Shown: positions 1 through 46,637 of the stretch, piece by piece
Numbering within the stretch: the stretch's first letter is position 1
Layout of the letters: every line of letters starts with the position of its first letter
Assembly (NCBI GenBank): GCA_050257455.1
Contig: JBLMWX010000024.1
Location: 1 to 46,637, forward strand
Source: Gemmatimonadota bacterium
GTDB lineage: Bacteria; Desulfobacterota; Deferrimicrobia; Deferrimicrobiales; Deferrimicrobiaceae
Direction of reading: 5' to 3'
Length of the DNA stretch: 46,637 bases
Notes under the pieces: model-generated
Database searches by the model: none
What the model was told of the DNA's origin: nothing
The model's input: the letters and a program-made list of their open reading frames with translations, nothing else
Program-made: the position numbers and the translations under genes

Positions 1-898
1 CCAGAAACTCCTCGTGGTCCGACACGCCGAAGACGAACTCGTCCAGGTACGCGCGCATCTGCGCGTCCGTCCGGATCGCGTTCAGCATGTCGACGTGCGC
101 GAGGTCGATCTCGTACCGCGCCGGCATCGACCCGGGGTACGCCCCGAACGGGGCGTGGACCACCCCGTCCACGAGAAAATAGGGGATCGTCGTGCGCATC
201 GGGTCCTTTCGGAACTCGTCGGGCTCGACGATCTCCTCCGCCGAGACGATCACGCGGTGCGACGCCATGGCCGCCTCGAGCGCGAACAGGTTCGTGCCGA
301 AGATCCGCGCGTCGCCGTGGACGTCCGCCTGGTGCACGTGGATGAGCGCGACGTCCGGGTTCAGCGCCGGCACGAGGCACACGGGATCCCCCGTGTACGG
401 GTCGTCGATGACCCGCGCCGCCGAGACCGTCAGGTTGTCGGTGCCCAGGAGATCCCGGGTCGGCAGGAACGGCACGCCCCGCGCGCCTGCCAGCAACCGG
501 AGGGCCAGGCCCCCGTTCGTCCACTCGTAGACCTTGACGCGGCCCTCGCAGACCGCCTGGCCGATGTAGCTCCCATAGCCGAGGAACCCGACGTCGATCC
601 GCGTGGCGCAGCCGGCGCCGACCAGGAGCGACGACTCGTGGAGCGTGAACTCGGCGCCGATCCAGAGGTCCTTCCTGCGCTGCCGGATGATTTCCCGGAC
701 GAGCGCCTGGGGCCCGCGGGTGAGGCTCGAGAAGTCGTAGACGATGTAGTCGCCGTCCGAGACCAGCGATGCGACGGCATCCCTCGCCGAAAGGAGCTTC
801 GACTCCGGCCGGCGGCTCTTCCTGTCGCGGACGAAGCGGCGGAAGGCGTCGGGGTGCTCGAACCGGTATTCGACGTTCCCCTCCCTGCGGATCGTCAT
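1..898 (-). CDS. Family I CoA-transferase subunit A, glutaconate CoA-transferase (GctA)-like; 3' end runs off the window
   Basis: Absent from the ORF track because it has no stop in the window. Translated by hand from ATG 898 (ATGA overlap with the meaB stop, GGAGGAGG RBS): MTIRREG...LVSDGDYI...RGPQALVREIIRQ...GARGVPFLPTRDLLGTD...DPYTGDPVCLVPALNPDVALIHVHQADVHGDA...VIVSAEEIV...VDGVVHAPFGAYP, typical of GctA-type subunits. Confidence 0.85.
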   Translation of the reverse strand, partial: MTIRREGNVEYRFEHPDAFRRFVRDRKSRRPESKLLSARDAVASLVSDGDYIVYDFSSLTRGPQALVREIIRQRRKDLWIGAEFTLHESSLLVGAGCATRIDVGFLGYGSYIGQAVCEGRVKVYEWTNGGLALRLLAGARGVPFLPTRDLLGTDNLTVSAARVIDDPYTGDPVCLVPALNPDVALIHVHQADVHGDARIFGTNLFALEAAMASHRVIVSAEEIVEPDEFRKDPMRTTIPYFLVDGVVHAPFGAYPGSMPARYEIDLAHVDMLNAIRTDAQMRAYLDEFVFGVSDHEEFL

Positions 899-1917
899 AC
901 CCTCCTCCTCCGGCGCCGCGCCGGCGGGCGGGCCCGCTCCTCGTTCATCAGGTGGAACGCGAACCTGTGGTCGACCACCTTTTCGACGATCGAGTACGGA
1001 TCCCGCTTCTTCCGGGCGATGTCGGCGAGAATCGGCTCGAGAAGGCCGTGGACGTCGAGGTCGCCGATCGCCTTCTCGAGGAGTTTCTTCTTCAGGATCT
1101 CGAGGAGCTCCACCCGGGCCTTCCCCGCCTGGTACCGGGAGAGGTTGTCCGCGCGGTAGACGTAGCCGCGGTGCTTCCCCACCTCCTCGAGAAGTTCATC
1201 GACCCCGGTCCCCGCCTGCGCGACCGTCGAGACGACGGGGGGGACCCAACGCCCTTCCTCGTAGACGTTCATCGAGATCATTGTCTCGATCTCGCGGCGG
1301 GTCTTGTCCGCTCCCTCGCGGTCGGACTTGTTGACCACGAAGACGTCGGCGATCTCCAGGATCCCGGCCTTCATCGCCTGGATGTCGTCGCCGAGTCCGG
1401 GGACGACGACGACGACGTTCGTGTGGGCGACCTTGACGATCTCGACCTCGTCCTGGCCGACGCCGACCGTCTCGATAATGACGACGTCCTTGCCCATCGC
1501 GTCCATCACGTTGACGATGTCGATCGTCGACTTGGAGAGGCCGCCCAGGTGTCCGCGGGTCGCGAGGCTCCTGATGAAGACGCCCTCGTCGAGAGCGTGT
1601 TTCGACATGCGGATCCGGTCCCCGAGGATCGCGCCGCCGGAAAACGGGCTCGTCGGGTCGATGGCGACGATCCCGACCGTCTTCCCCTCGGCCCGGAGCC
1701 GCTCGGTGATGCAGTCGACGAGGGTGGACTTTCCCGCCCCGGGGGCTCCGGTGACCCCGAGGATGTACGCCCGGCCGGTATGCCTGTACAGGGACTTGAG
1801 GATCCGGTTCGCGGCCGGGATCTCGTCGTCGAGGTCGCGCATCAGGCGGGCCGCGGCGCGCACGTCGCCGGACAGCACCTCCCTCGCTCCCGCCGACCGC
1901 CCTCCCATCGCGCGCAC
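895..1917 (-). CDS. meaB: MeaB/ArgK G-protein chaperone of B12 acyl-CoA mutase
   Basis: Motifs GVTGAPGAGKST, AIDPTSPFSGGAILGDRIRM, ETVGVGQDE, NKSD. Start is GTG 1917 or ATG 1908. Confidence 0.93.
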   Translation of the reverse strand: MRAMGGRSAGAREVLSGDVRAAARLMRDLDDEIPAANRILKSLYRHTGRAYILGVTGAPGAGKSTLVDCITERLRAEGKTVGIVAIDPTSPFSGGAILGDRIRMSKHALDEGVFIRSLATRGHLGGLSKSTIDIVNVMDAMGKDVVIIETVGVGQDEVEIVKVAHTNVVVVVPGLGDDIQAMKAGILEIADVFVVNKSDREGADKTRREIETMISMNVYEEGRWVPPVVSTVAQAGTGVDELLEEVGKHRGYVYRADNLSRYQAGKARVELLEILKKKLLEKAIGDLDVHGLLEPILADIARKKRDPYSIVEKVVDHRFAFHLMNEERARPPARRRRRRV

Positions 1918-1924
1918 CCCCGTG

Positions 1925-3067
1925 CTAGCCCCGGATCAGCCGCCGCGCGATGATCATGCGCTGGACCTCGGAGGTTCCCTCGCCGATCTCGCACAGCTTC
2001 GCGTCCCGCATGTACCGCTCCACGGGGTACTCGCGCGTGTAACCGTACCCCCCGAAGATCTGGACGGCCTTGATCGTCCCGCGCATCGCGGCCTCCGAGG
2101 CGAACAGCTTCGCCATGGCGGCCTCCTGGACGAACGGCCTCCCCGCGTCCTTGAGCCAGGCGGCCCGCAGGGTCAGAAGCTCCGACGCCTCGAGCTCCGT
2201 GCAGGTATCCGCGATCATCCACCGGATCGCCTGGAAGGAGGCGATCGGCTGGCCGAACTGGCGCCGCTCCTTCGCGTACGCGATCGCCTCGTCGATCGCC
2301 CCGAAGCCGATCCCGACCGAGAGCGCGGCGATCGAGATGCGTCCCCCCGCGAGGTTGCTCATGGTGTCCCGGAACCCGCGGTTGACCTCGCCGACGACGT
2401 TTGCGGGCTTGACCTCGAGGTCCTCGAAGACGAGCTCGGCCGTATCCGAGGAGCGCATCCCCAGCTTGTGGAGCTTCTTCCCGACGGAGAGGCCCCGGGT
2501 TCCCCCTTCGACGAGGAAGGCCGTCACGCCGTCCCGCCCCTTCTCCCTGTCGGTGACGGCGAGGATCACGTAGACGCCCGCCACGCTCCCCTGGGTGATG
2601 AACATCTTGCTCCCGTTGAGGATCCAGCGGTCCCCCCGCCACTCCGCCTTCGTCCTCATGGCGAGGGAATCGGAGCCCGAGCCGGGCTCGGTCAGCGCCC
2701 AGGCGCCGAGCATCCGCCCCGAGGCGAGTTCCGGGAGGTACTTCCGACGGATCGCCTCGGAGCCGAAGGCCAGGATATGGGCGGTGCACAGGGAGTTGTG
2801 GGAGGCGACGGTGAGCCCGAGCGACCCGTCCCCCTTCCCGATCTCCTCGACCGCGAGGGCGTAGCTGATCGTGTCCATCCCCGATCCCCCGTACTCCTCG
2901 GGGACCATCACCCCCATGAGACCCAGCTCGCCGAGGGCCGCGACCGTGTCGGACGGGAATTCGCCCGCCTCGTCCCACAGGCGCGCCTTCGGCTTCACCT
3001 CGTTCTCGACGAACGACCGGACCGTGTCCCGCAGGGCGACGTGCTCGGGTGCCAGCTCGAACCGCAT
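1925..3067 (-). CDS. Acyl-CoA dehydrogenase, probable isovaleryl-CoA (beta-branched) type
   Basis: Start MRFELAPEH at 3067. Motifs [26 protein letters not shown]. The C-terminal motif is EIGEGTSE (Gly in place of the usual Tyr). Confidence 0.9.
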
Positions 3068-3078
3068 CGCGCCGCTCG

Positions 3079-3636
3079 TCAGGCCGGGACGAAGTAGACG
3101 TCGGTCGGCTTGAGCTGGGAGTTGCGCCGGAATTTCGCCTTGATCTCCATCCCGATCCGGATGTCCTCCGGTCTCTCGACCCCGATCAGCCGCGCCAGCA
3201 GCAGCGTGTCCGCGCCGTCGAACTCGACGAGCACCAGGTGGAACGGCGTCTCCTCGAGGAATTCCTCGCTGCCGTAGTAGCACGTCGTGAACGTGTGGAC
3301 CCGCCCCTCCTTCGGGAGCTCGACCCACTCGTTCTCTCCCCCGCAGAAGGTGCAGTGGAGCCGCGGGGTCGCCCAGGTGTAGTCGCACTTCGGGCACCGG
3401 GTCCCGAGGATCTTCCCGTTGGCCAGCCCGGCGAAGAAGGGCGAATCCTGGCCGTAGGAGTGGATGTACTCGACGGAGTACGGGTGCTTGATCACGATCG
3501 GGGACATCCCCTTGAGCGCGCCGAGGTCCTTCGGGAACGGGACGTTGAACACCGTCGTGCCCGTCATCAGCTCGGGCAGCTTCGCGTTCCGGTCGAACCG
3601 CGGCCCCCCGGTTCCTTTCTTCGCGGCGTTCGCCAT
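3079..3636 (-). CDS. DUF35 family Zn-ribbon/OB-fold acyl-CoA-binding protein
   Basis: Start MANAAKK at 3636. [27 protein letters not shown] zinc ribbon, then a GRVHTFT...[11 protein letters not shown]...[11 protein letters not shown] fold. Directly downstream of the thiolase-fold gene. Confidence 0.88.
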
Positions 3637-3638
3637 GG

Positions 3639-4925
3639 CTACCACCCCCGTTCCATGATCGACACGGTGACGTAGGTCCCCGTGCCGGCGTGGCTGTGGA
3701 TGAGACCCCGGTTCGCCCGTTTGAGCTGGAGCTCGCCGGACCCGAAGTGCTTCTTGATGCTCCCCTGGATCTGCCAGAAGGCGAACACCGCCTGCATGAG
3801 GCCGGTCGCCCCGACGGGGTGGCCGCACGCGATCAGGCCGCCCGAGGGGTTGACGGGAATGGTCCCCTTCTTCCTGAGCTTGAGCCCGTAGTCGATCTGC
3901 GGCATGAAGGGGTGCCCTTCCTCGACGAACCTGCCGCCGTCGCCGTACTTGCAGAGGGCCAGGTCCTCGTACGTCTGGATCTCCGACGACGTGTACGCGT
4001 CGTGGAGCTCGACGAAGTCGATCTCCCTGATGGGATCCCTGATCCCGGCCATCTTGTACGCCTGGAGACCCGCGCTGCGCCCGGCCCGGAACGAGTGCAC
4101 GCCGGGGTACTTGAGGTTCCTGTAGTCGCTCTCCTTCTCGTTCGGGGCGAGGATCACCTTCCCGTGCGGCCGGTCGGCCATCCGCATCATGTCGGTGCCG
4201 GTGCCCACCCCCGTGATCTTCACCGGCCGGTCCGTCAGCCGGAACGCCGTCTCCTCGTCGGCCAGGATGCAGACCGCCGCGCCGTCCGACATCACGCAGA
4301 TGTCGAGGAGCGTGAGCGGGTACGCGACCATCTCGGCGTTGCGCACGTCGGCGATGGTGAGCTTGCGCCGCTTCTGGGCGTACGGGTTGTCGTAGGCGTT
4401 CATGTGGTTCTTGACCGACACCATCGCCAGCTGCTCGACGGTCGTCCCGAACTCGTGCATGTGCCGGTTCACCATCATCGCGTAGTAGCCGGAGTAGAAG
4501 CCGCCCACGGGATAGTCGAAGCTCACGTCCGACGCCAGCGCGATGAACTCGTTTCCCTTCCACGTCTGCACGTGCGACATCGTCTCGAACCCGAACGCGA
4601 CGCAGCAGTTCATCCGGCCCGACGCGACCGCCTCCCAGCCCGCCTGGAAGCACAGGCCGCCCGTGGCGCCGCCGCCCTCGATCCGCTTGTTGGGCTTGGG
4701 GCAGAGCCCGAGGTAGTCGGTGGCCATGATCCCCGCCATGAGCTGGCGGGTGAAATGGTCCGAGAAGTACGACCCGACGGAGCCGTCGATCATCGCCGGC
4801 TTGAGCTTCGGCACGTCGCCGAGCGCGTAGTCGAACGCCTCCTTCACGATCTTCTGGAAGGTCGCGTCGGGGCGCGCCTTCCGGAACTTGCTGATCCCCC
4901 CCGATACCATGTAGACCGGTCTCAC
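3639..4925 (-). CDS. SCP2/archaeal-type thiolase-fold protein lacking catalytic cysteines
   Basis: Thiolase motifs [43 protein letters not shown]. The nucleophile loop reads EGGGATGG (no Cys) and the C-terminal loop reads HSHAGTG (no Cys). Confidence 0.9.
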
Positions 4926-4953
4926 GGGATTCCCCCTTCGGTCGGAATTGTTG

Positions 4954-5403
4954 TCATGCCCTCGGCCGGACCCGCTCGCCGACGTAGTCGATGATCGCCT
5001 GGAGCGGGGTCCCCGGCGTGAACACGCGGTCGACGCCTCTCTTCCGGAGGAACGGAATGTCGTCGTCCGGGATGATCCCGCCGCCGAAGACGACCACGTC
5101 GCCCATCTTCTTCTCCTTCAGCAGCTCGACGACCCGCGGGAAGAGGTAGTTGTGGGCGCCCGAGAGGATCGACAGCCCGATCGCGTCGACGTCCTCCTGG
5201 ACCGCCGCGTTGACGATCATTTCCGGGGTCTGGTGGAGCCCCGTGTAGATGACCTCGAATCCCGCGTCCCGAAGGGCCCGGGCGATGATCTTCGCCCCCC
5301 GGTCGTGCCCGTCGAGCCCGGGCTTCCCCACGAGGATCCGGACCTTTCGCGCGACATGCCTCGCCTTCGTGCCCGACTTGCTCCGCGCCTGTGCGCTCGC
5401 CAT
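4954..5403 (-). CDS. Cobalamin-binding small subunit of acyl-CoA mutase (IcmB/MCM C-terminal-like)
   Basis: B12-binding motif [12 protein letters not shown], plus GLSILSGAH and GGGIIP. Confidence 0.93.
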
Positions 5404-5424
5404 GGATCGCCCCCCTGTCTTTGG

Positions 5425-7107
5425 TCAGAAAATCGCCGGATCCGCGTACGTGCCCATCGTCTCGCGGAACGCGTCGCAGATCTCCCCGAGGGTGACGTAT
5501 TCCCTCACCGCCTCGAGGATGACCGGCATGAGGTTCGTCTTCGGCGAGAGCGACGCATCCTTGAGCGCGTCGACGCACGCGGCGACCTTCCTCGCGTCCC
5601 TCTTCCGCCTGACCTCCCGCGTGCGCTCCACCTGCTTCCGCTCCACCTCGGGATCGATCTTGAGGAGCGGGATCCGGGGCTCCTCCGTCATCTGGTAGCA
5701 GTTGACCCCGACGATCTTCTTGTCCCCCGTCTCGAGGAGGCGCTGGTAGCGGAACGCCGCGTCCGCGACCTCGCGCTGCGGATAGCCGCGCTTGATCGCG
5801 TTGACCATCCCCCCCATCTCGTCGATCTTCCCGATGTACGCCATCGCCTTCCGTTCCATCTCGTCGGTCAGGGCCTCGACGCAGAAGGAGCCCCCGAGCG
5901 GGTCGATGGTGTTGGCCACGCCCGTCTCGTCGGCGAGGATCTGCTGGGTCCGCAGGGCGACCGTCACGGCCTGCTCCGTGGGCAACGCGAGGGTCTCGTC
6001 CATCGAATTCGTGTGGAGCGACTGGGTCCCGCCGAGCACCGCCATCAGCCCCTGGAGGGCGACGCGGACGACGTTGTTGATCGGCTGCTGGGCGGTGAGC
6101 GTGCACCCCGCGGTCTGGGTGTGGAACCTGAGCTTCCAGGATGCCTCGTCCTTCGCCTTGAACCGCTCCCGCATGATGCGGGCCCACATGCGCCGCGCGG
6201 CGCGGTACTTGGCGATCTCCTCGAAGAAGTCGATGTGCGCGTTGAAGAAGTAGGACAGCCGGGGCGCGAACCTGTCCACGGGGATCCCGGCGTCGATTCC
6301 CGCCTGGACGTACGCGATTCCGTCCGCGATGGTGAACGCGAGCTCCTGGACGGCCGTGGATCCCGCCTCGCGGATGTGGTATCCGCTGATGCTGATCGTG
6401 TTCCACTTCGGGACGTGGTCGGCGCAGTACGCGAGCGTGTCGACGATGATCCGCATCGACGGCTCCGGCGGGAAGATCCAGGAATGCTGCGCGATGTACT
6501 CCTTCAGGATGTCGTTCTGGATGGTCCCGCCGATCCTGTGGGACGAGACGCCCTGCTTCTCGGCCACGGCGATGTACATCGCCAGCAGGACCGCGGCCGG
6601 CGAGTTGATCGTCATCGACGTCGTGACCTTGTCGAGGGGAATCCCGTCGAACAGGATCTCCATGTCCTTGAGGGAGTCGACCGCGACGCCGCACTGTCCC
6701 ACCTCGCCCCGCGACCGGGCGTGGTCCGAATCGTAGCCCATGAGCGTCGGGAAATGGAAGGCCACCGACAGGCCCGTCTGGCCCTGGCCCAGCAGGTAAT
6801 GGTACCGGCGGTTCGTGTCCTCGGCCGACCCGAACCCGGCGAACTGGCGCATCGTCCACAGCCGCCCGCGGTACATGGACGGCTGAACGCCGCGCGTATA
6901 CGGGTACTCCCCCGGGAACCCGAGGTCCCTCGCGTAATCGAGGCCGGCGACGTCGCCGGGGCCGTACAGGTCCCGGACTTCCTCGTCGGAGACGGTCGAG
7001 AATCGCGCTCTCAGCTCGGGCGAGCGGGCCAGCAGGGGCGACAGCGTGCCCCCTTCCCACCGCGTCCTCCCGTCGGCGACTGCCTTGAGCTTCCTCTTGT
7101 CGTACAC
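5425..7107 (-). CDS. B12-dependent acyl-CoA mutase large subunit, isobutyryl-CoA mutase-like
   Basis: GTG start at 7107 after a GGGGAGG RBS. Motifs [47 protein letters not shown]. Specificity positions are F89 and Q207. Confidence 0.92.
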
Positions 7108-7148
7108 GATCCTTGTCCTCCCCCTTGGACGGGCCCGGCCCGCCCGGT

Positions 7149-7688
7149 TCAACGCTCGATGCCGACGCGGGCGTCCACGCCCCTGGCGTAATAGTGCTTG
7201 ATCTCCCGCATTTCGGTGACCAGGTCGGCGATCTCCAGGAACGCCGCGGGCGCCCCCCGCCCCGTGAGGATGATCTCCATCCCGTCGGGCTTCCGGCGCA
7301 GGACGTCGAGGACCTCCCCGGGGTCGAGGAGGCCGTAGTCGGCGGCGCAGTTGATCTCGTCGAGGACCACGAGGTCGGCCTTCCCGCCCAGGATCACGGC
7401 GCTGGCCAGCTCCCACCCCTCCCGCGCCAGGCGGACATCCTCGGGATCGGGATCCTTCCTGTTGACGAAGGTGTCGCGGCCGGCCTGGTGGATCTCCACG
7501 TAGGGCGACAGCATCGCGACGCCCTTGAGCTCCCCGTAGTCGATCCAGCCCTTCATGAACTGGATGATCACGGTCCGCAGCCCGTGGCCCGCCGCCCGGA
7601 CCGCCAGCCCCAGCGACGCGGTGGTCTTCCCCTTGCCGTTTCCCGTGTAGACCTGGATGTATCCCTTGCCGAGAGGCGCCCCGCCCAT
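7149..7688 (-). CDS. cobO: ATP:cob(I)alamin adenosyltransferase, CobO/BtuR/CobA type
   Basis: Motifs [52 protein letters not shown]. Confidence 0.92.
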
Positions 7689-7693
7689 GGTAC

Positions 7694-8827
7694 TCACCGC
7701 AGCAGGTCCCGTGCGATGACGACCCGCTGGATCTCCGAGGTTCCCTCGTAGATGGTACTCACCCTGATGTCCCTCAAGTGCCGCTCCACGGGATAATCCC
7801 GGACGTACCCGTATCCCCCGAGGACCTGGACCGCCTTGTGGCACGCCCGGTTCGCCGCCTCGGTCGCGAAGACCTTGGCCATCGACGCCTCGCGCGTGAA
7901 GGGCCGCCGGTTTTCCTTGAGCGCGGCGGCCCGGAAGGCGAGGAGCTGGGCCGCGTCCAGCTCGGTGGCCGCGTCGGCGAGCATCCACTGGATCGCCTGG
8001 AACTCGGCGATCGGCCGGCCGAACTGTTTCCGCTCCCGGGCGTAGGCGACGGCCGCCTCGAGGGCGGCGCCCGCGATCCCGATCGCCTGGAAGGAAATGC
8101 CGATCCGCCCGCCGTCCAGCGCGGACATGGCGATGCGGAACCCCTCGCCGGGCGCGCCGAGCATGTTCTCCTTCGGGACGCGGCAGTCGTCGAACGCCAT
8201 CGAGACCGTGTCCGAGCCCTTGAGCCCCATCTTGTGCTCGGGCCTGCCCGTCGCAAACCCCGGGGTCCCGGGCTCGACGAGGAAGGCGGTGATCTCCTTC
8301 TTCGGCTCTTTCCGGGTGACCGCCATCACGATCGTCACGCACGCGCGGGAGCCGTTCGTGATGAAGGCCTTGCTCCCGTTCAGGACGAACGAGTCGCCGT
8401 CGGGAACCGCGGTCGTGGAGATCCCGAACGCGTCGGACCCGGCGGACGGCTCGGTCAGGCCGAAGGCGCCCGCCCCTTTCCCGGAGGCGAGGGCGGGCAG
8501 GAACTTCCTGCGCTGCTCCTCGGTCCCGAACCGGAAGATCCCCTCCCCCACCATGTTCGTCACGGCCATCCCCACGACGGTCGAGGCGCACGCGGCCGCG
8601 ACTTCCCGGACGGCGATCCCGTAGGAAACGGGTCCGGCGTCGGATCCCCCGTACTCGGCCGGGTAGAGCATCCCGAGAAGCCCCAGTTCCGCGAGCTTGC
8701 GCATGTTCTCTTCCGGGTAGCGGGAGCTCTCGTCGATCTCGGCCGCCCTCGGCGCGAACTCGTTCCGCGCGAGGGACCGGACCATCGCCTCGACCTGGAG
8801 CTGCTCGTCGGTGAACGCGAACCGCAC
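7694..8827 (-). CDS. Acyl-CoA dehydrogenase (short/branched chain)
   Basis: Motifs [40 protein letters not shown] start. Confidence 0.92.
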
Positions 8828-8834
8828 CGCTGCG

Positions 8835-9977
8835 TCAGTCCTTGATGAGAGCCGACGAGATCACCAGCCGCTGGATCTCGGAGGTGCCCTCGTAGATCTC
8901 CGTGATCTTGGCGTCGCGGAAGTGGCGCTCGGCCGGGTACTCCTTGATGTAACCGTAGCCGCCGTGGATCTGGATCCCCTTCACGCTGGCGCGCATCGCG
9001 GCCTCGGAGGCATACAGCTTCGCCATCGACGATTCCTTCGAATGCCGGGCCTTCCGGTCCTTGAGCCACGCCGCGCGGTGGGTCAGCAGCCGCGCCGCGT
9101 CGATCTCGGTCGCCATGTCGGCGAGCATCCACTGGATCGCCTGGAAATTGACGATCGGCTGGCCGAACTGCTTCCGGTCCTTCCCGTAGGCGAGGGCGTC
9201 CTCGAGCGCCGCGCGCGCGATCCCGAGCGCCTGCGCGGCGATGCCGATCCGCCCCCCGTCCAGGGTGTGCATGGCGATCTTGAAGCCGTCCCCCTCGTTC
9301 GCGAGGCGGTTGGCCGCCGGGACCTTGACGTCCTCGAAGATGAGCGACGCCGTCCCCGATGCGTTGATGCCAAGCTTTTTCTCGTGTTTTCCGACGGTTA
9401 TGCCTTCCCACTTCATGTCGACGATGAAGGCCGTGATCCCCTTGTGCGCCTTGGCCTTGTCCGTCATCGTGAACAGGACGCACGTGTCGGCCTGCGGGGC
9501 GTTGGTGATGAAGTTCTTGGTGCCGTTGACGATGTAATGATCGCCCCGGCGGACGGCAGTCGTCTTCTGGGACCCCGCGTCCGAGCCTGCGCCGGGCTCC
9601 GTCAGACCGAAGCAGCCGAGCCTCTTTCCCGACGCGAGCGGAACGAGATACGCCTTCTTCTGCTCCTCGGTGCCGAACTTGAGGATCGGGTCGCAGACCA
9701 GGGAGTTGTTGACGGACATGATGACCGCCGTCGAAGCGCACGCCCGGGCGATCTCCTCCATCGCGATCGCGTAGCAGATGTTGTCCATGCCGGCCCCGCC
9801 GTACTCCTCGGGGATCGCGACGCCCATGAATCCGAGCTCGGCCATCTGCCGGACGAGCTCCTCGGGAAAACGCCCGGTCTCGTCGAGCTCGGCCGCCTTG
9901 GGGAGCACTTCCTTCTGCGCGAAGTTGCGCGCCGTGTCCTGGATCATCCGCTGCTCTTCGGTGAGCTCGAACACCAT
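8835..9977 (-). CDS. Butyryl-CoA/short-chain acyl-CoA dehydrogenase
   Basis: Start MVFELTEEQ at 9977 after an AAGGAG RBS. Motifs FGLTEPGAGSDA and DAKITEIYEGTSE. Confidence 0.93.
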   Translation of the reverse strand: MVFELTEEQRMIQDTARNFAQKEVLPKAAELDETGRFPEELVRQMAELGFMGVAIPEEYGGAGMDNICYAIAMEEIARACASTAVIMSVNNSLVCDPILKFGTEEQKKAYLVPLASGKRLGCFGLTEPGAGSDAGSQKTTAVRRGDHYIVNGTKNFITNAPQADTCVLFTMTDKAKAHKGITAFIVDMKWEGITVGKHEKKLGINASGTASLIFEDVKVPAANRLANEGDGFKIAMHTLDGGRIGIAAQALGIARAALEDALAYGKDRKQFGQPIVNFQAIQWMLADMATEIDAARLLTHRAAWLKDRKARHSKESSMAKLYASEAAMRASVKGIQIHGGYGYIKEYPAERHFRDAKITEIYEGTSEIQRLVISSALIKD

Positions 9978-10021
9978 CGCGTCGTCTCCTTGGGTGAATG
10001 TCGGGGAGCGCCCGGGAGCGC

Positions 10022-10804
10022 CTATCTCCCCTTGAAGGACGCCTTCCTCTTTTCGAGAAATGCCTTCATTCCCTCGACCCGGTCCTCCGACGAGAAACAG
10101 GCGCCGAAGAGGCTCGCCTCGTAGGCGTTGGCGTTCGGAAGGTCGAGGTCGAGGCCCCGGTTCATCGCCATCTTCGCGAGGCGGATCGCCGCGGGCCCCT
10201 TGGACAGGATCGTGGCGGCGATCTCGCGCGCCGTCTTCATGAGTTCCGCGGCCGGGACGACCCGGTTCACGAGGCCGATCTCGTAAGCCCGCTGCGCCGT
10301 GATCATCTCGCCCGTCAGGACGAGCTCCTTGGCCACGTTGCGCCCGACGAGCCGCGGGAGCCGCTGGGTCCCGCCGTAGCCGGGAATGATCCCGAGGTTC
10401 ACCTCCGGCTGGCCGAGCTTCGCCGTGTCGGCCGCCACGAGGAGGTCGCACGCCATGGCGAGCTCGCATCCCCCGCCGAGCGCGAATCCGTTGACGACGC
10501 CGACGACCGGCTGCGGAAGCCGCTCGATGAGCTCGAGCACCCCGTGCCCGTACAGGGAGAATTCGAGGGCCTGCAGCGGCTCGAGCCGGCTCATCTCCGA
10601 GATGTCCGCGCCCGCGACGAACGCCTTCTCCCCGGCGCCGGTCAGGAGGACGACGCCGACGTCGGCGCGCGCGCCGATCGATTCGAGGGCGTCCTTCAGC
10701 TCCCGCATCGTCGCCGGATTGAGCGCGTTGAGCGACCTGGGCCGGTTGATGGTGATCGTCGCGATCCGGTCCGCCACGTCGAGGAGGATGTTCGCGTAGT
10801 CCAT
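10022..10804 (-). CDS. crt: Enoyl-CoA hydratase (crotonase)
   Basis: Start MDYANILL at 10804. Motifs AFVAGADI, ALGGGCELAMACD, GQPEVNLGIIPGYGGTQRL; both catalytic Glu present. Confidence 0.92.
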   Translation of the reverse strand: MDYANILLDVADRIATITINRPRSLNALNPATMRELKDALESIGARADVGVVLLTGAGEKAFVAGADISEMSRLEPLQALEFSLYGHGVLELIERLPQPVVGVVNGFALGGGCELAMACDLLVAADTAKLGQPEVNLGIIPGYGGTQRLPRLVGRNVAKELVLTGEMITAQRAYEIGLVNRVVPAAELMKTAREIAATILSKGPAAIRLAKMAMNRGLDLDLPNANAYEASLFGACFSSEDRVEGMKAFLEKRKASFKGR

Positions 10805-10815
10805 GTCCGCCCCCT

Positions 10816-11673
10816 TTACGCCGTTTCGTAGGCGTAGAAGCCCCGCCCGCTCTTCTTTCCGAGGTACCCCGCCTCGACCTGCTTCTTCAGGAGCGGGCAC
10901 GGCCTGTACTTCGGGTCGCCCAGCCCCTCGTGGAGCACCTTCATGACCTCGAGGCAGGTGTCCAGCCCGATCAGGTCCGCGAGGGCCAGGGGACCCATCG
11001 GGTGGTTCGCGCCCATCCGCATCGCGGCGTCGATGTCCTCCGCCCTCGCCACCCCTTCCATCAGGGCGTAGATCGCCTCGTTGATCATCGGCATCAGGAT
11101 CCGGTTGACGGCGAAGCCCGGATAGTCGTTCGCCGGCACCGGCTCCTTGCCGAGGCTGCGGGAGAGGGCCACCGTCGCGTCGAACGTCTCCCCGGAGGTC
11201 TGCAGGCCCCGGATGATCTCGACGAGCTTCATCAGGGGTACGGGGTTCATGAAGTGCATCCCGATCACCCTGTCGGGGCGCCTCGTGACGGAGGCGATCT
11301 TCGTGATCGAGATCGAGGACGTGTTCGTGGCCAGGATCCGTCCCGGCGGCACGATCCCGTCGAGGGAGCGGAAGATCGACAGCTTGAGCTCCTCCCGCTC
11401 GGTGGCGGCCTCGACCGCGAAGTCGCAGGCGGAAAACGCCCCGAGGTCCGCCGTCGTCGCCAGGTTGCCCGCCATCCGTTCCCGGTCCGCAACCGTGATC
11501 TTCTCCTTGCGGACCAGGATGTCGAGCCCCTTCTCGATCCCGGCCCGGGACTTCGCGAGGATCGCGTCGGACACGTCGTTCAGCACCACCTTGTATCCGT
11601 TCGTGAGCGCGACCTGCGCGATCCCGCTCCCCATCTGTCCCCCGCCGACGACGCCGATCGTCCTGATGTCCAT
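10816..11673 (-). CDS. hbd: 3-hydroxybutyryl-CoA dehydrogenase
   Basis: Motifs [38 protein letters not shown]. Confidence 0.94.
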
Positions 11674-11701
11674 GCGCCCCGACCTCCTCCTCGCGCCGCG
11701 G

Positions 11702-12880
<1,179 letters not shown>

Positions 12881-12918
12881 CGTCGTCTCCTTCGGCGGGC
12901 GTCTTCCGCCGCGAAATC

Positions 12919-13317
12919 TCAGGTTTCCTGCAGGAGCTTCCCCCGCAGCCGGGTCTGGTAGTCGTGGATCTCCTTCTTCAGCGCGACGAGCTGGTTGATG
13001 CGGTCGTCGATCTGCGCGGCCCGTTCGTCGAGGATCGCGACCAGCTTCGGGATGACCTCCCTGTTGTTTCTCTGGTTCCGATAGATCTTCTCGAGCGCCA
13101 CCATTTCGGCAAGCGAGAGTCCCAGGACCTTGAGTTTGTTGATGAATCTGAGGCGGCGCACGTCGTGGTCCGTGTAGACGCGCTTGCCGTTCTCGATCCG
13201 GCGGATGCTGTGCAGCAGGCCGATCTCCTCGTAGTAGCGGATCGTCCTCTGCGAGAGGTCGACCATCCGGCTGAGCTCGCCGATCGGGTATGTGACGGGC
13301 GCTTCGGGGGATCCCAT
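12919..13317 (-). CDS. MerR family transcriptional regulator, LiuR-like
   Basis: MerR HTH YPIGELSRMVDLSQRTIRYYEEIGLL...RVY followed by a coiled coil. No Cys, so not a Cys-ligand metal sensor. Start is ATG 13317 or GTG 13326. Confidence 0.88.
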   Translation of the reverse strand: MGSPEAPVTYPIGELSRMVDLSQRTIRYYEEIGLLHSIRRIENGKRVYTDHDVRRLRFINKLKVLGLSLAEMVALEKIYRNQRNNREVIPKLVAILDERAAQIDDRINQLVALKKEIHDYQTRLRGKLLQET

Positions 13318-13319
13318 GT

Positions 13320-13343
13320 CTGCCACCTTACGTTAACTGGCAG
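13320..13343 (-). promoter_or_regulatory. Putative LiuR-like operator part-site inside a leader hairpin
   Basis: Plus strand CTTACGTTAAC (13327-13337) resembles part of the LiuR consensus TTTACGTWWACGTAAA. It is flanked by CTGCCA/TGGCAG inverted arms. Confidence 0.4.
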
Positions 13344-13345
13344 AG

Positions 13346-13374
13346 AGATTACCCGACACCCCGCCGCGCGTCAA
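13346..13374 (-). promoter_or_regulatory. Sigma70-type promoter of the acyl-CoA operon
   Basis: TTGACG (13374-13369), 17 nt spacer, TAATCT (13351-13346). Confidence 0.7.
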
Positions 13375-13423
13375 GATGTTTTTGACGCCCCGTCATTGCC
13401 GGCTGTCCGCGTCGCTATCGGCC

Positions 13424-14179
13424 CTATTTCGCGATCTTCTTCAGCAGCTCCGCGGCCCTCTTCTTCTCCAGGCGCTGTTCCGGGATGGCGTCGGGGAACG
13501 CGTCGTCCGGCGCCGCCAGGGCGGCCTCGAGCTCGGCGCGCGCGAGGTCGTTGCGTCCGTCCTTCACGTAGGCCTCCGCCAGCAGGAAGCGGTTCCCGGC
13601 ATAGATCGGGTACGCCGCGACCGCCTTTTTCCCGTATTCGACGGCCTTGGAAACGCTTCCGCCCAGGAGCCCCGGGAGCCTCGCGTAGTACGCGCAGAAG
13701 AAGCGGTCGGGCCCGCGGTAGAAATAGTCCGGCTGGATCGTCTCGGTCTTCCGGTTCAGCTCCTCGACCTTCCCGATCCCGAGAAGGCTCCGGAACTTCC
13801 CCTTGAGGTTGTTTTCCCGGGCGAGGTTCGCCGCCTCGAAGAAGTAGCCGCCGGGCCGGTCCGGGGCCGCCTCGGCCGCCCGCCGGCCGTAGTCGCGTCC
13901 CTTGACGAAGTGCGCGATGGCGCCGCTCTTGTCGACCGTCTCGAGGTTCTGCCCGATCCAGTAGTGGAGCCGCGAGAGCCGCAGCAGGACGTCGTAATCG
14001 TTCGGGCTCTCCTTGAGCAGCGCCTCGTAGGCGGCAACCGCCTCGTTCGCCTTTCCCGGATCCTCGCGCGCAGCCCACAGGGCGTTCGCCCTCTCCCGCG
14101 GGGCCTCGCCCGCGACCGCGATCGCGGCCGGCGCGGCAAGAACCAGACACGCGAGCGAAACGGCCAGAGACCTTTTCAT
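13424..14179 (-). CDS. Secreted TPR-like helical repeat protein (TatT/T-component-like)
   Basis: Start MKRSLAVSLACLVLAAPAAIAVA looks like a signal peptide; GGGGAGG RBS. Helical repeats such as AVAAYEALLKESPNDY and LLAEAYVKDGRNDLARAELEAAL. Confidence 0.7.
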   Translation of the reverse strand: MKRSLAVSLACLVLAAPAAIAVAGEAPRERANALWAAREDPGKANEAVAAYEALLKESPNDYDVLLRLSRLHYWIGQNLETVDKSGAIAHFVKGRDYGRRAAEAAPDRPGGYFFEAANLARENNLKGKFRSLLGIGKVEELNRKTETIQPDYFYRGPDRFFCAYYARLPGLLGGSVSKAVEYGKKAVAAYPIYAGNRFLLAEAYVKDGRNDLARAELEAALAAPDDAFPDAIPEQRLEKKRAAELLKKIAK

Positions 14180-14190
14180 GGAGTCCTCCC

Positions 14191-15396
14191 CTATCCGCCT
14201 TCGATCGTTTCGAGAAACGCCTCGAGACGGGTCCGCCACGCCCCCTCGGCGAAGTCCCTCTCGTCCGCCATGTCGCCCTCGATCACAATGCACGGAACGC
14301 CGTCCCGTTTCAAGCGGGCGGCGATCTCCTCCTGCCCGAACGAATACGGCTTGCAGCTCCGGTTCGAATGGAACACGACCCCCCGCGCCGAAAGCGATGC
14401 GGCGAGGGTCCGAATGACCGCCTCCCTGTGCCGGAGCCCCGAGTTGAGCCACACGCGGGCGTAGGCGTCCGCGAGCGCGTCGATCGGGTCGCCCGACTCC
14501 GCCGGCGTCTCGGTCCAGGCGTGCGTGTAGGTGGCGCCGACGAGGACGGCGTCGCGCGCCGCCAGAAAGGCGCTCAGGGCCTTGAGCTGGTGCCACACCG
14601 GGAGATTGTCCCACAGCAGCCGGGTGCGCTCCGGCTCCACCGCGCCCTCCCCGCGCGACGCGCGTGCCCGAAGCTCGTCGCGCAGCCCGGCGTAGAACGC
14701 CACCGCCTCCCGCGTTCCCCGCATCGTCACGATCGGGCCCATCAGGATGAACTGGTCCGCGGCCGAGGCGGGAGCCGGCCGCGCGGCGTTCGCGGCGAGG
14801 CATGCGTCCCACAGCGCCGAGGCCTCCCGGGACAGGGCCACGATCTCGCGGAACCGCTCTTCGCGCCATTCCCTCCCCGTCGCCCGCGACAGTTCCCCGG
14901 GGAGCCCGCGGAACTGCGCGCGCACGTACGCGCGGGCCGCCCGTTCCTCGTCGCCGTGACGGAAGGGCATGTCGAGGAGTATCAGGGGGACGCCGTGGAA
15001 CCGGGCGAGCCCCTCGTACCACTTGACCACGGTCCGGCAGATATTGTTCGCGCAGACGAGGAAGTCCGGCGGAGGCAGCCCCCCGATCGGGCTCCGGTCC
15101 GGCGCGGACCGCGCGCCCCGATCGATTCTCCAGTACGAGCAGAGCTCGCGCCGGTAACCCTGTTCCTCGGCCGCGCGGCACAGGGCGCCCCCGGCGCGCG
15201 CCACGCCGCAGACCGCGCCGTGGTTCTCGGGATAAACCGGGACGACGTCCATCGCGAGCAGGAACTCCACGGGAGCGCCGCTCGTCACGTAGGCGACGCG
15301 CCTCCCCTCGTCCCGGGCCAGCCATCCCGCCTGGAAATGGCGCAGCATCAGCTCCTTCATGCGGGCGGTCGCCGACAGGCGCTCCCGAAGCGCCAT
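14191..15396 (-). CDS. 2-hydroxyacyl-CoA dehydratase family subunit (HgdA/HadB/BzdO-like)
   Basis: Start MALRERL at 15396. Motifs VPVYPENH, ELCSY, GGLPPPDFLVCANNIC, WDNLP, HSNRSCKP, IEGDMADER, TRLEAFLE; three FeS Cys present. Confidence 0.88.
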   Translation of the reverse strand: MALRERLSATARMKELMLRHFQAGWLARDEGRRVAYVTSGAPVEFLLAMDVVPVYPENHGAVCGVARAGGALCRAAEEQGYRRELCSYWRIDRGARSAPDRSPIGGLPPPDFLVCANNICRTVVKWYEGLARFHGVPLILLDMPFRHGDEERAARAYVRAQFRGLPGELSRATGREWREERFREIVALSREASALWDACLAANAARPAPASAADQFILMGPIVTMRGTREAVAFYAGLRDELRARASRGEGAVEPERTRLLWDNLPVWHQLKALSAFLAARDAVLVGATYTHAWTETPAESGDPIDALADAYARVWLNSGLRHREAVIRTLAASLSARGVVFHSNRSCKPYSFGQEEIAARLKRDGVPCIVIEGDMADERDFAEGAWRTRLEAFLETIEGG

Positions 15397-15398
15397 TT

Positions 15399-16529
15399 CT
15401 ACTCCCCCATCTCGACGAACGCCCCGATGCGGACGGCGAGGGCCGCCGCCCCGGGGGCGCCGGGATCGACGTCGACACCGAGGAAGGGAACGCCCCGGCG
15501 CTTCGCCTCCAGGGCGATGTCGGGCGCGTCGCCGGCCTCCGGCTCGCACTGGCGGACCCGCACCATGAGGATCCGGTCCGCCCCGCACGCCGACGCGTGG
15601 CGGAACAGGGAGTCGATCCGGCTCCGTCCCGCCCAGTGGAGCGTCGCGCACGGCCCCCGGGACAGGTGCCTCCGGACGAGCGCCAGGGCCGCGTCCCCGT
15701 CCTCCTGCGCCGCCCCCTCGAAGTACCGGCGTCCCCGGCCCAGGTCGTTTCCGACCACGGCGGCGCCGGCGCCGTCCAGCGCGGCCGCGACGTCGTCCGT
15801 CGCCAGCATGCCCGTGAGAAAGACCCGGGCGCGCGGCGTCCCGGCGCGTCCTCCCGGGCGCTCCAGGACCGCGCGGACCAGCTCGGTGTGCGTCTCCCTC
15901 GGCAGGAGGGAGCCGGCGCGCGCCAGGAGAAGGTACCCCGCCGCGCTCAGGACGCCCGGCGAGTCCGCCATCCGCTCCTCGAGCCGCGCGAACAGCCGCC
16001 GGTTGACGTTGTACGCCGCGATCGCCTTCGCGAGGGATCCCTCCCGCACCAGCCGCCCCGAAACCGTCCCCGACCATTCGACGAAGGCCTCGATCCGGTC
16101 GAGCAGGTACTCGGTTGACCCGGCGAGGTCCCCGGACAGCGGGAAGACGAGGGGGAACAGCGGGCGCGCCTCGCCGCCCGCCTTCAGGACCTCGACGGCG
16201 TTCTGGATCGAGTCGCAGGTCGAGGGGACCGCCCACGCATCGAGGGCGTCCCAAAGGCCGCCGCGGACGGCCGCGAAGACGCCGCGGACGATGCCGCACA
16301 GGAACGGCGGCACGTTGGCGGGGGGCGGATTCGCGAACTCGTCGCCCCAGAGGGTGACCGGGAGCATCCCGGCCGCGTGGAGGACCTCCTCCGGAAGGTA
16401 GAGGGGGAAGCATCCGACGGCCTTGCGCCCGGAGAGGGCCTTCCAGCGGCGCACGGCTCCCGCCGGGTCGTCGCGGACCGCGGCGGCGTACCGGAGCGCC
16501 TCGTCGGCGGAAAGCGGCGTCGCGGTCAT
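15399..16529 (-). CDS. 2-hydroxyacyl-CoA dehydratase family subunit (HgdB/HadC/BzdN-like)
   Basis: Motifs GCFPLYLPEEVLHAAGMLP, PPFLCG, PSTCD, VVGNDL, QCEP, RIGAFVEM. Confidence 0.85.
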   Translation of the reverse strand: MTATPLSADEALRYAAAVRDDPAGAVRRWKALSGRKAVGCFPLYLPEEVLHAAGMLPVTLWGDEFANPPPANVPPFLCGIVRGVFAAVRGGLWDALDAWAVPSTCDSIQNAVEVLKAGGEARPLFPLVFPLSGDLAGSTEYLLDRIEAFVEWSGTVSGRLVREGSLAKAIAAYNVNRRLFARLEERMADSPGVLSAAGYLLLARAGSLLPRETHTELVRAVLERPGGRAGTPRARVFLTGMLATDDVAAALDGAGAAVVGNDLGRGRRYFEGAAQEDGDAALALVRRHLSRGPCATLHWAGRSRIDSLFRHASACGADRILMVRVRQCEPEAGDAPDIALEAKRRGVPFLGVDVDPGAPGAAALAVRIGAFVEMGE

Positions 16530-17182
16530 CGGCCCTGGTAGATGACCGCGAGGATCAGCGCCTCCTTCTCTTCGGTCGAGTGGACGTGGTGCGGAATCGT
16601 CGAGTTGTAGTAGATGCAGTCTCCCTCGGCGAGGACGTCGGAATAGTTGTCGAGGAAGACCTCGACCTTGCCCGAGAGGACGAAGAGGAACTCCTCTCCC
16701 TCGTGGGAGTTGCGCGCCACGTTCCGGTCCCGGAGGGGGGTCAGCCGGACGAGAAAGGGCTCCATCCTGCGCCCCGCCTTCCCCGCGCCGAGCGCCTCGT
16801 ACGTGTACGACGATTTCCCGCCCTCCTTGAGCCCGACCCGCGAGACGGTCGTCCGGTCCTCCTTGCGGACGATCGAGAACTCCCGCTCCTCCTTCCCGCC
16901 GATGAACGCCGAAACGGTGGTGTCGAGCGCGTTCGCGATCTTCACCAGCGTCCCGAGCGGCGGCGACGTCATCCGGTTCTCGATCTGCGTGAGAAGGGCG
17001 GTCGAGAACCCGGTCTTCTCGGCGAGCTGCTGGAGCGAGACGCCGCGGCCCTCGCGGAACCTGTGGATGTGGTCCCCGACCTGGACCTCGGGCGACCCCG
17101 CGGCCGGCCCCCAGTCCCCCGACTCCTCGGCGATCTTTTCCAGAAGGTCGTCCATCGATTCGTCACGCGTGATTTCTGGCAA
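16526..17182 (-). CDS. XRE-family HTH regulator with C-terminal cupin domain
   Basis: HTH SLQQLAEKTGFSTALLTQIEN and cupin SHEGEEFLFVLSG...GDCIYYNSTIPH. Start is TTG 17182 or ATG 17155. Confidence 0.9.
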   Translation of the reverse strand: MPEITRDESMDDLLEKIAEESGDWGPAAGSPEVQVGDHIHRFREGRGVSLQQLAEKTGFSTALLTQIENRMTSPPLGTLVKIANALDTTVSAFIGGKEEREFSIVRKEDRTTVSRVGLKEGGKSSYTYEALGAGKAGRRMEPFLVRLTPLRDRNVARNSHEGEEFLFVLSGKVEVFLDNYSDVLAEGDCIYYNSTIPHHVHSTEEKEALILAVIYQGR

Positions 17183-17714
17183 AGGACTCTCCCTCCTGCA
17201 AGGCTTTGACGTTCAGCGGGATGAACTTCTCGTATTTCCTCGAAACCACCTTCGGGATGCAGTCCACGACGGTCTTCATCGCGACGACCCCTGCCCGCGC
17301 CACGTACGCCCCGAGGGCCACCATCGACGCCAGCTGCTGGCTTCCCACCACCTCCCGCGCGATGTCGTTGGCCGGGATGGCGAGGAGCCGGATGTCCGAC
17401 CGGCTCACCCGCGCGGGGTCGACGAGGGACGCGTTGACGATGAGGTCCCCGTCCTTCCTGACGAGCGGCAGGTACCTGTCGAGCGACGGCCCGTTCATGA
17501 TGACGCACGCCTCGGGGAAACCGACGACCGGCGATCCGATCTCGTCGTCCGAGACGACGACCGTGCAGTTGGCGGTCCCCCCGCGCATCTCGACCCCGTA
17601 GGCGGGGAAGTAGGTGACGTTCCTCCCCTCCTCCATCGCCGCCAGGGACAGGAGGTTCCCGATCATGAGGATCCCCTGCCCGCCGAAGCCGGCCATGATC
17701 ACGTCGCGCGTCAT
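17163..17714 (-). CDS. 2-oxoacid:ferredoxin oxidoreductase gamma subunit
   Basis: Start [15 protein letters not shown]; motif [12 protein letters not shown]. Confidence 0.92.
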
Positions 17715-18490
17715 ACGAAGTCCGCCTGCTTCCGTTCCTTGTAGGTCCCGAGCGGGAAATACTCCGACATCTCCCCGAGCACCCGCTTCTGCGCGTCCGT
17801 CGGCTTCATTCCCCAGTTGGTCGGGCACGTCGAGAGGAACTCCACGATCGAGAATCCCATCTCCCGGATCTGCATCTCGAACGCCTTCTTCAGGGCCTCC
17901 TTCGCCCGGCGGATCTGGCCGGGCGTGGAGGTCGCCACCCGGGCCGAGAACGCGGTCCCCTCCAGCGTGGCGAGCAGCTCCGCCATCCGGATGGGGTAGC
18001 CGTCGTTCCTGAATTCCCGTCCGTACGGGGAGGTCGAGGTCTTCTGTCCCAGCATCGTGGTGGGGGCCATCTGCCCGCCCGTCATGCCGTAGGTGGTGTT
18101 GTTGACGAAGACGACGGTGATGTTCTCTCCCCGGTTTGCCGCGTGGATGATCTCGGAGGTCCCGATGGCGGCCAGGTCGCCGTCGCCCTGGTACGTGAAC
18201 ACGAACCTGTCGGGCTGGGCCCTCTTGACGCCGGTGGCCACGGCCGGCGCGCGGCCGTGCGGCGCCTCCGCCACGTCGACGTCGATGTAGTCGTAGAGGA
18301 AGACGGCGCAGCCGACGCACGCGACGCCGACCGTCCGCTCGCGAAGATCGAAATGGTCGATCGTCTCGGCGAGGATCCGGTGGGCGATCCCGTGGTGGCA
18401 TCCCGGGCAGAAGTGGGAGCGCACGTCGACGAGGCTGCGGGGCCTCCCGAATACCCGTTTCGCGAAGCGATCCCCCGGGTCCGCGTTCAT
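17711..18490 (-). CDS. 2-oxoacid:ferredoxin oxidoreductase beta (TPP-binding) subunit, Vor-like
   Basis: Motifs [29 protein letters not shown]...NN, CPTNW. Confidence 0.92.
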
Positions 18491-19584
18491 GGCATCTTCA
18501 CCGCCGCGAGGCCGATCTGCTCCGCCAGTTTCCCGATCTCGCGGAGGATCTCCTCCGGGGTCGGCATCGCGCACGGCTTGCCCAGGAACCGGATCCTGTC
18601 GTGGTGGGGCGTGCTCGCCCGCACGTCGTCGACCATCTGCCCCGTGTTCATCTCGACGACGAGCACCGCGTCCGCGTCGCGGGCGACCTCGTCGACCGGA
18701 ACGGCCGGAAACGGGAACAGGGTGATCGGGCGGAGCATCCCGACGGGAATGCCGTCGCGCCGGGCCCACTGGATGGCCGTCTTGCTCACGCGGGCCGCGG
18801 TGCCGAACGCGACGACGGCGATCCGGGCCCCCTCCATCCGGTAACGTTCGACCCGGACCTCCTCCTCGCGGATCCGCCGGTACTTCGCGTGAAGCTTCCA
18901 GTTGTGAACCTCGATCGCGTCGTCCTTGAGATAAAGCGACTTGACGTGCTGCCGGGGCCGGCCGGCGCACCCCGTGAGGGCCCAGGGCTTGTCCTGCGGG
19001 ACAGTGGGAACGTACGGCGTCGCGACGAACGGCTCCTTCATCTGCCCGACGATGGCGTCTCCCAGGATCATGACCGGGTTGCGATACTTGTCCGCGAGGT
19101 CGAACGCCAGCATCGTGAGCTCGTACATCTCCTGCACCGAATGGGGGGCGAGCACCGGCATCTTGTAGCCGCCGTGGCCGCCGCACTTGACCGCCTGGAG
19201 GTAGTCCCCCTGCGACGGGGCGATCCCGCCGAGACCCGGTCCGGACCGCGAAATGTTGACGATGACGGCCGGCAGCTCGGAACCCGCCATGTAGGAAAGT
19301 CCCTCCTGCATGAGCGAGATGCCGGGCCCCGAGGAGGAGGTCATGACCCGCTTCCCCGACGCCGACGTCCCGAGGATGAAGTTGATGGTGGCGACCTCGC
19401 TCTCGGCCTGGAGGAAGGTTCCCCCGAGGGCGGGCAGATGGGCCGCCATGTATTCGGGGATGTCGTTCTGCGGCGTGATCGGATAGCCGTAGTAATAGCG
19501 GCATCCGGCGGCGATCGCGCCGACGCAGATCGCCTCGTTCCCCTTCATGAACTCCCGGCGCGGGCCGGTTTCCGACCGCGTCAT
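18487..19584 (-). CDS. 2-oxoacid:ferredoxin oxidoreductase alpha subunit, 2-oxoisovalerate (Vor)-like
   Basis: Motifs [47 protein letters not shown]. Confidence 0.9.
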
Positions 19585-19808
19585 CGCCAGACCTCGATGC
19601 AGACGTCCGGGCAGCACTCGGCGCAGATCGCGCACCCGGTGCAGTCCTCCGGCCTCGCGAAGACCGCCGCCGCGTATCCCTGGGCGTTGATCGCGCTCCC
19701 GATCTCGATGCACCGCTTCGGGCAGGCGGCCACGCAGAGCTCGCACGCCTTGCACCGGTCCGCCGCGATCGCGATGCGGCCCGTCGCCTTCGCCGCGTTG
19801 ACGCTCAT
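19581..19808 (-). CDS. 2x[4Fe-4S] ferredoxin, oxidoreductase delta subunit
   Basis: Motifs [12 protein letters not shown] and [12 protein letters not shown]. Confidence 0.92.
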
Positions 19809-19824
19809 CTCCCGGCCGCCCTCC

Positions 19825-20781
19825 TCAATCGTATTTCGGCTTGAACTCGAAGTAGTGCGTCGTGTCGATGAACCGGAGGGTCCGCGACTTCGACCGCATG
19901 ACGACCGACTGGGTGTGCGCGCCGCCGCTGAAGAAGCGGACGCCCTTCAGGAAATCGCCGAACGTCACTCCGGTCGCGGCGAACATGACGTCGCTGCGCG
20001 CGAGGTCCTCCAGCCCGTACACCCGGTCGAGGTCCTTCACGCCCATCGTCCGCGCCCGATCCATCTCCTCCTTGTTGCGGAACCGGAGGATTCCCTGGAA
20101 ATCGCCGCCGAGGCACTTGAGCGCCGCGGCCGCGAGGACGCCCTCGGGCGCCCCGCCGGTTCCCATGAGGACGTCGACGCCCGATTCCTCCTTGGCCGTC
20201 GCGATCGCCCCGGCCACGTCCCCGTCTCCGATGAGCTTGATGCGGGCACCCGCCTCGCGGCATTCCCGGATGAGGTCCTGGTGGCGCGGACGGTCGAGGA
20301 TGATGACGCAGAGGTCCTCCACGTAGGACTTGAGCGCCTTGGCGATCCGTCGGAGGTTCTCCGTCGGCGACGCGGTGATGTCGATCGCGCCCCGCGCCCG
20401 GGGACCGACGGCGAGCTTCTGCATGTAGGTGTCGGGGGCGTGGAGAAAACCGCCCTCCTCCGCGATCGCGATCACCGAGAGCGCGTTGTTGCCGCCCGTC
20501 GCGACGATGGTGGTCCCCTCGAGCGGGTCCACGGCGATGTCCACCTTCGGGGTCTCGGCGGCGCCCACCTCCTCGCCGATGAAGAGCATCGGGGCCTCGT
20601 CCCGCTCCCCCTCGCCGATCACCACGCGCCCCTTGAACTGGACGGCGTTGAACGCCTTCCGCATCGCGGTGACCGCCGCCTGGTCGGCGGCCACGTTGTC
20701 GCCGCGCCCCATGAGCCGTGCCGACGCGAGCGCGGCGGCCTCGGTGACCCGGACAACCTCCAGCGCCAGATTACGTTCCAC
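19825..20781 (-). CDS. glpX: Class II fructose-1,6-bisphosphatase
   Basis: Motifs VRVTEAAA, VVIGEGERDEAPML, AVDPLEGT, DRPRH, GGAPEGV. Confidence 0.95.
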   Translation of the reverse strand: MERNLALEVVRVTEAAALASARLMGRGDNVAADQAAVTAMRKAFNAVQFKGRVVIGEGERDEAPMLFIGEEVGAAETPKVDIAVDPLEGTTIVATGGNNALSVIAIAEEGGFLHAPDTYMQKLAVGPRARGAIDITASPTENLRRIAKALKSYVEDLCVIILDRPRHQDLIRECREAGARIKLIGDGDVAGAIATAKEESGVDVLMGTGGAPEGVLAAAALKCLGGDFQGILRFRNKEEMDRARTMGVKDLDRVYGLEDLARSDVMFAATGVTFGDFLKGVRFFSGGAHTQSVVMRSKSRTLRFIDTTHYFEFKPKYD

Positions 20782-21202
20782 GGGATCCCCCTTCCCCTCC
20801 GGAAATGTGTTCCCAGTCCCCGCCGCCCGGGAATCCCTCCGGAACCCGGACGATCCGCCCCCGCCCGTCCGTGAACGCGTGGGTGGTGGCCCCTTCGGCG
20901 AGCGGCGTCCCGTCGTCGCGCTCGATCCGGTACGCGAAGGAAACGCTCGCGCGGCCGACGCTCCGGATGCCGGCGCGGATGACCAGCCCGTCGTCGTACC
21001 GCGCCGGCGCGATGTACCGGATCTCGGCGCGCGTCACCGGGAGGTGGATCCCGCGCCCGGAAAGCTCCCTGTAGACCATCCCCCGCCGCCGCAACAGCTC
21101 CACCCGCCCGATCTCGAACCAGCGGAGGTAGTTCGCGTAGTAGGCGATCCCCATCGCGTCGGTGTCGCCGAAGATCACGCGGGCGGTTGCGACGGCCTCC
21201 AT
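20771..21202 (-). CDS. Acyl-CoA thioesterase, YbgC/FadM (4HBT) family
   Basis: Motifs DTDAMGIAYYANYLRWFEIGR and PARYDD. Confidence 0.9.
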   Translation of the reverse strand: MEAVATARVIFGDTDAMGIAYYANYLRWFEIGRVELLRRRGMVYRELSGRGIHLPVTRAEIRYIAPARYDDGLVIRAGIRSVGRASVSFAYRIERDDGTPLAEGATTHAFTDGRGRIVRVPEGFPGGGDWEHISGGEGGSRGT

Positions 21203-21208
21203 CGGGCG

Positions 21209-22444
21209 TCAGCCGCGCCCGGCGAGCAGGTACCCGATGAGCCGGGTCCCGGCCTCGACGAACTGCCCGGTCGCCTTCGCGTCGGCTTCCGTGTAACGCC
21301 GGCCGGGCGACGTCACGAGGCCCGGAGGCGCCGGGTAGAAGATGAACGGGACGGGCTCCTGGGCGTGGGTCCGGATCGCGATCGGGGTCGGGTGGTCGGG
21401 CAGCACGAGGACGGAGAGGTCGCCCCCCGACCGCGCGCGGTCGAGGATGGGCCCGATCATCTCCCGATCGATCCGCTCGATGGCCCGGATCTTCTCCGGA
21501 ACGCTCCCGTTGTGCCCCGCCTCGTCCGGCGCTTCGACGTGGATCAGCACGAAGTCCTTGGTCTCGAGCTCGCGGAGGGCGTATTCGGCCTTCCCCTTGA
21601 AGTTCGTGTCGGTGTACCCGGTGGCGCCCGGGACGGCGACCGTTTCCAGCCCGGCGTACACGCCGATCCCCTTGATGAGGTCGACCGCCGCGACGACGGA
21701 GCCCGCGAGCCCGTACTTCTCCCGGAAGGTCGGCATCCGGGGGGCCTTGCCCTGGCCCCAGAGCCAGATCGAGTTCCCGGGGAGCTTGCCGGCGGCGGCG
21801 CGCCTGCGGTTGACGGGGTGTTCGGGAAAGATCTCGCGCGAGTACTCCATCAGGGACAGGAGGATGTCCGCCCCCTCCCCCTTCGGGAGGTAATCGGTGA
21901 TCTTCTTTCCGTGGATGTCGTGCGGGGGCGTCGTCTCCACGGCGTCGTTGCCGCCGGGCCAGACCATCAGGTGCCGGTAGCTCACCCCGGGATGGAACCG
22001 GATGCCGAGGCGTCCGAGCCCGTCGCCCTGCGCGTCGACCCGTTCCTGGAGCGCGGCGAGCAGCTCGGCGGCCTCCCCCGTGCTGATGTGGCCGGCGGAG
22101 AAGTCCTCCATCTCCGAGTCCGCGCCGCTGTTGCGCAGGGAGACGACGTTGCACCGCACGGCGACGTCGTCCTGCCCGAGGGCGACGCCCATCGACGCGG
22201 CCTCCAGGGGCGACCGGCCGGTGTACACCTCCTTCGGGTCGTAACCGATGATGCTCAGGTTCGAGACGTCGCTCCCCGGGTACATCTCCGGCGGAACGAC
22301 CTGGACCATCCCCATGGCGCCGTGGGCGGCCATGAAGTCCATGTTGGGCTTGTCGGCCGCGTCGAGGGGAGTGCGGTTGCCGAGCGACGCGATCGGCCAG
22401 TCGGCCATTCCGTCGCCGATGAGGATCAGGTATTTCCGCGACAC
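21209..22444 (-). CDS. apgM: Cofactor-independent phosphoglycerate mutase, ApgM family
   Basis: Motifs GDGMAD, TPL, PGSDVSN, GRSPLEA, PPHDI, HVEAPDEAGH, PDHPTP. Confidence 0.9.
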   Translation of the reverse strand: MSRKYLILIGDGMADWPIASLGNRTPLDAADKPNMDFMAAHGAMGMVQVVPPEMYPGSDVSNLSIIGYDPKEVYTGRSPLEAASMGVALGQDDVAVRCNVVSLRNSGADSEMEDFSAGHISTGEAAELLAALQERVDAQGDGLGRLGIRFHPGVSYRHLMVWPGGNDAVETTPPHDIHGKKITDYLPKGEGADILLSLMEYSREIFPEHPVNRRRAAAGKLPGNSIWLWGQGKAPRMPTFREKYGLAGSVVAAVDLIKGIGVYAGLETVAVPGATGYTDTNFKGKAEYALRELETKDFVLIHVEAPDEAGHNGSVPEKIRAIERIDREMIGPILDRARSGGDLSVLVLPDHPTPIAIRTHAQEPVPFIFYPAPPGLVTSPGRRYTEADAKATGQFVEAGTRLIGYLLAGRG

Positions 22445-22547
22445 GTCCCCCTCCGGAAAACCGTTCTTTTGCCAATCTTATCACGCCCGCGGCCGAAGGC
22501 GCCGACGCCGAGGCGTTCCCCCCGGGGCAATGCGCGCGCGTCCCTGT

Positions 22548-23870
22548 TCAGAGGTTGTTCTCGATCCGGATCATGCGGGTCCTGTCGAGGACGACCGGCA
22601 GCTTGTCCGTCTCCTCGAGGGCGGCCCGCATGTCCTTCTCCCGCGCCAGGTGGGTCACGATGAAGATGGGAACGGCGCTCTCCTCCCTCCGGCCCTTCTG
22701 GATGACCGAGGAGATGCTGATGGAGTGTGATCCCAGCACGCCGGCGATCCTGGAGAGGACCCCGGGCTTGTCGACGACCTGGAACCGGAGGTAGTACTCG
22801 GTCTTGACCTCGGAGAACGGCGCGACCACGGCCCGTTCCGACGGATCGACGGCGAAGAAGCCGCTCGGCGGGACCCGGCCCGAGACCCCCTTCCGCAGGC
22901 CCCGGGCGATCTCGATGATGTCGCTCGCCACCGCCGACGCCGTCGGGAGCTTCCCGGCCCCCTGGCCGTAATAGAGCGACGAGCCGACAAAGTCCCCCTT
23001 GACGTAGATCGCGTTGTTGGCGCCGCCCACGGTGGCGAGGAGGTACTGCTCCGGCACCATCGTCGGGTGGACGCGGACTTCGATCCCCTGTCCCTTGTCC
23101 TTGGCGATCGCCAGGAGCTTGATCCGGTACCCGAACTCCCGGGCGAAGGCGATGTCGACGGCCGAGACGTCCCGGATACCCTCGACGTAGATCTCCTTCG
23201 GCGGCACCATCCCTCCCGTGGCCAGCCACACGAGGATCGCGAGCTTGTGCGCCGAGTCGATTCCGTCGACGTCGAAGGAGGGATCGGCCTCGGCGAGCCC
23301 GATCCTCTGCGCCTCGGCCAGCACCTCGCCGAAATCCTTCCCCTCGTCCGTCATCCGGCTCAGGATGTAGTTGCACGTCCCGTTGATGATCCCGTAGATG
23401 CCGGCGATCCGGTTGGCGGCCAGCCCCTCCCGCATCGCCCGGATGATGGGAATCCCGCCTCCCACGCTCGCCTCGAACCCGATGTCGACGCCCGCGTCCA
23501 GGACGGCCTTCGCGATTTCCGGGCCGTGCTCGGCCAGCAGGGCCTTGTTCGCGGTGACGACCGGTTTGCCCAGCCGGACCGCCTCGAGGATGAAGTCCTT
23601 CGCCGCGCCGGTGCCGCCGATCAGCTCGACGACGACCTGGACACCGGGGTCGCGCACGACCTGCATGCCGTCCGTCGTGAGGATTCCCTCCGGGAGCGCG
23701 ACGCCCCGGTCGCGCGCGACGTCGAGGTCGGCGACGCGGCGCAGGCGCAGGGGGACGCCGACCCGCCGGCGCAGGTGCTCCGCGTTGTCGAGCAGAAGCT
23801 TTGCCGTCCCGGACCCGACGGTGCCGAACCCGACGATCCCGACGCCGATCTCCTTCAAGGCCGTCGTCAC
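22548..23870 (-). CDS. hom: Homoserine dehydrogenase with C-terminal ACT domain
   Basis: GTG 23870 overlaps the upstream stop. Motifs [40 protein letters not shown]; ACT domain DKPGVLS. Confidence 0.95.
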
Positions 23871-25069
23871 CGGGTCCGCACCTTCGCGACGGACGCCTGC
23901 TGGAAGACCGCCTTCGCGCCGCGGATCGCCTGCCGGATGCGATGCTCGTTCTCCACGAGGGCGAACCGGACGAATCCTTCCCCGTGCTCGCCGAAGCCGA
24001 TGCCGGGAGACACCGCCACCTTTCCCTTCGAGAGCAGGAGCTTGGCGAACTCGACCGATCCCATCGCCCGGAAGGGCTCGGGGATCGGCGCCCAGACGAA
24101 CATCGTGCCCCTGGGCTTCTCGAACTCCCACCCGATGCGGGCGAAGCCGTCCACGAGGCAGTCGCGCCGCTTCCGGTACACCTCCACGGCCTCCTCCGCC
24201 ACGCGGTACGGCCCGTTCAGGGCGACCGTCGCGGCGATCTGGATCGGCTGGAACATGCCGTAGTCGAGGTAGCTCTTGATCCGCTGAAGCGCCCCGACCA
24301 TCCGCCGGTTCCCGAGGACGAAGCCGACCCGCCACCCGGGCATCGAGTAGCCCTTCGACATCGAGTAGAGCTCGACCGCCACGTCCTTGGCCCCCGGGAC
24401 CTGGAGGATCGACGGCGCCGTGTAGCCGTCGAACACGAGGTCCGCGTAGGCGAGGTCGTGGATGACGAGGATCCCGTGCTCCTTCGCGAACGCGACGACG
24501 CGCTTGAAGAAGGCGAGGTCGACGACCGCGGTCGTCGGGTTGTGCGGGAAGGAGATGATCATGACCTTGGGTTTCGGCCAGATCGTCTTCATGGCGCGCT
24601 CGACGCGGTCCATGAAATCGCCTTCCCCGGAGGTCAGCGAGATCGACCGGACGTCGGCCCCCGCGATGATGACCGAGTAGCTGTGGATGGGATACGTCGG
24701 GTTCGGGACGAGCGCGACGTCTCCGGGGCCCATCATCGCCAGGACCAGGTGGGAAATCCCTTCCTTCGCCCCGATCGTGGCGATCGCCTCGGTGTCCGGG
24801 TCGAGTTCCACCCCGTAATGCCTCTTGTACCAGTTGCAGATGGCCAGGCGCAGCTTCGGGATCCCGCGGGACAGCGAGTACCGGTGATTCCTCGGGTTCC
24901 GGGCCGCCTCCATCAGCTTGTCGACGATGTGCTTGGGCGTGGGCAGATCGGGGTTGCCCATCCCGAGATCGATGATGTCCTCGCCGGCGCGCCGCATCTT
25001 CGACTTGAGGTCGGTGACCACCGCGAAGACGTACGGCGGCAACCTCTTGATGCGCGGAAATTCCTCCAT
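23867..25069 (-). CDS. alaC: Class I/II PLP aminotransferase, AlaC-like
   Basis: N-terminus [12 protein letters not shown]; motifs [35 protein letters not shown]. Adjacent to hom. Confidence 0.8.
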
Positions 25070-25098
25070 GGCGTTCCCCCAGACGGTTTGAAATGGAT

Positions 25099-25127
25099 AT
25101 GCTAATGAATCGCGGGGTTTAAGTCAA
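25099..25127 (-). promoter_or_regulatory. Sigma70-type promoter of the alaC-hom unit
   Basis: TTGACT (25127-25122), 17 nt spacer, TAGCAT (25104-25099), in an AT-rich intergenic gap. Confidence 0.7.
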
Positions 25128-25147
25128 ATCCGGGTTCCGCCGCAGGG

Positions 25148-27234
25148 CTATTCCGGCCCGGGGCCCGACGCGTTCCGCCCCGCGATCCAGCGCGCGAGAT
25201 CCGAATGCCCGGGCTGCGACAGGTCGGGATCCCGCGCGAGCAGAAGCCCGGCGATCTCGCGCGCCTTCATCAGCATCCGGGCATCGCGGACGATGTCCGA
25301 GAAGACGAGGTCCGGGATCCCCGACTGCCGGACGCCCGCGAAATCCCCCGGCCCGCGAATCCTGAGGTCCTCCTCCGCGATCCTGAACCCGTCCGCCGTC
25401 TTCTCCATGACCGCGAGCCGCGCGGCCGCGTCCTCCCCCTGCCCGCCCCCGGCCATGAGGTAGCAGACCGAGGCGCGGCGTCCCCGGCCGACGCGGCCCC
25501 GCAGCTGGTGGAGCTGGGACAGCCCGAACCGCTCCGCGTGCTCGATCATCATGACCGTCGCGTCGGGGACGTCCACGCCCACCTCGACGACCGTCGTGGA
25601 GACGAGGATGCGGATCGCGCCTTCCCGGAAGGCCCTCATGGCCGCCTCCTTCTCCTCCGGTTTCATCCGCCCGTGGAGGAGCCCGACCCCCGCCTCCGGG
25701 AAGACGGCCCGGACCCGCTCCGCGGTCTTCACCGCGTCCCGCAGCGTGAGCTTCTCCGACTCCTCCACCAGCGGCAGGACGATGTAGACGCAGGCCCCGG
25801 CGGCAACCTCCTTCCTGACCCGCGCCCAGGCGGCGGGCCGGTCCGCCGCCGCCACGACCCGCGTCTCCACCGGCGTCCTTCCCGGCGGCATCTCGTCGAT
25901 CACGGAGACGTCGAGGTCCCCGTACAGCGTCATGGCCAGCGTCCTCGGGATCGGCGTCGCCGTCATGACGAGCAGGTGCGGCGCCGTCCGCGCCTTCCCC
26001 TTGAGCGCCGCCCGCTGGAGGACGCCGAAGCGGTGCTGCTCGTCCACGATTCCCAGTCCCATTTCGCTGAAATCGACGCCCTCCTGGATGATCGCGTGGG
26101 TGCCGACGACGACGTGGGCCTCCCCCTGCCTGATCTCCGCCCGCGCGGCCTCCCGCTCCCGTTTCGACAGCGAGGCGGTGAGAAGGACGATCCTCACGGG
26201 GAGTCCCTCGGCCAGCGCGGCGAACCGCCGGTAATGCTGCTCGGCCAGGATCTCGGTCGGCGCCAGCAGCGCCGTCTGCGCGCCCTGCTTCCACGCCACC
26301 ATCGCCGCGATCCACGCGACGATCGTCTTTCCGCTTCCCACGTCGCCCTGGAGAAGCCGGTGCATGGGGTGCGCCTGGGCCATGTCCCTGAGGATCTCGT
26401 TGACCACGCGCCGCTGCGCCCCGGTGAGCGCGAACGGGAGCCGCCTCTTGATCTCGTCGACGATCTCCCGGTCCCAGCGGAGCGGCCGGGCGGATTCACC
26501 CATGATCCCCGCGCGCCTCCGCGCCATCGTCCACTGGATGTAGAAGAGCTCCCCGAAGATGAGACGCTGCTGGGGCGGCGACGAGAACGACAGGAGCGTC
26601 TCCGCGTCGGCCCCCGGCGGGGGGAAATGGAGCGTCGCGAGCGAATCCTGGATCGGCGGCACGCCGGCCGCGTCGAGCATCCACCCGGGGAAGAATTCCC
26701 TCTCGGCGGCCGCGAACCTGTGGACTACCTCGTGCTGGATCCGCCGCAGCACCCGCGGCGGGACGCCCTCGATCTCCGGGTAGACCGGGACGATGCGCCC
26801 CATGTGGATCGGGTCCCGCTCCTCGCCGCTGCCCAGGATCTCCGGATGGTGCATCTCGGGATGAAACTGGTAGACCCGGACCGTTCCGCAGAGCAGGACC
26901 GTTTCGCCGACCTTGAACCGATCCCTGAGCGACGGATGGTGGTGGAACCACTTCGCCGAGAGCCGGCCCGTGCCGTCGGAGATGACGACCTCGAAGACCC
27001 GCGCCCTCCCGAACCCCCGGCCTCCGCCCGAGGTCCCCGCCACCTGTCCCTTGACGGGGACGGTCGTGCCGGGCCTCAGGGACCCGATCGGGACGATCCG
27101 GCGCCTGTCCTCGTACCCCTTCGGGAAGAAGAACAGCGCGTCGCGGGGCGTCCGGATCCCGCGGGCGGCGAGCTTCTCCGCGAGCTTCGGCCCCACCCCC
27201 TTCACGAACTGGATCGCGGGGGCGTCGGCCGGGG

Positions 27235-27238
<4 letters not shown>
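25148..27238 (-). CDS. recG: ATP-dependent DNA helicase RecG
   Basis: Start [18 protein letters not shown]. Motifs [46 protein letters not shown]. Confidence 0.96.
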
Positions 27239-30479
<3,241 letters not shown>

Positions 30480-30501
<22 letters not shown>

Positions 30502-31427
30502 GCGATCTCCTGGATGAAGACGTTCGTCAGGCCGAGCCCCCAAGCGGCCTCGACGGCGCGCTCGTACTCCCCGGCCGAAAGCTTCCGGTCGTACCCGGGC
30601 GTCCCCGGCGCCCGGTGCGCCGGGAAATACTGCCCCATCAGGGACAGCGGGATCCCCGCGCCGAACCGGTTCCGCAGAAAGGCGAGAACGGCCACCGTCT
30701 CGTCGACCCTTCCCGGCAGGACCAGGTGGCGGACGAGCACGCCGCGGACGGCGGTCCCGTCCGGCCCCGCGGCGAGCGGCCCCGCCTGCCGGAGCATCTC
30801 GGCCACCGCCGCCGCGTTGTGCACGGGGTAGTCCGGCGCCGCGGACGCCTCCGCCGCCAGCCGCGCCGACCGGTACTTGACGTCGGGCAGGTAGATGTCG
30901 ACGACCCCGTCGAGGAGGGCGAGGGTCTCCGGCACCTCGTACCCGTTCGTGTTGTAGACGACCGGCAGCGAGAAACCCCTTTCGCGGGCCGCGAGCAGGC
31001 CCCCGATCAGCTGCGGCACATGCGGGGTCGGCGTGACGAAGTTGACGTTGTGCGCGCCTTTCCGTTCGATCCAGAGGAGGCGCTCGCCGAGCTCCTTCTC
31101 CGTCATCGCGCGGCCGACTCCCATCCGGCTGATCGGGTAGTTCTGGCAGAACAGGCACGCGAGATTGCAATGGCTGAAGAAGACGGTCCCCGACCCGCGG
31201 GTCCCCGAGATGGGCGGCTCCTCGCCGGGGTGGATCGAAACGGCCGCCACGCGCGCCCCCGCGCCCGCCCCGCAGAACCCCGTCTCCCCCTCGAGCCGGC
31301 GGGACCGGCAGCGCCGCGGGCACAGCACACATTCGCCCAGCGCCGCACGGGCCTCGGCGCGGCGCACCCGCAGCCCGGGGACATCGAGGCGGCCGCCGCG
31401 CCCGGCGGACAGCGCGGCTACCCGCAT
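30480..31427 (-). CDS. Radical SAM protein, PflX-like (uncharacterised)
   Basis: N-terminal CVLCPRRC...[20 protein letters not shown], CxxxCxxC motif [40 protein letters not shown]. Confidence 0.88.
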
Positions 31428-31454
31428 GGTCCCTTCCCCTGAACGCCCCTCACG

Positions 31455-32603
31455 TCAGATCTCCGCGTCGCCGGTCAGGTACCGGTAGAACCGGGTAAAC
31501 AGGTAGCGCGCATCGTGCGGGCCCGGGGACGCCTCGGGATGGTACTGGACCGAGAAGCAGCGCAGCGAAGGGACCGACAGACCTTCCACCGTGCGGTCGT
31601 TGAGGTTGACGTGGGTGATCCGCGCCCTGTCCCCGAGGGACGCCGGATCGACCGAGAAATTGTGGTTCTGGCTCGTGATCTCGACCTTCCCGGTCGCCAG
31701 GTCCATGACCGGCTGGTTGAGCCCGTGGTGGCCGAACTTGAGCTTGTACGTCCGGCCGCCCAGGGCGAGCCCCATGACCTGGTGGCCGAGGCAGATCCCG
31801 AACAGCGGGATCTTCCCCAGGAGCTCCCGGACGGTCCTCACGGCGTACGGAACGCCCTCGGGGTCGCCGGGCCCGTTGGAGAGGAAGACGCCGTCCGGCT
31901 TCCTGGCGAGCACCTGGTCGGACGTCGTCTCGGCCGGAACGACGGTGACGTCGAGGCCGTGGGACACCATCATCCGCAGGATGTTCTGCTTGACCCCGAA
32001 GTCGAAGGCGACCACCTTCGGGGTCCGGCCGAACCGGCTCCGGTAGCTGGCCGCGGGCATGTACCCCGCCGCGAGGTCCCAGTCCCCCGTCTCCCACCGG
32101 ACCACCCGGTCGGAGCTCACTTCCCGCACGAGGTCGCGGCCGACGATCGACGGCAGCTCGCGGGCCTTGCGGACGAGGCGCGCCCCGTCGAGGTCGATCG
32201 CGGAGACGACGCCCATCTGCGATCCGCCGTCGCGAAGCCGCCGGGTCAGCGCCCGGGTGTCGATCCCCGAGATCCCGCAGACGTGGTATCGCCGCAGGTA
32301 CCCGTCGAGCGACTCGACGTGCCGCCAGTTGGACGGAAGCCTCCACGCCTCCCGCACGACGAACCCCTCGACCCAGGGGCGTGTCGACTCCACGTCGTCC
32401 GGGTTGATCCCGGTGTTCCCGATCTCCGGGTAGGTCATCGTGACGATCTGTCCCCGGTACGACGGGTCCGTCAGCACCTCCTGGTACCCCGTCATCCCGG
32501 TGTTGAACACGACCTCGCCGCCGCTCTCCCCCTCGTGGCCGAACGCGGTGCCCTCGTAGACCGTGCCGTCGGCCAGCGCGAGGAGCGCGCGTCTTTCAGG
32601 CAT
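31455..32603 (-). CDS. carA: Carbamoyl-phosphate synthase small subunit
   Basis: Motifs [38 protein letters not shown]. Confidence 0.97.
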
Positions 32604-33900
32604 GGACCGGCATCCCGGGGATGAGCGAGTGCGTCAGCCGGCCGCCGCGGATCGTGGCGATCGCCCGCCCCCGCATGGTCCAGCCGAGGAACGGGCTGTT
32701 CCGCGACTTCGACCGCAGGTCCGCCGCGCGCACTTCCCACTCCGCCTCGGGGTCGATGACCGTCACGTCGCCGTCGTCCCCGACGCCGAGCGACCCCTTT
32801 CCCTTCAGGTTCAGGATGCGGGCCGGGTTGGCGCTCAGCAGCTCCACGAGCCGGGCCGGCGAGACCTTGCCGCCCGCGAGCAGGGCGAGGCAGAGGGGCA
32901 GCGCCGTCTCGAGGCCGATGATCCCGTTCGACGCCGCGACGAATTCGCACCGCTTCGTGTAGTCGTCGTGCGGGGCGTGGTCGGTCGCGATCGCGTCGAT
33001 CGTGCCGTCGACGATTCCCTCCAGGACCGCCATCCGGTCCTCCTCGCCCCGCAGGGGCGGGTTCATCTTGGCGTTGGTGTTGTACCCTTCGAGGGCGGCG
33101 TCGGTCAGGGTGAAGTAGTGCGGCGCCGTCTCGCCGGTCACGGCCAGCCCCGCGCGCTTGGCCATCCGGAGGAGATCGACGCCCATCCGGGTGCTGATGT
33201 GCTGGATGTGGACCCGCCCGCCCGTCTGCCGGGCGAGGAGGATGTCCCGCGCGATGGCGACCTCCTCCGCGGCCGCCGGAATGCCCGGGATCCCGAGCCG
33301 GTGGGCGGTCCACCCCTCGTGCGCCGCTCCCTCCGACGACAGCTCGCGCTCCTCGGCGTGCGACAGGACGAGCAGGCCGAAACCCTTCGCGTACTCGAGC
33401 GCCCGGCGCATGAGGAGCGCGTTCGCCACCGGCCTGCCGTCGTCGGAAAAGGCCACCGCGCCGGCGTCGGCGAGGTCCGCCATGTCGGTCATCTCCTTGC
33501 CCTCGAGCCCCCGGGTGACCGCCGCGACGGGAAACACGTCGGCCGCCCCCTCGCGCGCCGCCTTGTCGCGGATGAACCCGGTGATCTCCCGGTGGTCGTT
33601 GACCGGCTTCGTGTTCGCCATGCAGGCGACGGAGGTGAACCCGCCGGCGGCCGCCGCCCGCGTGCCGGACCGGATGTCCTCCTTCCACTCGTACCCCGGC
33701 TCGCGCAGGTGGACGTGCATGTCGATCAGGCCCGGGACGATCCACTTCCCGGCCGCGTCGATGACCGTTCCGTCGTACCGCTCCGGGGCCCCCGGCCCGG
33801 GGATGAACTCCCGCACCTTCCCGTTCTCGATCACGATGCTCCCCTGCTCGTCGCGCCGGCCGGCCGGATCGATCACGCGTCCGTTCCTAATGAGCACCAT
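32596..33900 (-). CDS. pyrC: Dihydroorotase (type I)
   Basis: Motifs [24 protein letters not shown]. Confidence 0.96.
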
Positions 33901-34819
33901 CGTGCCCTCCCGCCAGAAGGTAGAGGAGCGCCATCCGGACGGCGACGCCCGACTCCACCTGGTTCAGGATCCTTGATCGCGTCGAGTCCGCCAGATCGTC
34001 GCTCAGTTCCACCCCCCGGTTGACCGGACCGGGGTGCATGATGACCGCGTCGTCCTTCGCGAGGGAGAAGAGCTCGCCGTTGAGCCCGAATCTCCGGGAA
34101 TACTCGCGCAGCGACGGGAAGGTGGCCGTCTTCTGCCGCTCGAGCTGGATCCGAAGCATCATGACCACGTCGGCCCCCGTCACCGCCTCCCGGATGTCGC
34201 TCGTGACGCGCGCGCCGCTGCGCTCCATCTCCCTCGGCGCCAGCGTCGGGGGGCCGCACAGCCAAAGGTCCGCCCCCATCCGGCCGAGGGAGTGCAGGTC
34301 CGACCGCACGACACGGCTGTGGAGAATATCACCGACAATCGCGACCTTAAGCCCAGATACCTTACCCTTGGCTTTAATGATCGTGTAGAGGTCGAGGAGC
34401 CCCTGGCTCGGATGCTCGTTTGCCCCGTCCCCCGCGTTGACGATCGAACAGGAGACGTGCCGCGAGAGGAAATGCGGCGCCCCGGAGGCGGCGTGGCGGA
34501 TGACCAGGATGTTCGGCTTCATCGCCTCGATGTTCCGGGCCGTGTCGAGGAGCGTTTCCCCCTTCGTCACGCTCGACGTCGCGGCGCTGAAGTTGACGAC
34601 GTCGGCCGACAGGCGCTTCCCGGCGATCTCGAACGATGTCCGGGTCCGGGTGCTCGGCTCGAAAAAGAGGTTGACGACCGTCTTGCCCCGGAGGGCCGGG
34701 ACCTTCTTGATGTCCCGTCCCAGGATCTCCTCCATCGACCGGGCCGTGTCGATCACGAACTCCATCTCGTCGGGGCTGAAGTCCGACAGCCCGAGCACGT
34801 GCCTGCGGCGCCATTCCAT
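33887..34819 (-). CDS. pyrB: Aspartate carbamoyltransferase catalytic subunit
   Basis: Start MEWRRRH at 34819. Motifs [31 protein letters not shown]. Confidence 0.96.
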
Positions 34820-34824
34820 GGGCC

Positions 34825-35385
34825 TCACCCCTCCTTCCCGGCAGGTCCCTCGTTCAACACGACCTTCCACGTGTCGGGCTCGCCCTGGATCATCACCTCG
34901 ACGGTCTCGTTTCGCGAGGTCGGGACGTTGCGGCCCACGTAGTCGGCGCGGATGGGGAGCTCCCGGTGGCCGCGGTCGATGAGCACCGCCAGCTGGATGT
35001 TCCGCGGGCGCCCGAAGTCGATCAGGGCGTCCATGGCCGCCCGGATCGTCCGCCCCGTGAACAGGACGTCGTCGACGAGGATGACTTTCTTCTCGTCGAT
35101 CGAGAACGGGATCTCGGTCCGTTTCAGCCGCGGCTGGTACCCCGCGCGCGAGAGATCGTCGCGGTAGAGGGTGATGTCGACGTAGCCCGCGGGAACGTCG
35201 ACCCCTTCGATCGCGCGGATCTTCTCCTGGATCCTCCTCGAAAGGGGAACACCCCCGGAGCAGATGCCGACCAGGGCGATGTCCTCCGCCCCCCGGTTCT
35301 TCTCGAGGATCTCGTGGGTGACCCTGGAGAGCATCCTGTCCATCCCTTTTGCATCCAGGATGACCTTCCTGCCGTGTCGTTTCAT
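34825..35385 (-). CDS. pyrR: Pyrimidine operon regulator / uracil phosphoribosyltransferase PyrR
   Basis: Motifs [31 protein letters not shown]. Confidence 0.96.
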
Positions 35386-35427
35386 CGCATGCCCCCGTCT
35401 TCAGGTCGCGCGGCGTTTACGGCGGGC

Positions 35428-35458
35428 AAAAAAAAACCCCCCCGGCCGGCGGGAGGGC
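35428..35458 (-). terminator. Intrinsic attenuator terminator in the pyr leader
   Basis: RNA CCCUCCC-GCCGGCC-GGGGGGG followed by U9, about 40 nt before the pyrR ATG. Confidence 0.85.
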
Positions 35459-35488
35459 ATCGTCGAAGCGTCGTTCGGCATCGCGCAT

Positions 35489-35521
35489 CCTTTGCTAACC
35501 TCACGGGATTAGCTTAAAAGG
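35489..35521 (-). ncRNA. PyrR-binding RNA loop (cis-regulatory element)
   Basis: RNA CCUUUUAAGCUAAUCCCGUGAGGUUAGCAAAGG matches the PyrR motif ARUCC-NGNGA-GGYU with a CCUUU/AAAGG basal stem. Confidence 0.9.
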
Positions 35522-35530
35522 TTGAGGGCC

Positions 35531-35559
35531 ATGATACCGCCGCGCCGCAGCCCCGTCAA
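35531..35559 (-). promoter_or_regulatory. Sigma70-type promoter of the pyr operon
   Basis: TTGACG (35559-35554), 17 nt spacer, TATCAT (35536-35531), immediately before the PyrR loop. Confidence 0.8.
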
Positions 35560-35586
35560 CTCCATTCGGGGAGCTCCATTCGGGGA
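35560..35586. repeat. Perfect 13-bp direct repeat CTCCATTCGGGGA x2
   Basis: Copies at 35560-35572 and 35574-35586. Confidence 0.85.
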
Positions 35587-35590
35587 CGGG

Positions 35591-36292
35591 TCAGTCGATG
35601 ACCTTCCCGATCCGGCTCCAGCGAACGAAATCCGGCCAGCGCCACACCTGGTACCAGCGGATGTCGCGGCTCCAGTCCACGGAAAAATAGATGAAGAGCG
35701 CCTCTCCGACGACCTTGTCCATGTCCACGAACCCCCAGAACCGGGAATCGTACGAGCGGTCCCGGTTGTCCCCCATGACGAACAGCTTTCCCGGGGGGAC
35801 TCTCAGCGGGGGCATGTTGTCCCGCGCGGGCGGGAAGCCCTCTTCCTCCCGCCCGTCCGCGTACCGGACGTACGGCTCCTTGAGGGGGACCCCGTTCACG
35901 AAGACCTTCTTGTGCCGGATCTCGACGGTATCGCCCGGGACTCCCACGACACGCTTGATGAAATCCTTCTTCGGGTCCTCCGGAAACTCGAACACGATGA
36001 TGTCTCCCCGTCTCGGGCTGCGGAATTCGAGGACCCGCCCGTTCGTGAAGGGGATATGGTATCCGTAGATGAACTTGTTGACGAAGATGTGGTCCCCCAC
36101 GAGGAGGGTGTTCTCCATCGAGCCCGAGGGGATCTTGAACGCCTGGATGACGAGGGTCCGGACGACGAGGGCGATGAGGAGCGCGACGATGAAGGCCTCG
36201 ACGTACTCCCGGACCCTCCCCTTCCTCCCCGCCTCCGGCGCGGGCCGCCCGCCGCGCGACCCGGACTCCGTGTTCGCTCTCACGGCGATCAT
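35591..36292 (-). CDS. lepB: Signal peptidase I
   Basis: One TM helix, then [44 protein letters not shown] overlap with lepA. Confidence 0.95.
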
Positions 36293-38088
36293 TCCTTCAC
36301 CTTGAGGATCGAAAGGAACGCTTCCTGCGGGATTTCCACCGTCCCGACCTGCTTCATCCGCTTCTTCCCCTCTTTCTGCTTTTCGAGCAGTTTCCGCTTG
36401 CGCGTGATGTCGCCGCCGTAACACTTGGCGAGCACGTTCTTCCGGATCGGCTTGACGGATTCGCGGGCGACGACCTTCGAGCCGATCGCCGCCTGGATCA
36501 CCACCTCGAACAGCTGGCGGGGGATCAGCTTCCGGAGGCGCTCGGTCACGTCCCGCCCCTTGTGGTAGGCGCTGTCGCGGTGGACGATGAGGGAGAGCGC
36601 GTCCACCTTCTCCCCGTTGATCAGGATGTCCAGCTTCACGAGGTCTCCCCGCCGGAACTCGAGAAACTCGTAGTCCATCGAGGCGTATCCGCGCGACGCC
36701 GTCTTGAGCTTGTCGTAGAAGTCGAGGACGATCTCGCTCAGCGGGAGCTGGTACTCCAGGATGACGCGGTTCGACGTCACGAACCGCATCTGCTTCTGGA
36801 CGCCCCGCCTCTCCTCGCACAGCTTGAGGACGCCGCCGAGGTGCTCGGCGGGCAGGTGGATGGTGGCGGCGATGAACGGCTCCTCGATGTAATCGAGCTC
36901 GAGCGGCTCCGGGAGTCGCGCGGGGCTGTCGACCTCGACCACCGAGCGGTCCCGCCGGATCGCACGATACCCGACCGTCGGCGCCGTCGTGATGAGCGCG
37001 ACGCCGTATTCCCGCTCGAGCCGCTCCTGGACGATCTCCATGTGCAGAAGCCCCAGGAACCCGCAACGGAACCCGAATCCGAGCGCCACGGAGGTCTCGG
37101 GGTCGGCCGTGAAGGACGCATCGTTGAGGCGCAGCTTCTCGATGGCGGTCCGCAGCTGGCCGTACTCGTCCGAGACGACCGGGTACAGGCCGGCGAACAC
37201 CATCGGGCGGACGACCTTGAACCCCGGGAGGGGAACCGCCGCCGGGCGCCGCGCGTCCGTGATGGTGTCCCCGACCTTGGTCTCGCGGACCTCCTTGATG
37301 TTCGCGACGACGAATCCGACCTCGCCGGGCCCCAGCGCGGCGACCTCCGTCGGGTGGGGGCTGAAGACGCCGACCTTCTGGACCTCGAAGGCGTTTCCCG
37401 TGGCCATGAGGAGGATCCTCTGCCCCGGGGCGACGGTTCCCTCGAAGACGCGGGCCAGGATGACGACCCCGACGTAGTTGTCAAACCACGAATCGATGAT
37501 GAGCGCCTTCGTCGGCGCGTCCGGGTTTCCCTCGGGCGGCGGGATCTTCAGGACCACCGCCTCGAGGATCTCGGGGACGCCGGTCCCCTTCTTGGCGCTC
37601 GCGGCGATCATGCCTTCGGTTTCGAGCCCGACGATGTCCTCGATCTCCCGGCGCACGCGCTCCGGCTCCGCGTTGGGAAGGTCGATCTTGTTGAGGACCG
37701 GGACGACCTCGAGGTTCTGCTCCAGCGCCATGTAGACGTTGGCGAGGGTCTGCGCCTCGACGCCCTGCGAGGCGTCCACGACGAGGATGGCCCCCTCGCA
37801 GGCGCACAGCGATCGCGACACCTCGTAGGAGAAATCGACGTGCCCCGGGGTGTCGATCAGGTTGAGAACGTAAGGCCTTCCGTCCGCGGCGACGTATTTC
37901 ATCCGGACCGTCTGGGCCTTGATGGTGATTCCGCGCTCCCGCTCGATCTCCATCTTGTCCAGGAACTGGTCGACCCTCTCCCGTTCCGTCAGGGTGCCGG
38001 TGAGCTCCATCAGCCGGTCGGCGAGGGTCGACTTCCCGTGATCGATGTGGGCGATGATGGAGAAATTGCGGATGTGCTCGATGCGCAT
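36289..38088 (-). CDS. lepA: Translation elongation factor 4 (LepA)
   Basis: N-terminus [25 protein letters not shown]; C-terminal [25 protein letters not shown]. Confidence 0.97.
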
Positions 38089-38089
38089 G

Positions 38090-39028
38090 TTACCACGTGT
38101 CGGAATCTCTCGTCGTTTCGCGGAAGAAAGAATAGGTCCGGGCGAGTCCTTCCTCCAGGAACGTCTCAGGATACCATCCGAGCTCATCCAGGGCCAGCCT
38201 GTTTTCGAGGCAGGAACGGCGTTGCTCCCCCGGCATCGCCGGGCCGTGGATCTCCTCCTGCCGCGCGCCGGCCAGCTGCCGCAGCGCCCGGAAGAGCGTG
38301 TTGACGCTCGTCTCGATCCCGGTCCCGATGTTGACGGCCCGGCCGCTCCCGCGCCCCAGGGCCGCGAGGTTCGCCCGGACGACGTCGCCGACGTAGACAT
38401 AGTCGCGCGTCTGCTCCCCGTCCCCGTTGATGATGGCCGCCTGGCCCCGGAGCAGGCGGCGGCAGAAGATCGCGACGACGCCCGCCTCGCCGTGGGGGTC
38501 CTGGCGCGGCCCGTAGACGTTGGCGTACCGGAGCGCCGTGAAGTCCATCCCGTACTGGGCCCGGTAGAAGTTGAGATAGCACTCCACGGAGACCTTCGCG
38601 GCCCCGTAGGGGCTCACCGGCCGCAGCGGGTGCGCCTCGTCGGCCGGAAACCGCTCCTGCTCGCCGTATCCCGCGCCCCCCGAGGACGCGAACAGGAACT
38701 TGCGGACGCCGCTCTGCCGGCACGCCTCGAGGAGCCGGATCGTCGCGATGATGTTGACCTGCGCGTCGAAGACCGGGTCCGCGACGGAGGCGCGGACGTT
38801 GATCTGGGCCGCGTGGTGGTTGACGACCTCCGGGCGGAACGTCCTCACGGCCTCCGCCGCCGTGTCGGAGCCGATGTCGCACAGGACGAACCGGGCGGCG
38901 GCCGGGACGTTCTCCTTCTTGCCGGACGAGAGGTTGTCGATCACCATGATCTCGTGCCCCTCCGCCGCGCAGGCGTCGGCGACGTGGGACCCGATGAATC
39001 CCGCCCCGCCCGTGATCAGGATGCGCAT
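38090..39028 (-). CDS. NAD-dependent nucleotide-sugar epimerase (UDP-glucose 4-epimerase-like)
   Basis: Motifs [41 protein letters not shown]. Confidence 0.9.
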
Positions 39029-39056
39029 GGGCTCTCCCTCCGCTCGTCGTCGCGGG

Positions 39057-39923
39057 TCATCGCGTCTTCCCGCGCCTGGCCGTCGTCGCCAGGAATTCGA
39101 GGACCGCCTCCCGCCAGGGCCTGGGCGACTCCCCCGTCGCGCGCCGGTACTTGTCCTTCGACAGGACCGAGTAGGGCGGACGCGGCGCGGGAAGCCCGAG
39201 CTCGGCGGTCAGGCAGGGCGCGGGCGCGATGCCCCCGGGAAAGGCCTGTTCGAGGACGAAGGCCGCGAACTCGTACCAGCTGGTCTCGCCCTCGTTCGAA
39301 AAATGGAACGTGCCGCGCGCGCCGGCCTCCAGCAACCGCCGCGTCGCCCGGGCGAGGTCCCGGGCGTAGGTCGGACATCCCCGCTGGTCCGTCACGACCC
39401 GGAGCGCCTCTCCCCGCTTCGCCCTGTCGAGGATCGCGAACACGAAGTTCCTCCCGCCCGCCCCGAAGAGCCACTGGGTCCGGACGAGGAGATGGTCGGG
39501 CGCCTCCGCCCGAACCGCCTCCTCGGCCGCCCACTTGGTCCGCCCGTACGCCGACACCGGATGCGCCGCGTCGTCCTCGACGTAGGGCCGGTCGGAGCTG
39601 CCGTCGAAGATGTAATCCGACCCGAAGGTGACCAGCAGCGCCCCCCGGGCGCGGCACTCGCGGGCCACGTTGCGGGTTCCCTCGGCGTTCACGGCCCATG
39701 CCGCGGCCTCGTCGGACTCGGCCCTGTCGACCGCGGTGTAGGCCGCGCAGTGCACGACGACGTCCGGCCGGAAACGGCCGACCGCCTCGCGGCACGCCGC
39801 CGCGCTCGTGACGTCGCACTCCCCCACGTCCACCGAGCCGACGTCGTGATCGTGGCGGAACTCCGCCTCGATCTCCCTGCCGAGGAGCCCGGCTCCCCCC
39901 GTGATCAGCACGCGTCGCCTCAA
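39057..39923 (-). CDS. rfbD: dTDP-4-dehydrorhamnose reductase
   Basis: TTG start overlapping the lptD stop. Motifs HCAAYTAVDRAE, SDYIFDG, YGRTK, DQRGCPT, APRPPYSVL. Confidence 0.92.
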   Translation of the reverse strand: MRRRVLITGGAGLLGREIEAEFRHDHDVGSVDVGECDVTSAAACREAVGRFRPDVVVHCAAYTAVDRAESDEAAAWAVNAEGTRNVARECRARGALLVTFGSDYIFDGSSDRPYVEDDAAHPVSAYGRTKWAAEEAVRAEAPDHLLVRTQWLFGAGGRNFVFAILDRAKRGEALRVVTDQRGCPTYARDLARATRRLLEAGARGTFHFSNEGETSWYEFAAFVLEQAFPGGIAPAPCLTAELGLPAPRPPYSVLSKDKYRRATGESPRPWREAVLEFLATTARRGKTR

Positions 39924-42082
39924 TTCCCGAATTCCCCGATTCCGCGGAGTCCGAACATGAGCCTGATGCTCGTTTCGTCGGGATGCGATTTCTTGTAATA
40001 GACGGCGCCGACGCTCCAGCAGTCGCTGCGCGGATACGTCGTCACCGTGATCATGCCGTCGGACACCTCCCTGTTCCTGACGGAGTAGTTCCAGTCGGAG
40101 CGCAGGCCCAGGAACCGGAACGGCCGGAACGCGACGATCCCGTTGACGTCCTGCGAGAGGCCGCGCGTGATCCCGTAGGAGAGCAGCACGCGGTCTTCGT
40201 CGCCCCGCGTCCATCCGCCGCCGACGGACGCGGTCGTCAGGTCTCCCGCCACCGGATCGAACAGCGCTTCCCCCGTCATCCTCCAGCGGGGCGCCGGCGC
40301 CACGCGAAACCGGGCGTAGATGTCGGATGCCGCCGCGCGGCCGCCCGACGCCTGGCCGGTCTCGAGGTCGATCTGCTCCCGGAGCGTCCTCGCGAACGGC
40401 TGCAGGGGGTCCACGTAGACGGCGTCCGACATCGCTTCGCGCTTGAGGTCGTAGGCCCATTCGACCTCCAGGACCCCCACTTCCGACGCATGCCCCTCCT
40501 CGGCCAGCCGGGTGAGCCGCTGCGCCAGCGCCACGCTGAACTGCCGCTGCGGCCGCACCCGGGACCACTGGTCGGTCGTCGGGATGTCCGACTGCTCGAC
40601 GTCGGGGATCCAGCGGAACCCGATCGTGGGCTCCACGGTGTGCGAGAGCCGGACCGTCTCGCTCCGGACGAAGGTCCGCCTCCAGACCGCGGACAGGTCG
40701 GCCCCCGCGAGGGGGACGACCCTGCCGCTGTCCGTCACGGGCCTGTCGCCCCACGCGGAGACGGTGCGCGACGCCAGGAGGTCGGCCCCGCCGTACGGGA
40801 CCAGCGAAACGGACGGGTAGAGGGTCACCGGCCATGACACCCCGACCAGGCCCCTCCCCCTCAACTCGCGGTCGCCGGCGCGCCGGTAGAAGTTCTCGAC
40901 CCTCAGCTCGCCCCCCGCCTCGATCCCGGTCTTCCCGACCGGCCGCGCGAGGACCTGCGCGCCGTACTCGGGGAGACGCTGAACGGTGTTGTCCTCCGGG
41001 ATCCCCTGGTGGTCCTGCACCCAGGTCACGGAGAGCGTCTGCAGGCTGTTGGCGCCCCGTCGCGCGACGAAACCGCGCGACGGGACCGCCCTCGCGGACC
41101 TGAGGATCTCGGGGTCCACCAGGTCGACGTAATAGGCGTCGTCGGACACGAGATCCCACTTCGCGTTCGCGGTCCAGTCCCCCGCGGACCTCAGGACGTT
41201 TTCGCCGTAGAACCGGTATCGTTCGCGGCGGGTCAGCCGGTCGCGGAAGGAGGTCGCCCGCGCGGCGCCCTCGGACGCGTCGTTCAGGACGTACCGGTAC
41301 TCGGCCTCCGGCCGGTAGCCGCGCGCGGACATCGCGTCCAGGGTGAACGTGGCGTCGCTCCAGCGGTTGATCGCCCAGTAGTAAGGAAGCGTGAGCTCGT
41401 ATCCCCGGCTCCCGCTGTGCTGGAAGCCGGGGAGCAGAAAGCCGCTCTGCCGGGTCAGCTTGACCGGAAACGCGGCCCAGGGCAGCCACAGGACGGGAAT
41501 GCCCCTCACCTTGAAGGTCACGTCCTTGGCGACCGCGTAGCCGTCGATGTTGAGCCGCGATCGCCCCACCATGATCTTCCAGTCGGGCTCCGGATCGCAC
41601 GGGCAGGTGGTGAGGCTCCCTTTCCGCACGGTGAACGATCTCGGCCCCGTCTTCTCGAACCGCTCGCTCGTCAACTGGTAGTTGTTCGTGCTCAGACGGA
41701 TGCTGCCGTTGTAGAGGGCCCCCTTCTCGGTCCGGATGTTGATGACGATGCGGTCGAACGAGAATTCGTCCCCCTCGTCCCTGTAATGGACGTGGCCCGA
41801 GAACTCGGCCTCCCCCGAAGACGCGTCGTACCGGATCCGGTCCGCCCGGACGGTCCGTGGCCCGAGACCGACCTCGACGTTTCCTTCGGCGAGGACGACC
41901 CCCGAATTCTCGTCGTAGGAAAGCGTGTCGGCCGAGAGCGTCACGGGACCGCCGAGGGCAAGGCCGGGCAGCGTCGCCTTCTGTCCGGGGAGGGGCGTCG
42001 GGATCGAGACCTCGGCGCGCGCCGGCAGGCCGGCGAAGAGGGCGCCCAGGAGTCCGGCCACGACCCCGGCGCGCCGGATCAC
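39920..42082 (-). CDS. lptD: LPS-assembly outer-membrane protein LptD
   Basis: Signal peptide, jellyroll region ADTLSYD..AEGNV..ADRIRYD, TTCPC..PDW, RQSGFLLP, PYYWAI, and a C-terminal barrel with DCW..GLRGIG. Confidence 0.85.
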   Translation of the reverse strand: MIRRAGVVAGLLGALFAGLPARAEVSIPTPLPGQKATLPGLALGGPVTLSADTLSYDENSGVVLAEGNVEVGLGPRTVRADRIRYDASSGEAEFSGHVHYRDEGDEFSFDRIVINIRTEKGALYNGSIRLSTNNYQLTSERFEKTGPRSFTVRKGSLTTCPCDPEPDWKIMVGRSRLNIDGYAVAKDVTFKVRGIPVLWLPWAAFPVKLTRQSGFLLPGFQHSGSRGYELTLPYYWAINRWSDATFTLDAMSARGYRPEAEYRYVLNDASEGAARATSFRDRLTRRERYRFYGENVLRSAGDWTANAKWDLVSDDAYYVDLVDPEILRSARAVPSRGFVARRGANSLQTLSVTWVQDHQGIPEDNTVQRLPEYGAQVLARPVGKTGIEAGGELRVENFYRRAGDRELRGRGLVGVSWPVTLYPSVSLVPYGGADLLASRTVSAWGDRPVTDSGRVVPLAGADLSAVWRRTFVRSETVRLSHTVEPTIGFRWIPDVEQSDIPTTDQWSRVRPQRQFSVALAQRLTRLAEEGHASEVGVLEVEWAYDLKREAMSDAVYVDPLQPFARTLREQIDLETGQASGGRAAASDIYARFRVAPAPRWRMTGEALFDPVAGDLTTASVGGGWTRGDEDRVLLSYGITRGLSQDVNGIVAFRPFRFLGLRSDWNYSVRNREVSDGMITVTTYPRSDCWSVGAVYYKKSHPDETSIRLMFGLRGIGEFGN

Positions 42083-43371
42083 GGGTTCGCCCCGACCCGG
42101 TGCCGGTAGGCGTCCCCGACCGCGACGAGGGAGCCGCAGACGATCACGATCCCGCGTTTCCCGGCCTCTTCGCGCGCCGTCCGCCACGCCGCATCGAAGC
42201 TGCCCGCGGTCCGCACCGGCACCCCCTCCCGCCGGCAGGCGGCCACGAGGCGGCGAAGCGGCGCCGCCCGCTCGTGCCCCATCTCGTATGCGACCCAGAG
42301 ATCCACGTCGCCCCGGAGCGCGCCCAGGAAGCCCCGGACATCCTTGTCCCCGAGCATGCTCCAGAGCGCGACCACGCGCCCGATGCGGCCGCCGGCTTTC
42401 ATCTCCGCCAGCGCGCGCCCCAGAACGGTCCCCGCGTCCGGATTGTGCGCGCCGTCCACCCAGGCCCGGGCGTTTCCGGGGCCGGGAAGCCGGCACAGCC
42501 GGCCGGGCCACCGCGCCTCGGCCAGCGCCTCGCGGGCGGCGGACGCGAACTCCGGCGCGCCGAAGCCGCGCCGGCGCGCCGACAGCCACGCGGCGGCGCA
42601 CGCGACGGCGGCGTTGTCGCGCTGGAATGCGCCCGCCATTCCGATCCGCACCCGGGGCAGGGACATTCCCGGGATGCGGAGGTCGAACCGACCGCGCCCC
42701 GCGTCCTCCCACCGGAAGTCGCGCCCCCACTCCCAGACCGGGCAGCCGGCCTGCGCCGCGGCCTTCCCGGCGACGCGCCGCGCCGCGGTCCTCATCCTGC
42801 CGAACACGGCGGGAACCGCGTCCCGGAGGATCCCGGCCTTTTCGGAGGCGATCGCGCGGATCGAGCGGCCGAGCCATTCCGTGTGATCGACCCCGACGTT
42901 CGTGATCACCGCGACCTCCGCGGGGCATGCCGTGGTCGCGTCCCATCGCCCCCCGAGCCCCGTCTCCATGACCGCCAGGGCCACGCCGCGCCGGCGGAAC
43001 CAGTCGCACGCCGCCCAGGTCATCTCCTCGAACCAGGACAGCGGCGCCCCGGCCGCGCAGGCCACGGCGCGCGACAGGACCGAGGCCCGCGCCAGCGCCC
43101 GCCGGAGCGCGGCGTCCGGGATCGCCGCGCCGGAGACGCGGATCCGCTCCACGGGGGAGACGAGATGCGGGGAGGTGTAGAGGCCGACGGGTGCGCCGAG
43201 CAGGCGCCGCAGGATCGCCTCGGCAAAACAGGCGGTCGACCCCTTGCCGTTGGTCCCGGCCACGTGGATCGTCCGGAACGAACGTTCCGGGTGGCCGGAG
43301 ATGTCGAGCGCCAGGAGGATCCTCTCCAGGCCCGGCTGGATCCGTTCCGCCGCCCCGCCCAACCCTCTCAT
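42079..43371 (-). CDS. folC: Dihydrofolate synthase / folylpolyglutamate synthase
   Basis: Motifs [43 protein letters not shown]. Confidence 0.94.
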
Positions 43372-44216
43372 CTTCCGTTCGGCGGGGGGAGGAACCGGAG
43401 GATCTGCGTCAGCGTGCCCTTGAGCTTCGTCCGCTCCACGATCATGTCGACCATCCCGTGCTCCAGGAGGAACTCGGCGCGCTGGAACCCCTCGGGGAGC
43501 TTCTGCTTGATGGTCTGCTCGATGACGCGGGGTCCCGCGAAGCCGACGAGGGCTCCCGGCTCGGAGATGATCACGTCGCCGAGCATCGCGAAGCTCGCCG
43601 CCACCCCGCCCGTCGTCGGATCGGTCATCACGCTGATGAACGGAATGCGTGCGCCCGAGAGCCGCGCCAGGGCCGCGCTCGTCTTCGCCATCTGCATGAG
43701 CGAGAGGGTCCCCTCCTGCATCCGCGCGCCCCCCGAGGCGCTGAAGACGATCAGCGGCCGCGACTGCGCCAGCGCCGCCTCGGCCGCCGCGGTCACCTTC
43801 TCACCGACCGCGCACCCCATCGAACCCCCCAGGAACTCGAAATCGAGGACCGCCAGGACCACGTCGATCCCGTTGATCTTCGCCGTCCCCGTGATGACGG
43901 CCTCCTTGCGGGCGGTCTTCTTGCGGGCTTCCTTGAGCCGCTCGGTGTACTTCTTGGTGTCCGTGAAGCCGAGCATGTCGACGGATTCGATGTCCTCGCC
44001 GAACTCCTGGAACGTCCCGTCGTCCGCGATGGACTTGATGCGCTCCAGGGCGGGAATGCGGAAATGGTAGTTGCACTTCGGGCAGACGGACAGGTTCCGC
44101 TCCACCTCGGGCTTGTAGATGATCTCGAGGCACGCCCCGCACTTGATCCACATCCCTTCGGGGATCTTGATCCTCTTCTCGCCGTCTTCCTTCCTGCGGA
44201 ACAGTCTTATCGCCAT
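43368..44216 (-). CDS. accD: Acetyl-CoA carboxylase carboxyltransferase beta subunit
   Basis: Zinc finger WIKCGAC..CPKC; motifs [22 protein letters not shown]. Confidence 0.96.
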
Positions 44217-44223
44217 GGCCGTT

Positions 44224-45018
44224 TCACCTCGCCGCCCGCTTCAGGGAGTGGACGAGACGGCGGAGCTCGCCCGGCCCCCGCCGGGACGTCCCCCACCGCT
44301 CGACCACGCGCACGCACGCGCTCCCGACGACCGCGGCATCCGCGAACCGGGTCGTCTCGCGGGCCATCGCCGGGGTCGATATGCCGAAGCCGACAGCCAC
44401 GGGAAGCCGCGTCCGCGCCCGAACGGCGCGCGCCCATGCCGCAAGGCCCGGCGGAAGGGCGCGCCGGACCCCCGTGATGCCGGTCACCGAAACGAGGTAG
44501 AGGAATCCGGATCCCGCGGAGGCGGCGCGGCCGATGCGCCTCTCGCCGCTCGTCGGCGTCGCGAGGGGGATCCAGTCCATCGCGGCCTTCCGGACGGCCG
44601 GCCGCATCTCGCGGGACTCTTCCGGCGGCAGGTCGACGACGAGGAACCCGTCGACGCCCGCCGCCCGCGCGTCGCGGCACAGCCTCGGAACGCCGTAGCT
44701 CAGGAACGGGTTGTAGTACCCGAACAGGACCACCGGCGTGCCGTGCGTCTCGCGCAGCGAGGACACGAGCGCCAACGCCCCGTCCACCGTCATCCCCCCC
44801 GAGATCGCGCGCCGCGACGCCGCCTGGATCGTCGGGCCGTCGGCCGTGGGGTCCGAGAACGGGATGCCCACCTCCAGGATGTCCGCGCCCCCGTCGGCGG
44901 CGGCCCGAAGGTACGACAGCGAGTGCCGGGCGTCGGGGTCGCCGGCGGTCAGGTAGACGACGAGACCGCCCTCCCCGGCCCCCTTCAGGGAGAGAAAAGC
45001 GTCATCGATCCGCGACAC
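44224..45018 (-). CDS. trpA: Tryptophan synthase alpha subunit
   Basis: Motifs [39 protein letters not shown]. Confidence 0.95.
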
Positions 45019-46213
45019 CGGCCGCTCCTTCCGCCTGCGCCAGGATGGCGATGTCCTTGTCCCCGCGCCCCGAGACGTTCACGACCAGCGACGCCCGCCG
45101 CCCGAGGCGCCGCGCGAGGCGCACGCCGAACGCGACGGCGTGCGACGATTCGAGCGCCGGCATGATCCCCTCGCACCGGGTGAGAAGATCGAAGGCTTCG
45201 AGGGCCTGTTCGTCCGTGACCGAGACGTAGGAGGCCCTCCCGGTCGCCTTGAGCCACGCGTGTTCGGGTCCGACGCCGGGGTAGTCGAGTCCCGCCGAGA
45301 TGGAATGGGCCTCCAGGATCTGGCCGTCCGCGTCCTGGAGCACGAACGACTTGCTGCCGTGGAGGACTCCGATCCGCCCCCGGCACAGGGTGGCCCCGTG
45401 CCGCCCCGTTTCCAGCCCGTGCCCGCCCGCCTCGACGCCGTAGAGCGCGACCGCCCTCTTCCCGATGAAGGGGGTGAAGATCCCCATCGCGTTGCTCCCG
45501 CCCCCGACGCACGCGACGACGGCGGCGGGGAGCTCCCCGGCCGCCGCGCGGAACTGCCGGAGACACTCCTTCCCGATGACGGACTGGAAGTCCCGGACCA
45601 TGGCGGGGTACGGATGCGGCCCGGCCGTCGATCCGATGAGGTAGTAGGTCGTGCGGACGTTGGTGACCCAGTCCCGCAGCGCCTCGTTCATCGCGTCCTT
45701 GAGCGTGGCCGAGCCCGAGGTCACCGGGATGACGCGCGTCCCGAGGAGCTGCATCCGGAAGACGTTGAGCGCCTGCCGCTCCACGTCCACCGCCCCCTGG
45801 TAGACCTCGCAGGGCAGCCCGAAGAGGGCGGCGGCGGTCGCGGTCGCCACGCCGTGCTGGCCGGCGCCGGTCTCCGCGATGATCCGGCGCTTCCCCATCC
45901 GCCGGGCGAGCAGGATCTGGCCCAGCGTGTTGTTGAGCTTGTGCGAGCCGGTGTGGCAGAGGTCCTCGCGCTTCAGCAGCACGCGGCAGCCGCGCGCGTC
46001 GGAGCTCATGCGGCGCGCCTCGGAGAGCGGCGTCTCGCGCCCGGCGTAGCGCTCCAGGAGCTCGTTCAGCTCCGCGTCGAAGGCCGGGTCGGCCCGGGCG
46101 GCGCGCCACGCCTGCTCGAGCTCGAGCAGGGCAGGGACCAGCGTCTCGGGGACGTACCGGCCCCCGAAGGCGCCGTAGCGTCCTCGCGCGTCGGGGAGGT
46201 TCGGCTTGCTCAT
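45002..46213 (-). CDS. trpB: Tryptophan synthase beta subunit
   Basis: Start [11 protein letters not shown] at 46213. Motifs [45 protein letters not shown]. Confidence 0.97.
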
Positions 46214-46637
46214 CGCTTCTCCTTGATGCCCTTCGCCTCGCGGATGAACCGCGCGGTCTTCTCGTGATCCTTCACGCCCGGCGCGCTCTCGACGCCGCTC
46301 GCCACGTCGACGCCCCACGGCCGGACCTGCCGGACGGCGTCGGCGACGTTCTCGGGGCGCAGGCCGCCCGCGAGGATGATCGGCGCCCGCCGCGCCCCCT
46401 CCGACGCCAGCGACCAGTCGAAGGTCTTGCCGCTGCCGCCGTAGTCCGCCGTGTCGGCGTCGAGCAGGAAGCCGGCGACGTCGTACGCGTCGAGGAGGAA
46501 GGCGGGGACGCCGTAGCGGCCGAGCGCGTCGAGCGACGCGCGGTCGCGCACGCGGATCGCCTTGATCACCGGGAGCGGCAGCGAGGCGCAGAGCTCCGGC
46601 GGCTCGTCGCCGTGGAGCTGCACCCACTGGACCCCCG
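46210..46637 (-). CDS. trpF: Phosphoribosylanthranilate isomerase (5' end outside the window)
   Basis: Motifs [39 protein letters not shown]. Confidence 0.93.
46456..46515. repeat. Imperfect in-frame 30-bp tandem duplication inside trpF
   Basis: 46456-46485 versus 46486-46515: 25 of 30 nt identical. The copies encode [10 protein letters not shown] and [10 protein letters not shown]. Confidence 0.85.

Follow-up and report, generated by a model that had tools for sequence, protein, structure and literature searches.

A gene block of a Deferrimicrobiaceae bacterium that may oxidise valine-derived acyl units through a split B12-dependent mutase

Introduction

Which acyl units would be handled by a gene block in which a 2-oxoacid oxidoreductase, a split B12-dependent mutase and beta-oxidation genes lie side by side? 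The block occupies positions 2–19808 of the DNA analysed here (the window), a whole contig of 46.6 kb from a Ca. Deferrimicrobiaceae (MBNT15) bacterium, a relative of a soil/groundwater iron-reducer. Ca. Deferrimicrobium is described, in the sections of the source drawn on here, as a respiring oxidiser of amino acids and fatty acids with 11 liv clusters (PMC9386147). The genome assembly is 94% complete and consists of 230 contigs, and every genome-wide absence given below refers to that assembly. A sequence-only reading of the window had proposed that the 2-oxoacids of valine, leucine and isoleucine become branched acyl-CoAs, that alpha-branches are removed by B12-dependent rearrangement and the beta-branch possibly by aldol cleavage, and that missing genes could lie beyond position 1. 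This interpretation was partly supported: its valine/isobutyryl-CoA mutase (ICM) part agrees with the evidence below, but the parts on aldol cleavage and missing genes do not.

Results

Based on Pfam, NCBIfam and start codons, positions 2–19808 hold 22 genes, all on the minus strand, as are all features of the window described below. Each gene listed in the earlier reading was found in its place; two had been left out, vorD and a gene for a TPR lipoprotein-like protein. The co-orientation of the block is real, but every gene across the contig lies on this strand, and co-orientation is therefore uninformative by itself. By coordinate arithmetic, neighbouring genes from merR to the CoA-transferase (CoAT) overlap by 4 nt at the closest and lie 44 nt apart at the widest, with 97 nt ahead of merR; only 16 nt separate vorD from glpX, upstream. 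The block is probably made up of two adjacent transcription units.

The upstream unit begins with VorD (19584–19808), a 75-aa ferredoxin-type delta subunit (2x[4Fe-4S]; an ORF with two CxxCxxCxxxC motifs), whose orthologue, 69–77% identical, lies upstream of VorA in 5/5 relatives. VorA, the 2-oxoacid:ferredoxin oxidoreductase alpha subunit (18487–19584; POR_N and PFOR_II), matched NF005507, named by NCBI '3-methyl-2-oxobutanoate dehydrogenase subunit VorB', at 505.9 bits (cut-off 399). It is followed by the TPP-binding beta subunit, here called VorB (17711–18490; TPP_enzyme_C; PorB_KorB subfamily below cut-off), and the gamma subunit VorG (17163–17714; PF01558 POR). A VorB-named oxidoreductase at the head of the block is consistent with the proposed conversion of 2-oxoacids to branched acyl-CoAs, the NCBIfam subfamily name being the sole basis for its substrate range.

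A gene for an XRE-HTH and cupin regulator (16526–17155; HTH_3 and Cupin_2) comes directly after VorG, as in 5/5 relatives, and precedes two HGD-D family genes, one beta-like (HadC-like; 15399–16529) and one alpha-like (HadB-like; 14191–15396). Their products matched PF06050 at 181 and 243 bits, and reached 136 bits against the HadC model (cut-off 700) and 236 bits against the HadB model (cut-off 750), respectively. No HgdC-type activase was found within the window; a single copy was found in the genome, on contig C183. In one relative (L037), the HGD pair has shrunk to a 222-aa remnant, and in relatives HGD genes with activases sit elsewhere, the remainder of the block being retained. Judged by this distribution, the two HGD genes form an accessory insertion. 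Next comes the 251-aa TPR protein (13424–14179; TPR_19/TAtT), with a signal-peptide-like N-terminus, MKRSLAVSLACL.

Ahead of merR, a promoter-like site (TTGACG-17-TAATCT) and a conserved 20-bp element, TGCCAGTTAACGTAAGGTGG, were observed (13323–13393). The element overlaps the merR ribosome-binding site, is identical in 19/22 relatives with one or two mismatches in 3/22, and occurs once genome-wide. The MerR-family regulator (12919–13317; MerR_1 and MerR-DNA-bind) keeps its position at the block head in relatives. It is probably local to the merR-to-CoAT operon, which this dedicated regulator would control through the single conserved putative operator.

Between merR and the corrinoid genes lie Thl, an acetyl-CoA C-acetyltransferase (11702–12880; Thiolase_N/C; TIGR01930, 434 bits, above cut-off), the 3-hydroxybutyryl-CoA dehydrogenase Hbd (10816–11673; NF004474, 427 bits, cut-off 408), the short-chain enoyl-CoA hydratase Crt (10022–10804; ECH_1, 249 bits; NF004475, 348 bits, below the cut-off of 394), ACAD1 (8835–9977), and ACAD2, a putative short-chain acyl-CoA dehydrogenase (7694–8827); a third acyl-CoA dehydrogenase, ACAD3, lies at 1925–3067. 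ACAD1 is of the short-chain/butyryl-CoA dehydrogenase type, its best solved relatives being rat and human SCAD (451–447 bits) and clostridial Bcd (436 bits), and the top-scoring models for ACAD1–3 were of the clostridial AcrC/Bcd type. The full enzyme set from butyryl-CoA to two acetyl-CoA is present, in agreement with the proposed beta-oxidation. The contig end interrupts a CoA-transferase of the glutaconate-CoA-transferase type (A subunit, 2–898; PF01144; best PDB matches GctA/AibA), whose C-terminus, B subunit (catalytic Glu retained) and a MiaB-like gene are found on contig C173. Contrary to the suggestion of missing genes beyond position 1, C173 and relatives show only the CoAT B subunit there, followed by unrelated or housekeeping genes.

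The mutase is encoded by an IcmA-like large subunit with an ICM signature (5425–7107; MM_CoA_mutase, 747 bits) and an IcmB-like B12-binding small subunit (4954–5403; TIGR00640, 172 bits; DxHxxG present as DGHDRG), together with a CobO/BtuR-type ATP:corrinoid adenosyltransferase (7149–7688; PF02572, 208 bits; NF004637, 192 bits, above cut-off; P-loop) and a MeaB G-protein chaperone (895–1908; TIGR00750, 325 bits, cut-off 241; P-loop and NKxD). The large-subunit motifs RQFAGF, YIAQH and SVAFHF place Phe, Gln and Ala at the positions of MCM Tyr89, MCM Arg207 and HCM Asp117; MCM has Tyr/Arg and HCM has Ile/Asp. Jost 2015 is reportedly the source of this specificity rule. The curated IcmF set (>1500 bits, present in 16/121 genomes of the phylum) has Phe/Gln/Ala in 4/4 correctly extracted sequences and Gln in 6/6. 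The second large subunit of the genome, on contig C36 next to genes for carboxyltransferase, biotin carboxylase and BCCP, has Tyr/Arg, residues for which Jost 2015 is cited in the relevant part of PMC7238569. ICM is the best reading of the window's mutase, as judged from three residue positions, and the rearrangement of isobutyryl- to n-butyryl-CoA proposed earlier is supported to that extent. Over the whole sequence, the best PDB match was HcmA (579 bits). The Asp of the AFDxPT motif of other mutases is replaced by His in Deferrimicrobia. Genome-wide, a single mutase-type small subunit and a single strong MeaB were found, both within the window, and likewise in 4/5 relatives; they appear to serve two large subunits.

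Between IcmB and ACAD3 are ThlL, a thiolase-fold protein (3639–4925; NF004982, 682 bits, cut-off 695), and its DUF35 partner (3079–3636; zinc ribbon and OB fold; PF12172 and PF01796; CxxC-x10-CxxC). Both canonical catalytic cysteines of ThlL are gone, the nucleophile being replaced by Gly and HDCF by HDAY; its earlier description as Cys-less holds for these two but not for other invariant cysteines, which are kept. Residues G86, H308–Y311, C367–H369 and H410–H412 were invariant in 16/16 cases, and active-site loops are the predicted location of the invariant His and Cys. ThlL/DUF35 is the best-conserved protein of the block, and the DUF35 gene lies directly downstream of ThlL in 69/69 loci with enough flank. 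The nearest solved relatives of ThlL by sequence and fold are true DUF35-dependent thiolases (6esq, 162 bits, TM 0.75); the aldolases Sal and Ltp2 are more distant, both in sequence (Ltp2, 58 bits) and in fold (ranks 31 and 36 for the two). An ACAD adjoins the pair in Deferrimicrobia, Geobacter and L081, while in other loci the pair lies near acetoacetate-CoA ligase (952 bits), 3-oxoacid-type CoA-transferases, Thl and Hbd. A mutase gene was adjacent in 0/27 more distant loci, and ThlL contexts are therefore heterogeneous. The pair is a conserved enzyme with predicted non-thiolytic chemistry. The thiolase-like family is widespread.

Deferrimicrobia-type loci retain IcmB (37/37), IcmA (31/32), ACAD3 (32/32), MeaB (25/25), CoAT (24/24), and Thl and Hbd (22/22), and VorA lies upstream in 5/5 relatives. 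Within-family synteny is weak evidence, since the unrelated glpX and a thioesterase gene upstream of vor show the same conservation and the contig is wholly co-oriented. In Nitrospira, another phylum, the genes run 2-oxoacid dehydrogenase E2, Thl, Hbd, F/Q mutase, ThlL, DUF35 and MeaB; the replacement of VOR by a branched-chain-type E2 suggests that 2-oxoacid decarboxylation and the mutase are functionally linked.

The enzymes listed earlier as not seen in the window (MCC, HMG-CoA lyase, 3-hydroxyisobutyrate dehydrogenase, methylmalonyl-CoA epimerase and ETF) are indeed absent from it, its sole Carboxyl_trans match being accD (43368–44216). Genome-wide, the Liu and Mms enzymes MCC, HMG-CoA lyase, MmsA and MmsB were not found at curated cut-offs, which bears out their proposed absence at that level; sub-threshold paralogues scored 185 and 261 bits. 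ETF and an epimerase candidate are present elsewhere in the genome, as are PCC and the Tyr/Arg MCM. HMG-CoA synthase was not found in the genome, which also contains 2-oxoacid dehydrogenase E2 genes, and LeuA and CimA, corresponding to ordinary biosynthesis.

Discussion

We consider it rather probable, from gene families and context, that the block oxidises short acyl units, branched or straight, including those derived from valine, with isobutyryl-CoA passing through the B12 mutase. According to their family names, VorDABG would convert branched 2-oxoacids to acyl-CoAs, including 2-oxoisovalerate to isobutyryl-CoA. CobO and MeaB would load the split mutase, whose specificity residues point to formation of n-butyryl-CoA from isobutyryl-CoA, and ACAD1, Crt, Hbd and Thl, by family, would yield two acetyl-CoA. 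The other ACADs and the same Crt, Hbd and Thl could process 2-methylbutyryl-CoA, the resulting propionyl-CoA passing to PCC and the Tyr/Arg mutase of contig C36, and the GctAB-type CoA-transferase would activate or release free acids. Since the genome yielded neither MCC nor HMG-CoA lyase, full oxidation of isovaleryl-CoA from leucine is improbable. The ICM route is documented in the portions of PMC5017805 and PMC8176718 cited here, and is therefore no new pathway.

The full model of the sequence-only reading, which we regard as unlikely, adds to the valine/ICM route a ThlL/DUF35 retro-aldol lyase that would release acetyl-CoA together with acetone from 3-hydroxyisovaleryl-CoA (or with acetoacetate from HMG-CoA), giving carboxylase-free leucine catabolism. 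ThlL shares Gly for the nucleophilic Cys and a DUF35 partner with Sal and Ltp2, as described in the pertinent part of PMC12329534; the adjoining ACAD recalls the ACAD, hydratase and aldolase of steroid side-chain cleavage, and the lack of MCC and HMG-CoA lyase, the acetoacetate-related neighbours elsewhere and the predicted active-site position of the invariant His and Cys also fit. However, HDAY has neither the Tyr that acts as catalytic base in YDHF/YDCY nor the Cys found in Sal (same source), and ThlL is nearer in sequence and fold to DUF35-dependent thiolases. Moreover, ThlL is wedged among mutase genes in Nitrospira and Deferrimicrobia, with no leucine-specific neighbour enzyme, and its contexts are heterogeneous, as 27/27 more distant loci have no adjacent mutase; aldol cleavage of the leucine beta-branch is not directly supported.

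Every step is reversible in principle, and the block could conversely build isobutyryl-CoA by ICM from two acetyl-CoA via butyryl-CoA (thl, hbd, crt and bcd forming a set of clostridial type), with isobutyrate or butyrate released by the CoA-transferase, or reductive carboxylation by VOR supplying 2-oxoisovalerate for valine, leucine and pantothenate. The AcrC/Bcd-type ACAD matches agree with this direction, as does the conversion of butyrate to isobutyrate with an adjacent CoA-transferase proposed for chain-elongating Clostridia (PMC7764203, in the part cited). It is nevertheless improbable in a respiring oxidiser of amino and fatty acids with many BCAA importers, as the cited text of PMC9386147 has it, in which LeuA and CimA provide ordinary biosynthesis; the Nitrospira version is tied to an irreversible 2-oxoacid dehydrogenase E2, and the ACADs have no adjacent etf genes, unlike a bifurcating Bcd operon.

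There is likewise little probability that this is a general operon for beta-oxidation of short-chain fatty acids (butyrate) whose B12 genes mainly provide the propionyl-CoA/methylmalonyl-CoA pathway with a shared small subunit, MeaB and adenosyltransferase, VOR being no more than a conserved neighbour, as glpX is. The lone small subunit and MeaB, the conserved glpX and thioesterase, and the merR promoter and putative operator dividing the two units would suit such an operon, but the F/Q large subunit lies beside the small one in 31/32 family loci and in Nitrospira, where the branched-chain-type E2 takes the place of VOR. Finally, a Stickland-like reductive branch, from 2-oxoacids to 2-hydroxyacids, CoA esters (by the GctAB-type CoA-transferase, with its catalytic Glu; in Acidaminococcus, GctAB is the partner of 2-hydroxyglutaryl-CoA dehydratase), HGD dehydration (by the pair, most similar to HadB/HadC, with the one C183 activase) and, by ACAD reduction, saturated branched acids, is very improbable, given HadB and HadC scores far below cut-off, a block with neither 2-hydroxyacid dehydrogenase nor activase, and the reduction of the HGD pair to a remnant in L037 or the position of HGD genes elsewhere in relatives that keep the rest of the block.

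Among known systems, the Proteobacteria MerR-family Ile/Leu/Val repressor LiuR is likewise encoded with branched-chain acyl-CoA genes and has an upstream palindromic element; according to the part of PMC3223726 cited here, LiuR governs a multi-operon regulon, whereas the element here occurs once in the genome, the likeness being one of regulator family and context. ThlL shares a DUF35 partner bearing a Cys4 zinc ribbon with its closest solved relative, the archaeal acetoacetyl-CoA thiolase of the thiolase/HMG-CoA synthase/DUF35 complex (6esq/6et9; 30% identity), but differs in its nucleophile (Cys to Gly), in HDAY for HDCF, in the family-specific invariant C367 and H410-S-H412, and in a genome without HMG-CoA synthase. 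With Ltp2 (YDHF) and Sal (YDCY; PDB 6ok1, 9myr), it shares Gly for Cys, DUF35 and a nearby ACAD, as far as PMC12329534 describes them in the part cited, but its motif begins with His rather than the catalytic Tyr and has Ala rather than His/Cys in third position.

HcmA (PDB 4r3u), the best solved match of the large subunit, likewise belongs to a split enzyme that has a G-protein of its own, but HCM has Ile and Asp where the IcmA-like protein has Phe and Ala. Streptomyces IcmA/IcmB and the fused IcmF (NF045497; PDB 4xc6) share Phe/Gln/Ala at the three positions; IcmF, fused with its G-protein, matched at 285 bits only. The ICM of S. albus is induced by valine, converting valine-derived isobutyryl-CoA to butyryl-CoA (PMC8176718, in the part cited); the Streptomyces product feeds polyketide extender units, whereas beta-oxidation is proposed here. 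By gene content and description, a close counterpart is Slip_0757–0760 of Syntrophothermus lipocalidus, which, in the account given in the cited part of PMC5017805, comprises a mutase whose large and small subunits are separate proteins, together with a cob(I)alamin adenosyltransferase and a MeaB-like chaperone, and serves syntrophic isobutyrate degradation by the anaerobic conversion of isobutyryl-CoA to butyryl-CoA and two acetyl-CoA. To these genes, the present block adds, in one operon, thl-hbd-crt, three ACADs, a GctAB-type CoA-transferase and ThlL/DUF35, is MerR-regulated, and directly follows a VOR operon.

Gene content and boundaries of the block

The assembly (2.4 Mb in 230 contigs) was rated 94% complete and 1.3% contaminated, and the contig was present entire as the window, with a G+C content of ~68%. 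As judged from third-position G+C, the minus strand carries every gene of this 46.6-kb contig, so that the co-orientation of the block is in itself uninformative. Based on Pfam and NCBIfam scans of 57 and 23 proteins, respectively (minus-strand ORFs), and on start-codon inspection, 22 genes were located between 19808 and 2. These scans recovered every gene listed in the sequence-only reading and added VorD and a TPR gene. A first unit encodes, in order of transcription, VorD, VorA, VorB and VorG (subunits of a 2-oxoacid:ferredoxin oxidoreductase, VOR), an XRE-cupin regulator, two 2-hydroxyacyl-CoA dehydratase-family (HGD-D) proteins and the TPR protein, whose N-terminus resembles a signal peptide. 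The second unit begins with MerR, Thl, Hbd, Crt, the acyl-CoA dehydrogenases ACAD1 and ACAD2, and CobO; it continues with the mutase large and small subunits, ThlL (a thiolase-fold protein, 3639..4925), its DUF35 partner (3079..3636), ACAD3, MeaB and the CoA-transferase subunit CoAT-A, which is cut by the contig end.

Neighbouring genes in the block are tightly spaced, overlapping by 4 nt or lying up to 44 nt apart; the exception is a gap of 97 nt ahead of merR. As for the upstream end, vorD starts just 16 nt past the end of glpX. The densely packed contig, coded on one strand, also holds unrelated genes, namely trp, accD, folC-like, lptD, rml, lepA, lepB and pyr, as well as car, recG, an aminotransferase gene, hom, apgM and glpX. 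Within the pyrimidine gene run, a radical-SAM ORF of 315 aa with high third-position G+C (30480-31427, minus strand) was observed between carA (31455-32603) and carB (27235 to ~30470).

Contig C173 of the same genome opens with the end of CoAT-A, followed by CoAT-B and a MiaB-like gene. This order recurred in relatives, where genes for a nuclease, a GGDEF protein and a response regulator come next. CoAT-B is therefore the last gene of the operon, and the standard leucine and valine (Liu and Mms) genes, which had been thought possibly to lie past position 1, are not there.

Predicted route from 2-oxoisovalerate to acetyl-CoA

VOR was found to have all four subunit types: delta (VorD; 2x4Fe-4S, 75 aa, with two CxxCxxCxxxC motifs), alpha, beta (TPP) and gamma. 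The alpha subunit scored 506 bits against a cut-off of 399 for NF005507, which NCBI names VorB, and a preference for branched 2-oxoacids is predicted solely from the name of this NCBIfam subfamily model. An in-frame TGA in three VorA matches of relatives proved to be the plain VorA stop codon. The highest scores of ACAD1 were with the rat and human SCADs and with Bcd of clostridia (451 to 436 bits), and ACAD2 and ACAD3 were short-chain types. Hbd scored above the 3-hydroxybutyryl-CoA dehydrogenase cut-off, and Thl corresponded to a standard acetyl-CoA acetyltransferase (NCBIfam). Together with that of the mutase, the family matches of VOR, ACAD1, Hbd and Thl indicate that each step of a putative route is encoded, in order, by which 2-oxoisovalerate would pass through isobutyryl-CoA, butyryl-CoA, crotonyl-CoA, 3-hydroxybutyryl-CoA and acetoacetyl-CoA to two acetyl-CoA.

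The best matches of CoAT-A were GctA and AibA; CoAT-B matched GctB at 1.5e-45 versus 9e-8 for AibB, and its LFEFG stretch, aligned with IVESG of GctB, keeps a Glu that we take to be the catalytic residue of family I CoA-transferases. These matches assign the CoA-transferase to the glutaconate type; an AibA/B-type decarboxylase was rejected, because the B subunit is far nearer GctB and retains this Glu.

Assignment of the mutase

Against solved structures, the mutase large subunit scored highest with HcmA of 2-hydroxyisobutyryl-CoA mutase (HCM; 579 bits), followed by methylmalonyl-CoA mutase (MCM; 512) and IcmF (285). In PMC7238569, Jost et al. 2015 is cited for two specificity sites, which are Tyr and Arg in MCM. 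With human and Propionibacterium MCM as reference chains, we read Phe in place of Tyr89 (RQ-F-AGF) and Gln in place of Arg207 (YIA-Q-H), both features of isobutyryl-CoA mutase (ICM); the carboxylate-binding Tyr and Arg of MCM are absent. The HCM feature is likewise absent, the window subunit having Phe and Ala where HcmA (4r3u alignment) has Ile and Asp, presumably the specificity residues, with Asp as the hydroxyl-binding position.

The curated IcmF set comprised proteins above NCBI's 1500-bit equivalog cut-off (16/121 genomes sampled from the phylum), and six of these were aligned to check the specificity residues directly. The second site was Gln in all six, and the combination F/Q/A was found in the four correctly extracted sequences (4/4). 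Phe also occupies the first site in the Nitrospira orthologue, and Gln was present in 5/5 cluster-linked large subunits of relatives. The parts of an ICM module are present: a B12-binding small subunit (DxHxxG motif read as DGHDRG), a G-protein chaperone (MeaB, with P-loop and NKxD) and an adenosyltransferase (CobO, with P-loop). Because of the F/Q residues, a Tyr/Arg paralogue elsewhere in the genome, and the B12 and MeaB motifs, the window mutase is best called an IcmA/IcmB-type isobutyryl-CoA mutase, an activity predicted from sequence.

Deferrimicrobia-type large subunits (SVAFHF motif in the window, 5425-7107) were also observed to have His in the AFDxPT stretch, which adjoins the position of HCM Asp117; the same position is Asp in Nitrospira, MCM and IcmF.

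A B12 small subunit possibly common to two large subunits

The sole other mutase large subunit in the genome (C36:49257-50795) has Tyr/Arg, and its gene is preceded by those of a carboxyltransferase (mmdA/PccB-like, 846 bits), a biotin carboxylase and a BCCP. The sole mutase-type B12 small subunit (4954-5403) and the sole strong MeaB (895-1908) are both encoded in the window. Large and small subunits stood at a ratio of 2:1 in four of the five relatives and 3:2 in the fifth, and every orphan large subunit in these genomes was of the Tyr/Arg type. This suggests that a single set of small subunit, chaperone and adenosyltransferase is common to the ICM and MCM large subunits, which would be an economical, modular arrangement. 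A PF02310 match was also observed on contig C70, inside a 1151-aa open frame.

Liu and Mms enzymes in the whole genome

In the genome-wide search for HMG-CoA lyase, the strong HMGL-family matches were LeuA and CimA. The best genome scores for HIBADH and MMSDH were 185 and 261 versus cut-offs of 292 and 449, respectively, and the only large carboxyltransferase besides accA/accD was the PccB-like one on C36. The absence of Liu and Mms enzymes claimed for the window thus extends, at the cut-offs used, to the whole of this 94% complete assembly; two other functions missing from the window are represented elsewhere, ETF by one etfBA pair on C133 and the epimerase by a candidate on C186, 38% identical to the Ignavibacteria epimerase. 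As the simplest consequence of lacking Liu and Mms, isovaleryl-CoA from leucine would be released as isovalerate, unoxidised. The best match to the MMSDH model (261 bits) is an aldehyde dehydrogenase whose gene adjoins a 2-oxoacid dehydrogenase E2 gene (C117:4246-6976).

Conservation of the cluster

A ThlL scan of reference genomes found 375 relatives, from which 80 loci were kept; the closest were labelled Ca. Deferrimicrobiaceae or 'Deltaproteobacteria' MAGs. In the close set (39 loci, ThlL identity of at least 81%), counting only loci with enough flank, ThlL was accompanied by IcmB (37/37), IcmA (31/32), DUF35 (35/35), ACAD3 (32/32), MeaB (25/25), CoAT (24/24), and Thl and Hbd (22/22 each). 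VorA orthologues (79-83% identity) were directly upstream in 5/5 long relatives. Such within-family synteny is weak evidence, since glpX and a thioesterase gene, which are unrelated, are equally kept upstream. Stronger evidence comes from another phylum: in Nitrospira, the genes run 2-oxoacid dehydrogenase E2, Thl, Hbd, F/Q mutase, MBL-fold protein, small subunit, ThlL, DUF35 and MeaB, and here too an enzyme that decarboxylates 2-oxoacids is linked to the mutase. The MBL-fold hydrolase, which resembles YtnP-lactonase (212 bits, below cut-off), lies between the two mutase subunit genes in Nitrospira (L070:8701-9606) and at the head of a PCC-MCM block in Ignavibacteria (L076:3513-4358).

The HGD pair is outside the conserved core. 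Its two HGD-D subunits matched PF06050 at 243 and 181 bits and fell short of equivalog level (HadB 236/750 and HadC 136/700 bits in NCBIfam). No activase (HgdC/HadI) was found with them in the window by Pfam, and one HgdC-type activase is encoded on C183; each of the five relatives carries activase and HGD-D genes at other places in its genome. At one relative's locus (L037:629-1297), a 222-aa ORF stands between the XRE regulator and MerR, replacing the HGD pair and the TPR gene. It shares ~33% identity with the N-terminal portion of the beta-like HGD-D protein and appears to be a degraded vestige of the dehydratase pair.

Putative MerR operator

Upstream of merR (13323-13393, minus strand), we identified by eye a promoter-like TTGACG-17 nt-TAATCT, followed by a 20-bp element, TGCCAGTTAACGTAAGGTGG, that overlaps the merR ribosome-binding site. 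The equivalents in relatives read TTGACA and TACNAT. The 20-mer was identical in 19/22 relatives, with 1-2 changes in the other three, and its flanking DNA was variable; no second copy was found in the genome with up to 4 mismatches allowed. The element is probably a local operator of an autoregulated MerR, for which the nearest known analogue is LiuR, described in PMC3223726 as a MerR-family repressor of Ile/Leu/Val utilisation. An automated promoter/terminator scan returned no promoter-like sites and five terminator-like sites, all on the non-coding strand, with more (7.7) in shuffled sequences.

The ThlL/DUF35 pair

The alignment with the archaeal thiolase from the HMGCS complex covered all of ThlL, but neither catalytic Cys of SCP2/archaeal-type thiolases is present: the nucleophile of AACASG is replaced by Gly86 (invariant, 16/16), and the acid/base Cys of HDCF is lost in HDAY (ELHDAY in 80/80 loci). 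The 16-sequence alignment, spanning bacteria to Thermoplasmata, also showed H308-D-A-Y311, C367-G-H369, H410-S-H412 and a SYFSDHF motif to be invariant alongside G86, and several of these residues presumably fall in the loops that build the thiolase active site. ThlL was 75% identical between Deferrimicrobia and Nitrospira, and other block proteins 47-66%. A total of 5695 ThlL matches had E < 1e-20, and the names in ESM Atlas were automatic, such as 'propanoyl-CoA C-acyltransferase' or 'thiolase C-terminal domain-containing protein'.

The DUF35 protein, the genome's only one, has an intact zinc ribbon. Among 33 more distant loci, DUF35 was adjacent in 26/26 with enough flank and the mutase in none (0/27 and 0/25). 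ThlL was found beside an ACAD and an acetoacetate-CoA ligase (952 bits) in Geobacter; beside a 3-oxoacid-type CoA-transferase, Thl and ACADs next to PCC-MCM-epimerase in an Ignavibacteria MAG; beside Thl-Hbd or a divergent carboxylase in Anaerolineales; beside mevalonate genes at one Chloroflexi locus; and beside an acetate-CoA ligase in Thermoplasmata. From these data, ThlL emerges as a constrained enzyme, with a predicted non-thiolytic chemistry around C4-C5 acyl-CoA metabolism.

A fuller joint reading, to which we give little credence, is that ThlL/DUF35 is active with a rebuilt site and carries out a non-thiolytic C-C reaction, beside a B12 small subunit and MeaB that serve both ICM and MCM. 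The site (Gly86, HDAY, C367-G-H369, H410-S-H412) would possibly be metal- or His-based and the substrate a C4-C5 3-oxo- or 3-hydroxyacyl-CoA; examples would be retro-aldol cleavage of 3-hydroxyisovaleryl-CoA or an HMG-CoA-lyase-like reaction. If true, this would provide a carboxylase-free end of branched-chain catabolism for bacteria and archaea of many phyla.

The aldol cleavage of the beta-branch, suggested from the sequence as a possibility, found no support in the comparison with known enzymes. In PMC12329534, the motif of the known thiolase-fold aldolases is given as YDHF for Ltp2 and YDCY for Sal, its first Tyr serving as the base. ThlL resembles them in its Gly at the site of the nucleophile and in being paired with DUF35, but the Gly is the only active-site feature in common, as its motif begins with His308 and lacks the catalytic-base Tyr. 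In a fold ranking, the modelled ThlL placed with true DUF35-dependent thiolases (6esq, TM 0.75), with Sal 31st and Ltp2 36th; the model was modest (mean pLDDT 67, active-site loops <50) and served this ranking alone. The archaeal thiolase/HMGCS/DUF35 complex was rejected for this genome, which has no HMG-CoA synthase as judged by the absence of an HMG_CoA_synt_C match.

ThlL, the best-conserved protein of the operon, cannot be a thiolase, matches no known thiolase-fold aldolase and deserves bench work. Since it is labelled acetyl-CoA acetyltransferase in databases, any pathway reconstruction that counts it among the thiolases is in error.

Comparison with known systems

PMC5017805 describes a Syntrophothermus ICM cluster of two subunits, an adenosyltransferase and MeaB, with isomerisation of isobutyrate to butyrate followed by beta-oxidation, and PMC8176718 a valine-induced ICM converting isobutyryl-CoA to butyryl-CoA. 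Ca. Deferrimicrobium is presented in PMC9386147 as an oxidiser of amino acids and fatty acids with BCKDH and PCC-epimerase-MCM; the passages of that article on 'mutase' leave the cluster unmentioned, and its supplementary tables may list these genes. A literature search pairing isobutyryl-CoA mutase with DUF35 found nothing.

The route by which isobutyryl-CoA is straightened with the help of B12 and then undergoes beta-oxidation is therefore established. What is new here is the build of the operon, the embedded ThlL/DUF35 pair, and the small subunit and MeaB apparently common to two large subunits. The cluster would mainly bring the widespread and uncultured lineage MBNT15/Deferrimicrobia into the range of a known anaerobic route for valine and isobutyrate, and would explain how the lineage's peptide and amino-acid oxidisers manage without the Mms branch.

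Follow-up and report, generated by a model that had tools for sequence, protein, structure and literature searches.

In PMC12329534, Ltp2 and Sal are the only characterised thiolase-fold proteins that lack the nucleophilic cysteine and have a DUF35 partner; both are retro-aldolases whose substrates, 3-hydroxyacyl-CoAs, lie beyond the reach of thiolysis, and Sal has a glycine at the nucleophile position. The same paper defines the catalytic motifs YDHF and YDCY, describes DUF35 as a scaffold in the archaeal thiolase/HMG-CoA synthase complex, and gives slow malonyl-CoA decarboxylation as an activity of TbSLP, a Cys-less relative (PMC12329534). In PMC8084838, an acetone cluster of Desulfotomaculum combines a DUF35 gene with an 'acetyl-CoA acetyltransferase', a mutase and 2-hydroxyacyl-CoA-dehydratase-like subunits.

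The window described here is the 46,637-nt stretch of contig JBLMWX010000024.1 (GCA_050257455.1, Deferrimicrobiaceae), in which positions 3079-4925 encode a thiolase-fold protein, ThlX, and a DUF35 partner. A thiolase fold, a lost nucleophilic Cys and a DUF35 partner are common to this pair, Ltp2-ChsH2 (6ok1) and Sal-Shy (9myr); Ltp2 and Sal act on large steroid substrates in steroid catabolism, whereas the context of ThlX is that of a mutase. A literature search, with most subscription journals outside its range, returned no paper on the ThlX family, no described ICM operon with a thiolase-like/DUF35 pair, and no paper on acetone-forming cleavage of 3-hydroxyisovaleryl-CoA.

The gene pair and its operon

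The features of the operon, all on the minus strand, are as follows.

2..898, minus: CoA-transferase family protein (family match)
895..1917, minus: MeaB, G-protein chaperone of the mutase (TIGR00750, 325 bits)
1925..3067, minus: acyl-CoA dehydrogenase c, directly 3' of the DUF35 gene, motif EIGEGT
3079..3636, minus: DUF35 partner, 185 aa (Pfam zf-ChsH2 and OB_ChsH2_C)
3639..4925, minus: ThlX, 428 aa, thiolase fold without catalytic Cys; Gly86 codon at 4668-4670, HDAY at residues 308-311, GHP His369, HSH at 410-412
4954..5403, minus: B12-binding small subunit of an acyl-CoA mutase (TIGR00640, 171.8 bits)
5425..7416 (open reading frame), minus: acyl-CoA mutase large subunit, family match 5434-7002, ICM-type residues
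7694..8827, minus: acyl-CoA dehydrogenase b, IYEGT, Bcd/SCAD-like
8835..9977, minus: acyl-CoA dehydrogenase a, SCAD-like (1jqi matched at 451 bits), motif IYEGT
10022..10804 (approximate end), minus: short-chain enoyl-CoA hydratase (crotonase); open reading frame to 10900, family match from residue 33
10816..11673, minus: 3-hydroxyacyl-CoA dehydrogenase
11702..12880, minus: canonical acetyl-CoA C-acetyltransferase, both Cys, Asn and His intact, LCIGGG
12919..13326, minus: MerR-family regulator, head of the operon

The MerR-family gene is kept at the same place in Deferrimicrobia loci, and the operon runs on past the CoA-transferase family gene to the contig end. The small subunit gene ends 28 nt before the ThlX start, and the true start of the large subunit probably lies near 7000-7100. 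Much of the preliminary description of the locus was borne out: the DUF35 start codon is 2 nt past the ThlX stop codon (TAG), and the same operon holds both a crotonase (10022 to about 10804) and a canonical thiolase (11702-12880) with its Cys, Asn and His intact. The DUF35 partner combines a four-Cys zinc ribbon with an OB fold; its N-terminal segment is conserved (P46, Y53, Y57, H59-S60-Y61), and it presumably forms a complex with ThlX; a prediction of ThlX, DUF35 and the mutase small subunit together, run without controls, scored 0.00 and speaks neither for nor against binding.

The gene that follows the pair had been taken for an isovaleryl-CoA-type dehydrogenase, an assignment that is not borne out: the best PDB match of dehydrogenase c is 1ws9, with isovaleryl-CoA dehydrogenase (IVD) in 15th place, and by its sequence the protein is not a canonical isovaleryl-CoA dehydrogenase. 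Its motif EIGEGT, present in all 35 copies of this dehydrogenase type found in ThlX loci, indicates that the catalytic Glu is retained, with Gly for Tyr beside it, a replacement that we take to agree with the widened pocket of isovaleryl-CoA dehydrogenase.

ThlX among thiolases and aldolases

ThlX matches the Pfam families Thiolase_C_1, Thiolase_N and Thiolase_C. The acetoacetyl-CoA thiolase of Methanothermococcus thermolithotrophicus (6esq/6et9) is its best sequence match (E 3.8e-46) and 6esq the best fold match of the modelled protein (Foldseek rank 1; 31% identity, TM 0.80/0.87). The two have the HDxx motif and the GHP His in common, and a DUF35 partner as well, predicted in the case of ThlX; no HMG-CoA synthase, as found in the 6esq complex, is encoded near ThlX. 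In the phmmer alignment Gly86 is paired with the nucleophilic Cys of 6esq_A (loop RVEAACASGS) and is for that reason read as its replacement, HDAY pairs with HDCF, and IHSHAGTG with AANVGGTG, so that AACASG, HDCF and the last loop ANV of the thiolase correspond to GGGATG, HDAY and HSH. The loss of both thiolase cysteines with retention of HDAY and GHP, as first described, is thus upheld. The nucleophilic Cys of the N-beta3/N-alpha3 loop is Gly in 18 of 18 orthologues; the acid/base Cys, which thiolases carry in HDCF or in a C-terminal CxG, is likewise missing, with HSHAG standing where SCP2 and archaeal thiolases have an HN(V/L)GG or CxG loop. The fold (Pfam, model and Foldseek), the GHP His (H369) and the SDGA CoA loop (S213-A216) are all retained.

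This pattern is, on the sequences compared, not a product of chance, since the motifs are nearly universal among 120 close homologues: EGGGATGG in 119, LHDAYT in 117 and HSHAGTG in all. Across the 18 bacterial and archaeal orthologues Gly86, H308, D309, A310, Y311, H369, H410, S411, H412 and the loop S213-D214-G215-A216 are invariant, as are 169 of the 428 positions across domains. Such constancy, which extends to the family-specific S411-H412 and Y311, is more in keeping with a working enzyme than with a relic. The residues present indicate that the annotation 'acetyl-CoA acetyltransferase' names a reaction that ThlX cannot perform.

The proposed likeness to Ltp2 stands in part. The lost cysteine and the adjacent DUF35 gene hold, but where Ltp2 has YDHF with Tyr344 and Sal has YDCY, ThlX has HDAY with GHP: the catalytic Tyr that opens YDxx is the invariant His308, and at the catalytic acid (Sal Cys304 of YDCY, Ltp2 Tyr344) ThlX has Ala310 and keeps the GHP His, onto whose position Tyr344/Gln352 may map. 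Both aldolases are distant relatives (Ltp2 6ok1, E 8e-15; Sal 9myr, E 9e-17; Foldseek ranks 32-33). BbsAB (7pxp) and the SCP2-type thiolases, which have an HDAF/HDCF region and in BbsA a DUF35 dependence, occupy Foldseek ranks 2-8; unlike ThlX they retain the nucleophilic Cys and count as true thiolases. In the tree the ThlX clade stands apart from the YDxF groups. Sequence, modelled fold and tree place ThlX either among the true thiolases or in a separate clade, nearer to the DUF35-dependent thiolases than to Ltp2 and Sal.

The family is large, with 5658 proteins at E<=1e-20 among 8000 candidates scored, and is unusually conserved (74-92% identity across phyla) in environmentally important groups, everywhere under the label 'acetyl-CoA acetyltransferase'. 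Its hosts include Nitrospira, Manganitrophus, anammox bacteria, Chloroflexota, and Asgard and Bathyarchaeia relatives. Only 3 of 151 sampled Nitrospirota genomes carry it. No other protein of the cluster is as conserved as ThlX, which is about 75% identical between Deferrimicrobia and Nitrospira where the mutase is about 60% identical. Archaeal orthologues are 55-60% identical with every motif kept; homologues in archaea labelled 'acetyl-CoA C-acetyltransferase', mentioned in the preliminary description, do exist. The NCBIfam model NF004982 (PRK06365, 'thiolase domain-containing protein'), which covers archaeal orthologues with the same motifs and carries no function, matches ThlX over its full length at 681.7-682.1 bits, narrowly below the curated cut-off of 695.

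The mutase and MeaB context

Of the contextual signals for the pair, the strongest is its place within an ICM-type B12 mutase/MeaB module, between the genes of the B12 small subunit and MeaB. The preliminary description overlooked this setting. Where MCM has Tyr89 and Arg207, the large subunit has Phe (RQFAGF) and Gln (AQHSW), a combination at the two specificity positions that we take, from the ICM/MCM/HCM literature, to denote ICM. Like IcmA/IcmB, the neighbouring genes encode split large and small subunits, a MeaB protein and these two residues, and the ICM identity is putative, assigned from sequence. HcmA (4r3u) is the closest protein overall to the large subunit (E 1.7e-172), but its Ile90 and Asp117 are Phe and Ala here, and identity as a 2-hydroxyisobutyryl-CoA mutase, for which this best PDB match would speak, was rejected on that account.

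Loci of Deferrimicrobia, Nitrospirota, Chloroflexota and Tectomicrobia share the gene order small subunit-ThlX-DUF35-MeaB. In a survey of 80 genome loci, with testable loci as denominators, ThlX has the small subunit as its immediate upstream neighbour in 73 of 76 and DUF35 as its immediate downstream neighbour in 65 of 71; MeaB is no more than 3 kb away in 45 of 53 and the large subunit no more than 4.5 kb away in 49 of 53, and every one of 63 ThlX-linked large subunits has Phe/Gln. The small subunit gene (icmB) stays with thlX even where the large subunit is elsewhere or on another contig (loci L065, L074 and L078). Exceptions were also seen: in one Manganitrophaceae genome ThlX is apart and the small subunit is beside the large one, in one Tectomicrobia genome with ThlX only Tyr/Arg mutases were seen, and no mutase was found within 8 kb of the archaeal orthologues. 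The one genome of the organism's own family that is without ThlX (G223) is also without a Phe/Gln mutase. On a Nitrospira chromosome an acyl-CoA synthetase and the E1a, E1b and E2 genes of a 2-oxoacid dehydrogenase precede the ThlX cluster; the sequence of the latter gave no assignment to branched-chain substrates.

Candidate functions of the pair

It is probable, from the residues lost and kept, that ThlX cleaves a C-C bond by chemistry other than thiolysis. We infer the type of reaction, the substrate and what the residues of the pair do as follows, and tentatively favour a retro-aldolase acting on a tertiary 3-hydroxyacyl-CoA, namely 3-hydroxyisovaleryl-CoA, with acetone and acetyl-CoA as products, as a possible best explanation. 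The operon would convert branched and short acyl-CoAs to acetyl-CoA. The ICM-type mutase with MeaB would turn isobutyryl-CoA (from valine) into butyryl-CoA, and the dehydrogenases, crotonase, 3-hydroxyacyl-CoA dehydrogenase and true thiolase would then carry beta-oxidation. The sole intermediate beyond oxidation by this set would be the tertiary alcohol 3-hydroxyisovaleryl-CoA, formed by hydration of 3-methylcrotonyl-CoA of leucine or isovalerate origin, and the pair would split it by a retro-aldol reaction. The thiolase machinery (HDAY His, GHP His, SDGA loop) would hold the acyl-CoA and stabilise the enolate in a non-covalent cleavage, H308 and H369 forming the oxyanion hole and H412, Y311 or a Tyr or His of the DUF35 N-terminal segment serving as base on the 3-hydroxyl. 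Were ThlX such a lyase, leucine and isovalerate could be broken down with no need of ATP, biotin or CO2, acetone would be released, metabolic reconstructions of the organisms that carry it would change, and a new C-C lyase would be available for biocatalysis.

The loss of the cysteine with invariant active-site residues, the Ltp2/Sal precedent, the mutase context, EIGEGT and the crotonase in the operon make this assignment worth entertaining, though well short of an even chance. It also fits the missing HMG-CoA lyase and methylcrotonyl-CoA carboxylase of the organism's own genome (94% complete). The best HMG-CoA lyase match there has 43.8 bits against a cut-off of 246, and the only long acyl-CoA carboxyltransferase, with a biotin carboxylase and an MCM-type mutase as neighbours, is of the PccB/mmdA type; no Liu route beyond 3-methylcrotonyl-CoA was therefore found in this genome. 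In 4 of 5 other genomes with ThlX, and in all 4 further ThlX-bearing genomes of the phylum, HMG-CoA lyase likewise stayed below the cut-off, and no PccB/MCC-type carboxyltransferase was found at E<=1e-30 in 3 of 3 Nitrospirota genomes. These absences of the lyase weigh little, because it is missing from 11 of 14 control genomes too.

Several observations count against the retro-aldolase. ThlX is, by its sequence, without the catalytic residues of either known aldolase and much nearer to true thiolases, and a role in leucine breakdown does not explain the conserved placement between mutase small subunit and MeaB. One Tectomicrobia ThlX genome has a full HMG-CoA lyase; in G223 that lyase was not found either, so no substitution between it and ThlX is seen within the family. 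Dehydrogenase c is not canonical, and an acetone carboxylase (Hydantoinase_B family) was found neither in the organism's own genome, where acetone would consequently be lost, nor in 2 of 4 other genomes.

The placement that the retro-aldolase leaves aside is the core of another explanation, unlikely as a whole, in which ThlX-DUF35 would assist the ICM-type mutase in catalysis or channelling, binding the same acyl-CoA or the small subunit and coupling its chemistry or a hand-over to the B12 rearrangement, by analogy with the one shared CoA site of the archaeal thiolase/HMG-CoA synthase/DUF35 complex. Nothing in the loci is more conserved than the order icmB-thlX-duf35-meaB (73/76 and 65/71), icmB accompanies thlX even where another contig carries the large subunit, a conservation above that of all other cluster proteins would fit many protein contacts, and the family's one ThlX-less genome also lacks the Phe/Gln mutase. 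Against it stand the archaeal orthologues without a mutase within 8 kb, the Manganitrophaceae genome with ThlX separate from both subunits and the Tectomicrobia genome with only Tyr/Arg mutases, and we know of no mutase that requires such a partner. The scaffold role of DUF35 in the archaeal complex, as given in PMC12329534, would be consistent with it. If ThlX does work with the B12 mutase, it would represent a new type of mutase complex; a bolder and distinctly improbable version is an undescribed assembly that would unite small subunit, ThlX and DUF35, a mutase-lyase for branched C4/C5 units in bacteria and archaea, where radical rearrangement would be followed by cleavage or condensation by the Cys-less thiolase fold, with the acyl-CoA staying in a shared CoA site.

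A different enolate reaction on a short acyl-CoA, such as decarboxylation of a substituted malonyl-CoA, cleavage of HMG-CoA by a non-homologous lyase, another 3-hydroxyacyl-CoA retro-aldol, or epimerisation or isomerisation, is conceivable and has a modest chance of being right. Both His that stabilise a thioester enolate are retained, the operon's CoA-transferase and thiolase could use acetoacetate, HMG-CoA lyase was not found in the organism's own genome, and TbSLP slowly decarboxylates malonyl-CoA according to PMC12329534. There is, on the other side, no carboxylase in or near the cluster, the mutase is without the carboxylate-binding Arg, and the HMG-CoA route requires the methylcrotonyl-CoA carboxylase that was not found, for which reason an HMG-CoA-lyase analogue is ranked lower. 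A non-catalytic role for ThlX, as a pseudo-thiolase that serves the canonical thiolase or another enzyme as structural or regulatory subunit, is rather improbable: inert partner subunits are known in the thiolase superfamily and every thiolase Cys is lost, but relaxed constraint on the active site would be expected of a scaffold, whereas the active-site loops are invariant, the new polar residues S411, H412 and Y311 are fixed within them, and 169 of 428 positions do not vary across domains. Least credible is a thiolase with some other nucleophile, for instance a displaced cysteine. ThlX does retain the thiolase fold, the CoA loop and both His, but the Cys of GGLCF (C92) and IACGH (C367), raised earlier as substitutes, are replaced by Ala, or Ala/Asn, in the archaeal proteins (3 of the 18 orthologues); C210, the only invariant Cys, occupies a site that is Cys or Ser in ordinary thiolases; the acid/base Cys is gone as well; and the same operon encodes an intact thiolase.

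Active-site residues of ThlX and their conservation

The window has a G+C content of about 68% and carries nearly all of its genes on the minus strand, among them the frame at 3639-4925 (-), which translates to the 428-aa ThlX with thiolase N- and C-terminal domains present. In a phmmer alignment with the archaeal acetoacetyl-CoA thiolase 6esq_A, ten residues of ThlX lie opposite RVEAACASGS, with Gly86 (codon 4668-4670) replacing the nucleophilic cysteine; ELHDAYT lies opposite EVHDCFA, with alanine for the acid/base cysteine of the HDCF type, and IHSHAGTG opposite AANVGGTG. The lack of these cysteines is real, and translation, alignment and domain matches bear out all that the preliminary description had listed: the glycine, the HSHAG loop, a retained GHP motif and two genes of the same operon.

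3079-3636 (-): DUF35 gene, zinc ribbon and OB fold, starting 2 nt past the ThlX stop
11702-12880 (-): canonical thiolase, all four catalytic residues present

Judged by its residues, the active site resembles that of a thiolase from which both cysteines have gone and to which Y311, S411 and H412 have been added. Among 120 close homologues from several phyla (74-92% identical), EGGGATGG is found in 119, LHDAYT in 117 and HSHAGTG in all. An alignment of 18 orthologues, drawn from Deferrimicrobia, Nitrospirota, Chloroflexota, Tectomicrobia, other bacteria and three archaeal metagenome contigs, has 169 of the 428 positions invariant, including G84-G90, H308, D309, A310, Y311, H369, H410, S411, H412 and the SDGA CoA loop. 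Such conservation argues that the motifs are neither chance nor the mark of a decaying copy. The proposed check on C92 and C367 as replacement nucleophiles found Ala, or Ala/Asn, in archaeal orthologues; C210, the only invariant cysteine, lies where ordinary thiolases have Cys or Ser, and no substitute nucleophile is apparent. The loop at residues 120-145 (window 4490-4567, -), with a 21-residue sequence invariant across domains, is modelled at a pLDDT under 50; it probably acts as a mobile lid on the active site, presumably the counterpart of the covering loop of thiolases.

Relatives among thiolase-fold enzymes

The nearest solved proteins, by sequence and by Foldseek comparison of a ThlX model (pLDDT 80), are DUF35-dependent true thiolases, 6esq and then BbsB and SCP2 thiolases; the retro-aldolases Sal (9myr) and Ltp2 (6ok1) rank 32 and 33. 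An account of Sal (PMC12329534) gives the aldolase residues as Tyr294 of YDHF plus Tyr344 in Ltp2, and as Tyr302 plus Cys304 of YDCY in Sal, which has Gly at the old nucleophile position. That glycine is the sole aldolase feature ThlX shares; it has His where the aldolases have Tyr, and Ala for the Cys of Sal, and so membership of the Ltp2/Sal group is ruled out. The earlier likening to Ltp2 therefore stands for the lost nucleophile and the DUF35 partner, but not for the aldolase residues, and true thiolases are nearer. ThlX may nevertheless work like Ltp2 and Sal without belonging to their group. The DUF35 partner has an N-terminal segment before the zinc ribbon (residues 40-68: P46, Y53, Y57, H59-S60-Y61, S65, F67-F68) that does not vary among 12 of 12 ThlX partners from bacteria and archaea and might extend into the active site of ThlX.

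In a tree of wider-family representatives at 50% identity (FastTree, midpoint root), ThlX belongs to a clade that stands apart from Cys/HDCF thiolases and from Cys-less YDxF groups. Proteins of this clade are Cys-less, carry Gly in place of the nucleophile, read HDA[YF] and have an SH pair in their last loop. They come from Asgard archaea, Bathyarchaeia, Methanolliviera and Nitrospinota; their sources name them 'acetyl-CoA C-acetyltransferase', as the preliminary description had said of archaeal homologues. For ThlX the annotation 'thiolase' is, judged by its residues, wrong in function; the function-less NCBIfam model NF004982 (PRK06365) matches the whole protein with 682 bits, just short of a cut-off of 695. 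True archaeal orthologues (55-60% identity, all motifs kept) adjoin, with DUF35, a convergent pair of thiolase and 3-hydroxyacyl-CoA dehydrogenase genes; archaeal housekeeping genes surround them, and no mutase lies within 8 kb. A literature search of incomplete coverage found no paper on the family. Divergent Cys-less thiolase-like pairs with DUF35 were also seen in metagenome contigs (L174 2999-7581, L108 7033-9920, L100 6175-9787); in L174 mutase large and small subunits follow directly, and L100, an Asgard-like contig, has two different pairs in tandem.

The operon, its B12 mutase and gene order elsewhere

As transcribed, the operon runs MerR regulator, true thiolase, 3-hydroxyacyl-CoA dehydrogenase, crotonase, two SCAD/Bcd-like acyl-CoA dehydrogenases, mutase large subunit, B12-binding small subunit, ThlX, DUF35, a third acyl-CoA dehydrogenase, the mutase chaperone MeaB and, at the contig end, a CoA-transferase. 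The dehydrogenase after DUF35 reads EIGEGT in 35 of 35 cases, and the two SCAD/Bcd-like enzymes read IYEGT; we take the Tyr-to-Gly change to resemble isovaleryl-CoA dehydrogenase. The gene's earlier designation as isovaleryl-CoA-type thus keeps the glycine in its favour, against which the Glu is retained and isovaleryl-CoA dehydrogenase is not the best match.

Among solved proteins the large subunit comes closest to HcmA (4r3u, E 1.7e-172), in which Ile90 and Asp117 stand where the window's protein has Phe and Ala; Gln occupies the position of Arg207 of methylmalonyl-CoA mutase (MCM). Phe/Gln, presumably the signature of isobutyryl-CoA mutase (ICM) and our basis for the ICM-type label, occurs in 63 of 63 ThlX-linked large subunits at the fetched loci and in four unlinked ones of ThlX genomes. 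The mutase frame, 5425-7416 (-), is open for 663 codons; homology begins near codon 115-135, and the true start is probably some 300-400 nt downstream of 7416. Another contig of the genome encodes a second mutase, of the Tyr/Arg (MCM) type, beside a PCC-type carboxylase; the two belong to a propionyl-CoA to succinyl-CoA module of its own.

Contig C36, 45630-50810 (loci L082, L176): PccB/mmdA-type carboxyltransferase, biotin carboxylase and Tyr/Arg mutase, together

Gene order was compared at 80 genome loci with close ThlX relatives, about half from Deferrimicrobia and half from Nitrospirota with a few others, kin not being independent. The small subunit lies directly upstream of ThlX in 73 of the 76 loci with enough flank and DUF35 directly downstream in 65 of 71; MeaB is no more than 3 kb away in 45 of 53, and the large subunit no more than 4.5 kb away in 49 of 53. 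Nitrospira have the order thiolase, 3-hydroxyacyl-CoA dehydrogenase, mutase, MBL-fold protein, small subunit, ThlX, DUF35, MeaB, preceded in one complete chromosome by an acyl-CoA synthetase and 2-oxoacid dehydrogenase E1a/E1b/E2 genes. Reduced clusters (MBL-small subunit-ThlX or small subunit-ThlX-DUF35) have the large subunit elsewhere in the genome beside a dehydrogenase. The Nitrospirota MBL-fold hydrolase gene between the mutase subunits (L066 8701-9606 (+), L065 8617-9585, L074 8706-9563) has a weak YtnP-lactonase-like match (212 bits, cut-off 425) and keeps to small subunit-ThlX even with the large subunit elsewhere.

ThlX is the most conserved cluster protein between Deferrimicrobia and Nitrospira, at about 75% identity, against about 65% for the small subunit, 60% for the mutase, 55% for DUF35 and thiolase, 52% for the dehydrogenase and 48% for MeaB. 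It occurs in 7 of 201 sampled genomes of its own phylum. The single genome of the same family that lacks it, 100% complete, encodes no mutase other than a Tyr/Arg one, so that in this one comparison the ICM-type mutase occurs where ThlX does and is missing where ThlX is.

Candidate reactions

It is clear that ThlX is a further version of the Cys-less thiolase-fold/DUF35 theme, and that its link to a B12 mutase is strong and unexplained. Very probably it acts on acyl-CoA by a non-thiolytic reaction, within a branched- or short-chain catabolic module linked to the ICM-type mutase. It would bind an acyl-CoA and stabilise the enolate through the His pair and CoA loop that it has kept, and loss of the cysteines excludes covalent thiolysis; a residual thiolase, for all the nearness of true thiolases in fold, is hardly credible. 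The only precedents known to us for a Cys-less thiolase fold with DUF35 are retro-aldolases. The operon is otherwise a complete short-chain beta-oxidation set plus the mutase, which would feed valine-derived isobutyryl-CoA into it; such a set would be blocked at the tertiary alcohol 3-hydroxyisovaleryl-CoA (from leucine or isovalerate), which it could not oxidise and which ThlX-DUF35 would cleave to acetone and acetyl-CoA. The canonical Liu carboxylase and HMG-CoA lyase route, to which the preliminary description had offered this cleavage as an alternative, was not found in the genome (94% complete), which has no HMG-CoA lyase over the cut-off and no carboxyltransferase other than PCC-type. 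HMG-CoA lyase likewise fails to reach the cut-off in 4 of 5 other ThlX genomes, as it does in 4 of 4 additional genomes of the phylum that encode ThlX, and PccB/MCC-type carboxyltransferase is found in 0 of 3 Nitrospirota genomes. On these grounds (His pair and CoA loop, lost cysteines, precedents, operon gap, missing route) acetone formation is kept, tentatively, as the single likeliest reaction, and an acetone-forming leucine shortcut is plausible from gene content.

Against this reaction, one ThlX genome also carries HMG-CoA lyase, the ThlX-less relative has none either, and 11 of 14 control genomes lack the enzyme in any case; no acetone-carboxylase-family gene was found in the genome, and no acyl-CoA dehydrogenase or hydratase near archaeal ThlX orthologues. 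The aldolase residues are missing, and the reaction does not account for the conserved placement of ThlX between small subunit and MeaB. Some other enolate chemistry, for example decarboxylation or cleavage of HMG-CoA, would draw on the same His pair and is a somewhat weaker prospect. That ThlX is a partner of the mutase, physically or functionally, would suit the bacterial gene order and sits poorly with the mutase-free archaeal neighbourhoods; we consider it unlikely. A non-catalytic subunit would accord with the lost cysteines, and the invariant active-site residues make it more doubtful still.

Outside the operon the window holds mostly housekeeping genes, except two 2-hydroxyacyl-CoA-dehydratase-like subunits and a regulator (HTH plus cupin), which precedes the pair.

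14191-16529 and 16526-17182 (-): two adjoining 2-hydroxyglutaryl-CoA-dehydratase D-component-like (HGD-D) genes, just upstream of the operon

In acetone-grown Desulfotomaculum (D. arcticum), passages of a proteomic study (PMC8084838) describe one induced cluster in which 2-hydroxyacyl-CoA-dehydratase-like subunits likewise accompany a B12 mutase, 'acetyl-CoA acetyltransferases' and a DUF35 protein. Between the MerR and HGD-like genes, a 259-codon frame (13371-14150, -) without a Pfam match may be a non-gene in high-GC sequence.
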